From a virus (taxonomy: Duplodnaviria > Caudoviricetes): a stretch of DNA of 64,000 bases. The position numbers and the translations under genes are program-made. The stretch is taken from IMG/VR virus record IMGVR_UViG_3300014059_000006, positions 32,001-96,000 of that record; one strand, 5' to 3'. The notes under the pieces are model-generated. The model was not told the origin of the DNA. It saw nothing but the letters and a program-made list of their open reading frames with translations, and ran no database searches. This document shows, piece by piece, positions 1 to 64,000 of the stretch (the first letter of the stretch is position 1; each line of letters opens with the position of its first letter).

Positions 1-2
1 AA

Positions 3-1442
3 GTGTTGTTTGGTGAAGAAGCAGGTAAGAACCCCACATTAGATAAAACCCATAACTTTGTTACTTCTAACGTTGCGTTAGGAGGGGCAGTGACGGGATT
101 GATAATTTATTCAGGTGCTGTAGGAGAATTGACTAAATGCGACCCATTAAAGAAATTTATTACAAAACCTAGAGAAAATGATTTCCTTACTTGTCCGAAT
201 AGAATAGATGATGATATAGATTTTGGTTTAGAGGTTGGATTCTTTGCTCCTGAATGGTGGAATTTTGTGTCAATAGATGAAGCATCTGGGGAAAAAATAT
301 ATTGTTTTGATACTAACGGAAATACCAATAAAGAACAGGCATTAGAATTAATTGCTAAATTAAGAGTTAAAGCTCAAGAAGCATCACCCGAGGATTTTAG
401 ATATTATTGTTCTCAGCGTCCATTATCTATTAAGGAAGCTTTTGACTTTAGAAAAGAATCTATATTTCCACAAGGTCTTTTGACTCGTCAAGAATATAGA
501 ATAGATAGAGGAGACTATCCATACACATTACATGATATAGAACGAGGGGCAGATGGTAAACCAATATTAACTATTAATCGTCACGATGAAATAACAGAAT
601 TTCCATACCACCCTAAAAAAGATATCATCCCTTATGGGTGTATCAAAGTGTGGGAGAAACCGATACCGGGTGCTAAATGGGGAACTTATCTGGCAGCAGT
701 CGACCCTATTATGGTGGACATAACCTCTACATCTGAATCTTTATTTTCTGTGGTTATATATAGGAACCTAACCGAAGAACTTTATACAGAAGGGGAAGAT
801 AGTAAAGTTAAATTATCTGGAGATAGAATTGTGGCTTCTTATATCGGAAGAAAAAAGGACATTCATACAACCAATGAAGTTGCAGAACTTTTGTTAGAGT
901 ATTACGATGCATTTGCAGTGGTGGAAAATAACGTAGAAAACTTTGTTCGTCATATGATTTCTAAACAGAAACAAAAGTATATGGCTACAAAATCTGACCT
1001 ACCATTCTTAAAAGAAATAGATACCAATAACACCTCTTATCAGGAATACGGAGTAAAAACCAATCCGACAATGTGGGGACATTATATAAATAAAATTTTA
1101 GAATACATAAAAGAAGAAACTGGAGAACGTCAGAAAACAGATGGTAGTGCCCTTAGTAAAATATATGGGGTGGAAAAAATACCAGATAAAAGATTGACAA
1201 AAGAACTTTTAGCCTTCACAGATATCAAAGGTAACTATGACCAAATAATAACGTTTGCATTAGTTTTGGCATTGGCTAAAGCTAGACAGATGAATGGTCT
1301 TACGTCAAAGGTTGATAAACGAACAGACATAAAAGTAGATAAGAATTTATATAAAATGGAACGAAACCTATTTAAAAATATAGGAAAGGGTCAAGGAGAA
1401 ATTAATGTACGTCCTAGACAACCATTTCGTAATCTCGTATAA
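3..1442 (+). CDS. terL: Terminase large subunit, C-terminal part (ORF open at window start)
   Basis: Walker-B-like LFGEEAG at the start, RNase H-like nuclease motif YLAAVDPI, VVENN motif and C-terminal GNYDQI; lies directly upstream of portal and capsid genes. Confidence 0.9.
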   Translation: MLFGEEAGKNPTLDKTHNFVTSNVALGGAVTGLIIYSGAVGELTKCDPLKKFITKPRENDFLTCPNRIDDDIDFGLEVGFFAPEWWNFVSIDEASGEKIYCFDTNGNTNKEQALELIAKLRVKAQEASPEDFRYYCSQRPLSIKEAFDFRKESIFPQGLLTRQEYRIDRGDYPYTLHDIERGADGKPILTINRHDEITEFPYHPKKDIIPYGCIKVWEKPIPGAKWGTYLAAVDPIMVDITSTSESLFSVVIYRNLTEELYTEGEDSKVKLSGDRIVASYIGRKKDIHTTNEVAELLLEYYDAFAVVENNVENFVRHMISKQKQKYMATKSDLPFLKEIDTNNTSYQEYGVKTNPTMWGHYINKILEYIKEETGERQKTDGSALSKIYGVEKIPDKRLTKELLAFTDIKGNYDQIITFALVLALAKARQMNGLTSKVDKRTDIKVDKNLYKMERNLFKNIGKGQGEINVRPRQPFRNLV

Positions 1443-1489
1443 AAACATTATATTATAGTAGACAATAGTGTCATAACATAAATTAAAAA

Positions 1490-4240
1490 ATGAAAATACT
1501 TTCTTCAATGGACTTGGTAAAGGGGAGAACCTCCGATGCCAAATATGCAACCGGTTTGATTCAACCGATTCAAATGTTAAAAAAAGAAGACAAGACGGAA
1601 GCGTGGGCAAAACGTTCTGTAGATTGGTTTGAACAACTGGGAATAAAACAATTAAAAAGTAAGTATGAACGGATTGTTAAAAATTATAAATTAGCAAGAG
1701 GTATAGTTGATAAAACAGATTATATTAAAAATACCGAAAACGAATATAATAATGTAATTTCTTCTTTACTGAGTGAAGGTGAAAATACAGATGCCCTATC
1801 GTTAGATAACTTCCCTATTATTACTAACGTAATAAATGTATTGATGGGAGAGTTTGCAAAAGCCCCTCAAAATATTTCTGTTGAGGCGGTCGATGCATTT
1901 ACACAAAATGAAAAATTAAATGCTAAATATGAAGAAGTTAAGACATACGCTACACAAAAGGCCAAAGCAAAACTTCTCAATGCATTAATTCAAGATGGAT
2001 ATCAAATAAAATCTCAAGAAGAGTATGCAGAAATAGAAAAACAAATAAACGAACAAGTAAAGTCTCTTCCTGAAATACAAGAAACCTATCGTAAAAATTA
2101 CAGAACTTCTGTAGAACAATGGGCACAACATCAGTTAAAAATAGATGAGTCACGTTTTGATATGTATGAATTAGAACAACAAGCATTCTATGACTACTTA
2201 GTAACTGACTCTGAATATTGGCATATAGATTTAAGAGAAGATGATTATAAAGTGAGTATATGGCCACCAGATAAAACTTTTTGTTTAAAATCACCACAGA
2301 CAAAATATGTTTCAGAAAGCGATTGTGTAGGAACTGTTTGGATGATGACCATTTCTGATGTTATAGATTCCTTTGGGTATCTGATGACAGAAGAACAAAT
2401 CCTATCTTTAGAACGTATCTTGGTAAACACGGGAACACTAATGCCATTACAAGCTGGTTCTCAAAATACAGACTATTACGATACTTCTCGTCCTTATTCG
2501 GACCAAACTCCAAACTCTGTTAATCTTCATAAATTATTAGCTTCTGACCCAGAAGGGTATCTATCACGAAATCAATCATTTTTTGAATGGATTAACACTG
2601 GGGTAACTTCTTCTCCCTTTGACAAGGGAATGGTGAGAGTGACACAATTATATTGGAAGTCACAACGAAGAGTTGCTAAATTAACAGAAGTACTTGAAGA
2701 TGGAACATTAGAAACAAGTATTGTAACAGAAGAATATGAAGTAACACAAGAACCGGTTTATGACCTTTCTTATATAAAAGAAAAAAATGCAGAGTCATTG
2801 ATTTTCGGACAACATTTAGAATGGTTCTGGATTAATCAAGTGTACGGTTGTAAGAAAATAAATCATGCGTTATATTCTAATTATGGTTCTTCTAATAATG
2901 CTCATCAACCAATCTATTTAGATTTGGGCCCAATAAAATTTCAATTCAAAGGTGAAGGAAATCTATGGGGAAATAAAATTCCTGTGGAAGGGATTACATG
3001 TACAGATGTTCGTTTAAATAAACCATTCTCTCCAGTTGATTTGATGAAACCATATCAGATTATTCATAATCTTGTAAACAATCAAATCAAAGATTTACTT
3101 ATTGACGAGATAGGAACTGTTATATTATTAGACCAAAACTATCTACCCACCTCTTCTATGGGAGAAGATTGGGGACAAAACAATTTAAGTAAGGCTTATG
3201 TTGCCATGAAGAATTTCCAAATGCTTCCTGTGGATTCCACAATGGCTAACTTAGGAGATAGAAATAGTTTTAGTCATTTTCAACAATTAAATCTAGAACA
3301 AACTAATCGTTTTATTTCTAGATTGAAAATAGCAGAATGGTCTAAGTTTGAAGCATTCGCTGCTATAGGGATTTCTCCCCAACGTTTAGGTGCTGTTACT
3401 CCTTCTGAATCTGCTACAGGAACAAACGTAGCTCTTGAGAATTCTTATACACAAACCACTTCTTTATTGGTAAATCATTCTAATTTTATTATGCCTCGTG
3501 TAAAAAATATGATGATAGAGGCGGCACAGTTTTATAATTCATCTAAACCTTCTGTTCAATTACAATATACAACAGAAGATAACGAAAACATAATGTTTGA
3601 ATTGGATGGGTATAAACTTCTTCCACGTGATATAAATGTTAAAGCTAATTACAAACCTAATACTAAAGCAGTGTTAGAGCAAATGAAACGTCTTGTTATG
3701 GAAAATAATACAACCGGTGCTACCATTTATGATTTATTAAAAATTACAACATTGAATACACCTTCGGAAGTTATAGAAGCAGCTAAAGAATCTGTAGAAC
3801 AATTCCAAGCTCAAGAACAAATTAAACGTGACCACGAACAACAAATGTTAGATAAACAACTTAAAGCAACTGCTGAACAACGTGAAAAAGAAATTGCAAT
3901 GGAAAGAGAAGAAAATCAACTAGAACGAGAAAATAATCTTGACGAAGCTACGATTAAGGCATTAGGGTTTGCTAAAGATAACGATATAAATCAGGATGCT
4001 ATACCGGATGTATTAGAAATAGAAAAACTAAAAATGTCCGGAAATCAAATCCAACAAAAGTTAAATATAGAACGTGATAAATTAAATCAAAATGCGAATC
4101 AGAAGACAAGAGAGTACATGATGAAACAAAAAGAACTTCTATCTAATGAACTTATGAAAGATAAAGAATTAAGAGTGAGAAAAGAAATATCAGATAATAC
4201 ATTAAAAGTGGCTAAAGAAAATAAACCCACCAAGAAATAA
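1490..4240 (+). CDS. Portal protein (crAss-like), 916 aa
   Basis: Follows terL; NFPIITNVINVLMGE and GISPQRLG-x6-SATG motifs typical of portals; long C-terminal coiled-coil barrel. Confidence 0.85.
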   Translation: MKILSSMDLVKGRTSDAKYATGLIQPIQMLKKEDKTEAWAKRSVDWFEQLGIKQLKSKYERIVKNYKLARGIVDKTDYIKNTENEYNNVISSLLSEGENTDALSLDNFPIITNVINVLMGEFAKAPQNISVEAVDAFTQNEKLNAKYEEVKTYATQKAKAKLLNALIQDGYQIKSQEEYAEIEKQINEQVKSLPEIQETYRKNYRTSVEQWAQHQLKIDESRFDMYELEQQAFYDYLVTDSEYWHIDLREDDYKVSIWPPDKTFCLKSPQTKYVSESDCVGTVWMMTISDVIDSFGYLMTEEQILSLERILVNTGTLMPLQAGSQNTDYYDTSRPYSDQTPNSVNLHKLLASDPEGYLSRNQSFFEWINTGVTSSPFDKGMVRVTQLYWKSQRRVAKLTEVLEDGTLETSIVTEEYEVTQEPVYDLSYIKEKNAESLIFGQHLEWFWINQVYGCKKINHALYSNYGSSNNAHQPIYLDLGPIKFQFKGEGNLWGNKIPVEGITCTDVRLNKPFSPVDLMKPYQIIHNLVNNQIKDLLIDEIGTVILLDQNYLPTSSMGEDWGQNNLSKAYVAMKNFQMLPVDSTMANLGDRNSFSHFQQLNLEQTNRFISRLKIAEWSKFEAFAAIGISPQRLGAVTPSESATGTNVALENSYTQTTSLLVNHSNFIMPRVKNMMIEAAQFYNSSKPSVQLQYTTEDNENIMFELDGYKLLPRDINVKANYKPNTKAVLEQMKRLVMENNTTGATIYDLLKITTLNTPSEVIEAAKESVEQFQAQEQIKRDHEQQMLDKQLKATAEQREKEIAMEREENQLERENNLDEATIKALGFAKDNDINQDAIPDVLEIEKLKMSGNQIQQKLNIERDKLNQNANQKTREYMMKQKELLSNELMKDKELRVRKEISDNTLKVAKENKPTKK

Positions 4241-4346
4241 ACATCGTGTAATAACTATATATGACACTTTTTATAAATATTAATAAATAACATAGTAGTA
4301 AAATTAATTTTTTTTATTATTTTTCTATTGAACTAACAAACAAAAC

Positions 4347-5531
4347 ATGTCAAATAACGCTAATTTAAAACCTGTAGACGAATCCTTTGTGGATAGTTTC
4401 TTTGGAGGTATTCTTCCAGAGGACTCTTCCATTGTGTCTGCACCAGAAATAATCGAAGAACCTGAACAAGGTTTGGAGTCGGAAAAAGAACCGGCAGTTA
4501 AAAAATCAGTATTGAGTGCTGATGAAACATTTTCTCTAGTTGAACTTATTGAAGAAGAAATAGAAGAAACAACAGGAGAGCATCCTGTTACATTTAAAAA
4601 ATCACAACCTACATCTTCTGAAATTAATACACAAATAAATTCTCTTATTGAAGAAGGTGTGTTATTTGGTTTTGATGACGACAAATTTGAAGTGAAAACT
4701 ACAGAGGAACTTAAAGAACTTTTGGTAGCCAATAAAGAAGAATGGAAACGTCAAGTGTTAGAAGAAGAATATGAAAAAGATTTTGCAGGTCTTCCATACG
4801 AAATGCAATATGCTGTAGAGTATGTGAAAAAAGGAGGAACTGACATGAAAGCTTTATTTAAAGCATTAAGTGAAACCCAAGAAGTACAGACTCTTGACCC
4901 AGAAAAAAATCCAAAAGATGTTTCAAGAGCTTATCTAGAGGCTACAAACTTTGGGACAGAAGAAGAAATTACAGAACAAGTAGAAGAATGGGATGATTTA
5001 GGACTTTTAGAAAAGAAAGCTAAATCTTTCAAACCAAAATTAGATAAGATTGCAGAACAAAAAATCCAAGAAAAATTAAAAGAGCAGGACGAAATAAATG
5101 CTCAACAACAACAATTAGCTCAAAAATACTATTCGAGTATTCAAGAAACTCTTAAAGCTAAAAAAATAAATGACATCGAGTTAGATGCAAAAGAACAAGA
5201 GGCCGCGTACAAAGTACTTACAGAAAATATATACACTTCTACAAGAACTGGAGCGGCAACAAACTTTTTAGGAAAATTCTTAGAAGATATAACTTGGAAC
5301 AAACCTAATTACGAATTAATGGTGGAATTAGCATTATGGGCCAAAGACCCTAACGCCTTCAAAGAAAAATTAAAAAAGATTGGAAAAGAAGAAGGAGTGG
5401 CTGCCACTGAAAAATTGTTACGAACAAACAAACCAAATATTAAATCACAAGAACTTCCAGAAAGTACACCAAAAACCACAATAGGTAGAAATACTATTGG
5501 TAGAATGGGTTCTGGACTTTTAAAACGTTAA
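4347..5531 (+). CDS. Acidic helical protein, probable capsid scaffold/assembly protein
   Basis: Very Glu/Lys-rich and helical, basic C-terminus, located between portal and major capsid gene as in crAss-like capsid modules. Confidence 0.6.
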   Translation: MSNNANLKPVDESFVDSFFGGILPEDSSIVSAPEIIEEPEQGLESEKEPAVKKSVLSADETFSLVELIEEEIEETTGEHPVTFKKSQPTSSEINTQINSLIEEGVLFGFDDDKFEVKTTEELKELLVANKEEWKRQVLEEEYEKDFAGLPYEMQYAVEYVKKGGTDMKALFKALSETQEVQTLDPEKNPKDVSRAYLEATNFGTEEEITEQVEEWDDLGLLEKKAKSFKPKLDKIAEQKIQEKLKEQDEINAQQQQLAQKYYSSIQETLKAKKINDIELDAKEQEAAYKVLTENIYTSTRTGAATNFLGKFLEDITWNKPNYELMVELALWAKDPNAFKEKLKKIGKEEGVAATEKLLRTNKPNIKSQELPESTPKTTIGRNTIGRMGSGLLKR

Positions 5532-5559
5532 ACTTAAAAAAATAAATAAATAAATAATA

Positions 5560-7173
5560 ATGGCAACACCTGTATTAAACAATGGGATTTTTCTTAGAGA
5601 TATTAAGATTCCTTCATTGGGTTCGCACTTAGACAGTGCTCATTTACTCAACATGCAACAAGAGTCTGCGGACGACATGGGTATTATTGACCTTTGGGCA
5701 ATGAAGCAAAAGAAAGAAGCTCCATTGTATACAATGTCAAGTTTTGGCGGTAAGAATACAATCTTCACCGAAAACCAAAAATACACATGGAAAGTTCCGG
5801 TTCAAAGTACCCACCCTTATATCGTAGAAGATATAATTCCTGGGGAAATTAACAAACCTGGTTCAGGAGGAAAGACTTTCCAAATCAAACTTAATGACAA
5901 CATTTGTGGTCACGGTGCTATCATCACGTATGATAAGTATAACGGATTAGAAATGGTTGTTACTGAAGACCCTATTCTACCTGTAGTAGACGGGTACATT
6001 TACACTGTACGTCTGGTTAACAACAAAACTGGTCAGTACATTGACCGTAAGTATTTAACTGGTGGTACATTCATCTTCGTTAAGGGTTCTGTTCGTACTG
6101 AACATGACACCATGTTTAACGACCGTAAATTTGACGCTGGTGGATACCGTGAATTCTTCAACTATGTAGGTACTGCTCGTGCCAACTCTTCTTATACAGT
6201 TTCTGATAAGGCTGCTGTAATGGGAATGCCAGAAGAAATCACTGAGATTTACAAACTAAACGATACTTTGGACCCTAACGTTCAAACTATTGAAGACCTT
6301 GTAAAACTTAAAGGTAAAGCTTACATGAAAGACATGGCTAAAGAAGGTAAACTATCTTACGCTTGGTTGCGTAAATTAGATGGTGTACATGCTTCTGCTG
6401 TATTGAAAGACATTGAGAATTACTTAATGTGGGGACAAGGTGGATGGTTACGTGGTAACATGGGACCAAACGATGTTTACCTACCTGTTGGATTGTGGAA
6501 ACAATTGGATAATGGATATAAGGTTGTTTATACAAGAGAAACATTTACTTTCTCTATGTTTGAGAACCATATCTTCAACTTCTTCAACGGTAAGGTTGAC
6601 TTTGACGGACCTGATTCTTCACGTAAACTTATGGTTCAAACCGGTAAAGCTGGTATGAAACTTATCCATAATGCAATCATGAAAGAAGTTAATGGTTCTG
6701 GTATGTTACTTAATGCCACAGATGTTGGGGCATTGTCTGGTGACAGAATGAATCTTGAATGGGGATATAGCTATACTAAATTGAAAATTCCTTTCTTAGC
6801 GAATCTTGAATTTGTATACAATCCTGCATTTGATACTATCAATAACAACGATATTGAAAACCCAATGATTGAAGGATACCCTTCAAGTTCATATAGCTTT
6901 ATTGTATTTGATTACAATTATGAGCAAGGTTCTGACAATATTAAATTATTGAAATGGGCTCCTGGAAAAGACGTAGCTACTTCTGATATTAGATGGTGGC
7001 ACCAAAACGGAACTTTCGATTACTACGGTAAACGTTCAGGTTTCGCTTCTTCAGGAAATTTCTCTGGATACAAAGTGTTCTTTGAAATGAACTACCCTGC
7101 TATTTGGGTTCAAGACCCAACTAAGATTTTGAAATTCTCAATCAAGAACCCTAAAACAGGTTTCTCATTGTAA
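5560..7173 (+). CDS. Major capsid protein (crAss-like, HK97 fold), 537 aa
   Basis: Position in module; IENYLMWGQGG, GLWKQL, VQTGKAG and IWVQDPTK motifs; highly expressed codon bias (AAC/TTC/CGT); followed by a strong terminator. Confidence 0.85.
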   Translation: MATPVLNNGIFLRDIKIPSLGSHLDSAHLLNMQQESADDMGIIDLWAMKQKKEAPLYTMSSFGGKNTIFTENQKYTWKVPVQSTHPYIVEDIIPGEINKPGSGGKTFQIKLNDNICGHGAIITYDKYNGLEMVVTEDPILPVVDGYIYTVRLVNNKTGQYIDRKYLTGGTFIFVKGSVRTEHDTMFNDRKFDAGGYREFFNYVGTARANSSYTVSDKAAVMGMPEEITEIYKLNDTLDPNVQTIEDLVKLKGKAYMKDMAKEGKLSYAWLRKLDGVHASAVLKDIENYLMWGQGGWLRGNMGPNDVYLPVGLWKQLDNGYKVVYTRETFTFSMFENHIFNFFNGKVDFDGPDSSRKLMVQTGKAGMKLIHNAIMKEVNGSGMLLNATDVGALSGDRMNLEWGYSYTKLKIPFLANLEFVYNPAFDTINNNDIENPMIEGYPSSSYSFIVFDYNYEQGSDNIKLLKWAPGKDVATSDIRWWHQNGTFDYYGKRSGFASSGNFSGYKVFFEMNYPAIWVQDPTKILKFSIKNPKTGFSL

Positions 7174-7188
7174 GAGAAAAATAATTAT

Positions 7189-7227
7189 ACCTGTAGTGTG
7201 GAATTTCTGCACTACAGGTTATTTTTT
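7189..7227 (+). terminator. Rho-independent terminator after major capsid gene
   Basis: ACCTGTAGTG...CACTACAGGT perfect 10-bp stem followed by TATTTTTT. Confidence 0.85.
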
Positions 7228-7252
7228 ACTTTATAAAACAAATAAATAAATA

Positions 7253-8077
7253 ATGGGAAAATTTAAATCTCGTACTCCAGACCCTTTTGCAAGAACTGCG
7301 GAAGACATGGGTATTGCAAAAATAGGACACGTAAATAACTTAGATAGACGTGTCACTACACTTGAATCAGGTATAGCTGAAAATGAATTCCTTGGTGTAA
7401 ATGGGACAGTTGCTGCTCCCGGTATTGCTATAGGTGCTGCCGATACAGGTTTATATAAAGTGTCTGCCACTCAAACAGGGTTTGCTCAGGATGGTGCATT
7501 AGTTGCTACTTTTGATACTTCAGGATTTACTGCAGATTCTGTAAGAGCTCGTGTAGCTTTGGGTACTACACCTGTAGCTACAGTGTCTATTGTGGAATAC
7601 TCTAATGGAAAAGATGTAACAACTGTTCTAACACTTACTGATTTTATCGTGGGTGCATTGGCAGGAGCTGCTGCAGCATTGGGTGTAGGTAATATTGTTT
7701 ATGCTTTTCCTGCTGGACAACATTTTGAATTAGTAAATGCTCTATCTGCTATTTCATTAAAATGTGCTGGTACAGCAAAAGCTACTGACACTGGTTTAGG
7801 TTCTGTAATTGCTTCAGGTGCTGTTGCAACATTAGACGGAACTGCTACATTTGAAGACCGTTTAACTGGTCAAACTATAACTACTGGTACAACTGGTGGT
7901 ACTGCCGTTTCTGCTTTAACTGCTACTACAGCAGGTATTGGAACAGGTATATCACTTAATGGTACATCAAGTGTAAAAAATGTATTTTTAAATTCTGCAG
8001 CCACATGGTCTGCTAATAATACTGGAAATTTAACTGCTTCAGGAACAATTGTTCTGAAGTGGACTAAAATGTCCTAA
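7253..8077 (+). CDS. Ala/Gly/Thr-rich virion protein, probable head decoration/fibre protein
   Basis: Composition, short N-terminal coiled coil (LDRRVTTLE), beta-rich C-terminal domain, immediately after the capsid gene. Confidence 0.5.
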   Translation: MGKFKSRTPDPFARTAEDMGIAKIGHVNNLDRRVTTLESGIAENEFLGVNGTVAAPGIAIGAADTGLYKVSATQTGFAQDGALVATFDTSGFTADSVRARVALGTTPVATVSIVEYSNGKDVTTVLTLTDFIVGALAGAAAALGVGNIVYAFPAGQHFELVNALSAISLKCAGTAKATDTGLGSVIASGAVATLDGTATFEDRLTGQTITTGTTGGTAVSALTATTAGIGTGISLNGTSSVKNVFLNSAATWSANNTGNLTASGTIVLKWTKMS

Positions 8078-8083
8078 AGGTAT

Positions 8084-8153
8084 TGCGGGATAGTTCTGGT
8101 GAACTAAGGGGACTCATTACCCTCTCAGGTCGGTTCGATTCCCACTCCCGCAA
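8084..8153 (+). tRNA. Degenerate tRNA-like element, CAT anticodon (Met/Ile2-like), possibly a pseudo-tRNA
   Basis: Acceptor stem TGCGGGA/TCCCGCA, D arm GTTC-TGGT-GAAC, anticodon loop CTCATTA, T arm GTCGG-TTCGATT-CCCAC; mismatches in anticodon and T stems; no encoded CCA. Confidence 0.65.
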
Positions 8154-8170
8154 CAAACAAACAACTAACG

Positions 8171-9160
8171 ATGACAACAATAACAAAACAAAACAAAATC
8201 TCTCCGCCTTCTTTAGATTTAACTAAAAAAGTTTCAATTAGACAGTATGTAGACCCTGAAGTATTTAACATGGGTATGGAAAAATACAACATGTCTGTAT
8301 TCTCAGGTGAAAATGGTTCCGGTGGAATTTATGAAAGTCTAGGGTATAAAGAAATAGGTAACAAAAAAATCTATTTGACAGGTTTGGACCCTCATGCGGA
8401 TTCAGTGAGAAGACTTCCTGATGATGAACGTGAGCAAAAAGAACTTGAAATTCGTGCAGTACTTGACCATTTAGAAAGAGTACATGATGCTGAAACACTT
8501 TCTTCTCAAAATTCAGACTTCTGGAGTACACATAGTTTGGAATTAAAAAAACCAACTTTTGATTTAAACTTGAAAGACGATAGAGACTTAATCATTTATT
8601 ATAATATTTTAGGTGGTGGGTATTCTGAAATTGCACCTTCTTTTCAAGTTGCGAAAGAATCAAATAAAATTTATAAGTTTTATTTACACGTAGATGCCGA
8701 AGTTTCTGATATCAAAACAGAAATTACCAAATTACGAAATAAATCAAGAGCTATCCTTGAGGAATTAGATGATGAAGATTTTGAAACAATGTTTAAATTA
8801 GCAAAACTTCTTCTTCCTATAGAAAAAGGATTGACAAGAAAAACTGCAAAATCTCTAATCTATTCTGAATTAGATGCATTCATTAACGGTGATTATTCAC
8901 AAAACGCCAAAAAAGAAGCACCTAAGCGATTCTTAGAATACGCACGTAAAGACAAGGCAACCTTGAATATGGAAGCAATCGTAAGAGAAGCTTTATATCA
9001 CCGTATCATAGAACAAAACAAAGAACAAATGTTCTGGAATGCTGGTACTCAAGTTACTTACGGACGTAACGAAAATGAAATAATCGCCTTCCTTAACAAC
9101 CCGATAAATAATGACGAACTCCTAATTATTATGGATAAAGTCACTAAGTATTGGAAATAA
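8171..9160 (+). CDS. Conserved crAss-like capsid-module protein, function unknown
   Basis: 329-aa ORF between capsid and ring genes, the position of a conserved crAss-like structural-module gene. Confidence 0.5.
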   Translation: MTTITKQNKISPPSLDLTKKVSIRQYVDPEVFNMGMEKYNMSVFSGENGSGGIYESLGYKEIGNKKIYLTGLDPHADSVRRLPDDEREQKELEIRAVLDHLERVHDAETLSSQNSDFWSTHSLELKKPTFDLNLKDDRDLIIYYNILGGGYSEIAPSFQVAKESNKIYKFYLHVDAEVSDIKTEITKLRNKSRAILEELDDEDFETMFKLAKLLLPIEKGLTRKTAKSLIYSELDAFINGDYSQNAKKEAPKRFLEYARKDKATLNMEAIVREALYHRIIEQNKEQMFWNAGTQVTYGRNENEIIAFLNNPINNDELLIIMDKVTKYWK

Positions 9161-9170
9161 CTAAACATTC

Positions 9171-9878
9171 ATGAACGTCTCTCTCATCTTAGTAAAAGTA
9201 AAAGCGCGTCTTAATAAAGTCGATAGTTCAGACTATGATAATATTGAGACACCTTTTATTATAGAAGCTTTTAACAAAGCCCAAAGAGATTGGTGTAGGC
9301 GACAGTTATATGGTGCAAACCAATATAAAGAATCTTCTGAACAAACTAAACACAAAGTAAGTGATTTACAATTACTCTTAACATCTGTTTCCTTACCGGG
9401 AACTAATTTAGGAAATGTTCCTTATTTTGAATCTAACACTGTTCCGTCTGACTTATTAAAGTTTGAAAAAGTTTCTGCAAAAGCAAAAACCAAACAATGT
9501 ACAAAAGGAAAAGTTATGGTGGTGAAGTTTATAGAAGAAGCTAATTCTGATGTTTGGTTACAAGATTGGGCATTGAAACCTTCGTTTGAATGGGGAACTA
9601 CATTTAATACAATCCTATCTAATAAAGTAAGGGTATATCACGGAAACGAGTTTGAAGTGGTTTCTCCAATTACTTTTACTTACTATCGTCAACCTAAAGA
9701 TATATCTGTAGATGGTATTGAAGATATTGATGGTGTACAACATGGGAATATCAATCCAGAGTTTTCGGACGATATTGTAGAATTACTTATTGACGAAACC
9801 GTTTCGATTTTGTCAGGAGACATAGAATCATTTAATGTTCATTCTATAACAGAAAAACGAAAAGAATACAATAATTAA
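9171..9878 (+). CDS. Tail ring / head-tail connector protein
   Basis: FNKAQ...DL-x-LL, YYRQP and ELLIDETV patterns resemble crAss-like ring proteins; gene order. Confidence 0.6.
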   Translation: MNVSLILVKVKARLNKVDSSDYDNIETPFIIEAFNKAQRDWCRRQLYGANQYKESSEQTKHKVSDLQLLLTSVSLPGTNLGNVPYFESNTVPSDLLKFEKVSAKAKTKQCTKGKVMVVKFIEEANSDVWLQDWALKPSFEWGTTFNTILSNKVRVYHGNEFEVVSPITFTYYRQPKDISVDGIEDIDGVQHGNINPEFSDDIVELLIDETVSILSGDIESFNVHSITEKRKEYNN

Positions 9879-9901
9879 AAAAATATTAAAAAAAAAATAA
9901 A

Positions 9902-9933
9902 TTTGTTTATTTCAAATAAAATCTCTATATTAA
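9902..9933 (+). promoter_or_regulatory. Putative phage promoter TTTG-N20-TATATTAA
   Basis: One of five intergenic copies of TT(T/A)G-N20-TAT(A/C)TT(A/T)(A/T) with identical spacing. Confidence 0.5.
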
Positions 9934-9964
9934 ACTTGTAACTTTAATTTAAAAACACAAAAAA

Positions 9965-12052
9965 ATGGCTTATTTTTCACATGCTTTCCGCAAAGATTTC
10001 ATCGGTTTTGGTTCAGTAAGAACTACTGGAGATACTGACAATCTTGTGGCCGGACAACTTGGTTTGTTCGATGCAAAAACATTTAATGCTTTACCGGTTG
10101 TAACCAGTAATGCAAATCCTAAAAAAATGTTCATAATTGGACAAGGTTCTATGCACGACGTAGACGGGTTATCACCATATTACGCTGGTTTGAGCGAGTT
10201 CGTAAGGTCTCGTCCTATCAATCCTGCTTATATTGAAAAACTTTATGTAAACCTTCCTTCTCGTCCGGTTGCTGATGTTTGGACTATTGGTTATAATGGT
10301 GTATCTACATGTGACCCAATCGCGGGTGAGTGTGGTTCTAAATACACAATACGTGTGGATGTAAGAGGTGCTGCTGCACTTAGAACTTACAACCGTAACT
10401 TGTATCGTTATTTCACTTATGAAACTCCTTGTTGTGATGATTGTGATGTAGATTGCACTCCTGCAACTGCTGACCCATATCTAATGGCTAAGAGTTTTGT
10501 TGAACAAATCAACAACGACGTAGAATTACAAAAATTTGTACGTGCTGAATTAATCGTTGAAACTGCAATTTCTGATGCTAATCAGGTGACTTATGATAAA
10601 TTTGTTCTATCTGTATTAGACGAAGGAAACCCTGCCGCTCTAGCTGCTGTTAAAGCTGCTTTTGGTTCTTACGAAGTAGTTCGTGAGTCACGTTCTGGTA
10701 TTACTTCTGTATACTCGACAATCGTAGCTGACGGTGTTACACCTTCATCTTACACTCCTACTGCTCTAAGCCTTCCGACTGATGCATGTGGCGATTGTCC
10801 TACAGGTTGGACTACAGGTTTAGCAACTCGTGAAATCTTAGTATCTAAAGTGTTAATCACTGATACTGATGGTGATGGTGTGAATGAAATTACTCTTGAC
10901 GAAGCTTTAGCTCTTGCTCTAGGTTCTCAAGCAACTTCTACATCTGTTGCTTACGAATACCGTGCTGAAATCTTAACTTTACTTGCTGCTATTGATGCTG
11001 ATGTACAGTTAACTGATATTCAAATTACTCCTACTCAATACTCAGCTTTAGATGGTAATGTTGTAGTTATTAAATTAGCTATCACTGTAGAAGACGTAAA
11101 TGCTCCTACAACTCCTCATACTGAAACTGCAGACAGTATTGATATTGATGACTTACAAACTGCTGTTGAAGATGACTTGACAGACTTAGGTTCTACTACT
11201 TTATGTGAACCTCCTGCTGGTACAACAACTGCTTGGGTTGCTGATGGTTCTGTTTACAAAACAAAACGTCAATTATGTGCTACATTCCCTAAAGTTTGTG
11301 GAGCAGCAACTTCTGAATTAGCTGCTATCACTGCATACTTCTCTGGAGATGACACTATTTCTACAATTGCACAAGTAGCCGGTGATACCGATTGTGCGGA
11401 AGTAATATCTCTTTACCAATTGAGTAAAGATTATTACGAAGTAGGATGTGCTGAAAAACCAATCCCAACTTACGGTAATGCTCCATCTTATAATGGTGTA
11501 GTGTTTGCCGAGTGTGATTGTACAACTACAAGCCCTTATGTATCAGGAGCTGTTGGTATCCGTATCACTGCTGCCTACGAAGATACTAAATTTGGTAACT
11601 GTTCTTTCAATCCTAAAGATTACTACAATCTTCAACCTTTGAAATTAGAAGTTGCTAAAATAGACGATGCTGAATTATGTACTGACCAACATACCAAATG
11701 GAGTGTAACTCACTTAACATTTGCGAAACAAGGTAGTGGATTCGGTGAAACAGTGTTACGTGAGTACATGTTGTCTATGGGATACAAACAAGAAAACTTT
11801 ATCCAAGACCCACGTTTCCGTGAAGTTATGGACCAACAACACTTGAATGTAATCGATAGAAATGCGTTCTACAAAACTTATTACCTTCTACACTCAATAC
11901 CTAATAGTACTTTGAGAGGTATGAATGTTACTAACTATGACGAAAAGTATCTATTAGCGTTCCACTTCAAAGAAGATGTTGACACTAGTGCTTTCGAAAG
12001 CTTAATTACCGGGTACGCTGCATTGAATAATGTAGAATTAGAAACCTACTAA
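9965..12052 (+). CDS. Auxiliary capsid / abundant structural protein, 695 aa
   Basis: Same highly expressed codon bias as the capsid gene, own terminator, position matching the crAss-like auxiliary capsid gene; Cys-rich with an acidic central insertion. Confidence 0.6.
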   Translation: MAYFSHAFRKDFIGFGSVRTTGDTDNLVAGQLGLFDAKTFNALPVVTSNANPKKMFIIGQGSMHDVDGLSPYYAGLSEFVRSRPINPAYIEKLYVNLPSRPVADVWTIGYNGVSTCDPIAGECGSKYTIRVDVRGAAALRTYNRNLYRYFTYETPCCDDCDVDCTPATADPYLMAKSFVEQINNDVELQKFVRAELIVETAISDANQVTYDKFVLSVLDEGNPAALAAVKAAFGSYEVVRESRSGITSVYSTIVADGVTPSSYTPTALSLPTDACGDCPTGWTTGLATREILVSKVLITDTDGDGVNEITLDEALALALGSQATSTSVAYEYRAEILTLLAAIDADVQLTDIQITPTQYSALDGNVVVIKLAITVEDVNAPTTPHTETADSIDIDDLQTAVEDDLTDLGSTTLCEPPAGTTTAWVADGSVYKTKRQLCATFPKVCGAATSELAAITAYFSGDDTISTIAQVAGDTDCAEVISLYQLSKDYYEVGCAEKPIPTYGNAPSYNGVVFAECDCTTTSPYVSGAVGIRITAAYEDTKFGNCSFNPKDYYNLQPLKLEVAKIDDAELCTDQHTKWSVTHLTFAKQGSGFGETVLREYMLSMGYKQENFIQDPRFREVMDQQHLNVIDRNAFYKTYYLLHSIPNSTLRGMNVTNYDEKYLLAFHFKEDVDTSAFESLITGYAALNNVELETY

Positions 12053-12076
12053 TTAAACTGAAAATATTTTAACCCT

Positions 12077-12118
12077 AAATGCGGAGGAGAACGAAAAACT
12101 TCTCCGCATTTTTATTTT
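12077..12118 (+). terminator. Rho-independent terminator
   Basis: AAATGCGGAG...CTCCGCATTT stem followed by a T-rich tract. Confidence 0.8.
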
Positions 12119-12126
12119 AAACTAAC

Positions 12127-12669
12127 ATGATAAGTAAACTAGCATTACAATTTTACGAAGACTATAATAGTACAACTTTAACTATTATTGACAGGTCTAT
12201 CTACAACGAAGATATAACTGTGGGGTGTGAACGTTTGTTAATCACTCTTCCGGGTTTTGTACATCCTATAACTGTTCCTATTTCATCCGGTTTTAATGAA
12301 GCACTCACCGCATATGATTTAAAACTTACAAATAGAAACAATTCAAACTTAATGAAACTTCCTGACGGACTATATATTATTAATTATTCAATATGTCCTA
12401 ATGATGAAGTTTATGTAGAATATAATTACTTACGTCAAACAGAAACATATAAGAAGTACTTTAAGAAATTATGTTCATTACAATTATTAGGTTGTGAGGA
12501 AAAGAAATCCACTGCAGAAATCATTAAAAAACTTCAGACAATAGATATGTATCTTCAAGCTGCGAAAGCTTACGTAGAAGAATGTGGAGCCCCTGTACGT
12601 GGATTAGAACTACATGCATATGCTAATAAGTTATTAGATAAGTTAAATATTGATTGTAATTGTAAATAA
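12127..12669 (+). CDS. Tail hub / fibre-attachment protein (putative)
   Basis: LPDGLY-x-I-x-YSI motif and helical C-terminus; position in crAss-like gene order. Confidence 0.5.
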   Translation: MISKLALQFYEDYNSTTLTIIDRSIYNEDITVGCERLLITLPGFVHPITVPISSGFNEALTAYDLKLTNRNNSNLMKLPDGLYIINYSICPNDEVYVEYNYLRQTETYKKYFKKLCSLQLLGCEEKKSTAEIIKKLQTIDMYLQAAKAYVEECGAPVRGLELHAYANKLLDKLNIDCNCK

Positions 12670-12690
12670 AACATTAAAAATAAAACTGAT

Positions 12691-12828
12691 ATGATACTAA
12701 ATGGAAAAAATGTATGCGATGTGTGCAAATCCTGTTTTACATGTGGTACTCCTAAAAAAACATTGGTAAAAGGGAGTGTCATAAAAGAATTGTGTCCACG
12801 TTGTTATAATATAGAAAAAGATAAATAA
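12691..12828 (+). CDS. 45-aa Cys-rich microprotein (three CxxC motifs), absent from the ORF track
   Basis: Translates as MILNGKNVCDVCKSCFTCGTPKKTLVKGSVIKELCPRCYNIEKDK*; fills the gap and its TAA overlaps the next ATG (TAATG). Confidence 0.7.
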   Translation: MILNGKNVCDVCKSCFTCGTPKKTLVKGSVIKELCPRCYNIEKDK

Positions 12829-13094
12829 TGTACCCTTCAGAAATCAAAACAAAAATTGATTGTTGTTTTGCAGACGACATGTACCAGATATATCAATTAA
12901 ATAGATATGGTATTAGTCCATGTAATACAATAGACACTCAACGTACGTATGAATTAAACAACTTACGTAAAGTGTATAATTTTTATAATAGTTTAGTTTT
13001 CTCAGGAGATTGTGATATAAACCCTGCTTATAACCAGCCAGTTTTCGGGGGATGTAATGTTAATAAACTGGTTGAAAAAATATCATTACTATAA
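12828..13094 (+). CDS. Small structural protein (second tail-hub-like subunit, putative)
   Basis: 88 aa, RYGI-x-x-C motif, translationally coupled within the structural operon. Confidence 0.4.
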   Translation: MYPSEIKTKIDCCFADDMYQIYQLNRYGISPCNTIDTQRTYELNNLRKVYNFYNSLVFSGDCDINPAYNQPVFGGCNVNKLVEKISLL

Positions 13095-13099
13095 ACAAA

Positions 13100-15037
13100 A
13101 TGACAACACCTACAAGGTCAAATAATAGAAACTTCACCCCATGTACTCCGACAAGTTCAGAATGCATAATATGGGAAAATCAATCTTTACCTACGTGTAT
13201 AGAACTGTGTCACGGAGATACAGTTTCTGACGTGTCTGTAAAAATTGCAAATATTGTATGTGAAATACAAAGTTCATTGGATTTTACAACACTAGACCTT
13301 TCTTGTATCACTGAGACAGATAGGTCCTTATCAAATATTTTAGAAAGTTTTGCAAGAAATCATTGTAGTTTAGCTGCACGAGTTTACTTGTTAGAACATC
13401 CTGTAGGAGTGTCTGGTGTTTCTGGAGTTACAGGAACTGCTGCACCATTTGGTACAAATCTTTCTTGTCTCCCTACTTTATTAAGTAGACCTGTCCCATC
13501 AACTGGATTAACAAATAATGAAATCATTCAATGGATAGTAGATGGTGTTTGTGAAGTTAGTAAAAATTTAAGTGATGCGATTGTTGATTTAACAATATTA
13601 ATAAACAATCGTTCGGGTTCTGGTTCTTCATCAATTCCTATAGTTGCTTCCAATTGTTTATTTGGGACACCTATCCCAATTGACCAAGCTTGGATATACT
13701 TAGACGAAGTATTTTGTGATTATATCGAACAATTGGGTACTATATCGGATATAGAAGCGGCACGTGTCCAAGAAAGTGATTGTATTACAAATATAAACAC
13801 TGTTTTAGGTACATCATTAGTTGCTTCTACTAATCAAGCAGAAGCTATAAAAAACTTGTGGGAAGTTGTATGTAATTTAACAAGTCAGATAGATTCTATG
13901 ACAGCAATAGTAAATAATTGTTGTTCATTTAATTGTAAAGACTTTGAAATTACTATGACAACTTATGGGTATGATTCTGCAGCTAACACTTTAGATATAC
14001 GTTTATTATTTAATGGGTCTTTAACACTTCCTACATCTGTGTATGATTTTACAAACGACCCTACAAATACAATAACATTGACAGACCACACTGGTTTTTC
14101 ATTATCTCCTTTTTTAGATATTACTGATGATAGTACATATACTGATATATCTCTTACAGGATTAGATTTATCTCAAGATATAACCATAACTGCTACAATT
14201 GGTTTTACTGTTGTAGAAATTAATGGTGATGAACGTGAGTTTTCTTGTTCTAAATGTCTCCAAACAATATTTAGAAGTAATATTGGATGTGCTTTTTGTC
14301 ATTTAATTATTGGTGGTACAGACTTAGACGTACGGATGACATATTCTGTCAATGGTGTTTCACAGACAATAACTATAACTTCCGCAGGTACTTATGTAAT
14401 TCCAGCTAATTCAGTAATAGAAAGTATATTGGTTATTTCAGGCTCTATGTTTACAATAGCTTCTGAATCTTGCCCTTCATTAGAGTTTCCTGAATATACA
14501 ACTTTATCATGTTATGCATTTGTAATAGACGGTGACTTCTTTAATGGTGCCCCAGATGCTCCAACAGACGGGTCAGAATTCTTTTATTATATTGATGGAT
14601 ATATGATAGACGGTGTGGAGTATTTATACAACACTAATATTCGTTGTGATATAGCACAAGAACGGGATTATCCTGCTATGACTTCTGGAGATTCTGAAAC
14701 TTGTACAGAAACTTTTGATACATCACCTTTAACAATGTTTAATGTATCTTATAATTATTTGACAGATATTCCTACCAATCCATATATAACAGAATTTAAT
14801 CGGGTTTGTCGATTTGCATCTTTAAATACATCTACAGAACCGGATACTTACGATACTAAATATGTTAGTTTATTGGTCGAGGCCGTTTCCGGAAAAACCA
14901 TTTTCTTAAAAATGACCGCAAAAGAAACCACTAATGACACTGACAGTACACTTATTCCTAACCCCGAAGTATATCTAAAAGGTGTGGAAATTACTTCAGG
15001 AGATTGTGATTGTTGTAATGTACATAACGGAACTTAA
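13100..15037 (+). CDS. Cys-rich fibre/spike-like structural protein, 645 aa
   Basis: N-terminal C-x-PTSSECIIW motif, repeated xCL...C units, acidic beta-rich C-terminal domains. Confidence 0.5.
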   Translation: MTTPTRSNNRNFTPCTPTSSECIIWENQSLPTCIELCHGDTVSDVSVKIANIVCEIQSSLDFTTLDLSCITETDRSLSNILESFARNHCSLAARVYLLEHPVGVSGVSGVTGTAAPFGTNLSCLPTLLSRPVPSTGLTNNEIIQWIVDGVCEVSKNLSDAIVDLTILINNRSGSGSSSIPIVASNCLFGTPIPIDQAWIYLDEVFCDYIEQLGTISDIEAARVQESDCITNINTVLGTSLVASTNQAEAIKNLWEVVCNLTSQIDSMTAIVNNCCSFNCKDFEITMTTYGYDSAANTLDIRLLFNGSLTLPTSVYDFTNDPTNTITLTDHTGFSLSPFLDITDDSTYTDISLTGLDLSQDITITATIGFTVVEINGDEREFSCSKCLQTIFRSNIGCAFCHLIIGGTDLDVRMTYSVNGVSQTITITSAGTYVIPANSVIESILVISGSMFTIASESCPSLEFPEYTTLSCYAFVIDGDFFNGAPDAPTDGSEFFYYIDGYMIDGVEYLYNTNIRCDIAQERDYPAMTSGDSETCTETFDTSPLTMFNVSYNYLTDIPTNPYITEFNRVCRFASLNTSTEPDTYDTKYVSLLVEAVSGKTIFLKMTAKETTNDTDSTLIPNPEVYLKGVEITSGDCDCCNVHNGT

Positions 15038-15066
15038 TAAATAAAACTTTAATTTAAAATAAAATA

Positions 15067-16680
15067 ATGGCATGTCCTAACCCAAATTGCAGCGACTACG
15101 TCGCAAATTGTACTAATTACTCATATGTATGTCCTGCATGTAGTGATTGTTGTACTGATACTATAAACTCTAAGTGTGTAGTGTATAAAGGAGCAGCACT
15201 TACTTGTGTCCCTGCTACAACTAATGATACAATAGAGGCTATTATTATAGCCCTAAATGCATCGTTGGCCACCACGGTTTGTAAAACGTACGATATACAG
15301 TGTTTAGGTGGAGCATCTAATGCATCCACTGTTACAACTATTCAGGCCCTTATTGATGAAGCTTGTACAGAAAATACAAACTTGTTTGATACTACATGTT
15401 TAGGTGGTGATGCTGACGTAAGTATTTATACTGCGATGTCAGACGTAATTACAAAAATATGTGCTTCGTCTGCTACATATCCTTCATTTGACACATCATG
15501 TTTAACTGACGGTACTGCTGTAGATAACTTACAACATGCTGTGGAACTATTAATTATTGATGCTTGTGCCGGTCCAACTTGTACATTAGATTGGGAATTA
15601 ATAGATGAAGTTCCTGCGGATTTAACTGATACCGCAATATGTGATATATTCACAGCTATATTAGCAAATATAAAATGTTTGAAATACAATTTCTCTAGTG
15701 ATTTTGAAATTACTGGAAGTTGTCCTAGTAGTATTGCATTAGATTATGCAGTTGTTGCTCCGGCAGTTTTAGCAGAAATTGATGGTGACGAAACACTTAC
15801 TGAGTCATTTAATGACATAGTAGGACTACGTGTATTTGCAAACGAAACTACAGGACCTAATAGTATTGAACAAACCTTAGCATTCACTGAACAATTTAAT
15901 GTAGAAACCCTTACTCTTGTACCATATAATTTTACATTGCGTATAGGTAATGGTGGAGCAGGTAACGTGTTTGTCGGATTAAAAACCGGTACAAATATTT
16001 ATAAGGCCCCTGTTTCAATACTATTGAGTAACACCACGGCTATTAAAGCATTTTTAGATGGTACAGGATTATCAACATTCACTGTGACTGCTGGAATCGG
16101 TTATGTTGATGTTTCTTTTATTATGGATGGAGATGGGGTAACATGGTTTCCTCAAATAGTTTGGCAAAATGTTGCGGCATCTACAGACTTATATTCAACA
16201 TTAAATACTGCTACACAAAATAGTGTATCCCAGACTAATTATTTAAAAATAGGAGTGAAAGCTCCTGAAGCATGGACTACTGCATCATTAAGTAGTGGGT
16301 GGACAGGTACAATTAAATACAGATTTAACCCATTAAATAATTCGATAGAAGTACGTGGTGGAGCAATAACTAGAGTATTAAGTGCTGGTGAATTAACATC
16401 TGCTGCCCCTATAACTCAGGCTATTTTTTCTATAGGGTCGTACACTTCTGATGGAGATAATTATCAAGTGGCCCATACATTAACCGATACTGTTACACAA
16501 TCTATTTATACAGGAACTGTTGCTAATTCTGACCAAGTCTCTGCAAGGTTTAGAACTAATGTTTATATAGCAAACGGTAGTAGTAATGTTTATGTTAGTA
16601 TTAAAGACTCGTTACGTTCCGGGTCCACATCTTCAGAAACATTAATCGTTACTGTACCTACATTTCAAATCTTTACTTAA
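15067..16680 (+). CDS. Cys-rich fibre-like protein, 537 aa
   Basis: Cys-dense N-terminus (INSKCVVYKG resembles the upstream protein's SECIIWEN), three DxxCL...C repeats, C-terminal W-x5-SSGW...IKYR...IEVRGG tail-fibre-tip-like pattern. Confidence 0.55.
   Translation: MACPNPNCSDYVANCTNYSYVCPACSDCCTDTINSKCVVYKGAALTCVPATTNDTIEAIIIALNASLATTVCKTYDIQCLGGASNASTVTTIQALIDEACTENTNLFDTTCLGGDADVSIYTAMSDVITKICASSATYPSFDTSCLTDGTAVDNLQHAVELLIIDACAGPTCTLDWELIDEVPADLTDTAICDIFTAILANIKCLKYNFSSDFEITGSCPSSIALDYAVVAPAVLAEIDGDETLTESFNDIVGLRVFANETTGPNSIEQTLAFTEQFNVETLTLVPYNFTLRIGNGGAGNVFVGLKTGTNIYKAPVSILLSNTTAIKAFLDGTGLSTFTVTAGIGYVDVSFIMDGDGVTWFPQIVWQNVAASTDLYSTLNTATQNSVSQTNYLKIGVKAPEAWTTASLSSGWTGTIKYRFNPLNNSIEVRGGAITRVLSAGELTSAAPITQAIFSIGSYTSDGDNYQVAHTLTDTVTQSIYTGTVANSDQVSARFRTNVYIANGSSNVYVSIKDSLRSGSTSSETLIVTVPTFQIFT
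15289..15567 (+). repeat. Three tandem protein-level Cys repeats, (Y/F)DxxCL-x(19-20)-C
   Basis: YDIQCLGG...IQALIDEAC, FDTTCLGG...MSDVITKIC, FDTSCLTD...VELLIIDAC. Confidence 0.75.
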
Positions 16681-16729
16681 AAATATTCGCAAATTTTATT
16701 TTGTTAGTTTTGTTTATGCGATTACTAAT

Positions 16730-16756
16730 GAGCCTCCTTCGGGGGGCTTGTTTTTT
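16730..16756 (+). terminator. Rho-independent terminator with cUUCGg tetraloop
   Basis: GAGCCTCC-TTCG-GGGGGCTT followed by GTTTTTT. Confidence 0.85.
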
Positions 16757-16777
16757 AAAAAACTAATGTTACCTTTG
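16748..16777 (+). promoter_or_regulatory. Bacteroidota housekeeping-sigma promoter (TTG-N19-TACCTTTG)
   Basis: Matches the -33 TTTG / -7 TAnnTTTG consensus, 22 nt upstream of the ATG at 16800. Confidence 0.7.
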
Positions 16778-16799
16778 TATTAATAATTAAAAAAATATA

Positions 16800-18071
16800 A
16801 TGAATCTAAACGAAGTTGTAGAAAAATTTAGAAAGTATCCAGCTAACATGGGATGTGGAAGTGGGAAATTAGCTAAGAGATATGACACTACGCCTGAAAT
16901 AGTAAAACAGGCTCGCGAAATTGTTCGTAAAGAAGTTAAAGAAGATTTTATTTATGAAGTGAAATCTATTGTAAAAGAAATGGTGGGAATTACAGAGTTA
17001 GAAACCGACCATTCTTCTGGAGCTCAGAAGTTCCAAGTAAACTCTGACAAACCACTTTCTCCTAAAGAAATAGAAGAAATGGTTGGCGTGGACAACATCT
17101 CTACGTTTGTAGACCGTAGTTGGTTAAAGAGTCATAAAAATGGAACATGGACTTATTCCGTTCTTACAATATGTAAGATAAAAGATTTTTACAATGCTGC
17201 AGAATTAGATAAACGTTTAAAAGAATTATTCGATGATTCTTATGGAACAGAATTAAATTATGACCCTCGTCCAAGTGATAAAGCATTATTTGTGTATATT
17301 GCTGACGACCACGCGGGTTTAGTATTAAAAGATTCCTTATATGGAAAAGAATATTCTTCGTCTATATATCAATGTAGGTTGGAAACAGTAGCTCAAGAAA
17401 TTAAAAACTTAGACAAACATTTCCAGGAACTTTATATAATTCGTCTTGGTGATGAGATGGATGGATACAATGGTAAGACTACAAGATATGACCATGATTT
17501 AGGGTCTCTTTCAAATAAAGAACAATTTGATATTTATACGACAGCAAACAAACAGTTTTACAATAGTGTTTTTTCTTCAGGAGTCGCAAACAATTATCAT
17601 CTGATAACACTTTCCAACTCTAACCATACCGGTAAAGGTTTTTCTCATATGGCTAATAAAGCATTAGAGTTTTGGTTAGAAGCTAAATATCCTTTTGTCA
17701 ATGTGTCACAACAAGATAGATTTATAGATGTAATTACTTTTGGTAATCACATCATAGGACTGACACACGGTAAAGACGAACAGTTTATGAAATCTCCTCT
17801 TCCTTTAAATTTGGATTATAAAACCGATTTATGGCTTATGGAATATTACAAACGTTATGTTCATGATGGAGCTTTTGTTTCCACCATTAAGGGTGATATT
17901 CACAAATTCAATATGAACCAGGGTAAATCAGGAAGATATGTAAATGTACCTGCTATTTCTACAGGAAGTGCATGGGTTGAACATAATTTTGGAGACAGTG
18001 AGGCTGGTGTTGTTATGGAAATTTATACTGCTAATAATAAGAACGTAATTACAATTCCTGTTTGGTTCTAA
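16800..18071 (+). CDS. Calcineurin-like metallophosphoesterase with N-terminal HTH-like region
   Basis: Ordered motifs IADDH, LGDEMDG, SNH, LTHG, GDIH. Confidence 0.8.
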   Translation: MNLNEVVEKFRKYPANMGCGSGKLAKRYDTTPEIVKQAREIVRKEVKEDFIYEVKSIVKEMVGITELETDHSSGAQKFQVNSDKPLSPKEIEEMVGVDNISTFVDRSWLKSHKNGTWTYSVLTICKIKDFYNAAELDKRLKELFDDSYGTELNYDPRPSDKALFVYIADDHAGLVLKDSLYGKEYSSSIYQCRLETVAQEIKNLDKHFQELYIIRLGDEMDGYNGKTTRYDHDLGSLSNKEQFDIYTTANKQFYNSVFSSGVANNYHLITLSNSNHTGKGFSHMANKALEFWLEAKYPFVNVSQQDRFIDVITFGNHIIGLTHGKDEQFMKSPLPLNLDYKTDLWLMEYYKRYVHDGAFVSTIKGDIHKFNMNQGKSGRYVNVPAISTGSAWVEHNFGDSEAGVVMEIYTANNKNVITIPVWF

Positions 18072-18076
18072 TAAAA

Positions 18077-18108
18077 TTAGCTTTTTCACTCTATTTTACT
18101 TATATTTA
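18077..18108 (+). promoter_or_regulatory. Putative phage promoter TTAG-N20-TATATTTA
   Basis: Copy of the five-member intergenic motif, 10 nt upstream of the ATG at 18119. Confidence 0.5.
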
Positions 18109-18118
18109 GATATATACT

Positions 18119-18655
18119 ATGCGAACATTTGACCCAAAAAAACCACGATTCCGTAAAGACAAAGGAACCACTATAAAAATAGTGAGTAAGGTTTTTTTTA
18201 AAAAGTATAGAAAAAAATATAAAACATCATCAATAGATACATATGTAAAAATGAGAAACGTATTGGCAGTACTACATGAAAAGATAACAGACATTATTGC
18301 TACAGAACGCGGAGGATTTGATTTAGCACAATTAGCAAATATTGTTACAGTTGCTTATACTCCATACACAAAAACTCTTCAAGATAAACATAAATATATT
18401 GATTACTCATTGTCAAAAAATGTCGATAAAGTTGTAAAATATACAAATCTTCATACAGACGGTAAAGCGTGTCGTATATATTTTTCAATGGAATTACCAA
18501 AATATAAATTTCTATATAGAAGGATGTGGGGGTTTACTCCCACACTTCCTTTTCGTAGAAAAGTTTCTCGTGAGTTTTCAAACAATTATTTACGATTTAT
18601 AGAAGTGGAACATGGAGAATCAATGCGTAAAATATTTCAAACAACTTTTCAATAA
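18119..18655 (+). CDS. Basic IHF/HU-like DNA-binding protein (crAss-like)
   Basis: Lys/Arg-rich; GFDLAQLANI and WGFTPTLPFRRKV patterns; sits before tail ring genes as in crAss-like phages. Confidence 0.55.
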   Translation: MRTFDPKKPRFRKDKGTTIKIVSKVFFKKYRKKYKTSSIDTYVKMRNVLAVLHEKITDIIATERGGFDLAQLANIVTVAYTPYTKTLQDKHKYIDYSLSKNVDKVVKYTNLHTDGKACRIYFSMELPKYKFLYRRMWGFTPTLPFRRKVSREFSNNYLRFIEVEHGESMRKIFQTTFQ

Positions 18656-19320
18656 TGGCCCAAAAAACTATAGCCCAATATATATCCGGTATACGTGGAG
18701 ACCTGAAATTAAATAATGCTGATACGCGTATTGACGATAGGCATATCTATTTAAAAATGGTGGACATACGTGCTACACTTATTAATCAGTCTACGCAGTG
18801 GATAATGAGTAGTGTGGATATATTCCAGTCTTTATTTAAAACTGAATTGATAGAAGTAGATACTGTGGAAGCTTGTGGTGTTCAAACTAAATGTAAAATA
18901 AAAAGAACTAAGGACAAACTCCCTATAATTTTAGAAGATGACGAGGGACCCTTGATAAAAAGAATAACATCGTTAGATGGAAGTATAGAATTAAATCCTA
19001 TTACTTCTTCAGGATTTCTAAGAAAATTAAAAAAATCAACTTACAAATATGACAAGAACCATTACTTTTGGTTTTCTAATGGGTACGCATATTTTCCGGA
19101 TATCGAATGGGATTATGTTTTTATAGAGGCATACTTTGATGTAGATATTGAAAATGGATGTGAAGTGATAGATTATTGTAGAGATTTTCAGGAAAATAAA
19201 TTTCGTATTCCAGAAAGAATGGTAAATACGTTAGTTGCGATGACTACAGAAAGTTTATTAAAAACATATGTTCAAATCCCACAGGATACCAAAATGGACA
19301 AAAATGAAAATTCTAAATAA
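18655..19320 (+). CDS. Tail ring protein
   Basis: TAATG coupling; RTKDKLP, YFWFSNGYAY and C-terminal IPQD motifs. Confidence 0.55.
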   Translation: MAQKTIAQYISGIRGDLKLNNADTRIDDRHIYLKMVDIRATLINQSTQWIMSSVDIFQSLFKTELIEVDTVEACGVQTKCKIKRTKDKLPIILEDDEGPLIKRITSLDGSIELNPITSSGFLRKLKKSTYKYDKNHYFWFSNGYAYFPDIEWDYVFIEAYFDVDIENGCEVIDYCRDFQENKFRIPERMVNTLVAMTTESLLKTYVQIPQDTKMDKNENSK

Positions 19321-20177
19321 TGATAACTAAATATACTACTCAATATAAAACTTTTGAAAGTTTGATGGCTGATATAGAAGATGATTTAACTTCATTTTCT
19401 AATGAGACTTATGTATATTCTGACAAATACATTAAGATTGTACAAACTTGCAATAGTAAACTTTCAACTAAAATTAATCCAATTAAGGAAGATGTTATAA
19501 CGGTTACAAATAAAAAAGGAAAACTTCCTAAAGATTTTAAAGTGTTGGAACAAGTGTATGCCTGTGCCCCCACCACTATAATACAGTCTACATTGAATTT
19601 TAATAAAGAGGTTTGTCCTGCATATACTTTTTCAGAAGTACGTAACTGTTGTAATAATATTGCATACATAGAAGACCCTAGAAAGTTATTTAGTTTCGTG
19701 GTGTACAAACAAGAAATAAAATCTCTAGTTAATGTCACTAGATTGTTTCCTGTTTCTATAATTAACTCTTTAAAATTCTGTAGTGCAAATTGCCCTACAA
19801 GAGCAACTACAAATATCCAGATACAAATAGAAAGACAAGGAGATGATTTTTATATTCTCTCTGATTATGATGGGGAATTCTATATTTCCTATGTTTCTGA
19901 AATGGTGGACGACGAAGGAAATCTTTTAATTTTAGACCATCCTTTAGTAATACCATATTATGAATACGCAATTAAAGAACGCATATTTGAAGATGTGTGG
20001 CTTAATGATTTATTACAAGTTCAGAATAAACTTTCATATTTAAAAGAGAGTTTGAGAACTGCACAAATGGACGCATTACGTTTTGTTAGAACTTCTGATT
20101 TTGCAGAACTAAAACAAGTTTATTTTGATAACAGAAAAAGATTTAAAATGAAATACAACGATATTATACAAGAGTAA
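19320..20177 (+). CDS. Tail tubular / ring protein
   Basis: GKLPKDF and YISY...DDEGNLLILDHP motifs; immediately before the muzzle gene. Confidence 0.6.
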   Translation: MITKYTTQYKTFESLMADIEDDLTSFSNETYVYSDKYIKIVQTCNSKLSTKINPIKEDVITVTNKKGKLPKDFKVLEQVYACAPTTIIQSTLNFNKEVCPAYTFSEVRNCCNNIAYIEDPRKLFSFVVYKQEIKSLVNVTRLFPVSIINSLKFCSANCPTRATTNIQIQIERQGDDFYILSDYDGEFYISYVSEMVDDEGNLLILDHPLVIPYYEYAIKERIFEDVWLNDLLQVQNKLSYLKESLRTAQMDALRFVRTSDFAELKQVYFDNRKRFKMKYNDIIQE

Positions 20178-23100
20178 TGGCAGAGTTCCAAGATACGCGA
20201 GATATTAAAACTAATTCGTTTACATCTTTTATGAATAAAGATGTGGACCCTGTTTTTTTAAAAGATGGGCAGATAACCCATGCAATAAATTCTCAGTTTA
20301 ATTCTTTGTCAGGAGACCTTTTATTTCATCAAAATGAAGAGGGTAACTTATTTTGTGTAACGGTTCCCTATATTCATATAGGAACTATTCCCCTTAAAGA
20401 CAATAAATTTTTATTATTCTCTACTGATAATGTAAATTCAGAGATAGGAATATTAAATAAAACTAATTGTGAATATGTAACACTTGTTAATAACAAATGT
20501 TTAAATTTCAAAACTACAAATTTAATACGTGGGGCGGCATCTGAAAATTCTGATTGTGAAGAAATAGCTTATTGGTGTGACGATTTAAACAATAATCGTT
20601 ATTTAAATATTTCTAATCTTCCTTATAAATTCACAACAAAAAACGATGAGTGTAAAACAAAAGAATATACTTCTGAAATCGATTGTGACCAGTTAGAATT
20701 AAATCCATTTATAAAAATACCTTGTGTACAATTATCCAAATCTAAATCAGGAGGAGGACTTTTAAATGGTAGTTATCAAGTTTCTGTTACATATTCTATC
20801 AAAGGTCAGACAGTGTCTGATTTTTATGGAACAACTCAACCGGTTTCTATTTTTTCTCATGAGAATACCGGAAAAGCCCTTGATGTAGAAATAACTAATT
20901 TAGATGAAGATTTTCCTGAATACAAACTTGCGTTAGTTGTTACTATCGCACAACAAACAACTGTGTACGAAATAGGAACTTATCCTACATCACAGAACAA
21001 AGTTACAATTACAGGAGTATCTCCCACTGATATACAAATTCCCCTTTCGCAATTATATGTTCAAAAGACTGTATATTCGAAAGCCAAGGATGTTATCAAT
21101 ATAAATAACCAATTATTATGGTCAGGACCTTCTTCTCAACCTGAGATAAATTATCAACCTCTTGTGAATCAAGCATCTTTGGAATGGGTGGCATATGCTG
21201 TACCAATTGCAGAAGATAATTCAGATTTACAATCTTATCTACGAGACGAAGTGTATTCATTTGGGACGCGTCTTGTTTACAACAATGGAAGTAGAAGTGC
21301 AACATTCCCTTTTATAGGAAGACCTGCGTCTGCTGCCGAAAAGAAATTAGTTTCTGGAGAAGACGCTTTTGAACTTTTGACAAAAGGTTGTGATAAAAAA
21401 ACAGAATTACGTTACTGGCAAGTATATAACACTGCTACAGGATATGTGAACACAGTTCCACTTGGATTGTGTGAATATAAAGAAGTGGGTAGTGGGACAT
21501 TTGGGTATTATGAATCAACAGAACATTATCCAGATAATAAAAATACTTATGGAAATTTAGCCTGTACACCAATAAGACATTTTCGTTTTCCTGATGATTC
21601 TCTCGCTCCTCGTACTATAAAAAATAGTGAGGGTGTGGTTACACATACAATTCATTTAGGAGTGAGGGTTAAAAATCTATTGCACCCTAAAGATTTGGAA
21701 GGAAACAATATTTCTTCTTTACAGTCTATTGAAATACTTAGGGGAGACCGTATAACAGATAAGTCTATTTTAGGGAAAGGATTATTATACAATATGGGTA
21801 TGTATGATTACAAAATCACTAAAGATAAAACTGTAGGTGGGTTATACCCTAACTATCCTTATAATGATTTAAATACCGACCCTTTTTTATCCAAGACTCA
21901 AACTAAAGGGGCAGTAGGAAAAGAAAAAAACTACAAGGCTTTTGGAGAGTTTTCTAAAGATTATTATACTTTCCATTCTCCTTCTTTTTCGTTTAGTAAA
22001 CCATCTATAGGTACAGAACTTAAAATAGAAGGAATACAGAGTGGGGTAGTTAATACGTTTTTTGAACCGGTATATGCACACCCAAAAAATAAACTCATTA
22101 CCGATGTTGCATTTACTGTAGCAGCGTTGTTAGGATTGGGAGAAGCTTATTTTGCCACAAGAGAAAAAACTATAACAACAACTGTTGTTGAAAGTATGGA
22201 CCCTCTTGTTGCAGGTACAACAGCTCCTGTAGGAACTGCTTATACCGCAGCACTTGAAGCATACGCAGTTGCTGTCGAAGCTGCCAAATTAGCTGGAACA
22301 TTTGACCCTACAGGATGTATAGAAACTGCTGCAGTGAAAACAGCTAGGGTTGCTTTATTCTCTGCCACCGCCGCGTTAGCTACTGTAGGTGGTGCTAAAA
22401 CAACAGTGTCTGAAACAAAACAAGAAGATGCTATTAGTAGAATCCCTAATGTTTTAAAATGTCTAAATGGGATATACATGTTTGGATATTACTTTCAACA
22501 AGGTATGGAAACAGGTTTGTCTACTGTTAGAACATTTGCTAAATCAGAACAATACGCGTATCAAGTAAATTCTCATTGTCAATATGAAAACTTTGTTGCT
22601 TCCGGAAAAAACTCTAAACGCCGTGCCATTGAAGATGCGGTTTACTTATACCCTGCTGTACAAGATTTTAATAATAAGAAAGTAAACAACTATAAACGTG
22701 AAAGTTCTGTAATATTAAAACTAGAACGTTCGTTGAATTTTCCAACAATAAAAGATAATTCACGTAAGACAATGTCTAGTGCTAATGCATGCGATACAAA
22801 AAGTTATAGTGCAACCGCCTCATCTTATTATGGGTCAATAAAACAATCTCAACCTGCACAATACGGACAGATACAAAATATTAGATGGATAGACACGGGA
22901 TATTGTTTTCCTATAAACACATCCTCTACTAAATATACAACAGGACTGATTTTAGGAGGAGATACATTTATAGGAAAGTTTTCTATAAAACGTAAATTCA
23001 ATTACTTTAATCAAACCGCGTATAATCAAAATGACGATTTCGAATTTGATTACCGTAAGTATGTAAATATTCCGTACCCTAGGTATTGGATGGATTCAGA

Positions 23101-24904
23101 AGCTTATGATTTAAGTGAATTGGTTTCTCTAACTCCCAAACTTCCTGACGATAAAGCAAATTTAGATTGTAAAAAAGCATCTACAATATTCGATAAGTTA
23201 AAAACACCTTTTGTATTACGTGACCAATACTTCTATCTTTCCAATAATGGTGTAGTGGAATTTTATGTGGAAAGCGAAATAAACTTAAATAATAGAGACT
23301 GGAAAGAAACTCTTGAATCACGTCATTATGATTCCGAACAATATTCAGACCTATCCACTTTATTTAGAAGTGATGTATTAGATTTTGATAATGCATACAT
23401 ATACGACAAGTCTTATTCAAAATACTTAACAGAAAACGTAGGGTTTACACAATCTATTTATTATGACCCTTTGAAAGCTGATAGTTGTTTTAGTTCATTT
23501 AACAATCGTGTATTTTGGTCATTACGTGGAGATAAACAAACAGTAAAGAATAACAAACTTATTTATCTTACAAATAATTCTTACGAGTTCCCATCGGAAA
23601 ATGGAGCAATCACCGGTATGAAAGCATTGGATAGAAGTAATATAATATTTTTATTTGAAAACTCCGCCCCTTATTTACATCAAGCAAACGACCAATTACA
23701 AACAGACAGTGGAATAAAAATTACATTAGGAGATGGTGGACTTTTTTCTACACCCCCTCAACCAATTTTAACCACTGATTTACAATATGGAAAATGCCCT
23801 TCTGTGGTGAATTTAGTTTCTTCTCAGTTTGGGATTTTATATCCTTCATACACACAAGGAAAAGTATTTCTATTACAAGGTTCTAAATTAGACGAAATAA
23901 GTAGATACGGAATGCAATGGTGGTTTCAAAACCATCTTCCATTTAACTTACTAAAAGATTTCCCTGAATATCCTTTCCAAGATAATCCAATTGATGGAAT
24001 AGGATTTTTAACTTCTGTAGATAATACAAAAGAAACTCTCTATCTTACTAAAATAGATTTTAAAGTTGTGTCTGAATACGAAGGACAAATTATCTATGAT
24101 GGAGATTTTTATCTTCAGACTAATGGTAAAAAGAAAAAAATAAAACTAAAAGACCCTAAATATTTTGAAGATGTTTCTTGGACGATTTCATATCATCCGG
24201 GAATGAAAGGTTGGGTTTCTTTTCACGACTGGCATCCTAATTCAATAATACAAACAGAAAATCACTTTATAACAATTAAAAATGAAAATAACAAGAGTTC
24301 TCTATGGGAACACAACACGCGGTGTGATAAATATTGTCGTTACTATGATACACAATATTTTTGGGATATAGAACATTGTGTATCTAATGGACAAAATGTT
24401 ACAACACTTTCAAATATAGAATATGGACTTGAAGCATATCTTTACGACAAAAACTGTCAAACTAGACATCATCTTTTGGAATACAATTTTAACCGTGCTT
24501 ACATATATAATAGTGAACAGGTATCTGGAATTTTAAATCTAAATCTCGCACCTAAGAATCAATTATCTAAAGTGTTGTACTACCCTATTGTAAATACAGA
24601 TTCTATTGATATAGAATTTCATAAGGTGGAACAGAAATTCAGATTTAATCAATTTTGGGATGCTACTAAAAATAGAGCAGAATTTAACACTTCTTATGTG
24701 TCTACACTTTTATTGGAAAACAACGGATATAAATATACACTTAATCCTGAGTATATAGACTATAATAAAAACATATTCCAACGTAAAAAACTACGTCATA
24801 ATTGGTATAAGGTTTATTTACGTAGACAAAATACACAAGATGAGGACATGCCTCATATGAAAATTAAATTATCAAATTCAAAAGAACTTATATCACCTAG
24901 ATAA
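20177..24904 (+). CDS. Tail stabilisation / muzzle protein, 1575 aa
   Basis: FMNKDVDP N-terminus, YLRDEVYSFG, GGDTFIGKF and WTISY...GWVSFHDW motifs; size and position typical of the crAss-like muzzle. Confidence 0.8.
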   Translation: MAEFQDTRDIKTNSFTSFMNKDVDPVFLKDGQITHAINSQFNSLSGDLLFHQNEEGNLFCVTVPYIHIGTIPLKDNKFLLFSTDNVNSEIGILNKTNCEYVTLVNNKCLNFKTTNLIRGAASENSDCEEIAYWCDDLNNNRYLNISNLPYKFTTKNDECKTKEYTSEIDCDQLELNPFIKIPCVQLSKSKSGGGLLNGSYQVSVTYSIKGQTVSDFYGTTQPVSIFSHENTGKALDVEITNLDEDFPEYKLALVVTIAQQTTVYEIGTYPTSQNKVTITGVSPTDIQIPLSQLYVQKTVYSKAKDVININNQLLWSGPSSQPEINYQPLVNQASLEWVAYAVPIAEDNSDLQSYLRDEVYSFGTRLVYNNGSRSATFPFIGRPASAAEKKLVSGEDAFELLTKGCDKKTELRYWQVYNTATGYVNTVPLGLCEYKEVGSGTFGYYESTEHYPDNKNTYGNLACTPIRHFRFPDDSLAPRTIKNSEGVVTHTIHLGVRVKNLLHPKDLEGNNISSLQSIEILRGDRITDKSILGKGLLYNMGMYDYKITKDKTVGGLYPNYPYNDLNTDPFLSKTQTKGAVGKEKNYKAFGEFSKDYYTFHSPSFSFSKPSIGTELKIEGIQSGVVNTFFEPVYAHPKNKLITDVAFTVAALLGLGEAYFATREKTITTTVVESMDPLVAGTTAPVGTAYTAALEAYAVAVEAAKLAGTFDPTGCIETAAVKTARVALFSATAALATVGGAKTTVSETKQEDAISRIPNVLKCLNGIYMFGYYFQQGMETGLSTVRTFAKSEQYAYQVNSHCQYENFVASGKNSKRRAIEDAVYLYPAVQDFNNKKVNNYKRESSVILKLERSLNFPTIKDNSRKTMSSANACDTKSYSATASSYYGSIKQSQPAQYGQIQNIRWIDTGYCFPINTSSTKYTTGLILGGDTFIGKFSIKRKFNYFNQTAYNQNDDFEFDYRKYVNIPYPRYWMDSEAYDLSELVSLTPKLPDDKANLDCKKASTIFDKLKTPFVLRDQYFYLSNNGVVEFYVESEINLNNRDWKETLESRHYDSEQYSDLSTLFRSDVLDFDNAYIYDKSYSKYLTENVGFTQSIYYDPLKADSCFSSFNNRVFWSLRGDKQTVKNNKLIYLTNNSYEFPSENGAITGMKALDRSNIIFLFENSAPYLHQANDQLQTDSGIKITLGDGGLFSTPPQPILTTDLQYGKCPSVVNLVSSQFGILYPSYTQGKVFLLQGSKLDEISRYGMQWWFQNHLPFNLLKDFPEYPFQDNPIDGIGFLTSVDNTKETLYLTKIDFKVVSEYEGQIIYDGDFYLQTNGKKKKIKLKDPKYFEDVSWTISYHPGMKGWVSFHDWHPNSIIQTENHFITIKNENNKSSLWEHNTRCDKYCRYYDTQYFWDIEHCVSNGQNVTTLSNIEYGLEAYLYDKNCQTRHHLLEYNFNRAYIYNSEQVSGILNLNLAPKNQLSKVLYYPIVNTDSIDIEFHKVEQKFRFNQFWDATKNRAEFNTSYVSTLLLENNGYKYTLNPEYIDYNKNIFQRKKLRHNWYKVYLRRQNTQDEDMPHMKIKLSNSKELISPR

Positions 24905-25395
24905 TGGCTAATAAACCAAATAAAATAACATACAATCCTGACGGTAGTATGAAATTAAACAATACTTGGGAAGGAATAAATAATTCCCAACAGGTTCCGT
25001 TTGTAGTTCCACAGTTTAATTTAATCCCTTCTACTCCTAACCAAGGAAATACAGATTTTACTACTGACCCTTCTAACGTGAATAACTATGTCGATGCCCC
25101 AAAAGTGCAAAAACGTATAATCTCCACAAACTACAATCCTTATGAACAACTGGTAAATGTATTTGATTTTGGTTTAAATACTTTAAACAATTTAAAAAAC
25201 CAAAAGACACAGAAAGAAAACTTTCAACCACAACAACCCAGTACATCTTATTTTAATCAGAGAAGTTTGCGTGGAGATAAAGTAATGTTTGCAAAAAAGG
25301 GAGGAGAATATAAAGAAGGAGGTGAATACGAACTAGATGATATACAAATACAAAACTTAAAAAAACTAGGGTATGAGTTCGAAATGCTCTCCTAG
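24904..25395 (+). CDS. Low-complexity internal virion (cargo) protein, putative
   Basis: Asn/Gln-rich with AKKGG and YKEGG motifs; coupled to the muzzle gene. Confidence 0.45.
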   Translation: MANKPNKITYNPDGSMKLNNTWEGINNSQQVPFVVPQFNLIPSTPNQGNTDFTTDPSNVNNYVDAPKVQKRIISTNYNPYEQLVNVFDFGLNTLNNLKNQKTQKENFQPQQPSTSYFNQRSLRGDKVMFAKKGGEYKEGGEYELDDIQIQNLKKLGYEFEMLS

Positions 25396-25402
25396 AAATA
25401 GA

Positions 25403-25434
25403 TTTGGTTTTTCAATTAAAAAAGAGTATATTTA
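25403..25434 (+). promoter_or_regulatory. Putative phage promoter TTTG-N20-TATATTTA
   Basis: Copy of the five-member motif; overlaps the hairpin at 25418-25450. Confidence 0.45.
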
Positions 25435-25450
25435 AGATGTACTCTTTTTT
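25418..25450. terminator. Hairpin / possibly bidirectional terminator
   Basis: AAAAAAGAGTATAT-TTAAG-ATGTACTCTTTTTT. Confidence 0.6.
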
Positions 25451-25508
25451 GTTATTACCATATATCTATAATAATAAAAATTATTATTTATACTAAAAAA
25501 AATTATTA

Positions 25509-27383
25509 ATGCAAAAGGTAAGAATTACCAAAACCCCAAAAGACGGTTCAAAGTTCATTAATCCAAATGAAACAAACCTTCAACATTTTACTAACAATCC
25601 TCTCCCTCTTGTTAAACAAAAGTCTAAAGAAATATTAGAAACAGAAGGTGTTGGAAATAACTATCCTATTGAAAAATCAGGAAAGGGAAACGCAGAAGCT
25701 GAAAAAGGTGAAACAATTTTCAAATTAGAAAATAGTAGGTTGTTTAAAATAGGAGGAGAAACTCACAAAAAAGGTGGAACAGATATTATTATGAATCCGG
25801 GAGATTTTATTTTCAGTAATTCACTAAAAATAAAAGGGGATATAATGAAATCAGAATTTGGTATGAATCCAGAAAAAGAACATACCTTTGCAGATGTTTC
25901 TAAGAAATACTTGAATATGAATGGTTATCATAAATTAGCAGATGATATAGACCCATTAGAAAAGAATACAGCCAATAAAATGATTAAGGCATATAAAGAT
26001 AAGCTTTCTAAGATTGCTTTCCTTCAGGAAGCTCAGAAAGGTTTTCCTACAGGTATTCCTGAAATCGTTACACCATTGATGGAAAAGGTGGCTTCTGTTC
26101 CAGAAGGGTCTGTTCCTAAAGACAGTATTATGAAAGATGGTGGCCAATGGATTCAAAAAGCACATCTAGAAAAAGGTAGATGCACACCGGGGTCTCCAAA
26201 TTATGATTGTCCAAAAGGAAGTCCTCAATGGAATTTGGCACAAACATTTAAAAAACATCATGGATTTCACGAAGATGGTGGTGAATGTGATACGTGTGGA
26301 GGAAATAAAAAATACGATAATGGTGGGGTATTTAAAGATTATGAAGATAAGAAAAGTAAAACACCTTATAAAGTACCTGAAAAATTTCGTAACTATACAA
26401 AAGAACAGGCGGATAAAGAGTTTTATACACCTGAGGTTTTAGCATTTATGAAACAAAGAGACAAAGAAGAAGGAATAGATTCAGATAAAGGTAACGCACA
26501 AGATTATACTTGGGGTAAACGTCACGAAGAAGCTTATAAAAATTTCTTTGCTGACAAACCGGTTACTACTCCTTCTCCTACAGTTACTCCTGAAGAAATT
26601 ACTTCTGACATTAATACGAATATATCCCCAAACGAAAGTTTTAAACCGTCTACAAGTGGGTATAGAGATATGGGATTTTCATCTCCTGAAATGATGGCTT
26701 TAGCGTTAGCTTCAAGACCTATCCCTTATATTGCACCAACAAGAGTATTAAACGAAAATTACGCGTCTGCTATAGGTGCTATGAGTAACGTAATGCCTTA
26801 TAATTATCAGTCAGTGATTAATGAAGCTACACGTGGAGGCTACAATGCTATTAAAGCTAACACAAATCTAACAGGTAATGTTGGTCAAGCTTTTGCAAAT
26901 AATGCATTTATTGCGGGACAATTGGGAGAACAAACTTCTAAAATCAAAGGAGAAGAGTACAATCAAAATGCAAATTTATATAACCAAAATAATCAGATGT
27001 TAGGACAAACATTAATTCAACAAGGTCAAGATGTTGAAATGCAATCTGGATTGTATAATGATAAAGTGGCACAAGGAAGAGAAAACTTATTTGCTAATAA
27101 AATGGCTCAACAGTCTAGGTTTGCTACAGAGTTTGCAAATGCAATGAATAACCGTTCATTAAGAAATGCTTATGGGTATTTAGGACAGTCTACAAACCCT
27201 AACTTTCAAGCTATGAATGCTAATATGGCAATTGGGTTTAATCCTGCAATCAATCCTTTTGATTTTAACGCGAAACAATCTTCCACTCCATATCAACAAT
27301 TTCAAACTGAAACTAAGGGTATGGACTCTGAACAAATTAAATCATATGTAGAATGGCTAAAAGCCAAAAATAATTCGAAATAA
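25509..27383 (+). CDS. Virion cargo/ejection protein, 624 aa
   Basis: EAEKGE...GGETHKKGG...FIFS pattern, repeated xxGG motifs, Gln/Asn/Ala-rich helical C-terminus; first large gene after the muzzle. Confidence 0.6.
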   Translation: MQKVRITKTPKDGSKFINPNETNLQHFTNNPLPLVKQKSKEILETEGVGNNYPIEKSGKGNAEAEKGETIFKLENSRLFKIGGETHKKGGTDIIMNPGDFIFSNSLKIKGDIMKSEFGMNPEKEHTFADVSKKYLNMNGYHKLADDIDPLEKNTANKMIKAYKDKLSKIAFLQEAQKGFPTGIPEIVTPLMEKVASVPEGSVPKDSIMKDGGQWIQKAHLEKGRCTPGSPNYDCPKGSPQWNLAQTFKKHHGFHEDGGECDTCGGNKKYDNGGVFKDYEDKKSKTPYKVPEKFRNYTKEQADKEFYTPEVLAFMKQRDKEEGIDSDKGNAQDYTWGKRHEEAYKNFFADKPVTTPSPTVTPEEITSDINTNISPNESFKPSTSGYRDMGFSSPEMMALALASRPIPYIAPTRVLNENYASAIGAMSNVMPYNYQSVINEATRGGYNAIKANTNLTGNVGQAFANNAFIAGQLGEQTSKIKGEEYNQNANLYNQNNQMLGQTLIQQGQDVEMQSGLYNDKVAQGRENLFANKMAQQSRFATEFANAMNNRSLRNAYGYLGQSTNPNFQAMNANMAIGFNPAINPFDFNAKQSSTPYQQFQTETKGMDSEQIKSYVEWLKAKNNSK

Positions 27384-27384
27384 A

Positions 27385-30123
27385 ATGGCATCATACCAAG
27401 CTCCACAAGTCGACTATAATTTATATAAACCGGTTATGCCACAAACAAATGTTGGCGAAGTATTTCAACTTATGAATACTAAACAAAACATTTATAACCA
27501 AAACCTAGCTAGTATAAATTCTCAAATCAGTTCTATGAATGATTTGACAAATTCTGTTTCTAATGAATTTGTTAAACAAAAGATAGATAAGTTTAATGTA
27601 GCGGCAAACGATTCATTAAAAAAATACGCAAACTTAGATTTTAGTATCCAAGACAATGCTAAATTAGTTGATAATTTATACGACCCTTTAGTAAAAGACC
27701 AAGATTTTTTAACAGACTATTCTGCAACTTCACATTATACTTCTGAAGTACAAAAAGCACTGCGTTTAAAAGATTCTACAAAAAAGGAAGAACGTGATTT
27801 ATTTTCTTTGACTAATTTAGAATATGTAACAGGACAGGTAGAAGGTTTGAGAAATGCTAAAAACTCAAAAGAACTAAAACAGTCGGCATATAATGTAAAA
27901 AATAGATATTACACTCCTTACACTAATTACAGTGCTAACACGTTACAACGTTTAAAGGATTTAAATGCTTCTGTAGAATATGATACAGCATCTAATGGAT
28001 ATATTGTAAAAACTCCAAAAGGTCCATTAGCGTTTGAAAAGTTTATGGAGATGACAATGACAGAACAAGATAAACAACAAATGCGAATTGAAGCCACAGT
28101 GATGGTGGATAAACTTGTTGCGGCTCAAGGTCCTGAATTAACTTCTTCTCAATACATAGAAGAAACGTTAAATTCTGTAGACTTGTTGGTAGATAGAGAA
28201 AATAAAACAAAAGAAGCAATCAATGCTCGTTTAAAAACTCTTCCTCCTTTAGAAAAAATGGGAAAAAAAGCAAAGGAACAATATGGTATTTACAATGACC
28301 AATTAGAAACAGTAAACTCAAATTTAGAAAACCTCGAAAAAAGAAAGTCTTCGGTTGCAGAATTAACTAAAAAATTACAAGACGGAACATTCTCTTACGA
28401 TGATATGACTAACATGATGGTGGAAGATGTTACAAAACAAACATTCCAGTCTTTCATAAGCGGTCTTGCCGATAGTTATGTAGATACAAAATATACAGGA
28501 GAAATAAAATCAGATGCTACATATGTAGCTAACCAACGTTTAAGTTATGATTATACCAAATTAGCACAAGATAAAGAATTAGAATTGAGAAAATTAGATA
28601 TGGAACAAAAAAAGTTGGACAAGGACTATGCTATTGCAGGATTGAAATATGGGGCAAATGGGGTAGAACCAGATGTAACTACTGAAGCGGATACTAAATT
28701 ATCTGCTGCAGAAGATATTGATAATACAATTGCAACCAAGGGTGGAATTGCGTCAGTACAACAAAGTTTAGAAAGTGAATTTAAAACACAATGGAAAAAC
28801 TTACATCCAGAATGGCAAGATAAACATTGGAACACTACTTATGGAAAACAAATATTACGTTCTTTTTTAGACCCTGCGAATAGTATTTCCACATGGGAAC
28901 CTTCTCTTCAGACAATAAAACAGAACGCATTTAAAGATTATCATAATCAAATTGCAGATTATAAATTAGCTTTACAAACAAAACAAGATTTGTTAAAACA
29001 GTTTAATGAAAAAAATGGTACAAATTTACAATTAGATGAAAATGGTAATGCTTTTGAAAAGACAACACAAAGTACAATGTCTATGGTGGCACAAGATGTA
29101 GGAGCTGCTGTTATGAGTCCATTCAGATTGGCTAAATATGTCGGTATAAGTAATACTTCTCCATCTGCGGCGAAAATATACAAAGAACAAGTTATGGATA
29201 AAGCCTGGTCTGCTCCCGGAACTGTAGTGAATACTTCTAAAAACATAGAAGCATTTAAACAATTCATAAATCAAAACGCAGATGAATTTGGAGATATCCC
29301 GGTTCAAGGTGCTTCTGTTGCAGTTGGACCCGCAGGAAGACAAGAATATGATAGATACATAGGAACGTCTTTTTATCAATTCGCTAATAGAGGAAACGAA
29401 TCTGTTGCAGAATTACAAGCAAAAAATCCAGGATTGGAAAACGCAGACCTTGTATTACAGGGATTGAGAAATCTAGATGGACAAAGAGCATCCAAAGAAA
29501 TATCACCATCTATTAATTATAGTATAATGAGTAAGGGAACAAAATTGTCTTATGCAGGTGTAAAGATAGAAGATGTATTTACAAAGGAAGGAGATAAATT
29601 TACACCAGAACAAATTGCAGCTCATAAAGCAATACAACAAGGTGTGACACTTCCTCTTGTTCATGATAGATATGGAGCAGTTAATAGAACAGAAGGAAAG
29701 TTCAATAGTAATCGTGCAATTGAATTTGGAGAATCTTTCACTGTATATAAACTTCCTGTTTCTCCAGGTCAACCAGCAAAAGCGGTGATTCAACCTAAGA
29801 GTGGGGAAGAACATTTTATGCACGAGTACATAGGAGATAAATTTCCCATAGTTTTAGAAAATAATGTATACAAAGTACAAGGTTCTACAAAAAAAATCGA
29901 AGTGGAAGCTTCTGTAATATCTGAACGTTTACGTTCTGGTAATTATGAAGACCTAACTAGGAATGTGGAATCACGTACATCACTTATGCAGAGTGACGAA
30001 TGGGTTACAAAATTTAACGATGTATTACAGAAATCATACTCTAATGCAATTAAAAAAAGTAGTGATGGACAATTGTATATTGAAAATTCTACAATGGAAA
30101 AAATTAACGCTTCAATAAAATAA
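27385..30123 (+). CDS. Virion cargo/ejection protein, 912 aa
   Basis: Helical/coiled-coil, no Cys seen, in the cargo cluster. Confidence 0.55.
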   Translation: MASYQAPQVDYNLYKPVMPQTNVGEVFQLMNTKQNIYNQNLASINSQISSMNDLTNSVSNEFVKQKIDKFNVAANDSLKKYANLDFSIQDNAKLVDNLYDPLVKDQDFLTDYSATSHYTSEVQKALRLKDSTKKEERDLFSLTNLEYVTGQVEGLRNAKNSKELKQSAYNVKNRYYTPYTNYSANTLQRLKDLNASVEYDTASNGYIVKTPKGPLAFEKFMEMTMTEQDKQQMRIEATVMVDKLVAAQGPELTSSQYIEETLNSVDLLVDRENKTKEAINARLKTLPPLEKMGKKAKEQYGIYNDQLETVNSNLENLEKRKSSVAELTKKLQDGTFSYDDMTNMMVEDVTKQTFQSFISGLADSYVDTKYTGEIKSDATYVANQRLSYDYTKLAQDKELELRKLDMEQKKLDKDYAIAGLKYGANGVEPDVTTEADTKLSAAEDIDNTIATKGGIASVQQSLESEFKTQWKNLHPEWQDKHWNTTYGKQILRSFLDPANSISTWEPSLQTIKQNAFKDYHNQIADYKLALQTKQDLLKQFNEKNGTNLQLDENGNAFEKTTQSTMSMVAQDVGAAVMSPFRLAKYVGISNTSPSAAKIYKEQVMDKAWSAPGTVVNTSKNIEAFKQFINQNADEFGDIPVQGASVAVGPAGRQEYDRYIGTSFYQFANRGNESVAELQAKNPGLENADLVLQGLRNLDGQRASKEISPSINYSIMSKGTKLSYAGVKIEDVFTKEGDKFTPEQIAAHKAIQQGVTLPLVHDRYGAVNRTEGKFNSNRAIEFGESFTVYKLPVSPGQPAKAVIQPKSGEEHFMHEYIGDKFPIVLENNVYKVQGSTKKIEVEASVISERLRSGNYEDLTRNVESRTSLMQSDEWVTKFNDVLQKSYSNAIKKSSDGQLYIENSTMEKINASIK

Positions 30124-30126
30124 TAT

Positions 30127-33100
30127 ATGCCAGATAATTTTTCGTCGTTTGCCAATAAAGTGGCACCTGTGACTTCTACCCCTTCTCGTTTAGGGACTGA
30201 AGGACTGGTAGCATGGAAAGATACAAACGCATCAAGATATACTAACGACCCTAATTGGAAAATGTTAGGGTATGACATGAACCGTAATAATGATTATGCG
30301 TACGATGTTGCTCAGACTTCGGGTCAATGGGCTAGTAGTGCTTTTAATAGATTTTTACACCCATTAAAAACTTCTTTTGTTGAAGGATTTCGTTATGATA
30401 AAACCGCTAAGGAATTATTGTTTAGTGGTAGTGTTGCCGAAGATGAAGGATTGAGAGAGTATTTAAAAAAATCTGAAGAACTTAGTTATTTATATCCTAC
30501 ATACGATAATCCTAATTCTAGTGACGAAGGGTTCTTCTCATATTTCAATGCGGGAGCTAGAAATAAATGGTCAACATTATTAGAAAGTTCTGGATTTATG
30601 GTGGGTACTGCGGGAGCAGGTATCGCACAATCTATTGTTTTAGGGCTTGTTACTGGTGGTGCGGGAACTGTTGCTTCGTTGGCTAAAACTGCAGACGCAA
30701 CCGGTAAAGCATACCGACTTTCCAAATTAGCCTCTGCCTATAAACAAATGGATAAGGTGAATGATTTGTGGAAAATGAGTAAAGTGGGAAAACTTGTAGG
30801 AGCTTCTCCCACATTACAAGCAATAGACGGATTGACAGATATCGCTAAAGCTAGAACACTCTCTCAATATGCAAAAGCATCTGGGAAATTCTTAGGAAAT
30901 AGTGCAATCAGATTTCAAGCTACTTCTAGTGAAGCAATGTTAGAAGCTATCGAAGGTTCAGAACATTTCAAAAAACAACAGATAGAACAGTTCGAATTAA
31001 AAAATGGAAGAGAAGCGACCAAGGAAGAAAAAGACGATATTGAAAATTACGCAGCAGATGTTTTCTCAGCTCGTTATCGTGCTAACTTAGGAGTGTTATC
31101 TGTTACAAATTTAGTACAGGATTTAAGTTTCTTTAATACTTATAAGTATATTTCGAAATTAGGAAAGAGTGGAGCAATAGCAGAAGAAGCTGCAAAAAAA
31201 TGGAATTGGAATGCTAAGGCTGGAATAGCTATGAAACATTCTGCACTCCCTCTTAAAGAGCGTGCCTTATTTGAAATAAAAGCTGTTGGTAATTCTTTTT
31301 TCAAAAACGCATTTATGGAAGGTGTAGAAGAAGGAGCGCAGTACGCAATAGGTAAATCTACAGATGATTATTATACTAAAAAATATAATAAAGAATCTGC
31401 TTCTTTTATGGATAGTATGGCTAGAGGAATTTCTTCTACATTCTTAGACAAAGAAGGTAAAGAAAGTTTTTGGAGTGGTATTATGATGGGCGGGTTGTTT
31501 TCAACAATAGGTAAAGGGGCTAAAACTGTTCATGGTATGGCTACAGGAAAAGGAGCAAAGATTGATGCTATGGTTTCTGAACAAATGACCAATTATAATC
31601 AAGCTCATAAAAACCTTATTGAAACATTTAAAACAGAACAAGTACTTTCAGCAGAAGCAGAAAACGGAACACTTAACCATGTGAACAATACTTTAGTCGA
31701 AGAGGCATTAGAAAATAATGACTTAGATAAAGCAAAAGAATTACGTTTACAATCATTAAGAAATTCAGTAAAAACTGCAAAAGAAGTTGGTAAGTTAGAC
31801 CTTCTTAAAAAAAGTTTATCAGAATATGGAGAATTACAAGACGATGTATTCAGAGAAAAATTTGGGGTAACTTCTAAACAAACCAATAAAGAAATTGTTA
31901 ATGAAACATTAAGAGAAATTGAAGAAATAGAAAAAACAGTGGATGCTGTTAACGAACGTTATGGTAATCCTTATGATGGGTATGATAATATAGACCCAAT
32001 AACAGCAGCAGACAAACGTGCAGAACAACATAATCTATACAAAGGATATGAGGAAGCCAAGATGACTGTTATAGACAATGTTGAAACATTAAAAGAATCT
32101 AAAAAGAATTTATCAAAGATTTCAGAATGGTTTACAGGACAGGGAGTAGTTGTAGAAGATGTATTATTAGAACTTGTTCCTGAACAGATTACATTAGGTG
32201 GGGTTGAGTTTGATAGTGCAGTTTTAGCTAGAGATGAAAAAATAGAAAATCTAGGTAGACAATTTGCAGATTTAGAAAAATTAAAACAAACCTCTACTAA
32301 TACAAGTGAAATTATAAGAGTAACACAAACTCAAGCAGAACTTTTAAAAGAACGAGATATATATGTAAATCTCAATAACAACCCTGATAGTTTAGGAGCA
32401 ATATTAGACTACTTTAATTTTCAAATAGGAAAATCTAAAAAAGGTCTTCCGATAGATGCGACAGATTCTACAGAATTCAAGACATCATTAGAAGAAAATA
32501 TAAAAGGACTGAGAGATAATTTAGAGAAATCTAAAAATGCTTTAGAAGCTTTAGACGCTTTAGAAAAACCTAAAGTGTTTGAGGCATTAGCTAAAGACTA
32601 TGCAAAAGCGTATGATAAACGTTATGGTCAAATTATAAGTGATTTAGATGCAAACGAACAGGAAGCAAAAGCGGCAACAGAAGAAGTTGTTCCTGAAGAA
32701 ACCCCCGAAGAAACAATCGGGACACCTGTGACACCAGAATCTCCTGTAGAAACTGCTACACCGATAGAACCCGAAGAAGGACCGATGTTTCCTATTCCTC
32801 CTTATACTCCTAAAGAAAGTACAAAGCCACAACCAAAACACGTACTATTACAAAAAATAGTACAAGTGGAAAAAGAATTAGATGAGATAACACACGTTAC
32901 AAATTCTCTTCTTTCTACAAAGGTTAGACTGACTAATTTATTACAAAAGGAAATTGCCGAATTAAAACCAGTGTTAGAAAAACTTGCTCGTACTGTTGTT
33001 GATAGTAACACAATGTACTTTATTTCTAACTATGAAGAATTGAGAGATGCTGAAATTCGTCTACAAGCTGATGTTGATAAGTTGACTGATGAATTAAATA

Positions 33101-36100
33101 TTGTTAGTGAAGAATTAGCTAGAGTAGAAAAAGTTCGTGATTATATAAGAAACAAGCTTACATACTACAATCAATTAAGAAAAGAACCGGGTATACGTTC
33201 TGTAAATTATGAAAATATTATATACGGAAAAATCCAATTGTTAGAAACAAAATTAAAGTTTCTAACAAGTTTAATCAATAAAGTTAAAAAAGCGATTAGT
33301 CGTATGATGGATGACTTACGTTATGTTACTGCACAACTAAGACAAAATGAAGCAGACATAATAAGCTATCCGTTAGATACCGAAGTTGATGCTGACTTAA
33401 CCACAAACAGAGAAAAACGTGCACCTTTACAACAAGAATTTACAAAACAAAAAAATAGAGTGAAGGCCCTTTCACGTACTGTAGAAAATACAAAAGATAC
33501 AATTGAGTATTTATATGATTTACTAGAGTGGGGAGAAAGAACTAATTCTGAAGAAATCGATACACCAATAGAAGAAATCAAAGCTCCAAAATTACAAACT
33601 CTAACAGATAATATTTCCAACGAAGAAAAAGAAAAATTAATAGAATCTAAAGAAGAACAGATAAAAAAAATAGATGAGTTAATACAACAAAAAACTGACG
33701 AAGTTTTAGGTGCTGACGGGGTTATAGCCGAAATCGAAAAAGAAGAAAGCTCTGCAACTCCTAATCAAGCACGTCTACAAGTGTTGTACGAGAAGCGTGA
33801 TAAGTTACAAAAAGAAACTGCAGCACTCGCTACAAAAAAAGAAATAGTTAAGAATAGATTTGGAAAAGAAATAGTAAAGGAGGAAAAATATATAATTGAT
33901 TCCCAAGACCAAGTACAGAATACATTAAAAGAAGATTTAGATGTATCTTCTAAAATTGTAAAGAGTGTTTACCTATCAGGACTACATTATGTTCAAACAG
34001 AAGATGGTAAATATTATGTTGTTCCAAATGTGTCAGAAGGTTCTAATGGTATAACATCTAAAGAAGTGACACAAGCTGAAATTATAAAACCTTTCAGAAC
34101 AAAAAAAGAATGGGACGAATTAGAAGTTAAAAAAGCTGATATAGAAAGAAGAAGACAAGAAGAATTAAACAATATAAAAAGTAAAGCAGAAATTGAAAAG
34201 TATTTTGCTAATAAATTTAAGAATGAATTCCCAAATGGAGTAAATGAAAGTGGTATTATTTCAATTCAAGAAGTATTAGAAAAATTACTTAATGAAGATG
34301 AACATAAACTTATTGAACAGTATAGATATTCAAATATACTTAAAGATAAAATCAATGCTAAATATGATGCAGAATATGTAGATGCTGTTAAGAAAGGAGA
34401 GATGACTAAAGAGCAAGCTATGCAAGCTCTTAAAGAAGTAGGAAGAAAAGATAGCAAAGCTTATGCTGAACTAGCTGCTTTAGAAGCTAAACCTGCTGTT
34501 ACACCTTCTGTTTCTGATAAGAAAGCTGAAATAGAAAAGAAAGCATACTTATTAAGTAAAGATTATAAAGATTTTGGTTGGCTAACAGAACAAGAAAAAA
34601 ACGACTATACAGAATCTCAAAACAATTCAAAAAACAGAGAAGAAAGAGAAAAAGCCTATATAAAATTAAGAGAATTATATAAGTTAAAAGTAGATAAAGA
34701 GTTTATAGATAGTATAGAAAAAGTACATTGGGTTAGAAATATTGAATCATTAATATCATTACTAGAAAAAGGAAAAAAAATACCTTTTGAAATATCAGCT
34801 GAGGGATACTTGAATGAGTCTTTTAAAAGTGGATGGGGTAATGGGGTAGGCATTAAACTAAAAGGTGAAACATTAATTGCATCTAATGAAGATTTAAGAA
34901 GTGATAACAAGTATGGTAGTATAGAAAACGGAGATTTTAGAAAATATTCATACGGAGACAATACATCCATAATATTAAATAAAGACACTTTTTTACCGCA
35001 CAGATTATTAGAATTTGAACAACGAGGTAAAAAATATCAAGGACACAATGAATTTTTATTAAAAAATAGTGAAATAGAAGCTATTGTTATTGACCCAACC
35101 AATGAAAAATTAACAGAAGAGTTTAAATCAGAGGTTGAGAATATAGCTAGAAAATTTGGAATACCTATAATTGTAAATACTAAATACGATGCTGAACTAG
35201 CTGCTTCAGAAGGCACTTCTACTCAAGCTCCTACAACAGCTACTGTTTCTAATATAGAAGCTAAAAAAGAAGATATAGAAAAAAGAAGACAAGAAATAAT
35301 ATCTAAATATAATATAGAGTTTAAGGAAATAGCTAGAAAACAATACGATAAGGTTTCTAAAAAATATATTGATGGTATATCTACTCAAATATGGAGTAAT
35401 GGTAAATTAATAGCAGAATATGAAACAAAAATAGAAGCAGAAAATGAACTAAATAGAAAAATAGATGCTTTAATAAATAACACTATTGATTCAAAAATTT
35501 CATTAGGAGATAATATTTTCATAGAAGGGATAACTGTTGATGGTAATACCTTTTCTGTTTTAAATACTTCTGAAAGAATGGTAACTATTGTTGACATAGG
35601 AGGTGTCAAAGTGCCCTTTTATTTAACAACAGGTTTGGGAGGTAAAAATTTAACACCTGCTTGGTATCCTATGTTTGGATATTCTCCTAGTGGATGGTTA
35701 AATAAAACTGATGGGAAAGATATGGAGTCTTTTTACTCTAGGATTATAGGAAAAGAAGCATCAGATGTATTAAAAAAAGTATCTGAAAAATTAAATAATA
35801 AATTAGGGGTAACTCCTAACTCTATAATTGAATCAGGGATAGTAAGTAAACAACAAACACAAGAAGCTGTAAATTCAGTTTTAAATTTTACTCCTGCTGA
35901 AAATCAAAAAATAGATGCTTCTGTTGATTATAAAATAGAACTTGCAAAACTTGAAAATAATATTAAAAGTCTTGGAGAAGAAATCAATGCTAAATATGAT
36001 GCAGAACTAAAAGCATTAAAACAACAATCTAATACACCTACTCAATCTGAAATAGAAGCTAAAAAAGCTGATATAGAAAGAAGAAGACAAGAAGAATTAA

Positions 36101-38892
36101 ATCAACAAACTGATGCTGGGTATTCAACTATTGCATTAGATTATCTATTTACAGGTGGAAGAGATGTAATTCTGTCTACTGATTATTTATTACAAGCATT
36201 AGTTGGTGGATTTACAAGTGCTGCTAAAGAAATAAATGATATTAGAAATAAATATGCTAATAAATTAGGTAATATTAGAGATGATATTAATTCTGATGTT
36301 TATAATCAAATGATGGGAGAAATTAGAAATGTTATAAGTAAAACTTATAATGATTCTAAAGCAAATGAAATATTTGATAAAATACTCAAAAATGCAACAG
36401 GATTTACAAATAGAGAAGGTAATCAAATAAGTATTGAGTTAGATAAATTAAATGAACAAAATGAATCTAAAATCAACGCTAAATATGATGCAGAACTAGC
36501 TGCTTTAGAAGAAGTAACACCTACAACAGAAACAAACCCTAATGTAGAAGCTAAAAAAGCTGATACAGAAAGAAGAAGACAGGAAGAATTAAATAAATAT
36601 AGGAATGATGCCATTGCTTTAGAAAATGCTAAAACAGAAGACGAAGCTATTGAAGCAATTAAATTGACAACTAAAGAAGATAATAAATGGAAAGCACTTT
36701 CCGCTGCCGAAAATATTATTGGAAAAAGTGGATTTAATGCTTTATTTCAACAAGATTGGAAAAAACAAACAAAAATACTTGCAGATGAAATTAATAGGAT
36801 TCAAGCTAATTTTATTGATAAAATAAATGCTAAATATGATGTAGAATTAGTTGCTTTAGAGACACCTATTTCTAAAATAGATTCTCCAGAAGTAGTTCAA
36901 TTAAAATCGGCTAAGAAAAGTTTAACACTTGAAATAGACACTTTAATGGAAGAACCTTCTACAGAAGTGTTAGATGTACCCTCTAACGAAAATAATGTCG
37001 TACAAGGGTTGTCAGGTAGTGAAATTAACAATTTGGCAACATCTATTATAAACTCTCCTAATGTTTTCTTTGCAGGAATGGTTTTTAGAACTGCCGGTGA
37101 AGATATGGTTAAACGTGGGGACACATTTACATTAATAAGTGAACGTTCACCGATTGGAATATTGCGTGCAAAAATTCGTAATGCAATTATGCGGCGTTCT
37201 ATAGGGTCTAGTAAAACTCTAAGTGATATAGGAATTCATATTACAATACAAAAAGATAAGGATGAGTTTCATCCCGAAGGAGAAACAGTTCGTGAACGTC
37301 AATTCTTTTTAGATAATAAAAACAAACCATCTCATCCTATCGTTGCTGTACTAACTGATATTAACGGCGAAACTTTATATTTTGATGAAGATGGAGACAA
37401 AACAACAAAAGAAAAAGGAACACCTATTGTACAACAGATTTTTGAAGTGGACGTTGATACTGCTTCACGAACATTACAAGGACGTAAAGAAGACCGTATT
37501 CAAGAACGTATACGTGTCCTAACTTTACAGAACTTATTCAGTGGTATAGAAATAACTCCTGAAGATACAAAACGTATAACTGACGAGGTGAATGAAGAAT
37601 TTAGAATGCTTTCTGAATTAAAATCTCACATAAGAAATACAGATGAAAAAATAACTGTAAATAACGCTTCAATATCAAGAGGATTTACAGAAAAAAATAA
37701 TATTGTTCTTGTACCAAATGACGCATTGGTTGATAAAGAAAACGCAAAGGTGAGTGTAGAAACTGTTACAATTAATAATGGTGGAACAAACGTAACAAAG
37801 GGTATTGTATATTACAACGGGTTTCCTATGTTCATGCCAAAGTTAAGTGAGGGTTCTTTGTTTGATACAATTAAAACAATTCTTCAAACAAGAGTTCCCT
37901 ATGATAGTTTCGAACGTTCTTCTCGTCAGGCATTTTTGAGAAAAATTTTATATCGTCGTACAGAAGAACATCCTAAAGCGGTGACAAAAGTTTCTTATGA
38001 TTACGAAAATGAAAAAATAGTGGTAATGTCGGGAGAACAGATTCTTTCATTAGAAGAACTTATGAGTAGAAATCTTTCATTAAACGTTGATAAACAATTG
38101 TTTGATGAAAATCAATCTTTTGTTGAATATGTAGCCAAACCGGAATTTAACGACAGGGATGAGAGAATGCCTAATATGAAATTAGTAGCTCTTCCTGCAG
38201 TTCCTTACCAAGATTATATAAAATCTAAAGGATATGTTTTTATGACAGAGTCAGAACTAGAGTCTCAGACTAAAAAATTAGGACCAACCCCTAGATACAA
38301 TATTGTATTTGGAATGAATCCTTCTGAAACAATGTCTAAAATAACTCCTGTTTCTACAGAAACATCTGCACCTAATCCCAATGATTTATTGTCTGTAGAT
38401 GACTTGTTAAGTGAAGAAACTACTCCTGAAGTGGGAACCGCTCTTCAAAACGCATTTGCTGTATTTACCGCACCGTCTACTCCTGCCCCAATAAAACAGT
38501 TTAATGTGGGAGATAAATTTAAACTACTGTCTAAATCTCTTTCTCAGGAAAAAGGTTCACCAGTGTATGTTGAAATAAAATTAATTGAAGAAATTCCTAA
38601 TACAGCAGAAGATGTAAAATTCTCAGTGGAGCAAACATACGAAGGAGTTTCTACAATGAGAACCTACAAAAGTAGTACTATCGAACAAGGACTGTCTGAC
38701 CCACTTGCTGAAAAATTAGAAAGTGCGGAAACATTAAACGTGTTTGATATGTTCACAGAAACAACCCCTATGGATGAAATTATGGATAGAGAATTAATAA
38801 AATCAGGTGTATTAAAAAAAGGAACTACAATGGAAGATTTGATAAATACATTAATAAGTCGTAATATTGTAGAAAAAATTTGTAAATTTTAA
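30127..38892 (+). CDS. Giant multidomain cargo/ejection protein, 2921 aa, carrying an internal cassette array
   Basis: N-terminal Gly/Ala-rich membrane-like segments (GFMVGTAGAGIAQSIVLGLVTGG), EGVEEGAQ motif, long coiled coils, repeat-flanked inserts, single Cys three residues from the end. Confidence 0.75.
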   Translation: MPDNFSSFANKVAPVTSTPSRLGTEGLVAWKDTNASRYTNDPNWKMLGYDMNRNNDYAYDVAQTSGQWASSAFNRFLHPLKTSFVEGFRYDKTAKELLFSGSVAEDEGLREYLKKSEELSYLYPTYDNPNSSDEGFFSYFNAGARNKWSTLLESSGFMVGTAGAGIAQSIVLGLVTGGAGTVASLAKTADATGKAYRLSKLASAYKQMDKVNDLWKMSKVGKLVGASPTLQAIDGLTDIAKARTLSQYAKASGKFLGNSAIRFQATSSEAMLEAIEGSEHFKKQQIEQFELKNGREATKEEKDDIENYAADVFSARYRANLGVLSVTNLVQDLSFFNTYKYISKLGKSGAIAEEAAKKWNWNAKAGIAMKHSALPLKERALFEIKAVGNSFFKNAFMEGVEEGAQYAIGKSTDDYYTKKYNKESASFMDSMARGISSTFLDKEGKESFWSGIMMGGLFSTIGKGAKTVHGMATGKGAKIDAMVSEQMTNYNQAHKNLIETFKTEQVLSAEAENGTLNHVNNTLVEEALENNDLDKAKELRLQSLRNSVKTAKEVGKLDLLKKSLSEYGELQDDVFREKFGVTSKQTNKEIVNETLREIEEIEKTVDAVNERYGNPYDGYDNIDPITAADKRAEQHNLYKGYEEAKMTVIDNVETLKESKKNLSKISEWFTGQGVVVEDVLLELVPEQITLGGVEFDSAVLARDEKIENLGRQFADLEKLKQTSTNTSEIIRVTQTQAELLKERDIYVNLNNNPDSLGAILDYFNFQIGKSKKGLPIDATDSTEFKTSLEENIKGLRDNLEKSKNALEALDALEKPKVFEALAKDYAKAYDKRYGQIISDLDANEQEAKAATEEVVPEETPEETIGTPVTPESPVETATPIEPEEGPMFPIPPYTPKESTKPQPKHVLLQKIVQVEKELDEITHVTNSLLSTKVRLTNLLQKEIAELKPVLEKLARTVVDSNTMYFISNYEELRDAEIRLQADVDKLTDELNIVSEELARVEKVRDYIRNKLTYYNQLRKEPGIRSVNYENIIYGKIQLLETKLKFLTSLINKVKKAISRMMDDLRYVTAQLRQNEADIISYPLDTEVDADLTTNREKRAPLQQEFTKQKNRVKALSRTVENTKDTIEYLYDLLEWGERTNSEEIDTPIEEIKAPKLQTLTDNISNEEKEKLIESKEEQIKKIDELIQQKTDEVLGADGVIAEIEKEESSATPNQARLQVLYEKRDKLQKETAALATKKEIVKNRFGKEIVKEEKYIIDSQDQVQNTLKEDLDVSSKIVKSVYLSGLHYVQTEDGKYYVVPNVSEGSNGITSKEVTQAEIIKPFRTKKEWDELEVKKADIERRRQEELNNIKSKAEIEKYFANKFKNEFPNGVNESGIISIQEVLEKLLNEDEHKLIEQYRYSNILKDKINAKYDAEYVDAVKKGEMTKEQAMQALKEVGRKDSKAYAELAALEAKPAVTPSVSDKKAEIEKKAYLLSKDYKDFGWLTEQEKNDYTESQNNSKNREEREKAYIKLRELYKLKVDKEFIDSIEKVHWVRNIESLISLLEKGKKIPFEISAEGYLNESFKSGWGNGVGIKLKGETLIASNEDLRSDNKYGSIENGDFRKYSYGDNTSIILNKDTFLPHRLLEFEQRGKKYQGHNEFLLKNSEIEAIVIDPTNEKLTEEFKSEVENIARKFGIPIIVNTKYDAELAASEGTSTQAPTTATVSNIEAKKEDIEKRRQEIISKYNIEFKEIARKQYDKVSKKYIDGISTQIWSNGKLIAEYETKIEAENELNRKIDALINNTIDSKISLGDNIFIEGITVDGNTFSVLNTSERMVTIVDIGGVKVPFYLTTGLGGKNLTPAWYPMFGYSPSGWLNKTDGKDMESFYSRIIGKEASDVLKKVSEKLNNKLGVTPNSIIESGIVSKQQTQEAVNSVLNFTPAENQKIDASVDYKIELAKLENNIKSLGEEINAKYDAELKALKQQSNTPTQSEIEAKKADIERRRQEELNQQTDAGYSTIALDYLFTGGRDVILSTDYLLQALVGGFTSAAKEINDIRNKYANKLGNIRDDINSDVYNQMMGEIRNVISKTYNDSKANEIFDKILKNATGFTNREGNQISIELDKLNEQNESKINAKYDAELAALEEVTPTTETNPNVEAKKADTERRRQEELNKYRNDAIALENAKTEDEAIEAIKLTTKEDNKWKALSAAENIIGKSGFNALFQQDWKKQTKILADEINRIQANFIDKINAKYDVELVALETPISKIDSPEVVQLKSAKKSLTLEIDTLMEEPSTEVLDVPSNENNVVQGLSGSEINNLATSIINSPNVFFAGMVFRTAGEDMVKRGDTFTLISERSPIGILRAKIRNAIMRRSIGSSKTLSDIGIHITIQKDKDEFHPEGETVRERQFFLDNKNKPSHPIVAVLTDINGETLYFDEDGDKTTKEKGTPIVQQIFEVDVDTASRTLQGRKEDRIQERIRVLTLQNLFSGIEITPEDTKRITDEVNEEFRMLSELKSHIRNTDEKITVNNASISRGFTEKNNIVLVPNDALVDKENAKVSVETVTINNGGTNVTKGIVYYNGFPMFMPKLSEGSLFDTIKTILQTRVPYDSFERSSRQAFLRKILYRRTEEHPKAVTKVSYDYENEKIVVMSGEQILSLEELMSRNLSLNVDKQLFDENQSFVEYVAKPEFNDRDERMPNMKLVALPAVPYQDYIKSKGYVFMTESELESQTKKLGPTPRYNIVFGMNPSETMSKITPVSTETSAPNPNDLLSVDDLLSEETTPEVGTALQNAFAVFTAPSTPAPIKQFNVGDKFKLLSKSLSQEKGSPVYVEIKLIEEIPNTAEDVKFSVEQTYEGVSTMRTYKSSTIEQGLSDPLAEKLESAETLNVFDMFTETTPMDEIMDRELIKSGVLKKGTTMEDLINTLISRNIVEKICKF
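34121..36861 (+). repeat. Array of five in-frame cassettes, each bounded by a left repeat (EAKKADIERRRQEELN) and a right repeat (KINAKYDAELAALE)
   Basis: Left copies at about 34121, 34516 (degenerate), 35254, 36052, 36544; right copies at about 34348 (split, completed at 34462), 35173, 35980, 36469, 36820; left copies 1 and 4 match at 48 of 49 nt. Confidence 0.9.
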
Positions 38893-38893
38893 A

Positions 38894-41800
38894 ATGGCGA
38901 ATAATTGCTTATATAAATATAATGGTGTTTTATACACCGAACCAGAGTTTAAACAATTACTAAACAGTAATTTATTACAGTTTGTATATTCTTTGGATAG
39001 TGCGGATATAAATAATATTTTAGACCCTGCTTTCCAATTTATGGAACAAGACGAAACATCTTGGATTAATACCATTTTTAAAACGTCATATCCAAAAGAA
39101 ATACAAGACCGTGTAAAGTTCTTATATACCGTTGTTAACTCTAACAAATGGGGGACATGGGGACCGGCAGGTATAACTTTGTATAAAAGTTCTGCTCGTG
39201 GTACAGGATATCACGAAGCATGGCACGAATTTTCCCAAATGTTCTTGACAAAGGATGAAAAGATTTCTTTATATAAAGAAGCGATTGTAAACATTCCTGC
39301 ACTTAAAGATTTAAATTATAAAAAACTAAACGACCTTCGTCAAATAGAAGAACATTTAGCAGACGATTTTATGAAGTACATGTTGAATGATGAATTATTT
39401 GGAGATAGTTTATTAGTAAACCGTCAACCAGTTCGTAATTCAATTTTCAGAATTATTTTAAATTTCTTAAAAGGATTGTTTGGGGTAAACAAACAAAACG
39501 AAGATGTATTTTTAAATCGTCTAAATACTTTATATTCTAATTTAAGAAATGGAGAGTTAGATAATTATCAATTTTCTGTAGACAATATTTTATTCAACGA
39601 ACAACTACATAGAAAAATAGAAGGGTTTGATAACTTGTCTGCAGTGTTGAAAAATAAAAGCGAAGTGGGAACTATGATGAAAGTTATGGGACACTTTGAC
39701 GCGTTGATTACTGAAGTGATAAAAAACAAACAAGTGGAATTAACCAAATTGTTTGCAGACCCTAAACTTAAAGTGTATGTGTACACACACGTAAAAAATA
39801 GACTTAAACAAGAATTAAAAACAGTTCGTCTATCTCCAGAAGCCGTTGAGATGCGTGAATTTATTTTAGCTAATTTTGGAGAGTTTGTGAAAGCTCATGA
39901 TGAAAAAGGTTCTTTAAAATTTGCTATCAGTGATGTTAGTGATATCGAAAACGTTATAAAAATATTAGATTCTAATGACGATATAAACAATGATAATGAA
40001 GAAGATGATGACCATGTAGATAATTCATCTTCTGGTCGTGACAAAGCTTGGGATAAATCAGGAAATGAAGAGGATTCGAAAGACATTGCTTCTAAGATAA
40101 TTCGTTTTATGGTGGCATCCTTACATAACCGTAGATTTGCTACCCCAGAAGAACAGAAACAAGGTAAAAAGAAATTAGAAGAATATCGTCAAAGTCGTCT
40201 ACAAGGTGTAGAAGATAATGAAACAATGTTAGCTATAAATGACGAGGTAGACAAATTAGAAGAAGAGAATAATTATAGATATATTTCCGACGCATTAGGG
40301 TTAAAAGAACTTGTTAATTTTAACACTGTATGGAATATGTTACAAACCGAATTACAAGGGATGGATAACTATTCTGATATGTATAGAAAAATTGAAGCAT
40401 TAAGTGTAGATAAGGTTTATCTTTTGGACTTGTTAAAACTCCTTCCTTCTCCGAACAAAGAAGTTTATACACAAGACGAGTCACATATTTCAAATCGTTT
40501 TAGAACTGACTTCATGCGTGTAAAAAATCCTATACTGATTAACAGTATGGTGGTGGAAAGAAACGAAGAGGGAGATGTTAAACAAGTTCGTATTGACTTA
40601 TTGTCTGCTAATAAATTAGGTATCAAAACTGTACGTGAAACATTTTATCAAAAATGGCTTGAGACAAAATCGGCTAAAGAAAACTTTGTTACAGAAAAAG
40701 ATGATGAGATAATTTTTGATTTTGATAAGTTTGCCGAAACATTTTATGGAAAAGATGGAGATGAGAATTTTAAAAATATTTATTTATTTAAAAATGCCGA
40801 AAGTCTAAGTGAAGAATTTGGAGAAGGAAAGATAGATAAAATTTATAACAATCGTATAACATTTCTAAATGCTTTTGGTTTTATATTTTCAGACCAAACT
40901 GTAAAAACCCAAGAGTTCAAAGATTTTATAATGAATCGTGTATTCATGGAAGACCAGTTAGGAAAATATTTATTTAATGATATTGCTAATCTTATAGAAT
41001 ATAGAAAAAAAGAAGGTGCATTTATAATAGATAATTTAGCTCCCGGTACTTCAAAAAGTGATAGAGAAAAAGCTTTAGAAACTCTTCCTATAATAAAAAA
41101 CCCTTTAGATTTTTTCAGAACGAAACGTGTATTTCGTTATTCAGATAGAAGTATAAAAAACCCTGTCATACTAAACGGAAACTCTAACAAGATGGACGAG
41201 TTGTATAATTTTGAAATTCTACATTCTGGACAATACTTCAACGAAGCTACATACACAGCAACACAAAAAATTCAATTTGAAAACTCTATTTATAATACAT
41301 TCTTTATGTATTTAAACGGACTGAACGATGCTGTTAAATACCCCACATATCAATCTTTAGTTGCGGAAGGAAGTCCTTACGAATATAATTATAACATAGA
41401 CCGTAATCCACATTTAAGAAGTTCTATATGGTTTAATAGTATGTTCGAATTAGATGTACCAGAAGGTACTCCTCGTTACGGAAAACGAAGAATCCAACGT
41501 ATAAAAAAACAAGGACTTGTAAACAAAACAAACCATGTAACAGTGGATTTTGTAAACTTGAGTGGTATGTCTATAAACGACCGTACCGCCAATAATTTTG
41601 AAGGACAAAATACAGTTAAACTTGAAACATTGGATAGAATGATATCTTCCATTAGTTCTTTATTAACAACAGGTACTTCTGAATTAATGCGTCATGCTGA
41701 TAAATCTATGGCTTATGGTATTAGACCTACATCCATGTTTATCAACGGTTCTTATACAGGAGATAAAAATATATTTTTCGAATTAAAATCTGACTTGACA

Positions 41801-44800
41801 AGTGGTGATTTTGTATCTACTATTTTCAACACTGATAAAGAAACTAACAATTTACATAATGTATTTGCAGGATATTTAAAATCCGAAATGGAACGTATTT
41901 TTAAAGTGCGTATGTTAGAGAAATCTGGAAATAATGAGTTCATAGATAAAAAGATTTCTGGTACAGAACGTAAACGTTTACAAGGATTTATTTTATTTGA
42001 CAAACTTCTTTCTGTAGATGTTAAAAATGCATTATATGAAAAAATTGAACAAATAGTTAATTCTAAAGAAGCAAATTTATATGCCGAAAAAGGTAATTAC
42101 CAAGGAGGATTAGAAGTTTTACTAGATGAAATGATTTCAACTCCTGTATTTGTAGAAGAAATTAATAAAAATGTTTCTCGTCTTAATCCTGAAATAACTT
42201 TAAGTATTGCCACATATCTAGACCAATCTACGCAAGATTATGAAAAGCGTATGATTGAAAAAGGATATATTAAAAATACATTAGGTAAGTTTCTTCCTTC
42301 GTCTTTGTCGGTTGATGATACTTCTGTTATAAGAACTTTTATTTTAAATCAGTTTATACATAACGTAGAGCAATCTAAATTGATTTATGGAGACCCTGCG
42401 TTTTACACTGCACCATTTAAACGTCTTCCGATGTTTACTTCTACAGGAGCGATGCCAAACGTAAGTGCAGAACATATTGCTCAAATGAATAATGATGTTA
42501 ATCTAAATGCATACACAAAAGCATTAGGATATAATTCTATTCCTTTTTCAGACAAAGTTAAAAGTACTGTACTAAGTGATGTTGAGTTAGATACAAAAGT
42601 TTCTGATAGATGGAAAAAAGCATTTGAAATTTTAAAAATGACTCCAGAAGCAATTGAAAAATTAACTTCAGACTATTCTGATGTTAACGAAGCGGATGCT
42701 CAGGGTATGGCAACTATTGATTTTTATAGAAGTTTTAAAAAGTCAATAGGATTTTGGTACGATTCTCACGAGAATGCGTATAACAAAATGGTGGAATACG
42801 AAAAGAGTAAAAAAGAATTTGGTAAAAATCCTACAAAAAATCAAATAAAACAATTAGAAGGGTTACGTTTAACTGCAGAAGAAGAAGGACTATTCCCGCC
42901 TATTAAGTTGGGATATGGTGGTCCATTAGTAAATGAACACTTATATGCTCCGACATATCATAAGTTTTCTATTTACCCAATTCTTCCTTCTATGACCGAA
43001 GAAAATAATAACTTGAATAAAATCAACAGAAAACTTCTAAGAGAAGGAATAAGTTATTTAACATTTGAGTCGGCAAGTAAAGTGGCAAATACAGGAAAGA
43101 ATGGAAAATTCCAACCTTTATATTCTGATGTTGCTACAAGAACATTAAATGATGCTAAATTTCATCCTACAGTTACGTTATTAAAATATTATAAAGAACA
43201 ATTACAAATAGAACCAAAAGATGAAAGAAGTATGACTTTTGGTACACAGTTCCGTAAACTTTTGTTTTCTAACTTATATGAACACGGATATCCTACAGAT
43301 TTCGTTTCTACCTCTCCTGAATCAGATTGGGATAGAATGTCTGAAGAAGAACGAATTAATGCATCAGAGATACATAAGAATCATCAGGGATACCTTAAAG
43401 TGTTAAATAATGTTGCCGAAATTGAATTAGAAAAGTTATTAGAAGAAATTGGAGGAACACAAAATTCAAACGGTGAAATCGTAATAAATGATTTTAGGAA
43501 ATTAAAAGACATGGTGATTAACGAAGCTAAAAAGAAAGAAGCTCCTGATTCACTAGAATATTTTTTCCAAATCAACGAAGATGGGTCATTAAAATACCCT
43601 ATTGAAACTTCTAAAGATAAAAAAATCATACAAGATATTCTTTTATCTCTTGTAAACAATCGTCTTGTTAGATTAAAAATCAATGGTGCAAATCTTGTTC
43701 AAGCTGCACAAACCGGTCATGAACGTTATGATGGAAAAACCTATTCTGACACATTAGAAGGATACAGGGTTGAAACAACTCCTGAAGGTAAGTTTATATT
43801 ACGTCCTATGGAAGTGGAAGTTTCATTTAACAACTCTTATAGAGGTACATTAAAACTTATTCATCCTGACGGTAAAGTTGTTAAAACAGTTAAACGTTTG
43901 AATGAAGCTATGCGTAATGCTGAGTGGTACGAAACCCATAAAGATTATTTTTCTTTAGTTGGATATAGGATTCCTACACAAAGTACAAACTCAATTGCGT
44001 ACATGGGAATTAAACAATTTCTTCCTAAAAACTCTATGAACTTAATTGTACTTCCTTCTGAAATTACAAAAATTGCAGGTTCGGATTTTGATATTGACAA
44101 GATGTCTGTAATACGTCCATACTTTAATAAACGTGGAGAAATACTTAGACCATCTGAATTAAATCTGTCACGTGCAGAACTGAAAGAAAATATTGCAGAA
44201 CTAGAAGAAGAATTGACAGATTTAAGAAATTCTAAAAAACGTTTTAAAGGTGATGTAAATAAAGCTCTATCAAAAATACAAGACCAAACCGCAACAGTTT
44301 CTGATTGGGCAATTTATAAATATAACACTGAAGAAACATCTCAGAAATTAGAAGTTCTATTAGACGAAGAAGAAGAAATTTTAAATCTTATAGATAATAG
44401 TTATGATTCTGATATGGCAGAACTATTCCAAAAATCAGGACTAGTACAACAAACAGAAAAAAATGAAGAACAAGATACATCTTCTTTAGAAGCAAAACTT
44501 AACTATGTACAGAAACAAATAGATAAGATTTCAGAATTTGCCGAAACAATGAACTCTTATGTAGATGATTATAATGCGCTTCCTGAAGAAACTATTTCAG
44601 CAATTGAAACAGAACTAGAAGGATATATGGAATGGTTTGCTCAATTGGATGAGAAACGTATAAAATTAGAAGATTTAAAAGATGCGTACGCACATCAAAA
44701 AGAAGCACAATTTAATAATTTATTAGACATTGCGAAAAACTCCATAAGTAGAGAAGATAAATTTATAGACTTGGTTACACCTAACTCTGTAGATATAGTA

Positions 44801-47272
44801 AAGAAACAATTAGCCGACCCTATTAAAGAATGGTTAACTGTGTCAGGACAAGAAAGTTTTGCTCAAGAAAGTAATACTACAGATATTTTTAATCCTGCAT
44901 ATGAAGACGAGGTATATGAATCTTTCTTACAAGGAAAATCTACATTAGGAATCGCAGCACTTGCTGGACCATTGTCACAAATTTTCCAACGTACCGGTGC
45001 TTATGTAAACCCTGTGTATCATTTGAATAAACAACAGTATGACACCGTTGTATTGTTAAATACAAACAAAAGAGAAATTAGTAGAAGGGGTGAAACAATA
45101 ACAGTTTATGACTTAGCATCTAGATACGATAGTGAAGGAAAAATATTAAAATCAGAACTCATTGCTCAGTATATAAATGCATATGTGGATATCGCGAAAG
45201 AACCTTTTGTGTTCTATATGAACGCAGGTATTAACGTGGCACCTGTTATGATGTATATGACACATTTAGGAGTACCTGCAAAACAATCAGCTTACTTGGT
45301 GAATCAACCTTCTATACGTGATTATATTAAACGTAAATCTGTTCAGGCATCTTATACTAACAGATATACAAACGAAATGTCTAAAAAAGAAGAATACACA
45401 AAAATGCATTCTTTAATAGAAACATTTAATAAATTTGTAATAGGTGACGAAAACATAAAAGACATTGGAGAGTATATAACAATCAATCCTAAAAACAACC
45501 AAATACGTAAAATAGATTTTGGTAGAATTTATGAAGAGTTTAATACATATTTAAAAAATAATGCTCCACAATATGAAAAACTTCTTTCACAAGAAAACCT
45601 TGAAAAAAATATAAAAGGAGAACTATCCGAAGAAGAAAGTAAAAATACATCTATGGCTGCATTTTTACAATACACAATGTTGGAAAATCAGTCAGCGTCT
45701 TTAAGAGAAATAAATGATGTATTGAAGTCTGATACGACAATGTCAAAAAGTACAACTTCTGCCGTTCAACATACTAAAAAAGTTCAACAATATAAAAACA
45801 ATAAAATACAAGGGATACTTCCTGCAGAAGTAATATCTAAAATATTATCTTCTACAGAAATAACTCCATATGTTGTTCAACCTAAAATTGCAAGTATGTA
45901 TTCAGGAATAGAAAAAGTTCAAAACCATCCCGTAATTCAACAACACTTGGATGAACTTTTAAATATGGGTAGAACTAAAAAATCTCCGGTAATACAAGAG
46001 AAAATCATTAAAGATTATTTTAGTGATTTAAATTCCTTTATTTTACAAAATCACGGAGTTCAATTTAATGAAACTAAAAATACTCCTAGAACATTAGATT
46101 CTTTATGGCCCTTGATGATTAATGATAAATCAAAACGTCTAAAGAAAAATAAAGAACTGTATAAAAAAGAAATAAAGAATATTGTTACACGTTTAAATGA
46201 TTTACATGCTAAATACAATGGGGTAAATTCACCTATAAATCTTCGTACAAGATATCAAATCTTTAACGGATTAAAGGTTTATAATAGTGAGGAAACAAAT
46301 TTACGTTCTATTGCTTGGCAAGGTGAACCATTGAAAAAAGATTTAATCAATATGCTTTCAGAAGAATGGACAAAATTAGCAAACTTGAACGACCCTAAAT
46401 TTGCGGATATAAAAGAATTTATGATTGACTTAGCTAAGGTGGTGTTTTTAACTCATGGAGAAACTCGTTCGTCTAAATCATTTTTTGCTCTAGTTCCTTC
46501 TGAATTACACACATCGTTTATGCTACCCTTTATTGAAGATTTCCTTTCTGAAATGAATGTCGTAGGGTCAAACTATTACCAATTGTTTACAAAATTTTTC
46601 AATGATGATTTCATGGGAAATAATAAACAGTATTTCAAAGGTAGAGGAACTGACAAAATAAATGATGGAAGATTTAAACAGTACAGAAGGGATTCTTCTT
46701 TTGCTAGAGATTATATTTTAACTGCACATCCTAAAGTAGAAAAAATTAAACGTGAATTTGTTTCCGACCCTATGGAAAGTGGAGACGAAAGAAATGATAA
46801 TGAAACAGTAAGTAAGATTAATTTCAAACCAACTCCGGCAGAACAAGATTTAATGTCCGAGGTGGAATCTATCCTTTCTCAATCAGACATGTCAAAATTT
46901 GAACCACAAGTAAGAGAAACATCTATGGATGAAAAATATGAATACTTCAAAAGTTTAAATAAAAATACCCTGACAAAAAAAGAATTAACAGGTGTGAATA
47001 ATGTTATTGACGTATTACAAAAATATAAAGTGATACAACAAGATAAATTGAGGGCCAGTATACCTGTCACTCCGACGTTTAACCCTGACTTTTTCCAATC
47101 GGTCGACAGTTTGTTCCAAACTGATTTCTCAGTGGATTTGGCAATGTCAAAAATAAAAGTTAACTTTGAAGAGTATAAAGACGCTTTAAAGGAAGAAGGA
47201 ATTAATTCTATAGAAGAATTGGAATCCTATCCAGATAAAAATAATTTTGTTTTAAAAATTTGTAAATTATAA
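38894..47272 (+). CDS. Virion-packaged single-chain DNA-dependent RNA polymerase (crAss-like) with N-terminal zincin protease domain, 2792 aa
   Basis: Catalytic GSDFDIDK (DFDIDK at 44084-44101), upstream GYRIPTQ, DAQG, FESASKV and GTQFRKL motifs, downstream LGIAA and YVDIAK; HEAWH (39212-39226) plus EEHLAD zincin motif. Confidence 0.9.
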   Translation: MANNCLYKYNGVLYTEPEFKQLLNSNLLQFVYSLDSADINNILDPAFQFMEQDETSWINTIFKTSYPKEIQDRVKFLYTVVNSNKWGTWGPAGITLYKSSARGTGYHEAWHEFSQMFLTKDEKISLYKEAIVNIPALKDLNYKKLNDLRQIEEHLADDFMKYMLNDELFGDSLLVNRQPVRNSIFRIILNFLKGLFGVNKQNEDVFLNRLNTLYSNLRNGELDNYQFSVDNILFNEQLHRKIEGFDNLSAVLKNKSEVGTMMKVMGHFDALITEVIKNKQVELTKLFADPKLKVYVYTHVKNRLKQELKTVRLSPEAVEMREFILANFGEFVKAHDEKGSLKFAISDVSDIENVIKILDSNDDINNDNEEDDDHVDNSSSGRDKAWDKSGNEEDSKDIASKIIRFMVASLHNRRFATPEEQKQGKKKLEEYRQSRLQGVEDNETMLAINDEVDKLEEENNYRYISDALGLKELVNFNTVWNMLQTELQGMDNYSDMYRKIEALSVDKVYLLDLLKLLPSPNKEVYTQDESHISNRFRTDFMRVKNPILINSMVVERNEEGDVKQVRIDLLSANKLGIKTVRETFYQKWLETKSAKENFVTEKDDEIIFDFDKFAETFYGKDGDENFKNIYLFKNAESLSEEFGEGKIDKIYNNRITFLNAFGFIFSDQTVKTQEFKDFIMNRVFMEDQLGKYLFNDIANLIEYRKKEGAFIIDNLAPGTSKSDREKALETLPIIKNPLDFFRTKRVFRYSDRSIKNPVILNGNSNKMDELYNFEILHSGQYFNEATYTATQKIQFENSIYNTFFMYLNGLNDAVKYPTYQSLVAEGSPYEYNYNIDRNPHLRSSIWFNSMFELDVPEGTPRYGKRRIQRIKKQGLVNKTNHVTVDFVNLSGMSINDRTANNFEGQNTVKLETLDRMISSISSLLTTGTSELMRHADKSMAYGIRPTSMFINGSYTGDKNIFFELKSDLTSGDFVSTIFNTDKETNNLHNVFAGYLKSEMERIFKVRMLEKSGNNEFIDKKISGTERKRLQGFILFDKLLSVDVKNALYEKIEQIVNSKEANLYAEKGNYQGGLEVLLDEMISTPVFVEEINKNVSRLNPEITLSIATYLDQSTQDYEKRMIEKGYIKNTLGKFLPSSLSVDDTSVIRTFILNQFIHNVEQSKLIYGDPAFYTAPFKRLPMFTSTGAMPNVSAEHIAQMNNDVNLNAYTKALGYNSIPFSDKVKSTVLSDVELDTKVSDRWKKAFEILKMTPEAIEKLTSDYSDVNEADAQGMATIDFYRSFKKSIGFWYDSHENAYNKMVEYEKSKKEFGKNPTKNQIKQLEGLRLTAEEEGLFPPIKLGYGGPLVNEHLYAPTYHKFSIYPILPSMTEENNNLNKINRKLLREGISYLTFESASKVANTGKNGKFQPLYSDVATRTLNDAKFHPTVTLLKYYKEQLQIEPKDERSMTFGTQFRKLLFSNLYEHGYPTDFVSTSPESDWDRMSEEERINASEIHKNHQGYLKVLNNVAEIELEKLLEEIGGTQNSNGEIVINDFRKLKDMVINEAKKKEAPDSLEYFFQINEDGSLKYPIETSKDKKIIQDILLSLVNNRLVRLKINGANLVQAAQTGHERYDGKTYSDTLEGYRVETTPEGKFILRPMEVEVSFNNSYRGTLKLIHPDGKVVKTVKRLNEAMRNAEWYETHKDYFSLVGYRIPTQSTNSIAYMGIKQFLPKNSMNLIVLPSEITKIAGSDFDIDKMSVIRPYFNKRGEILRPSELNLSRAELKENIAELEEELTDLRNSKKRFKGDVNKALSKIQDQTATVSDWAIYKYNTEETSQKLEVLLDEEEEILNLIDNSYDSDMAELFQKSGLVQQTEKNEEQDTSSLEAKLNYVQKQIDKISEFAETMNSYVDDYNALPEETISAIETELEGYMEWFAQLDEKRIKLEDLKDAYAHQKEAQFNNLLDIAKNSISREDKFIDLVTPNSVDIVKKQLADPIKEWLTVSGQESFAQESNTTDIFNPAYEDEVYESFLQGKSTLGIAALAGPLSQIFQRTGAYVNPVYHLNKQQYDTVVLLNTNKREISRRGETITVYDLASRYDSEGKILKSELIAQYINAYVDIAKEPFVFYMNAGINVAPVMMYMTHLGVPAKQSAYLVNQPSIRDYIKRKSVQASYTNRYTNEMSKKEEYTKMHSLIETFNKFVIGDENIKDIGEYITINPKNNQIRKIDFGRIYEEFNTYLKNNAPQYEKLLSQENLEKNIKGELSEEESKNTSMAAFLQYTMLENQSASLREINDVLKSDTTMSKSTTSAVQHTKKVQQYKNNKIQGILPAEVISKILSSTEITPYVVQPKIASMYSGIEKVQNHPVIQQHLDELLNMGRTKKSPVIQEKIIKDYFSDLNSFILQNHGVQFNETKNTPRTLDSLWPLMINDKSKRLKKNKELYKKEIKNIVTRLNDLHAKYNGVNSPINLRTRYQIFNGLKVYNSEETNLRSIAWQGEPLKKDLINMLSEEWTKLANLNDPKFADIKEFMIDLAKVVFLTHGETRSSKSFFALVPSELHTSFMLPFIEDFLSEMNVVGSNYYQLFTKFFNDDFMGNNKQYFKGRGTDKINDGRFKQYRRDSSFARDYILTAHPKVEKIKREFVSDPMESGDERNDNETVSKINFKPTPAEQDLMSEVESILSQSDMSKFEPQVRETSMDEKYEYFKSLNKNTLTKKELTGVNNVIDVLQKYKVIQQDKLRASIPVTPTFNPDFFQSVDSLFQTDFSVDLAMSKIKVNFEEYKDALKEEGINSIEELESYPDKNNFVLKICKL

Positions 47273-47275
47273 AAA

Positions 47276-47752
47276 ATGTTAGACTCAAAAATAATCGAAC
47301 TCCTAAATTATAGGATTGAACAAGAACAACTTTCTTCTCGTATTTATGAACAAATGTCAATGTTCTTAGGGAATAAGGGATATGTAAACACTGCGAAACT
47401 GTATGCAAAGTATGCATCAGAAGAATTAAGTCATGCTGAATGGGCTAAAACCTATCTTCTTTCTTATAACATAGAACCAGAACTACATCCCCTTCCTGCA
47501 CCTACAACAGAGTATTCAACATTACAGGAGGTGTTAGATTTAACATTAGAACATGAAATGGATATTACTAAACAATGTAACGAGTTAGCAAGAATTGCAC
47601 AAGAAATGGCATACTTCACATGTTTTGATTTAGCTCTTAAATACTGTAGAGAACAAGTGGAAGAAATAGATAAGGCATATACATTGAAAGATATGTATGC
47701 ACTTTCTAATAATGACTTGTTATTTGACCACGCTGTAGAAGACCTTATATAA
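47276..47752 (+). CDS. Non-heme ferritin (FtnA-like)
   Basis: LLN-x-x-I-x-x-E-x-x-SS-x-x-Y-x-x-MS, EE-x-x-HA, LEHE-x-x-IT and EQVEE ferroxidase-centre pattern; 158 aa. Confidence 0.85.
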   Translation: MLDSKIIELLNYRIEQEQLSSRIYEQMSMFLGNKGYVNTAKLYAKYASEELSHAEWAKTYLLSYNIEPELHPLPAPTTEYSTLQEVLDLTLEHEMDITKQCNELARIAQEMAYFTCFDLALKYCREQVEEIDKAYTLKDMYALSNNDLLFDHAVEDLI

Positions 47753-48528
47753 TGAAGTTTTGTCCACTCGTTTCCCTTCCTGATTGGATTGAATTAGAAA
47801 AAATTCATGGGAAAGCTCGCGCTGCAAATTTATGGGTGGCGTTTGACGGTTATCCTCCAAAATATTTATACACGGATTTACGTACAATACCGGTTGATAC
47901 AAAACATAGTAGATATAAAATACTTAAATCAGCATTTGGTAGTGACGGATTAGTTGAAGATTTGATTAAAGGATTTTCTATAGGACTGGGAAAAGGAAAA
48001 GGAGAACTGTATTATCCTACAATTAATGAAGTGAAGAAATATTTTGCAGATAATCGTGATTCTACAGAAAATTATATTAAAACTATTTTAGAGAGATTTC
48101 CCGAGGTTTCAGCAAAAGGACTTGCTCGTGTGTTAAATACAGTTGTTAATGAAACAGGAGACATGTATATGGTGTCTAGAGGATGGATTAATAATGGGTC
48201 GTTAGTGGGAAAAGGAATTGTAGAAAAAGAATTTTATGGACGTAATTTGGCAACAATGAAAAAACTTGCTGAATTATATCCTCAACGATTTGAAATAAAA
48301 GATTCTAAAAAGAACAAGTACTCACACTTTGTCACAATAAATGAACCGGTTTTACAACAACAATTATTCAATAGAATTGAAATACTAACTATAAATAATG
48401 AAATACTTCAGCCTAAGGTTGAAGAAATTGAAACAACATTAGAAACGAACATACAAAGCGATAATGATACATTTTTTGTAAAAAATGCTGATAAAATAGA
48501 TAGTGGTGAAATAATTATAGAATGTTAA
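47752..48528 (+). CDS. Hypothetical cargo-cluster protein with terminal cysteines (MKFCP...IIIEC)
   Basis: 258-aa ORF coupled to the ferritin gene; its only two Cys are residue 4 and the last residue. Confidence 0.6.
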   Translation: MKFCPLVSLPDWIELEKIHGKARAANLWVAFDGYPPKYLYTDLRTIPVDTKHSRYKILKSAFGSDGLVEDLIKGFSIGLGKGKGELYYPTINEVKKYFADNRDSTENYIKTILERFPEVSAKGLARVLNTVVNETGDMYMVSRGWINNGSLVGKGIVEKEFYGRNLATMKKLAELYPQRFEIKDSKKNKYSHFVTINEPVLQQQLFNRIEILTINNEILQPKVEEIETTLETNIQSDNDTFFVKNADKIDSGEIIIEC

Positions 48529-48550
48529 AAATAAAACAAAACAAAATAAA

Positions 48551-51500
48551 ATGAATACTTGCGAAAGAAAAGTGGTGTCCACTGATGAAACTGGTTTTAG
48601 TTATGAAGAAACTATAGCTCAGTATGAAGAAAGAAAACGCCTTTTAGTAGAAGCTAATAAAGAAACAACATTACAAAACAATATTGACAGTATTCGTCAA
48701 GATAATGTAAAGGACACTATATTAACTACAATATTTGATAACATCACTAAAATATCTTCTAAAGGATTAAAGGACGAAAGTGTACGTAAACTTGCCGAAT
48801 CAAATGAAGATTTTCAAGATACAATAGAAATGTTACGTAAATCCAACCTTAACATTAAAAATAAGGTAATTAACAAGGCACGTTTCTTATTTAATACGGC
48901 AACCACTTATACAAAAGTGGGGGAATATTATGAAAAAAGAATAAATGAAATCCTATCTTTAGTAGATAATGGACAAATGGAAGGTTCAATTGCTTTTGAA
49001 GAAATGAGTCAAATGGCTTCTTTTTATGAGAGTATGTCAAAATTAGCAAATACAATTGAAAAAGATTTGTTAGCGTTGGGGTTATCTCCTGAAGAACCTA
49101 TTTTTTCAGAGTTCAAACGTGTAGACACAATAAATGAAAATATAAACATTAAACGAAGAAACTTTAACGTTAAATACTATATAGGAGATTTGTTTAGTAA
49201 TATTGACGAAAACAATGTAGAAGAACGATTTAAAGATTATACTAAGAGTATAAAGTTCCAGTTGGAACGTGCTGAAAAAAAAGGACGTAAATTAGAAGCA
49301 AATCGTCTTAAAGAATTATTATCTCGTTTACAAACTATTAAACCATCGAAAGAAAATTTAGAAGCGGTGTTTAAAGGAGAAAGAGATGATATGAATAAAT
49401 TAGATTTTTGGTTTAATGCTCTCCTTAGAAGTTCTGATACTGTTGTATCTTCATTTCGTCTTAAACTGACAAACTTGGTAGCTAAAGTAAAAGCCAACAG
49501 TGTTATGAAGGCTCCAGCATTTACGAAAGCTTTTGAAGACTATGTAGGAGAAACAGGCGAAACAAGAACCAATTTAAAAAATCTTTACAAAGGTGTTTAT
49601 ACACAATATAAAACATACAAATACAATTTTGCCACTAAAGAAATAGAGGCTACAGATGCAGTGCGTTTAAATGTATGGTGGGATGAATCTGCATATTCTC
49701 TTGCTGTAGCAACATGGCAAAAAGAAATAGAAGAATTTGAAGAAGGTTCAGAAGCAAAACAAAAGAAACGCAGAGAGTATTGGGATTGGCTTGCACAAAA
49801 TGTTCAACAAGCCTATACTGATGAAGTTACAGAGGCGTATGATGGAATGAGTGAGGAAGCAAAAGAAGTTCTTCAAAATGCTAATGAAGAAGTGAGTTTT
49901 GCACGTATGACTCTTGACGAATATTATACAATAGAAAACGAAGCTGCATACGATAGAGCAATTCATATACAAAAAAATCTACGTTATGAAAATGATATCG
50001 ATGGAAATAAAAAAGGACCAAAAGAATTAAAAATAGCTAAAGAAATAAATGAGTTTTATTTAAAACGTAAAGAATTTTACATTCCTATTTCAGAAGATGA
50101 ATTAGAAGAGGCTACCAAAGAGGCACAAAGAAAAAAAGATAAAGATTTCTCTAAATTAGAAATCTTAATTAGTAAGATGCAACAACGTGGAGATTCTCAA
50201 GAAAAAATAAATAGTGTTACAAAACTATGGAAAAAGAAAAATGAAAGACGAGTTGTAGATAAATCTTATACAGAACGTGTACAAGCAATTAACGACCGTC
50301 TGTCAGAAATACAAAAAGAATTCTTTAACCCTGGCGAAAAGGAAACTATAAATGAATTATGGGATAAAATAAGAAACACTGTAAGAAAATACAGAGATGA
50401 TAATGGAAAAATACAAGGAGAATATTTAACCGAAGGTGAAATAAATAATATTGTCGCATGGAGACAAGAAATTGATTCTCTAAAAATGGAAGCCGTTGGT
50501 GTAAGTGGTATGTCCATAAACGATAAACGTAATTTCACTTCATTAATCGATAGATACAGTATTCCTAAATTTAACAAAGAAACTGATAAATACTATGCCA
50601 ATTATATTTCAAAGGTGGTTGATTTAATTAAAGCTAAGGGAACTGTTGAAGAAGCTAGATTTGCAGAGTATTATAAAAAAGAACATCAGAAAGCAAACGA
50701 AAATAAAAAGAATGCCAATCTGTCTATGACAGAAGAAGAAATTGCATATTACAAAACTCTCAAAGAAGAAAGAAATAGTTTATATGCGGAATTAGAAACA
50801 TTACAGAGTAAAGAAACCACAGAGAATTATGCAAATGAATATCAACGTCAATTAGATTTATTTATTGCAAGAGAACGTGAAAAAACCGGAGCAACCGGTA
50901 TACTAACAGAAGAAATAAAATCTTTTTATAATACACAATTTAAAGAACTTTCTCCTTGGTACAAAACAAACCACACTAAAGTACAGAAGTTCAATAAAGA
51001 AAGTATGAGATGGCAAGAAGTTGTTGAACCTATTTATATATGGCAAGAAATCCTACCTCGTGATAAGGCTATGATAAAAACATTTCCTGCGTATCATTAC
51101 TATGAACGTAAATTCAAACCTGAATATGTAAACGATAAACAAGAAATGAATCCGTTTGATAATGAAAAAGCATTACCAAAACGAGGAGGAATATTCGATA
51201 AAAAAGACGAGTTTTTTAAAAAAGAAAACGAAAACAAACCTAAACAAAAACTTTGGAAATTCTATTTTGACACATACGTAGAAGCTCAAAAAGATATAGA
51301 ATCTAGTTTACGTCCTGGTACAAGACTTCCTGCATTCGAAAAAGAAGGGATAGATAGAATAACAGAAAAAGGATTTAGTCATATATGGGAGGGAATAAAA
51401 AGACAATTTGGTAGAACAGAATTAGATACAGACGAAGGGATAGGATTAAAAGAAAATGATTTTAAAAAAATGTTCAATGTTATTCCTGTATTACATATGG

Positions 51501-53164
51501 GAAATGTAGACATAGAAAACTTTAACTTTGACCTATTGGGAGGACTACAAAAATTTGTACATAGTGTAGATATGAGAAAAGAATTTGTTAATGTTCTTTC
51601 TTATTCTAAAGGATTGATGGAGGCATTGGGAGAAGATGAAACGACATTGGCTAATCAAGAACGTGGTCTCTTTGCACAATTTAATTTATTTAATTCTTCT
51701 AAAGCACTTAACGTTAACAAAAATATACGTTTAGATGCAATTGTAGAAACTATTAAAACTGTTCTATTTAATGAATATAAAAAAGAAGAACGTATGGGTG
51801 CGTTAGATATTCAAAAATGGGTGGGAAACATGAACAAGTTTTCAGCAATAAACACTCTTACATGGAATATACCGAGTGCTATGGTGAATATGTTATCAGG
51901 TAGAACACAAATAATGATAGAATCTATGGCAGGTAGACTTTTTAATTACCAAGATTATCTAAAAGGACAAGTGGAATATTCTAAAAGAATGTCTACATAT
52001 ATAAATGATGGTATGAAATTAGATTTTGGTAGATTCTCTCCTGAAAGTAAAATGTTATTGACATGGGGAGTTATGGCAGGGGGATTTGAAGAAAAATTAG
52101 GAAAAGGATTTTCAAAAACTAAACTAAAGAATTTAGTTGGTTCGGGTTTTTATGGTTCTTATTTACGTGAATCTACAGAACATCATGTCCAAGTAACAGT
52201 TTGGTTGACAGCATTGAAAAAGAAACACGTAGATGTGAACGGTAAAACCATGTCTTTGTTAGACCTTTATGAGAAATTAGCAAAAGAATATGATATTTAT
52301 AGAATAGAAGATTTATATGCTAAACCCGAAATAGCCAAAAAATTTGTTATAACAAAAATTAAAGAAGGAACTCCTTGGGACCAGAAAAATGAAGATAGAC
52401 TTAGAAATAATATCCAAGGTGTAAATGCCGATTTATTTGGAGAATTTGATAAAATTAATAAAGCGGTGTTTGAAAAAACAGCATTAGGAACTGCAACTTA
52501 TTTCTTTAGGAGACATGCTATTAGAATGATATCTAATCGTTTGTCTGGAGCTTACACACCACGATACAATATTACAACAGGAAGACTTAGTCAAGGATTT
52601 TATATAACAGCATGGCATCAAATAATTAAACCTTTGTTTACATTACGATTTGATGTTATTTCCACCACTATAAGGGAAGCTGCTACTGAAGCAAGGGATT
52701 TGTCAGAAGAAGAAGTACAAAATATAAGAAGAGCTTTTGCCGAACTTTCTGCAATTTTAATATTAGCATTATTGATAATGGCATTGGGTGGAGATGATGA
52801 TGAAGATATGAAAGACAAATCTTTTATGACATTGTATATGTTATATTTTTCAAAGAAAGTAAAGTCTGAAACAGAACAATTTGTTCCCATCCCATTCTTA
52901 GGATTTAATGAAATTATAAACACAGCTAAAAATCCGTCAATAGGTTTTAGTCAATTGGCAAGTTATAACAGAATATTTAATGATGTTCGTTATATTATGA
53001 CCGGTGATGAAAAAGCTGAAATGAGAGCTGATAGGGGATTTTGGGAAAAAGGTGATTCTAAACTTTTAAGAGATGCTTTAAAATTAACAACAGGGTTCAC
53101 AGGTAATACTTGGCACCCTGAAGTACTTAACACAAGTTTTGATTATGCTCAAAACCCACGATAA
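48551..53164 (+). CDS. Large cargo/ejection protein with C-terminal transmembrane-like helix, 1537 aa
   Basis: Helical; hydrophobic AFAELSAILILALLIMALGG segment; single Cys at residue 4. Confidence 0.65.
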   Translation: MNTCERKVVSTDETGFSYEETIAQYEERKRLLVEANKETTLQNNIDSIRQDNVKDTILTTIFDNITKISSKGLKDESVRKLAESNEDFQDTIEMLRKSNLNIKNKVINKARFLFNTATTYTKVGEYYEKRINEILSLVDNGQMEGSIAFEEMSQMASFYESMSKLANTIEKDLLALGLSPEEPIFSEFKRVDTINENINIKRRNFNVKYYIGDLFSNIDENNVEERFKDYTKSIKFQLERAEKKGRKLEANRLKELLSRLQTIKPSKENLEAVFKGERDDMNKLDFWFNALLRSSDTVVSSFRLKLTNLVAKVKANSVMKAPAFTKAFEDYVGETGETRTNLKNLYKGVYTQYKTYKYNFATKEIEATDAVRLNVWWDESAYSLAVATWQKEIEEFEEGSEAKQKKRREYWDWLAQNVQQAYTDEVTEAYDGMSEEAKEVLQNANEEVSFARMTLDEYYTIENEAAYDRAIHIQKNLRYENDIDGNKKGPKELKIAKEINEFYLKRKEFYIPISEDELEEATKEAQRKKDKDFSKLEILISKMQQRGDSQEKINSVTKLWKKKNERRVVDKSYTERVQAINDRLSEIQKEFFNPGEKETINELWDKIRNTVRKYRDDNGKIQGEYLTEGEINNIVAWRQEIDSLKMEAVGVSGMSINDKRNFTSLIDRYSIPKFNKETDKYYANYISKVVDLIKAKGTVEEARFAEYYKKEHQKANENKKNANLSMTEEEIAYYKTLKEERNSLYAELETLQSKETTENYANEYQRQLDLFIAREREKTGATGILTEEIKSFYNTQFKELSPWYKTNHTKVQKFNKESMRWQEVVEPIYIWQEILPRDKAMIKTFPAYHYYERKFKPEYVNDKQEMNPFDNEKALPKRGGIFDKKDEFFKKENENKPKQKLWKFYFDTYVEAQKDIESSLRPGTRLPAFEKEGIDRITEKGFSHIWEGIKRQFGRTELDTDEGIGLKENDFKKMFNVIPVLHMGNVDIENFNFDLLGGLQKFVHSVDMRKEFVNVLSYSKGLMEALGEDETTLANQERGLFAQFNLFNSSKALNVNKNIRLDAIVETIKTVLFNEYKKEERMGALDIQKWVGNMNKFSAINTLTWNIPSAMVNMLSGRTQIMIESMAGRLFNYQDYLKGQVEYSKRMSTYINDGMKLDFGRFSPESKMLLTWGVMAGGFEEKLGKGFSKTKLKNLVGSGFYGSYLRESTEHHVQVTVWLTALKKKHVDVNGKTMSLLDLYEKLAKEYDIYRIEDLYAKPEIAKKFVITKIKEGTPWDQKNEDRLRNNIQGVNADLFGEFDKINKAVFEKTALGTATYFFRRHAIRMISNRLSGAYTPRYNITTGRLSQGFYITAWHQIIKPLFTLRFDVISTTIREAATEARDLSEEEVQNIRRAFAELSAILILALLIMALGGDDDEDMKDKSFMTLYMLYFSKKVKSETEQFVPIPFLGFNEIINTAKNPSIGFSQLASYNRIFNDVRYIMTGDEKAEMRADRGFWEKGDSKLLRDALKLTTGFTGNTWHPEVLNTSFDYAQNPR

Positions 53165-53168
53165 GTAA

Positions 53169-53200
53169 TTAGGAAAAGAACAAAAAATTGTTTATCTTAT
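53169..53200 (+). promoter_or_regulatory. Putative phage promoter TTAG-N20-TATCTTAT
   Basis: Copy of the five-member motif upstream of the ATG at 53221. Confidence 0.45.
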
Positions 53201-53220
53201 AGATGTAATCTCCAAGATAA

Positions 53221-53874
53221 ATGAATCTATACAAATATACACCATATGCAATAGCGTTACTTTTGTTAACGCTATTGGTGCTTTTATTCGGGTCCACTGC
53301 TAATTTAAGAAAACAAGTGGATTCTTTACAAACAGAAAAAGACCTAATTAATCAACAGTTTAAATCAGAAAAAAATAAGAATGGTGAACTTATTACATTA
53401 CAAGATATAATTGTAACAAACGATAAAAAAATTATGGATTCATTGGTGCAAGAAATAAATTGGGGAAAACAAAAAATTAAAAACCCCAAGACAATAATAA
53501 AAGAAACATTAGTGACAAAAATTGATTCTCTTTATGTTCCCTTCACTGATACACTTATAACTATTGTAGGGGCAAAATATGAATTTAAAGATTCCACTCC
53601 CTTTTATAATCTCTCAGGAACGGTGGAATCAAAAGGAATTAAATTTAATACCATTTCATTTATAAATGAAAATACATACGTAATAAACAAAAAAAGATAT
53701 AATGTATTTTATACTAAACCTGTTTTATACGTAAACACCAAAAATCCATACACAACCGTTACTGGATTAAAATCTATAACGTTAGAAAAACAACCTAATA
53801 AACTATTAAAATTTTTAACAGTATCTGCCTCTTTTGCTTTAGGAGCTTACGTCGGTATACAAATTTCAAAATAA
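53221..53874 (+). CDS. Membrane-anchored coiled-coil protein, possibly spanin-like lysis accessory
   Basis: N-terminal TM helix (AIALLLLTLLVLLFG), coiled coil, second hydrophobic helix at the C-terminus. Confidence 0.45.
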   Translation: MNLYKYTPYAIALLLLTLLVLLFGSTANLRKQVDSLQTEKDLINQQFKSEKNKNGELITLQDIIVTNDKKIMDSLVQEINWGKQKIKNPKTIIKETLVTKIDSLYVPFTDTLITIVGAKYEFKDSTPFYNLSGTVESKGIKFNTISFINENTYVINKKRYNVFYTKPVLYVNTKNPYTTVTGLKSITLEKQPNKLLKFLTVSASFALGAYVGIQISK

Positions 53875-53877
53875 AAA

Positions 53878-56800
53878 ATGTCAACAAACTTTAACTCTAT
53901 ACGTAATCAAATCATTTCTTTATTTGGAAAAGAATGGGGAGCTAATTTAATTACAATTCTTGAAAACTATTGTTCAGACCCTTTTGATGGATGTAGTGGA
54001 ATTCGCGATTGTGAAACATTAACATCAATATCGTTTGAAGATGGGACACTTACGTTCGTCGATGAACATGGTGACGAAACTGTATTAGAAATAACAGGTA
54101 CTTCAGGACTTTCGGGATTTTCAGGAGCAAACGGTTCGTTAGGTGTTTCTGGTATTTCGGGGTTTTCTGGGTTTTCAGGATTCAGTGGAGCATCCGGTAC
54201 ATACGGAAGGTCGGGATTTTCGGGTGCCTCTGGTACATCGGGATTCTCAGGAACATCTGGTTTAAATGGTTTTGGGACTTCAGGATTTTCAGGAACATCT
54301 GGTAAATCAGGATTTTCCGGAACTTCTGGACTTTCTGGTTTTTCAGGAACAGGAGTTTCTGGGGTTTCTGGATATTCCGGAATTTCAGGAATAAACGGAA
54401 GTTCTGGAGTGAGTGGGTATTCAGGAATTTCAGGATTCTCTGGAACTTCAGGATTTAGTGGAATAGGAATCTCAGGGTATTCGGGTGTGTCTGGAATAGG
54501 AACATCAGGGTTTTCGGGGGTCTCTGGGTTTTCAGGTGTTTCTGGTTTCTCAGGATTTTCAGGATTCAGTGGAGTGTCGGGATTTTCGGGAGTTAGTGGA
54601 TTTAGTGGAGAAGGTTCTTCAGGTATATCTGGTATATCAGGATTTTCAGGGACCTCTGGATATTCAGGAAAATCTGGATTTTCAGGTTCTAATGGAGACC
54701 GATATGCAACTTTTTCAACAACATCAAATTCTCCAGCAAATGGAAGTAAATCTTTTACTGTTGAAACAGGACTGGCTTGGACAGCAGGACAGAGTATAAA
54801 AGTAGTGAGGACATCTGCACCATCTACAGAATATATGATTGGTAACGTTACCTCATATAATAGTGGAACAGGGGCTATGGTTATAAATGTAACTTCTTCA
54901 GCTACAGCAGGAGGAGGTCCTTTTACAGATTGGACTTTAAACCTTGATGGAACTGCGGGGGTAGCGGGTGCTTCTGGAACTTCGGGTTTTTCAGGGTTAG
55001 ACGGAACTAGTGGAGTAAGCGGGTTTTCTGGAAAGTCTGGATTTAGTGGGACAAGTGGTTTTTCTGGTACATCGGGATTTTCAGGTACGAGTGGAACTTC
55101 AGGGTTCTCAGGAGTATCCGGATTTTCAGGAATAAGTGGAAAATCAGGATTTTCAGGATTCTCAGGAACGTCTGGGTTTTCAGGTACATCTGGTTTTTCT
55201 GGATTCTCAGGAGTTAGTGGAATAGGTACATCAGGATTTAGCGGGACTTCTGGATTTTCTGGAACGTCTGGATTCAGTGGCACTAGTGGAGCAGTAGGGG
55301 CTACAGGTTTTACAGGAACTTCTGGATTTTCTGGATTTTCAGGAAAAAGTGGATATTCCGGATTAGATGGACAAAGTGGTCATTCAGGAACATCAGGATT
55401 TAGTGGTATAGGAACATCGGGATTCAGTGGTGTATCTGGATTTAGTGGAATAAGCGGATTCTCAGGGACATCTGGATTCTCTGGGACATCGGGATATAGT
55501 GGAACTTCCGGTTTTTCTGGAGCAAGTGGGACTTCGGGATTTTCAGGGACTTCTGGATTCTCGGGAACTTCTGGATTCTCTGGGACATCGGGAACATCTG
55601 GGATAGGTACATCGGGATTTTCGGGAACAAGCGGATTCTCCGGAACTTCGGGATATAGTGGTACTTCTGGAATTTCAGGAATTTCTGGATTTTCAGGGGT
55701 GAATGGCGACTTATATGCTACATCATCATCGTCTTCAAATTCAATAGGTACGGGTTCTAAAAGTTTCACAGTATCTACAGGATTAGCTTGGACTGCGGGA
55801 CAGAGTATTCGTGTAGTAGATACTGCTGCACCAACTACAAATTATTTAATAGGTACGGTTACTTCTTATAATTCTGGGACTGGTGCAATGGTTATAAATG
55901 TAACCACTACAGGAGGGTCTGGTACATATACATCTTGGAATCTAAACTTAGATGGTACTGTAGGGGTTGCGGGAGCATCAGGTGTTTCCGGTTTTAGTGG
56001 AGTGAGTGGATTTTCAGGAATTTCTGGGTATTCGGGTACATCAGGATTTAGTGGGGTTTCCGGTTTCAGTGGTACATCAGGTTTTTCAGGAACTTCAGGG
56101 TTTAGTGGAACATCTGGTTTTAGTGGTACGTCAGGATACAGTGGATTCTCAGGAACATCTGGGTATAGTGGAACTAATGGTGCAACAGGTAGTTCAGGAA
56201 CTTCAGGATTTTCTGGGGTTTCTGGATTCAGTGGTGTATCAGGATTCTCCGGTACATCTGGGTTTTCGGGAGTTTCAGGATTTAGTGGAATAAGTGGATA
56301 TTCCGGGGCTATAGGTATATCAGGTGCGTCTGGTTTTTCAGGTGCAACTGGGGCAGCAGGAACTTCGGGGTTCTCAGGAGTTTCGGGATATAGTGGATTC
56401 AGTGGGTTTAGTGGTGTATCTGGGTTTTCTGGAACAAGTGGATACTCAGGAACAAATGGACTTTCTGGAACTTCAGGGTTCAGTGGTACTAGTGGTTTTA
56501 GTGGTACATCAGGAGCAACCGGTTTCTCAGGAAGGTCTGGAACTTCTGGTTTTTCAGGTACAAGTGGAACCTCTGGATTTTCAGGAGTTAGTGGTTTTAG
56601 TGGTACATCAGGGACTAGTGGATTTAGTGGAACAAGTGGATTTTCTGGAACATCTGGGTATTCAGGGACATCCGGGTTTAGTGGATATTCAGGTTTTAGT
56701 GGAATATCTGGATTTTCGGGTGCTAATGGAGATTTATATGCAACATCTTCTTCTACGTCTAACACAATAGGAACAGGGAGTAAATCATTTACCGTAGACC

Positions 56801-59205
56801 CGGGATTAGCATGGACAGCAGGACAATCGATACGAATTGTAGACACTGCGGCACCTTCTACTAATTACATGATAGGTGTTGTTACATCGTATAACCCCGG
56901 AACAGGAGCGATGGTAATAAATGTTACATCGTCTGCTGGTTCAGGAACATTTACCTCATGGGATTTAAATTTAGACGGTACTCCGGGTATAACAGGAGAT
57001 AGTGGTTTTTCTGGATATTCCGGTAAGAGTGGATATAGTGGAGTTAGTGGATTCAGTGGAACCTCTGGATTTTCTGGAACTTCAGGAACAAGTGGGTTTA
57101 GTGGAACGTCGGGATTCAGTGGAGTTAGTGGTACTTCCGGTTTCAGTGGTGTAAGCGGATTCTCTGGAACTTCAGGATTTAGTGGAATAGGTACTAGTGG
57201 ATTTAGTGGGACTTCTGGGTTCTCTGGAACATCTGGATTCTCCGGAACATCTGGATATAGTGGGGTTTCAGGCTTCTCAGGAACTTCAGGAACTTCGGGA
57301 TTCTCGGGATATTCTGGCGTTAGTGGATTTTCTGGAACAAGTGGTACAAGCGGTTTTCCCGGAACAACAGGAACTTCTGGGTTTTCCGGAGTAAGTGGGT
57401 TTAGTGGATTAGATGGTACATCTGGATACAGTGGAGTTTCCGGTTTTTCAGGAACATCTGGATTCAGTGGTGTTAGTGGTATAGGAATTAGTGGATTCTC
57501 AGGAACTTCGGGATATTCTGGAACTTCGGGATTTTCTGGTACATCAGGTTTTTCGGGAACTTCTGGTTTCTCAGGAGTTAGTGGATATTCCGGAACTTCT
57601 GGCTTTAGTGGAACTAGTGGAACTAGTGGGATAGGTACAAGTGGATTCTCAGGAACGTCTGGATTTAGTGGAACTTCTGGAACATCCGGAGTAAATGGAG
57701 ATAGATATGCTACATCTTCGGGGTCTACCAATTCTATAGGAACAGGTTCTAAAACATTTATAGTCGCTACTGGTTTGGCTTGGACTGCCGGTCAAACTAT
57801 AAAAGCAGTTGATTCTGCAAATCCAACTGTAAATTATTTAATTGGAACTGTTACTTCATATGTTACAGGTACAGGTAATATGGTTATAAATGTTACAAGT
57901 ACTGGTGGAAGTGGTTCTTATTCTTCATGGAATTTAAATCTTGATGGTACAGTTGGTGTTGCCGGTGCTTCTGGTGTTAGCGGGTACTCAGGAACGAGTG
58001 GGTTCTCGGGAACGAGTGGATTTAGCGGATTTAGTGGTACAAGTGGATATAGTGGGGTGAGTGGATTTAGCGGAGTAAGTGGTTTTAGTGGAGTGAATGG
58101 AGCAAGTGGTGTAAGTGGATTTTCCGGAGTGAGTGGATTTAGTGGAGCATCAGGAACATCTGGATTTAGTGGTATAGGAACATCGGGATTCAGTGGTGTA
58201 TCTGGGTTTAGTGGAACAAGCGGATTCTCTGGAGCATCCGGTTTTAGTGGATTTAGTGGAATTTCAGGATACAGTGGTACGTCAGGATTTAGTGGTACGT
58301 CAGGGTTCTCAGGAACAAGTGGTGTTAACGGAACATCTGGATTCTCAGGATTCTCTGGTGTTTCTGGATATAGTGGGTCTTCGGGTTTTTCGGGTGTGTC
58401 TGGATTCAGTGGAACAAGCGGATTTTCAGGATTTAGTGGAGTAAGTGGATTCTCTGGTGTAAACGGAACTTCAGGATTTTCAGGAACAAGTGGATTTAGT
58501 GGTGTTAGTGGATTTTCAGGTACTTCCGGTTATAGTGGATTTAGTGGATTTAGCGGAACAAGTGGGATAAGTGGATTAAGTGGGGCAGCTCCTTCGATTC
58601 CAAAATCTACTATTGCCACTGTATTTGAAGATTCACAACGTTTTACTGTAGCTGCTACGGGTACAACTAATTTCTCAACAGGTTTGGGATTATTTATGGA
58701 CACTAATGTTTCAATTTCTGAAAATATTGTTACAACTCAAGCCTCAGGTAATAAAAATTGTTATTTAGGTAGCCCTACATTTACAACATCATTGGATTTT
58801 TATTCGGGAACAACCAATACACAAATTTATTTAGGTATGGGAGAAATAGGTGTTACAGGAATAGGTGGACATGTATTTACTGATTCACATATAGGATTTA
58901 AGATTGTAGATAATGCAGGTAGTCATACATTATATGCTACACAAGCAAATGGTACAACTGAAACATCTTCTATTTTAACTACATTGTCAACAGGAGATTT
59001 TTTAGATTTATATTTTGTAATGAATGCTTCATTAAATGTTAAATATTATTATAGAATTAATGGAGGAAATATAAGTTCAGCTACAACTTTGACAACAAAT
59101 ATTCCTTCTGTTGCAGAAAATAAATGGTTTGTTGCATCGAATAGTAGTGCTAGTGCTACAGGAGCCTCTATTGTTTATATTAATCATGCTTCGTACTCAA
59201 GATAA
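53878..59205 (+). CDS. Giant (Ser-Gly-X)n repeat fibre protein with four repeated globular domains and a C-terminal beta domain, 1775 aa
   Basis: Five tracts of SG(F/T/V/Y/I) triplets separated by four ~85-aa repeats (GD(R/L)YAT...GSK-x-F-x-V-x-x-GLAWTAGQ...LNLDGT). Confidence 0.8.
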   Translation: MSTNFNSIRNQIISLFGKEWGANLITILENYCSDPFDGCSGIRDCETLTSISFEDGTLTFVDEHGDETVLEITGTSGLSGFSGANGSLGVSGISGFSGFSGFSGASGTYGRSGFSGASGTSGFSGTSGLNGFGTSGFSGTSGKSGFSGTSGLSGFSGTGVSGVSGYSGISGINGSSGVSGYSGISGFSGTSGFSGIGISGYSGVSGIGTSGFSGVSGFSGVSGFSGFSGFSGVSGFSGVSGFSGEGSSGISGISGFSGTSGYSGKSGFSGSNGDRYATFSTTSNSPANGSKSFTVETGLAWTAGQSIKVVRTSAPSTEYMIGNVTSYNSGTGAMVINVTSSATAGGGPFTDWTLNLDGTAGVAGASGTSGFSGLDGTSGVSGFSGKSGFSGTSGFSGTSGFSGTSGTSGFSGVSGFSGISGKSGFSGFSGTSGFSGTSGFSGFSGVSGIGTSGFSGTSGFSGTSGFSGTSGAVGATGFTGTSGFSGFSGKSGYSGLDGQSGHSGTSGFSGIGTSGFSGVSGFSGISGFSGTSGFSGTSGYSGTSGFSGASGTSGFSGTSGFSGTSGFSGTSGTSGIGTSGFSGTSGFSGTSGYSGTSGISGISGFSGVNGDLYATSSSSSNSIGTGSKSFTVSTGLAWTAGQSIRVVDTAAPTTNYLIGTVTSYNSGTGAMVINVTTTGGSGTYTSWNLNLDGTVGVAGASGVSGFSGVSGFSGISGYSGTSGFSGVSGFSGTSGFSGTSGFSGTSGFSGTSGYSGFSGTSGYSGTNGATGSSGTSGFSGVSGFSGVSGFSGTSGFSGVSGFSGISGYSGAIGISGASGFSGATGAAGTSGFSGVSGYSGFSGFSGVSGFSGTSGYSGTNGLSGTSGFSGTSGFSGTSGATGFSGRSGTSGFSGTSGTSGFSGVSGFSGTSGTSGFSGTSGFSGTSGYSGTSGFSGYSGFSGISGFSGANGDLYATSSSTSNTIGTGSKSFTVDPGLAWTAGQSIRIVDTAAPSTNYMIGVVTSYNPGTGAMVINVTSSAGSGTFTSWDLNLDGTPGITGDSGFSGYSGKSGYSGVSGFSGTSGFSGTSGTSGFSGTSGFSGVSGTSGFSGVSGFSGTSGFSGIGTSGFSGTSGFSGTSGFSGTSGYSGVSGFSGTSGTSGFSGYSGVSGFSGTSGTSGFPGTTGTSGFSGVSGFSGLDGTSGYSGVSGFSGTSGFSGVSGIGISGFSGTSGYSGTSGFSGTSGFSGTSGFSGVSGYSGTSGFSGTSGTSGIGTSGFSGTSGFSGTSGTSGVNGDRYATSSGSTNSIGTGSKTFIVATGLAWTAGQTIKAVDSANPTVNYLIGTVTSYVTGTGNMVINVTSTGGSGSYSSWNLNLDGTVGVAGASGVSGYSGTSGFSGTSGFSGFSGTSGYSGVSGFSGVSGFSGVNGASGVSGFSGVSGFSGASGTSGFSGIGTSGFSGVSGFSGTSGFSGASGFSGFSGISGYSGTSGFSGTSGFSGTSGVNGTSGFSGFSGVSGYSGSSGFSGVSGFSGTSGFSGFSGVSGFSGVNGTSGFSGTSGFSGVSGFSGTSGYSGFSGFSGTSGISGLSGAAPSIPKSTIATVFEDSQRFTVAATGTTNFSTGLGLFMDTNVSISENIVTTQASGNKNCYLGSPTFTTSLDFYSGTTNTQIYLGMGEIGVTGIGGHVFTDSHIGFKIVDNAGSHTLYATQANGTTETSSILTTLSTGDFLDLYFVMNASLNVKYYYRINGGNISSATTLTTNIPSVAENKWFVASNSSASATGASIVYINHASYSR
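54097..58584 (+). repeat. Degenerate 9-nt-period coding repeat (Ser-Gly-X) with four dispersed ~255-nt domain repeats
   Basis: Domain repeats start at about 54691, 55702, 56725 and 57694; synonymous codons are scrambled (TCA/TCT/TCG/TCC/AGT/AGC; GGA/GGT/GGG). Confidence 0.9.
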
Positions 59206-59236
59206 TTTGTATTATTAATATTTATTGTTACCTTTG
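59206..59236 (+). promoter_or_regulatory. Bacteroidota housekeeping-sigma promoter (TTTG-N19-TACCTTTG)
   Basis: Exact consensus match; shares TGTTACCTTTGTATT with the promoter upstream of 16800. Confidence 0.75.
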
Positions 59237-59247
59237 TATTCATAAAT

Positions 59248-59922
59248 ATGAATAGTAATGTACTCCCGTCTTCATATGAATTATACTCTCATACAAAAAT
59301 ATGTGGGATATACAAAATAACCTCTCCTTCGGGAAGGATTTATATTGGTAGTTCTAAAAACATTTATAAAAGATGGTATAGGTATGGGCACGAAAGTATA
59401 AAAAATCAAATTAAATTGTCTAACTCCATTCAAAAATACGGTTGGGCATCTCACACTTTTGAAATATTAGAGGAATGTGAAACTAATAAACTTTATTCCC
59501 TTGAAAGAGCTTGGGGAGATTTTTATAGTGTGATTACTACAGGATTGAATTGTCAATTACCCGGTAAAGAATCTATAAAACCCTGTATTTCAGAAGAAAC
59601 TAGACAAAAAATAAGAATAAAAGCTACTGGAAGAGTTGTTTCAGAAGAAACAAGAAATAAACTTAGTTTAGCAAAAAAAGGTAAAAAATTATCATTGGAA
59701 CATGTTGAAAAAATAAGAAATAATAGTAAAGGTAAAAAAATGTCAGAGGAAGCTCGAGAAAAAATTATCCTAAACTTATCTAAAATTATTTTAGACACTT
59801 CTACAGGAGTTTTTTATAACTCTGTTAAGGAAGCGGCAAATTATTTTAATATAAATTATTCGACTTTGAGGTCAATGTTACAAGGAAAAAATAAAAATAA
59901 AACAAACTTAATATATGCTTAA
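59248..59922 (+). CDS. Free-standing GIY-YIG homing endonuclease with NUMOD3 repeats and C-terminal NUMOD1/HTH
   Basis: CGIYKIT...IYIGSS...RW...FEILEE...GLNC; SEETRQKI, SEETRNKL and SEEAREKI repeats; YNSVKEAANYF. Confidence 0.92.
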   Translation: MNSNVLPSSYELYSHTKICGIYKITSPSGRIYIGSSKNIYKRWYRYGHESIKNQIKLSNSIQKYGWASHTFEILEECETNKLYSLERAWGDFYSVITTGLNCQLPGKESIKPCISEETRQKIRIKATGRVVSEETRNKLSLAKKGKKLSLEHVEKIRNNSKGKKMSEEAREKIILNLSKIILDTSTGVFYNSVKEAANYFNINYSTLRSMLQGKNKNKTNLIYA

Positions 59923-61585
59923 TTATGAAAACATAGGGGGCTGGTTCAGTCCGAAAGATGTGGAAACGTATCGTCGACTTATAGATTATCTACCAGATAA
60001 TAGTGTTATATGTGAACTCGGTTCTTGGAAAGGACGTAGTATATGTTCTGTAGCAGATATTATACTTAAAAAAAATCTTTTTGTAAATATTGTAGACACA
60101 TTTGAAGGTACAGAAAATGAAGGAGATGCTCACAAAGAAGCTAAACAAGTAGATTTATGTAAAGAGTTTTTTGAAACAACTGCTAAATTCGGATTAGATA
60201 AAGCAAATTTAGTAGTTTATAAGTGTACTACTGACGAAGCTTTTGAAAAATTTAAAGAACTAAAACATTTAAAATTTGATTTTATTTTTATAGATGCTGA
60301 CCATTCTACAGAAGCAGTTACTAAAGACATTCAAAATTATTCGCAATTATTAAGAAATGAAAACTCAATACTTGCCGGTCACGACCTTTCGTGGCAATCT
60401 GTTCAAAAAGCTATAGAAAATTGTATTGAAGATATCAATACAATGACTCATAACGGAGAGAATCTATGGTGGTTCGAACCTCAGAAAGTCACATATAAAA
60501 AAAATATTTCTACAAATTTTAATGGTGTAACAGCAGTTGTATGTACAAAAGATAGATATCCACAACTATATAACACTCTTCTTTGTATTCAAAGCCAAAG
60601 GATTTCTCCTAAAGACTTGTTTATTTATGATGATAGTGATAATAAAATAGATATAAAAAACATATACGAATGGCAATCGTTGTGGAATATGTTAGAAACT
60701 CGAGGAATTAATGTTGTTTATAAACCAACTAATAATCACGGACAAAATAAAAATCATCAAGATTCAGTAATAACTGCAACAACTAAATATATATGGAGAG
60801 TGGATGACGATTTAATATTTGGACCCAATGTGCTGTATGAATTATTTTCAACAATATCATTGTCTCCTAAAATAGGTGCTGTTGGTCCAAGAGTATCTAT
60901 GCCAAATAACAACACAGTATTTGAACAAGTTTCAGGAAAAATGCAAGACATTTTTACTAAACCAGGAATACAATTAAGCATAAGTGGAGAAGGGCAACAC
61001 GAAGTAGAACATCTTCATTGTACTTTTTTATATGATAGGACATTAGGTGCTTCTTACCATCCTGATTTATCTCAAGTTGGTCATAGAGAAGAAACTATAT
61101 TTAGTCATAATATATTCAAATTGGGATACAAACTCATTGTAGATTTAAATGTAAATGTTTTTCATTTAAAATGTCCTTCCGGTGGAATACGTAGTGAACA
61201 AATGACTGCAGAAATGTTTGTAAGTGATGAACATAAATTCAAAGATTACTTAAACGATGTAACAGTTGTAGAAGAAAATGTTCCTGCCAAACTCCCTTTT
61301 TATTATTTAAATAATGGAATAGGCGACCATTTAGCTTTTAAACAACTTCTTCCTGAATTATTTTTAACTTCAGATAATTTACTTATTGCATGCGTTTATC
61401 CTGAAGTATTTTGGGATATTCAAAATATACAAATTATTTCATTAGAAGAAGGAAAAAAAATTATAGCAGAACGCGGAGAAACAGAAAAAGATTATTCGGT
61501 ATACGAAGTGATGCAAAATTCTGAAAAAGAATTTAGAGGAAACGGTAATTACATATTACAAGCGTATCGTAAATTGTATTTATAA
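59915..61585 (+). CDS. Fusion of class I SAM methyltransferase, GT2 glycosyltransferase and GT9-like N-terminal domain
   Basis: ELGSWKGRS, VDTF, FDFIFIDADH and GHD (methyltransferase); VVCTKDR, IYDD and RVDDD (GT-A fold); NNGIGDHL (GT9/heptosyltransferase-like N-domain). Confidence 0.8.
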   Translation: MLNYENIGGWFSPKDVETYRRLIDYLPDNSVICELGSWKGRSICSVADIILKKNLFVNIVDTFEGTENEGDAHKEAKQVDLCKEFFETTAKFGLDKANLVVYKCTTDEAFEKFKELKHLKFDFIFIDADHSTEAVTKDIQNYSQLLRNENSILAGHDLSWQSVQKAIENCIEDINTMTHNGENLWWFEPQKVTYKKNISTNFNGVTAVVCTKDRYPQLYNTLLCIQSQRISPKDLFIYDDSDNKIDIKNIYEWQSLWNMLETRGINVVYKPTNNHGQNKNHQDSVITATTKYIWRVDDDLIFGPNVLYELFSTISLSPKIGAVGPRVSMPNNNTVFEQVSGKMQDIFTKPGIQLSISGEGQHEVEHLHCTFLYDRTLGASYHPDLSQVGHREETIFSHNIFKLGYKLIVDLNVNVFHLKCPSGGIRSEQMTAEMFVSDEHKFKDYLNDVTVVEENVPAKLPFYYLNNGIGDHLAFKQLLPELFLTSDNLLIACVYPEVFWDIQNIQIISLEEGKKIIAERGETEKDYSVYEVMQNSEKEFRGNGNYILQAYRKLYL

Positions 61586-61992
61586 TGGAACAATATTATA
61601 CCCCCGAAATAGAAGATTTTAGAGTTGGTTACGAATATGAAAGATTAAACGATAAAACTTGGAATAAGGAAACATTAGAGAGTCACATGCTTTATACACC
61701 AAATATTGGTGAGGCGTGTGACTCAGAAATAACTGAGATTTTACGTGATTTACATGATAATAAAATTAGAGTCCCCTATCTCACAAAAGAACAAATAAAA
61801 GCGGAGGGGTGGGAGTTAAGAACCGAAGGTTATTCAAGAAATTTTTATGAAAAAGGTGAAGAATCACTTTTAGTTCATCATGTTGGACATTGGATTATAA
61901 TTACAGACCTTTCGGAAGAACAAATTTATAAAGGTGATTGCAAATCTATTAATGAATTTAGAACTATAATGAAATTATTAAATATAAAATGA
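61585..61992 (+). CDS. Hypothetical phage protein
   Basis: 135-aa ORF with TAATG coupling; YYTP-x-IEDF-x-VGYEYE N-terminus. Confidence 0.6.
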   Translation: MEQYYTPEIEDFRVGYEYERLNDKTWNKETLESHMLYTPNIGEACDSEITEILRDLHDNKIRVPYLTKEQIKAEGWELRTEGYSRNFYEKGEESLLVHHVGHWIIITDLSEEQIYKGDCKSINEFRTIMKLLNIK

Positions 61993-62423
61993 TAGAGTTA
62001 GAATATTATTGCCCACAATGTGAAGACTTCTTTATAGGGGAATATGATACAAATTATAGATGTAAATGTGGAGCACTTTTATATTTAGATTGTTTTGATG
62101 ATGAATATGCGGGAACACTTGGGTGTTGTAATACAGTTGAAAATTCCTATAAACACAAAATTCAAGAAGTGTTTCCTATGTTACATAGTCATTATATTTC
62201 GTATTTAAAAAAGTATTGTATTACTAAAAGTAAGGAAGACCCTACCTCAGTTGGTTATGGAACTCCTATTTATGGAGGATGTTTTGAAACAGAAAATGAA
62301 GTTTGGTCGGCATGTCACCTACTTTTTACAAAGTACAATCCTTCTAATATAGAAGAATTTGATGAAATTGTTAAAAACATAATATTTTCGGGAATTTCTG
62401 GTTACTTCGGATTACAAAAATAA
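61989..62423 (+). CDS. Hypothetical protein with N-terminal zinc ribbon
   Basis: CPQC-x13-CKCG; ATGA overlap with the upstream gene. Confidence 0.55.
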   Translation: MIELEYYCPQCEDFFIGEYDTNYRCKCGALLYLDCFDDEYAGTLGCCNTVENSYKHKIQEVFPMLHSHYISYLKKYCITKSKEDPTSVGYGTPIYGGCFETENEVWSACHLLFTKYNPSNIEEFDEIVKNIIFSGISGYFGLQK

Positions 62424-62429
62424 AATAAT

Positions 62430-62765
62430 ATGAACATAGAAACTTTTAAAAATGAAATAATAACTTCCCTTAATTTTAAGAATTATGGAGATGTTTTTAT
62501 ACTAGATAAAAATTTTATACATAGCGATGTTTTATACAGATATCATTTACATATAATATCGGAAAGCCGCGTTTATATAAGTAAGTGTTTACGGGTGAAT
62601 GTTATACCTACAGATTCTATAGAATTAAATATACTAAATAATACATTAAAATTGTGTTGCAGTTGTTATAATAGTTCAAAATCTACTAATGTAAACAAAG
62701 TATTCTTTTTAATTGAGGATATTGAAAATACACAAGATATAATTAACTATATAAATATATTATAA
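62430..62765 (+). CDS. Hypothetical protein
   Basis: 111-aa ORF that fills the gap in the operon; very AT-rich. Confidence 0.45.
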   Translation: MNIETFKNEIITSLNFKNYGDVFILDKNFIHSDVLYRYHLHIISESRVYISKCLRVNVIPTDSIELNILNNTLKLCCSCYNSSKSTNVNKVFFLIEDIENTQDIINYINIL

Positions 62766-62766
62766 T

Positions 62767-63465
62767 ATGAAACCTTTAATTAGTATTGTGATTCCTACAG
62801 TAAATGACTACGAAAAGTTGTTAAAGCCATGTTTGGATTCAATTTTTCTATATACTGAACTTTCAAATATAGAAATTATTGTTGTAAACAATGCAATTCC
62901 CAATCATGAAAAAATTCATTTTACAGCACTTCCTGAAGAAGTTAAAGTTATTTCTTATCCTATACCATTAGGATATCCTAAAGCAGTTAATAAAGGAATA
63001 GAAATAGCACAAGGAAAGTATATTCTTTTATTAAACAATGATACAGTTCTTCTTCCCCAACCTAAAAATGATTGGTTGAATAAACTTCTTCTTCCTTTTT
63101 TTGAAGATGAAAAAACAGGAATCACCGGGGTTTTTAAAAAACATATTCCTGAAATTAATAGAAATTTCATATTGTTTTTTTGTGCTTTAATTTCTAAAGA
63201 AGTAATAGAAAAAATAGGACTATTGGATGAATCATTTGGCTTGGGATATTGTGAAGATATGCTCATGTCTCTTAAAGTTGAGGATGCGGGATATAAATTA
63301 GTAGCAGTTCCTGATGATAAAATTGCAGATAATTTTGATGGAAACTTATATGTGTCCAATTTTCAAATATATCATGCTGCACGAGCAACAATGAATAATA
63401 TTTCAGACGAAGCTACAGAAAGTTATAATAAAAATTTTAAAAAATTAATTGAAAAATATGCATAA
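62767..63465 (+). CDS. GT2-family glycosyltransferase
   Basis: LISIVIPT, CLDSI, EIIVVNN, GYPKAVNKGI, LLLNNDT, IGLLDE-x-F...YCED. Confidence 0.92.
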   Translation: MKPLISIVIPTVNDYEKLLKPCLDSIFLYTELSNIEIIVVNNAIPNHEKIHFTALPEEVKVISYPIPLGYPKAVNKGIEIAQGKYILLLNNDTVLLPQPKNDWLNKLLLPFFEDEKTGITGVFKKHIPEINRNFILFFCALISKEVIEKIGLLDESFGLGYCEDMLMSLKVEDAGYKLVAVPDDKIADNFDGNLYVSNFQIYHAARATMNNISDEATESYNKNFKKLIEKYA

Positions 63466-63955
63466 TAAAAACATTTTAATATCACCATATTCTAAAAAAA
63501 TAGAAGGAAAATTATCCCCAAAAGATTGGGGCAAAGAGAATTGGGAAGCCCTTGTAAAAAAAATAAGAGAACATTCTGATTATAATCTTATTCAAGTGGG
63601 TGTAGAAGGAGAAGAAAAAATTAAAGGCGTAGATTTATGTATTTTTAATATACCCTTTGACAAGTTAAAACGTATAGTACAAAATTCTCGTGTGGTTATA
63701 TCTGTAGATAATTTTATGCCTCATTTTTGTAAAACTGTTAATAAAAAATGTTGTGTTATTTGGGGGCCTTCTGATTCTAATATTTTTGGTTATCCTGAAA
63801 ATAAAAATATATTAGGAAACACAAAATTAATGCGGAAACAACAATTTTGGCTTTGGAGTCAGATGGAGCAAGATGAAATAAAAAATGGAGTATATAACCC
63901 CAACGCTTTTCCTTCTGTAGATGATGTATTCAAACACATAAAAAATTCCATATAA
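63458..63955 (+). CDS. GT9 (heptosyltransferase-like) C-terminal nucleotide-sugar-binding domain as a stand-alone protein
   Basis: ILISP...KDW...W-x-x-LV, IQVG, ISVDNFMPH, VIWGPS; ATG at 63458 preferred over the TTG at 63449. Confidence 0.8.
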   Translation: MHNKNILISPYSKKIEGKLSPKDWGKENWEALVKKIREHSDYNLIQVGVEGEEKIKGVDLCIFNIPFDKLKRIVQNSRVVISVDNFMPHFCKTVNKKCCVIWGPSDSNIFGYPENKNILGNTKLMRKQQFWLWSQMEQDEIKNGVYNPNAFPSVDDVFKHIKNSI

Positions 63956-63956
63956 A

Positions 63957-63988
63957 TTTGCTTTATTCCTAACTTTACATTATATTAA
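63957..63988 (+). promoter_or_regulatory. Putative phage promoter TTTG-N20-TATATTAA
   Basis: Copy of the five-member motif at the window end. Confidence 0.45.
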
Positions 63989-64000
63989 TACTGTAGGAAA

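Follow-up and report, generated by a model that had tools for sequence, protein, structure and literature searches.

The locus analyzed here raises the question of why four phage proteins encoded in series keep cysteine at their tips and nowhere else, and what those cysteines join. The window (the whole stretch of DNA under analysis, 64,000 nucleotides) carries crAss-type tail ring protein genes (18655–20177; PF25702 CrAss_Ring_2, E 2.5e-17, above cut-off; PF24228 CrAss_Ring_1, E 2.6e-4, below cut-off), which assign the locus to a crAss-like virion module; portal and major head protein lie upstream of them and the proteins in question downstream. All features given with coordinates lie on the plus strand. 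We consider it reasonably probable (about 0.65) that, in what would be a divergent crAss-like phage, the four proteins make up the RNA-polymerase cargo block, its last protein having been divided into two, and that their terminal Cys join them end to end by disulfides into one thread, ejected in that form.

Architecture of the cargo block

Chain member 1 (30127–38892; 2921 aa, 329.5 kDa) is the counterpart of phi14:2 gp67 (BLAST against g067, E 2e-9). It has no N-terminal Cys, and its sole Cys, Cys2919, sits at position −3 (EKICKF before the stop; codon 38881–38883). Chain member 2 (38894–47272; 2792 aa, 322.7 kDa) is the virion RNA polymerase (RNAP), an identity proposed in an earlier note and borne out by the DFDID catalytic motif at residues 1731–1735 (44084–44098) and by homology to phi14:2 gp66 and crAss001 gp50. 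It also contains a zincin-like HExxH motif, HEAWH, at residues 107–111 (39212–39226), and its only Cys are Cys5 (MANNC; codon 38906–38908) and Cys2790 (−3; KICKL before the stop; codon 47261–47263).

Chain member 3, a small link protein (47752–48528; 258 aa, 29.5 kDa), has only Cys4 (codon 47761–47763) and Cys258, its last residue (codon 48523–48525). In its AlphaFold2 model, a folded core spans residues 6–209, while residues 1–5 and 210–258 have pLDDT values below 50, placing both Cys on predicted flexible tails. Chain member 4, the last (48551–53164; 1537 aa, 179.6 kDa), is the counterpart of crAss001 gp49 (BLAST E 9e-15) and phi14:2 gp65 (g065, E 6e-9); its sole Cys is Cys4 (codon 48560–48562), and it has no C-terminal Cys. 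The four genes follow the order previously described, but they are not strictly contiguous, because a ferritin-like gene (47276–47752; 158 aa; Pfam PF00210, E 1.5e-16) that had been overlooked lies between members 2 and 3. With three internal Cys, its product is not a chain member. Directly upstream of the block, where crAss001 encodes its cargo proteins gp45/gp46, lies a gene for a 912-aa protein (27385–30123) with no match in family searches. This protein is Cys-free, as are the proteins in the same position in related loci, and therefore cannot join a disulfide chain.

A Kyte-Doolittle scan with a 19-residue window recovered both membrane-like helices reported near the free ends of members 1 and 4. 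The segment in member 1 (residues 157–175; 30595–30651; score 1.72), near the free N-terminal end, is not conserved, as only 6 of 63 first proteins of relatives have a TM-like segment within their first 400 aa. The stronger segment in member 4 (residues 1395–1413; 52733–52789; score 2.38), near the free C-terminal end, is conserved, with a TM-like segment in the last 400 aa of 49 of 64 last proteins.

Recounting by ORF translation agreed with the earlier tally of six Cys in 7508 residues (2921 + 2792 + 258 + 1537 aa), all within five residues of an end and none internal. It also reproduced the asymmetry along the gene order, (−,C)(N,C)(N,C)(N,−). The other ORFs of the phage record (107.9 kb) contain 1.43% Cys, a rate at which about 107 would be expected here. 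The probability that six uniformly placed Cys would all fall within the 40 end positions is (40/7508)^6, about 2e-14. A genome-wide ORF check found no terminal Cys in the other Cys-poor proteins; the pattern is exact in the window and unique within the genome.

Conservation of the terminal cysteines

The earlier note had proposed tabulating Cys in the cargo proteins of relatives. Doing so revealed the same first/middle/last asymmetry, with terminal Cys conserved at about 25% identity. The 120 RNAP homologs examined at that identity comprise 422,578 residues and 261 Cys, of which 200 are terminal (119 in the last 8 residues and 81 at positions 3–5) and 61 internal (0.014%). Some relatives retain a few internal Cys, nine in the RNAP of IAS virus and one in crAss001 gp50. 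In an alignment of 15 RNAP sequences (24% mean identity), C5 and C2790 were invariant together with D1731, F1732, D1733 and D1735; judged by this alignment, the terminal-Cys rule matches the catalytic motif in strength of conservation.

Among 29 homologs of member 1, most carry one Cys only, located between −1 and −6, nine have none, and one (P0161) has an N-terminal Cys. In the 258-aa family, an N-terminal Cys is present in each of the 27 representatives. Short members have a C-terminal one too, which most long members lack, and several of the long ones (P0123, P0134) proved to be fusions with the last protein. Where relatives have an unbroken last protein, its N-terminus is the domain of the 258-aa link. 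Across homologs, the C-terminal Cys ranges from −1 to −7 and the N-terminal Cys from 3 to 5.

The rule extends to cultured crassviruses. Judged from their sequences, phi14:2 gp67–gp66–gp65, annotated as virion proteins, and crAss001 gp47–gp50–gp49, cargo proteins present in virions (Bayfield et al, 2023; PMC10172136), both obey it: Cys occur in phi14:2 at −1 of g067, 3 and −2 of g066 and 3 of g065, and in crAss001 at −3 of gp47, 5, 1334 and −9 of gp50 and 5 of gp49. These blocks share with the window homologous proteins, a position after the tail genes and the Cys topology. They differ in that the window has four members, the last protein being split into the 258-aa link and the 1537-aa protein, and an inserted ferritin-like gene. 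The cargo Cys go unmentioned in Drobysheva et al (bioRxiv 10.1101/2020.03.07.982082) and Bayfield et al (2023; PMC10172136), and we found no mention of the terminal-Cys rule in the crassvirus literature, as far as it is searchable.

Paired cysteines at gene junctions

Across 80 IMG/VR loci, adjacent same-strand ORF pairs had both facing Cys in 140 cases, neither in 106 and only one in 11. Inserted genes (L008, L083), a miscalled start (L044) and a Cys at −21 (L038) explain several, though not all, of the discordant junctions. Chains in relatives have 2, 3 or 4 members, always arranged as (−,C)…(N,−), and by the junction counts a Cys pair is present wherever the genes are split. Three proteins (P0005, P0017 and P0030) are fusions, matching the first protein as well as RNAP in alignment, and their terminal Cys are confined to the C-terminus; P0005 has one further, unrelated internal Cys, and the join region of P0005 and P0017 is a Cys-free, poorly conserved linker. 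In L033, a 5002-aa protein aligning to the same two proteins, with about 2100 residues beyond the alignment, has no terminal Cys at all, and no chain gene lies downstream of it. These comparisons support the view that facing-end Cys behave as pairs, present at split junctions and gone where genes are fused, and that the outer chain ends (first N-terminus, last C-terminus) are without Cys, barring P0161 among the first proteins.

On the RNAP-core tree, at least four switches between split and fused occur at the first|RNAP junction, along with at least eight changes in how many members lie downstream; these counts derive from a FastTree phylogeny with several long branches and from related loci that are not phylogenetically independent. 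The breaks themselves also appear to move. Residues 2102–2205 of crAss001 gp47 match residues 54–164 of the window RNAP (E 5.6e-7), so that the HExxH domain precedes the break in crAss001 (gp47 residue 2157, at the C-terminal end) and follows it, in RNAP, in the window. The member 1|2 junctions are thus not homologous positions in the two lineages, supporting the conclusion that break points differ between lineages, yet each has a Cys pair.

A junction disulfide in cyanopodophage A4

A tether at the junctions, most likely a disulfide, is well supported by these patterns. Disulfide is the most likely chemistry because a phage with the same sequence signature shows one by cryo-EM: in the pre-ejectosome of cyanopodophage A4 (Anabaena phage A-4L, Saffermanviridae), Cys1715 of gp27 is bonded to Cys5 of gp26 (PNAS 2025; PMC12002296). 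In the A4 genome, gp27 (1717 aa) has a single Cys at −3 and gp26 (1114 aa) a single Cys at 5; as in the window, the ejection-protein genes are consecutive, with the sole Cys near the C-terminus of the upstream product and near the N-terminus of the downstream one. No sequence similarity to the window proteins was detectable (all E above 0.2). In A4, a single link joins two proteins of a folded ring that includes no RNAP, whereas the window would have three consecutive links among four proteins totaling 861 kDa, and its type of chain is conserved throughout an order and changes with gene fission and fusion. The A4 bond was given as a structural detail and described as a stabilizer, not as a rule (PMC12002296). 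The earlier view that such a chain had not been described thus holds for the searchable crassvirus papers but not for the A4 disulfide of the same signature, published in 2025. Crassvirus particles also contain disulfides, which have been seen in the tail of crAss001 and in gp57.

Giant virion RNAPs and their partners are likewise stripped of Cys in Schitoviridae (N4 gp50 vRNAP; DEV gp71–gp73), where the loss has been explained as avoiding unwanted disulfides during envelope passage (PMC11445570). Those ejection proteins have essentially no Cys, ends included, whereas crassvirus cargo retains precisely the terminal ones.

A proposed disulfide thread and its alternatives

We propose that internal Cys were purged, as in other ejected phage proteins, while one Cys was retained on a short flexible tail at each end facing the next protein. 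The C-terminal Cys (−1 to −7) would pair with the N-terminal Cys (3 to 5) of the following protein, probably after the proteins are enclosed in the particle. Since each protein has at most two Cys, both at its tips, an unbranched thread would be the only possible product, namely 2921-S-S-2792-S-S-258-S-S-1537, of 861 kDa. Such a thread would behave like the single polyprotein encoded by some relatives, and its partners would be packaged at fixed 1:1 proportions. We infer an intermolecular bond in crassvirus virions and, beyond it, ejection as one thread: a linear, partly unfolded chain could fit through the narrow portal and tail, each joint adding no more than a stub of a few residues to the side, and would fall apart by reduction in the host cytoplasm, a step for which fused relatives would depend on a protease.

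It weighs against a disulfide thread that phages assemble in a cytoplasm that is reducing and that many of the hosts are anaerobes. No thioredoxin or glutaredoxin gene was found in the phage record, which is 88% complete.

The same bonds could instead link neighbors for assembly only, the proteins exiting one by one. They would then fix stoichiometry and keep an inactive RNAP bundled in the capsid cargo zone, the link being broken or irrelevant before ejection. We regard this as unlikely, although the A4 disulfide does sit in a static, folded pre-ejectosome ring, where its authors call it a stabilizer (PMC12002296), and crystals of phi14:2 gp66 captured a self-inhibited state, believed to be the one that precedes packaging (bioRxiv 10.1101/2020.03.07.982082). 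A static clasp would need neither the minimal side stubs that result from confining Cys to the last few residues nor the purge of internal Cys, both of which a thread in a narrow channel needs, and the natural fusions indicate that a continuous backbone across the junction is tolerated.

Each Cys might alternatively bond the same end of another copy, or a capsid, portal or tail protein, and so anchor the cargo. Several copies of each cargo protein are thought to be present per virion (PMC10172136), and disulfides between structural proteins do occur in crAss001 virions. Which thiol meets which cannot be read from sequence, a point that also counts against the disulfide thread, as C-to-N and homotypic (C–C, N–N) pairing look alike. 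The C-terminal tails of members 1 and 2 are nearly identical (IVEKICKF and FVLKICKL), so chain order is not obviously encoded in them; this argues against the peptide-level cognate specificity that the earlier note had attributed to "docking peptides". Homotypic bonding or anchoring is nevertheless distinctly improbable, as it leaves unexplained both the Cys-less outermost ends and the joint gain and loss of facing Cys, and the only solved example, A4, is a C-to-N heterotypic bond.

A shared Zn or Fe ion held by the two thiols and other side chains, without a disulfide, had been offered before as an option, and the ferritin-like gene inside the block might seem to favor it. A usual Zn site would call for more than a single Cys from each partner, and a His is found no more than 12 residues away from the Cys on only 2 of 119 C-terminal sides and 12 of 119 N-terminal sides. 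The nearest relative (L003) has the same four-member chain without a ferritin-like gene, and the A4 junction is a disulfide (PMC12002296), all of which makes a metal clasp very improbable. What stands of the original proposal is the facing Cys, paired, kept in homologs and tracking gene splits; the evidence speaks against the shared-metal option.

That the Cys serve covalent processing, as sites of thiol-dependent ligation into a true polyprotein or as cleavage or lipidation signals, is scarcely credible: fused polyproteins for which cleavage has been proposed do exist, and the HExxH domain always lies near a junction, but mass spectrometry finds separate proteins in phi14:2 and crAss001 virions, no signal peptide or lipobox precedes the N-terminal Cys, a C-terminal Cys at −1 to −7 does not fit a CaaX-type box, and intein-like blocks were not seen.

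Chance, base composition or a gene-boundary DNA motif creating Cys codons (for example, TTTG in AAAATTTGTAAATT) is refuted. Two of the codons for C-terminal Cys do share a nearly identical 16-base context, and three of the six codons occur within TTTGT, but hundreds of homologs (about 25% identity) keep the Cys in their proteins despite unrelated flanks and codon contexts, and gene boundaries elsewhere in these loci lack them.

One close counterpart of the proposed disulfide-linked thread is the RNAP polyprotein that some crAss-like phages encode as a single fusion, and for which cleavage has been proposed (Drobysheva preprint, bioRxiv 10.1101/2020.03.07.982082). That polyprotein carries these domains, identically ordered, on a single backbone; a peptide bond stands in place of each Cys pair, the junction Cys are missing and release would require a protease. 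If the proposal is true, the chain encoded in the window would be its redox-cleavable equivalent.

Cysteine content of the cargo proteins

The window encodes four cargo proteins on the plus strand: the first protein (2921 aa, 30127–38892), the RNA polymerase (RNAP; 2792 aa, 38894–47272), a link protein (258 aa, 47752–48528) and the last protein (1537 aa, 48551–53164). ORF translation places their cysteines at residue 2919 of the first protein, residues 5 and 2790 of the RNAP, residues 4 and 258 of the link and residue 4 of the last protein, exactly reproducing the earlier note's count: of the 7508 residues, six (0.08%) are Cys, each no more than five residues from an end and none of them internal. 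Counting upstream residues from the C-terminus, the positions facing each other at the three junctions are −3/5, −3/4 and −1/4. Outside these proteins, the Cys content of the whole 107.9 kb phage record is 1.43%, so that ~107 Cys would be expected in the four; with uniform placement, the probability of all six falling within the 40 end positions is ~2e-14. Elsewhere in the record, near-end cysteines occur in Cys-rich proteins only. The Cys frequency of the chain proteins is far below that of the phage proteome, as in the depleted ejection proteins of the N4 gp50 and DEV gp71–73 type, but their terminal Cys are invariant, whereas that type has no conserved Cys. The four ORFs are separated by stop codons and short gaps and do not form a single-ORF polyprotein.

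All four genes lie on the same strand. The earlier note left out an intervening ferritin/Dps-like gene (158 aa, 47276–47752, plus strand; PF00210, E 1.5e-16; phrog_16594). This ORF, between the RNAP and the link protein, contains three internal Cys, starts 4 nt past the RNAP stop and overlaps the link gene's start codon with its stop codon. The membrane-like helices claimed near both free ends were recovered at residues 157–175 of the first protein and 1395–1413 of the last. The C-terminal TM-like segment of the last protein is conserved (49 of 64 loci), but the N-terminal one of the first protein is not, occurring in only 6 of 63. The first protein (38872–38892, plus strand) and the RNAP (47252–47272, plus strand) end in seven codons of nearly the same DNA, AAAAATTTGTAAATTTTAA and AAAAATTTGTAAATTATAA, with the peptides KICKF and KICKL before the stop, which suggests that one C-terminal tail was copied onto the other.

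Identity and genomic setting of the cargo block

The RNAP carries the DFDxD catalytic motif as DFDID (residues 1731–1735), invariant in our alignment, and is distantly homologous to phi14:2 gp66 and crAss001 gp50 (tblastn and BLASTP, E 1e-14 to 1e-24). The first protein matches phi14:2 g067 (E 2e-9), and the last matches crAss001 gp49 (E 9e-15) and phi14:2 g065 (E 6e-9). In other lineages, unbroken last proteins begin with the folded domain of the link protein, and two homologues, P0123 and P0134, hold link-like and last-like regions in a single chain. The partner and RNAP homologies therefore identify the block as the RNAP cargo block found by mass spectrometry in phi14:2 and crAss001 virions, here in four pieces totaling 861 kDa. 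Packaging and injection of these proteins are known only for the cultured relatives.

The setting is a crAss-like virion module with a portal (phrog_6547), a major head protein (phrog_11589), tail ring proteins (among them CrAss_Ring_2, PF25702, above cut-off) and, downstream, a collagen-like tail fibre; the muzzle Pfam model had no match in the window and matched only in the relative L004. None of the four chain proteins matched PHROGs or Pfam, and Foldseek of the link model against the PDB gave no match with E < 0.4. Searching viral contigs with the link protein alone yielded no relatives.

Several neighboring features were recorded. Three adjoining modules of the first protein (residues ~1310–2170; 34054–36591, plus strand) recur at 55–94% identity in giant cargo proteins that are otherwise unrelated, where their positions differ (for example, 94% over ~160–175 aa with P0158 and P0161). 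The modules had no PHROGs, Pfam or PDB sequence match, and their distribution looks like cassette shuffling of payload domains. Right after the chain lies a Cys-free 217-aa protein (53221–53874, plus strand) with TM-like segments at residues 9–27 and 195–213; in L003, the nearest relative, a 223-aa ORF without Cys occupies the same position. Five ORFs in a row (9965–16680, plus strand), located between the genes for head and tail, are unusually Cys-rich at 2.5–5.7% (for example, 28 Cys in a 645-aa and 20 in a 537-aa protein), in sharp contrast to the Cys-free cargo block, and gave no Pfam match. Upstream of the block, a 624-aa protein (25509–27383, plus strand) without a family match has only four Cys, at residues 225, 234, 260 and 263, which are possibly a small metal site.

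Conservation of the terminal cysteines

We tabulated Cys positions in 120 RNAP homologues (~25% identity; 422,578 residues, 261 Cys). A Cys lies within the last eight residues in 119 of the 120 and at position 3, 4 or 5 in 81, and internal Cys number 61 in the entire set (0.014%). The 39 homologues that lack an N-terminal Cys have a greater median length (4014 aa vs 3326 aa), and many start with MPD or MPE, as does the first protein of the window. Among the eight of these that were aligned, P0005, P0017 and P0030 also match the first protein and, since both regions match, are fusions of first protein and RNAP. When 15 sequences (24% mean identity) were aligned, C5 and C2790 were among the invariant columns, as were D1731, F1732, D1733 and D1735.

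Among representatives of the link family, all have a Cys at positions 3–8; the short members have a further Cys at −1 to −3, while the long ones mostly have the N-terminal Cys alone, several being fused to the last protein. First-protein homologues (n = 29) mostly contain a single Cys at −1 to −6; nine have none, and P0161 is the one exception with an N-terminal Cys. The homologue search with the last protein returned four sequences, too few to tabulate, and its class was judged from the related loci. The terminal-Cys observation is confirmed, and its conservation is far beyond chance.

The pattern extends to cultured phages. In phi14:2, the first protein (g067, 1797 aa) has its sole Cys at −1, the RNAP (g066, 2180 aa) has Cys at 3 and −2 and no other, and the last protein (g065, 1421 aa) has its sole Cys at 3. 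In crAss001, gp47 (first) has a sole Cys at −3, gp50 (RNAP) has Cys at 5, 1334 and −9, and gp49 (last) has a sole Cys at 5, the gp50–gp49 genes lying on the opposite strand to gp47. In cr118_1 (Suoliviridae), the 4946-aa gp14, with Cys at −4 and four internal Cys, is followed by gp15 with Cys at 3. IAS virus fits less cleanly, with Ns, a split RNAP and nine internal Cys, the terminal Cys still being in place. The rule therefore covers at least Steigviridae, Suoliviridae and the divergent lineage of the window.

Cysteine pairs at gene junctions

We scored adjacent same-strand ORF pairs in 80 loci that the RNAP alignment retrieved from IMG/VR. A C-terminal Cys upstream was accompanied by an N-terminal Cys downstream at 140 junctions, both were absent at 106, and only 11 carried Cys on one side. 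Discordant junctions with a simple explanation include L008 and L083, where unrelated small genes are inserted between members, like the ferritin gene of the window, L044, where the start codon was miscalled, and L038, where the Cys sits at −21. The small inserted ORFs (205–229 aa; L008:11711-13050 and L083:10024-10641) contain Cys themselves. All chains consist of a protein with a C-terminal Cys only, any number with both, and a protein with an N-terminal Cys only. The four-member chain recurs in L003 (36% identity), which lacks the ferritin gene. In L004, the chain has two members, one of 4367 aa with Cys at −3 and, after it, one of 1941 aa with Cys at 4. At the other extreme, a 5002-aa ORF in L033 (6200–21208) aligns to both first protein and RNAP, with ~2100 more residues outside the alignment; it contains two internal and no terminal Cys, is followed by no chain gene and is probably the fully fused form of the chain.

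Gene fission and fusion

On a FastTree phylogeny of the RNAP core (71 rows), the junction between first protein and RNAP switched between split and fused states at least four times and the number of downstream members changed at least eight times, both counts being rough because the tree has several long branches. By the junction counts, the Cys pair is present wherever the genes are split. The break points themselves shift: a conserved HExxH domain (YHEAWHEFSQ; motif at 39212–39226, plus strand) at residue 107 of the RNAP has its crAss001 homologue at residue 2157 of gp47 (E 5.6e-7), so that the break between members 1 and 2 comes before this domain in the window and after it in crAss001. Because both non-equivalent breaks carry a pair, the Cys pair is a property of the junction and not an inherited residue. 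In the fused P0005 and P0017, the matching stretch is a poorly conserved linker without Cys.

The zincin-like HExxH motif is always close to a chain junction, yet on different proteins: in the window and L003 it is at the RNAP N-terminus, in crAss001 at the C-terminal end of the first protein and in phi14:2 on the last protein (g065 residue 245, a likeness by motif).

A solved analogue and published precedents

Cryo-EM of cyanopodophage A4 resolved a disulfide between gp27 Cys1715 and gp26 Cys5, where a cleft in gp26 takes up the C-terminal helix of gp27 (PNAS 2025, PMC12002296). In the A4 genome (NC_024358), gp27 (1717 aa) has a single Cys at −3 and gp26 (1114 aa) a single Cys at 5. A4 thus shares with the window the sole Cys at the upstream C-terminal tip and the downstream N-terminal tip (−3/5, against −3/5, −3/4 and −1/4). 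BLASTP of A4 gp26–gp29 detected no similarity to the window proteins (best E 0.22); the two sets resemble each other in mechanism, not in family.

That ejected proteins are depleted of Cys is established for N4 and DEV, whose ejection proteins have practically none (PMC11445570). Disulfides in the tail and gp57 of crAss001 are reported in its structural atlas, which leaves the cargo cysteines undiscussed (PMC10172136). The phi14:2 RNAP preprint describes three proteins in virions, fused in some phages and "likely cleaved", and does not mention Cys (bioRxiv 10.1101/2020.03.07.982082). In the openly accessible literature searched, no paper described the terminal cysteines of crassvirus cargo proteins. 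The claim of novelty accordingly stands for the multi-link chain, the order-wide conservation and the coupling to gene fission and fusion, found in no paper searched, but not for the signature and its chemistry, already solved in A4.

Mechanism and alternative readings

Comparative evidence and the A4 analogue make a junction tether, most likely a disulfide, well supported. The best reading is that each C-terminal Cys would be bonded to the N-terminal Cys of the protein that follows it in the chain. Since a protein offers at most two Cys, one at each tip, linkage could yield only unbranched products; the side stubs at each joint would amount to a few residues, so that such a chain comes near to the continuous backbone of the fused relatives. 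In the predicted model of the link protein, the confident core spans residues 6–209, and Cys 4 and Cys 258 lie on tails with pLDDT < 50, the C-terminal one being 49 residues long. Ahead of the C-terminal Cys, the sequence is acidic and hydrophobic, as would fit a helix.

Homotypic pairing of the terminal cysteines would fit the sequences as well as C-to-N pairing. In the window phage, the C-terminal tails of the first protein (IVEKICKF) and the RNAP (FVLKICKL) are almost identical, so that nothing obvious in the tail peptides alone would dictate the partner. A complex prediction of the C-terminal 200 residues of the RNAP with the link protein, run with alignments as input and without controls, gave an ipSAE of 0.01, a value that weighs on neither side of the question of binding. 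A metal clasp at the paired Cys, the "shared metal" alternative of the earlier note, is argued against by the scarcity of His beside the Cys (2/119 and 12/119 junction sides). A DNA-motif origin of the Cys codons was ruled out by conservation in homologues and the 15-sequence alignment, and lipobox and CaaX readings by position and context.

Beyond the C-to-N tether, we infer that the disulfide would form inside the closed particle, that the chain would set a 1:1 stoichiometry and exit N-terminus first, and that reduction in the cytoplasm would release the RNAP. N-terminus-first exit was proposed by the atlas authors for crAss001 gp45 (PMC10172136). Searching the phage record for thioredoxin and glutaredoxin found neither. 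Of the disulfide-locked ejection train first proposed, the tether is thus supported by the comparative data and A4, while the train and the reductive release are hypotheses.

Significance

Crassviruses are the most abundant phages of the human gut. How ~5 MDa of protein is packed and a polymerase of >2000 residues sent through a narrow tail was an open question in the 2023 atlas (PMC10172136). A covalent, reversible end-to-end link would answer order, stoichiometry and release concretely. It would also give annotators a simple sequence rule for recognizing ejected cargo chains and true start codons in metagenomic phages, and place the known Cys depletion of ejection proteins within a two-part design, as one of its halves. 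In its general form, to which we assign a probability of roughly 0.45, Crassvirales and, independently, at least one cyanopodophage would use a "redox-cleavable polyprotein": a giant injected protein may be cut into genes at almost any point if each new pair of ends carries one Cys, the pieces being rejoined by disulfides in the particle, crossing the tail as a single unbranched thread and being freed by the reducing cytoplasm. If true, such a design would account for the loss of internal Cys from ejected proteins and the retention of terminal ones, and would fix the order and stoichiometry in which the phage RNA polymerase is delivered.

Follow-up and report, generated by a model that had tools for sequence, protein, structure and literature searches.

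A string of five helix-bracketed domain cassettes in a giant crAss-like phage protein of the virion type

We analysed a 64,000-nt stretch of DNA (the window) from an uncultivated crAss-like wastewater phage, which encodes a giant virion-type protein of 2921 aa, P0001. The phage was classified as crAss-like by its portal gene (1490-4240), whose product resembles the PhicrAss001 portal gp20 (7QOG, E 6e-16). The P0001 ORF belongs to a cluster of giant genes located downstream of those for the head and tail, and the next gene, a 2792-aa ORF, begins 2 nt past its stop codon. The features of the locus are summarized in Table 1.

Table 1 Features of the P0001 gene and its cassette array (positions in the window).
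Feature	Position	Strand	Remark
P0001 giant ORF, 2921 aa	30127..38892	+	ORF call
Conserved N-terminal module, aa 12-850	30160..32676	+	common to many L/R-bearing giant proteins
Sole strongly hydrophobic Gly/Ala-rich segment, aa 156-184	30592..30678	+	Kyte-Doolittle maximum 1.72 over 19 aa
L1, left bracket helix of cassette 1	34123..34170	+	1 mismatch; HMM 32.3 bits
Payload 1, 59 aa	34171..34347	+	motif-bounded
R1, right bracket, split	34348..34485	+	32-aa insert, then LAALE
L2, decayed left bracket DKKAEIEKKAYLLSK / DKKAEIEKKAYLL, aa 1464-1478	34516..34560	+	weak HMM match, 6.0 bits
Payload 2, ~203 aa	34561..35169	+	~75% identity to bracketed payloads in P0003 and P0005-P0009
R2	35170..35211	+	motif match
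L3	35257..35304	+	motif match
Payload 3, 225 aa	35305..35979	+	long helix, then beta-rich core
R3	35980..36021	+	motif match
L4	36055..36102	+	exact consensus
Payload 4, 122 aa, all-helical	36103..36468	+	AF2 model
R4	36469..36510	+	exact consensus
L5	36547..36594	+	motif match
Payload 5, 75 aa, helical	36595..36819	+	AF2 model
R5	36820..36861	+	motif match
C-terminal region	36862..38892	+	common only to orthologue P0027, 30% identity

Pfam and PHROG searches with P0001 gave no match above threshold, and the Pfam search found no peptidase domain. Across P0001, the neighbouring 2792-aa ORF and the N-terminal profile, the Pfam, PHROGs and PDB sequence searches yielded no informative match. A haemagglutinin match at E 3.6e-4 in the Pfam, PHROGs and PDB sequence searches was taken as spurious. 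The N-terminal module shared 44% identity with P0027 and 20-28% with dozens of other giant proteins. Seven of 18 aligned members matched phrog_32390, which has no function on record, and the sole INPHARED match of the P0001 N-terminus was one hypothetical protein of a Leptolyngbya phage. The PhicrAss001 cargo protein gp45 has a TM helix predicted near its N-terminus (PMC10172136); by this parallel, the hydrophobic segment of P0001 is a possible membrane-inserting helix.

Five cassettes occupy aa 1331-2245 of P0001. Each consists of a left helix, L (KKADIERRRQEEL), followed in frame by a right helix, R (INAKYDAELAALE), with a variable insert, the payload, between them. The cassettes are joined by Thr/Pro-rich linkers of 10-15 aa. 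Left motifs start at aa 1333, 1711, 1977 and 2141, with 0-5 mismatches to EAKKADIERRRQEELN, and right motifs at aa 1408, 1682, 1952, 2115 and 2232. The array of five bracketed payloads described in the sequence-only reading was borne out in this way, with one L decayed (L2) and one R split (R1). R1 is broken after KINAKYDAE by a conserved 32-aa insert, YVDAVKKGEMTKEQAMQALKEVGRKDSKAYAE, and LAALE continues at aa 1449; this long R variant was found in 13 distinct proteins. Cassettes homologous to cassette 2 in P0003, P0005 and P0006 have kept a clear L. The repeats reported at the DNA level were also recovered: 34117-34169 and 36049-36101 share 96% identity across 53 nt, and the AAATCAAYGCTAAATATGATGCAGAA repeat family has copies at 34349, 35981 and 36470, and also at 36821. 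Neither motif occurred outside the P0001 gene in the whole 107.9-kb genome.

The payloads had been described as unrelated, and BLASTP and hhalign found no relationship among them that would make them one diverged domain. The sole exception was a borderline 45-aa match (E 4e-4) of payload 1 to the C-terminal portion of payload 3. Secondary structure differs in the AF2 models, payload 4 being all-helical and payload 3 having a beta-rich core (pLDDT 84). Payloads 1 and 5 had no homologue among the sequences compared, and payload 2 matched only unnamed clusters in the ESM Atlas. Payload 4 belongs to the most frequent family among the payloads observed, with 24 distinct sequences, and had no match to a solved fold; a model of cassettes 4 and 5 gave no Foldseek match in the PDB at E≤0.001.

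The core of payload 3 carries an invariant signature, VPFY...WYP.FG...GW.NK. Its family was found in 77 viral loci, bracketed in 4, as free ORFs of ~180-250 aa in ~14, and unbracketed within giant ORFs in the remainder. On this distribution, the core is a domain of its own that is widespread in phages. By fold, payload 3 matched 'structural proteins' from two Cellulophaga phages, phi14:2 and phi4:1. Cassette 3 as modelled by AF2 has L extending into an 87-residue helix, and the VIA structure search was uninformative on the beta core because this helix dominated the matches. An actin-like (Volactin) match in the ESM Atlas, with a score of 0.78, was too weak to trust. No function could be assigned to the five payloads by Pfam, Foldseek and ESM Atlas searches. 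From the synteny with PhicrAss001 cargo genes and the polyvalent domains in relatives, we infer by analogy that P0001 is packaged and ejected (injected). The fold match of payload 3 to phage 'structural proteins' also bears on packaging. The payloads would be candidate effectors in anti-defence or host takeover.

We ran a profile search over 1.84 billion representatives, a kind of check that the sequence-only reading had proposed, and obtained 436 clusters at E≤1e-3 with P0001 as the top score. Motif order was tallied for 313 giant proteins or ORFs of phages: adjacencies were 353 LR against 18 LL and 7 RR, the first motif was L in 290, and the median R-to-L gap was 10 aa. Linkers across proteins measured 1-18 aa with variable sequence, and no conserved cleavage motif was seen in the linkers of L/R proteins. 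Proteins held one to seven cassettes; a single cassette at a roughly similar position was found in 127 of 148, and multi-cassette arrays were present in independent assemblies (P0003, P0069, P0089 and P0157). A free-standing two-cassette gene, P0088, was also found.

The expectation that the motifs flank other domains was confirmed, as 182 cassettes fell into ~95 BLAST-level payload families. Two known enzymes are enclosed exactly by L and R: ART-PolyVal in P0006 (aa 1963-2077, cassette 1931-2103) and an AAA_33 kinase in P0012 (aa 1804-1896, cassette 1555-1928). Near-empty cassettes, with loops of just 19-26 aa between L and R, exist as well; one such hairpin, of 56 aa, is encoded at L024:6031-6198. 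Many domains of the same proteins lie outside any bracket, among them the Kinase-PolyVal of P0060 and the majority of payload-3 homologues. The array and the R-linker-L junction had no DNA or protein match in the 50,697 deposited phage genomes of INPHARED, and no published description of the L/R bracket was found in the literature covered, which was incomplete.

Comparison between phages showed that orthologues carry different inserts, as would be expected of exchangeable payloads. P0027 has the same N-terminus (44%) and C-terminus (30%) as P0001 and contains one recognisable cassette only. Cassette order was inverted between P0001 (c1-c0) and P0004 (c0-c1) and between P0003 (c3-c21) and P0005 (c21-c3), and a tandem duplicate cassette was seen. 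Cassette 4 shared 85-94% identity with P0004, P0011 and P0013, although the N-termini are ~22% identical. Between the window and locus L005, DNA homology extended only from L to R (458 nt, 90.6%). The same L-to-R-bounded homology was found for L014/L084, L017/L090, L046/L086, L060/L053, L052/L061 and L044/L019, giving seven independent pairs of otherwise unalignable loci in which DNA homology ends at L and R. Contigs of two other studies contained cassette 2 at 99% nt identity, but what followed it there differed and cassette 3 was absent. These comparative DNA data support the proposal that the repeats may act as recombination handles, and we infer that recombination caused the cassette pattern. 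Neither a recombination event nor a circle or deletion junction was seen directly. Joints in the contig lay-out were excluded as recombination events because they come from short contigs that branch at the repeats, mostly with <31 nt on one side.

We examined codon use in the brackets. Conservation of the motif DNA at synonymous sites, as claimed for the window, held across phages (z ~12-13). The consensus codon was used in 445 of 502 cases in L (333 expected, z 11.6) and in 566 of 692 in R (415 expected, z 13.3). Codon choice is position-specific: Ala in R is GCT at position 3 but GCA at 7, and ATC, a rare codon for Ile, was used in 36 of 53 cases in the motifs against 5.6 expected. The same-codon fraction at identical residues was 0.83 in the motifs versus 0.48 in the N-terminus. 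As a negative control for conservation beyond codon bias, the invariant residues of the payload-3 family gave 0.56 versus 0.54 expected (z 1.8). Within the P0001 gene, L copies shared 15 of 16 codons versus 9.7 expected from codon usage (P ~0.002), and the codons shared by R copies were mostly within codon-usage expectation. A copy with ≤4 mismatches was found in 35 of 86 viral loci for the 49-nt L4 DNA and in 55 of 86 for the 42-nt R4 DNA. The array also differs in composition: CGT accounts for 0 of 33 Arg codons in the array versus 37 of 79 elsewhere in the gene, and GC content is 27.7% versus 32-34% in the remaining gene. So strongly are the brackets conserved, at both the peptide and the nucleotide level and in hundreds of phage proteins, that they appear to be a shared standard by which domains are swapped through recombination.

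The AF2 model of cassette 4 (pLDDT 90-97) places L within a helix at residues 8-26 and R within a helix at 130-165. Its VIA matches were contiguous two-helix hairpins of ~45-60 residues, namely ribosomal L29, BRAF BRS, Rabenosyn-5 and the SIP N-domain; they span model residues 3-171, yet only ~50-60 residues were aligned. The earlier idea of an antiparallel stalk gained indirect support, in that only the terminal helices of this predicted model superpose on the solved hairpins. From the alignment ranges of this one AF2 model, L and R would pair as an antiparallel hairpin. The L4 and R4 segments modelled as separate chains gave a complex prediction score of 0.18, against a mark of 0.34, a result that speaks neither for nor against pairing. 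By eye, the L and R sequences showed no complementarity that would suggest an RNA or DNA hairpin between them. Charged, exposed surface residues of L and R (RRRQEE, NAKYDAE) are nearly invariant, which could reflect a protein role of the hairpin instead of, or besides, a DNA-level constraint.

The reading that we prefer, with a probability of roughly two in three, is that P0001 is a giant virion protein of the polyvalent type carrying a string of five cassettes, whose brackets form hairpins and also serve as in-frame homology arms for exchange. Each cassette would begin with an N-terminal helix, L, of ~20 aa, continue with the payload and close with helix R at the C-terminal end (14-35 aa). 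The two helices would zip into an antiparallel hairpin uniting the payload ends, so that almost any autonomous domain, or a bare loop, could fit at the hairpin tip. The Thr/Pro linkers would be flexible and join the cassettes as beads on a string. Near-identity of the 40-50-nt L and R segments from cassette to cassette, even in very different phages, may let them serve as in-frame homology arms. A payload would be replaced by a double crossover in L and R, and unequal crossovers between L-L or R-R copies would lead to deletion, duplication and re-ordering of cassettes. A bolder version, to which we give somewhat less than an even chance, is a pan-phage in-frame exchange standard, a kind of 'protein-domain integron'. 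Here the two translated 40-50-nt arms would be kept identical in many uncultivated crAss-like phages for recombinational swapping of pre-packaged effector domains in ejected cargo proteins, the hairpin would ensure structural tolerance of any incoming domain, and the near-invariance of the peptide would be largely a by-product of selection on DNA.

Other explanations were weighed against these data. The hairpin itself may be the functional unit, in docking, packaging, oligomerisation or nucleic-acid binding, with the L-R segment as a tolerant loop and the DNA conservation due to recent spread of a peptide module. The nearly invariant charged surface, the near-empty hairpins and the single copy at a roughly similar position in most proteins speak for this idea, which is compatible with the preferred reading and can coexist with it. 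We consider it unlikely, as payloads include autonomous domains that are also found unbracketed or free-standing, and protein-level selection leaves unexplained the position-specific synonymous conservation that the control family lacks. Autoproteolytic processing of polyvalent proteins has been proposed (PMC5512222), and the R-linker-L junctions, being exposed flexible linkers flanked by conserved elements, might be maturation protease sites that free effector domains in the head or after ejection. This is quite improbable: the linkers vary in length and sequence and have no conserved cleavage motif, most proteins hold a single L...R pair and hence no R-L junction, P0001 has no detected peptidase domain, and the synonymous conservation would again be left unexplained.

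The order of the five cassettes might in part be an assembly chimera, in which short reads of co-occurring phages were joined through the 40-50-nt repeats. In each of the four runs, contigs end or fork at L and R, L/R k-mers are common to many unrelated contigs, and the composition of the array is unlike that of the remaining gene. Such a chimera nevertheless seems improbable, given that contigs of a second sample from the same study cover both flanks and the greater part of the array, identical to it and at an even depth of 5.5-7.8, apart from one listed contig in cassette 4 (36072-36216) with 6 differences. Several of these contigs bridge cassette junctions (R1/payload 2, R2-L3/payload 3, R4-linker-L5 and R5/C-terminal part); exact repeats are shorter than ~45 nt, below read length, and arrays of several cassettes are found again in assemblies made independently. 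An ordinary intragenic tandem repeat, with one ancestral domain in five diverged copies, would also produce flanking motifs that recur within one gene. It is very hard to reconcile with payloads of 59 to 225 aa that have no detectable similarity and different secondary structures, or with ~95 families enclosed by the same brackets in other phages.

We compared the preferred reading of P0001, a string of exchangeable cassettes, with known systems. Polyvalent proteins are giant multidomain proteins of phages and conjugative elements with very variable architecture and proposed entry into the host with DNA (Iyer, Burroughs, Anand, de Souza, Aravind 2017, PMC5512222). Like these large proteins of 2-15 domains, P0001 is multidomain (2921 aa, at least five inserted domains plus terminal modules) and shows extensive mosaicism of architecture between relatives. 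The catalogued domains (ART-PolyVal, Kinase-PolyVal, MuF, ArdC, LPD and others) had no Pfam match in P0001. Cassette-sharing relatives do carry polyvalent domains, comprising ART-PolyVal (inside the P0006 cassette), Kinase-PolyVal (P0060 and P0037), NADAR, cpYpsA, helicase and GNAT. Unlike in polyvalent proteins, the exchange units of P0001 are delimited by a fixed helix pair conserved to the codon level. The words 'linker' and 'coiled' are absent from the text of PMC5512222, so the paper appears to describe no conserved two-sided bracket.

The same paper summarises polymorphic toxin systems such as CdiA and Rhs (PMC5512222), a subject of Zhang, Aravind and co-workers. The L/R cassettes resemble these in motif-bounded swapping, and spare cassettes may exist elsewhere, as in the free-standing P0088. 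In polymorphic toxins, a conserved peptide or DNA motif is the boundary for domain swapping by homologous recombination; the boundary is one-sided and precedes a single C-terminal toxin with an immunity gene. In contrast, the P0001 brackets are two-sided, internal (aa 1331-2245 of 2921) and tandem, in a phage virion-type protein, and the adjacent gene is the 2792-aa ORF instead of an immunity gene. T-even tail-fibre genes contain short, conserved coding motifs that flank hypervariable segments of a virion protein and are thought to guide recombination. Adhesin swapping in these phages is said to proceed via the His boxes of gp37 and the glycine-rich motifs of gp38, reportedly in work of Tetart, Desplats and Krisch from 1998 and of Trojet et al. 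from 2011. The T-even motifs lie inside one fold and alter receptor specificity, whereas in P0001 whole unrelated domains would be swapped on a hairpin in a presumed internal cargo protein. Integron gene cassettes and antigenic-variation cassettes such as Borrelia vls are also arrays of exchangeable units bounded by conserved repeats. Those repeats flank entire genes or silent donor copies, and they depend on an integrase or on conversion machinery dedicated to them; the L/R repeats differ in being translated in frame and, as predicted, part of the protein fold.

PhicrAss001 gp45-gp50 are giant, mostly helical cargo or RNAP-associated proteins; they are packaged, and their ejection is believed to occur in a partly unfolded state (Bayfield et al. 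2023, PMC10172136). P0001 is similarly a giant protein encoded downstream of tail genes, in a genome whose portal is homologous to gp20. It had no sequence match to solved chains, a comparison in which most gp45-gp50 and phi14:2 gp66 proteins have no solved chain. Bracketed cassettes are not reported for PhicrAss001.

If the preferred reading is true, the L...R rule would yield hundreds of candidate effector or anti-defence domains from metagenomes, and the brackets would offer a natural scaffold with homology arms for domain display and swapping in engineered phage proteins. A protein motif that appears to be shaped by selection for DNA identity would also be an unusual case. Many environmental phages, a large group, would have in common one plug-in socket for domains, which probably reach the host cell before gene expression; such a socket would explain the fast diversification of polyvalent and cargo proteins.

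The protein P0001 contains an array of five payloads, each placed between a left motif (L) and a right motif (R), both of which are predicted helices; L, payload, and R together are designated a cassette. The payloads, numbered from the N-terminus, are 59, ~203, 225, 122, and 75 aa long, and the cassettes are joined by linkers of 10–15 aa in which Thr and Pro are abundant. This arrangement and the DNA repeats within the array agree with the sequence-only reading, although one L copy is decayed. The payloads were also described as unrelated, and BLASTP and hhalign both detected no mutual relatedness except one marginal similarity of 45 aa. Neither motif was found outside the P0001 gene in the whole genome. 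A conserved insert of 32 aa splits R1; since this long R variant was found in 13 distinct giant proteins, the insert may be a small module in its own right.

Positions of the array, its motifs, and other features of the window.
Feature	Position	Details
Portal-like protein	1490-4240	916 aa; matches portal gp20 of PhicrAss001 (gut crassvirus), 7QOG, E 6e-16
P0001	30127-38892 (+)	2921 aa
Array	34117-36861	within P0001
L motif	aa 1333, 1711, 1977, 2141 of P0001	decayed fifth copy, aa 1464-1478
R motif	aa 1408, 1682, 1952, 2115, 2232 of P0001	
32-aa insert splitting R1	34375-34470 (+)	YVDAVKKGEMTKEQAMQALEEVGRKDSxAYAE
L4 to R4	36054-36511	
Ferritin-like protein	47276-47752 (+)	158 aa; PF00210, E 1.5e-16
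Collagen triple-helix repeat protein	53878-59205 (+)	1775 aa; PF01391, 13 stretches, E 2e-146
GIY-YIG + NUMOD homing-endonuclease-like gene	59248-59922 (+)	
Methyltransferase-glycosyltransferase fusion gene	59915-61585	directly after the GIY-YIG/NUMOD gene

The window is part of an IMG/VR virus record of 107.9 kb that is ~88% complete. Genes for a major head protein and for a virion structural protein were identified in addition to the portal-like protein, and giant ORFs (624, 912, 2921, 2792, 1537, and 1775 aa) form a block downstream of all three. The corresponding region of PhicrAss001 codes for cargo and RNAP-associated proteins that are packaged, and whose ejection in a partly unfolded state has been proposed (PMC10172136). 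Searches of P0001 against Pfam, PHROG, and PDB sequences gave no match. P0001 resembles PhicrAss001 gp45 in its single N-terminal hydrophobic segment; based on this segment, synteny, and the polyvalent domains of its relatives, it is plausible that P0001 is packaged and injected. The ferritin-like gene has giant genes on either side in what is presumed to be the cargo block, where such content is unusual. The GC content of the collagen-repeat gene is 42%, compared with ~31% in its surroundings, and the GXY repeats probably give rise to the long antisense ORFs over it as a side effect.

A word-indexed search with aa 1320–2250 retrieved 87 giant proteins (1.6–4.7 kaa) sharing single pieces of the array at 25–94% identity, some of which bear polyvalent-protein domains. 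HMMs of L and R were scanned against these proteins, the ORFs of 80 viral contigs found with an R-linker-L probe, and 148 profile-search matches. The adjacencies over the three sets (353 L-then-R, 86 R-then-L, 18 LL, and 7 RR) show that the motif order obeys a strict grammar; L came first in 290 of the 313 proteins or ORFs, and the median R-to-L gap was 10 aa. The 182 cassettes of the giant proteins and viral-contig ORFs fell into 95 BLAST-level payload clusters, with payloads of 19–342 aa, including hairpins with loops of merely 19–26 aa. Only ADIERRRQEEL and INAKYDAELAALE were conserved in an alignment of 30 short cassettes. The profile of this alignment matched 436 clusters at E ≤ 1e-3 among 1.84 billion representatives, with P0001 as the top scorer (six stretches); among the 148 matches listed, 127 proteins had one cassette, 16 had two, and 4 had three. 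The 95 clusters show that the motifs bracket other domains too. The ART-PolyVal domain of the relative P0006 and the AAA_33 P-loop kinase domain of P0012 are located exactly between L and R, and giant proteins bearing L and R also hold other domains without brackets. On a 6.7-kb contig, surrounded by small genes, is a complete free-standing gene of 246 aa (P0088, L171:370–1110) that consists of two L/R cassettes and nothing else, a possible free donor of cassettes.

Payload 3 has a core (signature VPFY...WYP.FG...GW.NK; in fuller form, VPFYLSTG...GKWYPFFGIG.DGW.NK) that was present in 77 viral loci, being bracketed in 4, a free ORF of ~180–250 aa in ~14, and unbracketed in giant ORFs in the remainder. 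The viral contigs L120, L121, L124, L126, and L131 are among those carrying it. This core is an autonomous, widespread phage domain. It has no Pfam model; the Cellulophaga phages phi14:2 and phi4:1 have "structural proteins" with segments that match it in fold.

Cassette number, order, and content vary between phages, as the proposal of exchangeable inserts implied. The closest orthologue, P0027, matches P0001 at 44% in the N-terminus and 30% in the C-terminus; where P0001 has the array, P0027 carries a different domain followed by a single recognisable cassette, with a payload of the payload-4 type. Cassette 4 is 85–94% identical to P0004, P0011, and P0013, proteins with N-termini of ~22% identity, and cassette 3 is 87–94% identical to proteins otherwise dissimilar to P0001. 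Payload clusters occur in the order c1-c0 in P0001 and c0-c1 in P0004, and c3-c21 in P0003 and c21-c3 in P0005; P0003 additionally contains a tandem duplicate, the copies being identical. The sole DNA alignment of the window with the viral locus L005 ran exactly from L4 to R4 (90.6%). In six more independent locus pairs, the homology block was one cassette with edges within 0–16 nt, and in five of the six the cassette was the only alignable DNA in ~12 kb. A public run of another sample from the source study gave tiling of even depth over the flanks and over most of the array. Two further studies from 2025, on wastewater and activated sludge, had contigs 99% identical to cassette 2 that continued with a different linker and then an L motif, with cassette 3 absent. 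The L and R bins in public runs had large depth peaks, and unlike flanks started at the motif edges. P0005 (4471 aa), which has cassettes 1 and 2 in common with P0001, is located in a similar giant-gene block of a 120-kb JGI contig (L172), where a GIY-YIG gene directly follows it and a polyvalent-type helicase/kinase protein of 3809 aa is a neighbour.

The motifs are conserved at the codon level. Within the P0001 gene, the L copies have codons in common beyond expectation and the R copies mostly do not. Across viral contigs of 22–45% GC, the consensus codon was used at 445 of 502 residues in L and 566 of 692 in R, where the codon usage of each individual ORF would predict 333 (z 11.6) and 415 (z 13.3), respectively. 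Ala is encoded by GCT at R position 3 and GCA at position 7, and ATC accounted for 36 of 53 Ile codons (5.6 expected); no single codon table can yield such position-specific choices. Where P0001 and other ORFs have the same residue, the same-codon fraction was 0.48 in the N-terminus, 0.65 in payloads, and 0.83 in motifs. Invariant residues of the payload-3 family, used as a control, gave 0.56 (0.54 expected, z 1.8). Among 86 loci, 35 have an L copy within 4 mismatches of the 49-nt L4 and 55 have an R copy within 4 mismatches of the 42-nt R4. A constraint of this kind on the DNA may in part explain why exposed residues are nearly invariant. Another possibility, compatible with the first, is that the hairpin itself serves a function. 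The array overall carries a foreign signature: CGT encodes none of 33 Arg residues compared with 37 of 79 in the remaining P0001 gene, and the GC content is 27.7% compared with 32–34% (~5 points lower), suggesting a gene pool of lower GC as the source of the cassettes.

AF2 modelling of cassettes 4 and 5 (23-row alignment; mean pLDDT 81.6, cassette 4 at 90–97) predicted an all-helical structure with L in helix 8–26 and R inside helix 130–165. Structural alignment with all PDB entries returned numerous hairpins of two helices, small and contiguous (ribosomal L29, BRAF BRS, Rabenosyn-5, and SIP N-domain; rmsd 1.9–4.7). As only 42–61 residues were aligned over the model range ~3–171, the N- and C-terminal helices would lie side by side with the payload skipped. 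The suggested antiparallel L/R stalk thus gains indirect support in cassette 4, from a predicted model. In the cassette 3 model (42-row alignment, pLDDT 84.1), L runs on as an 87-residue helix into a beta-rich core, followed by a 34-residue helix containing R.

Polyvalent proteins and motif-guided cassette swapping in polymorphic toxins and T-even adhesins are already known. Pfam, PHROGs, deposited phage genomes, and the searchable literature yielded no account of a helical bracket that is fixed and two-sided, is conserved down to its codons, and builds tandem in-frame arrays in phage protein clusters numbering in the hundreds. The data are consistent with a device working at two levels, a protein hairpin socket and DNA homology arms. 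The socket would accept any insert, and two in-frame arms of 40–50 nt, a length within the range used by phage single-strand-annealing recombinases, would be held near-identical, so that homologous recombination at co-infection could replace, lose, duplicate, and re-order cassettes.
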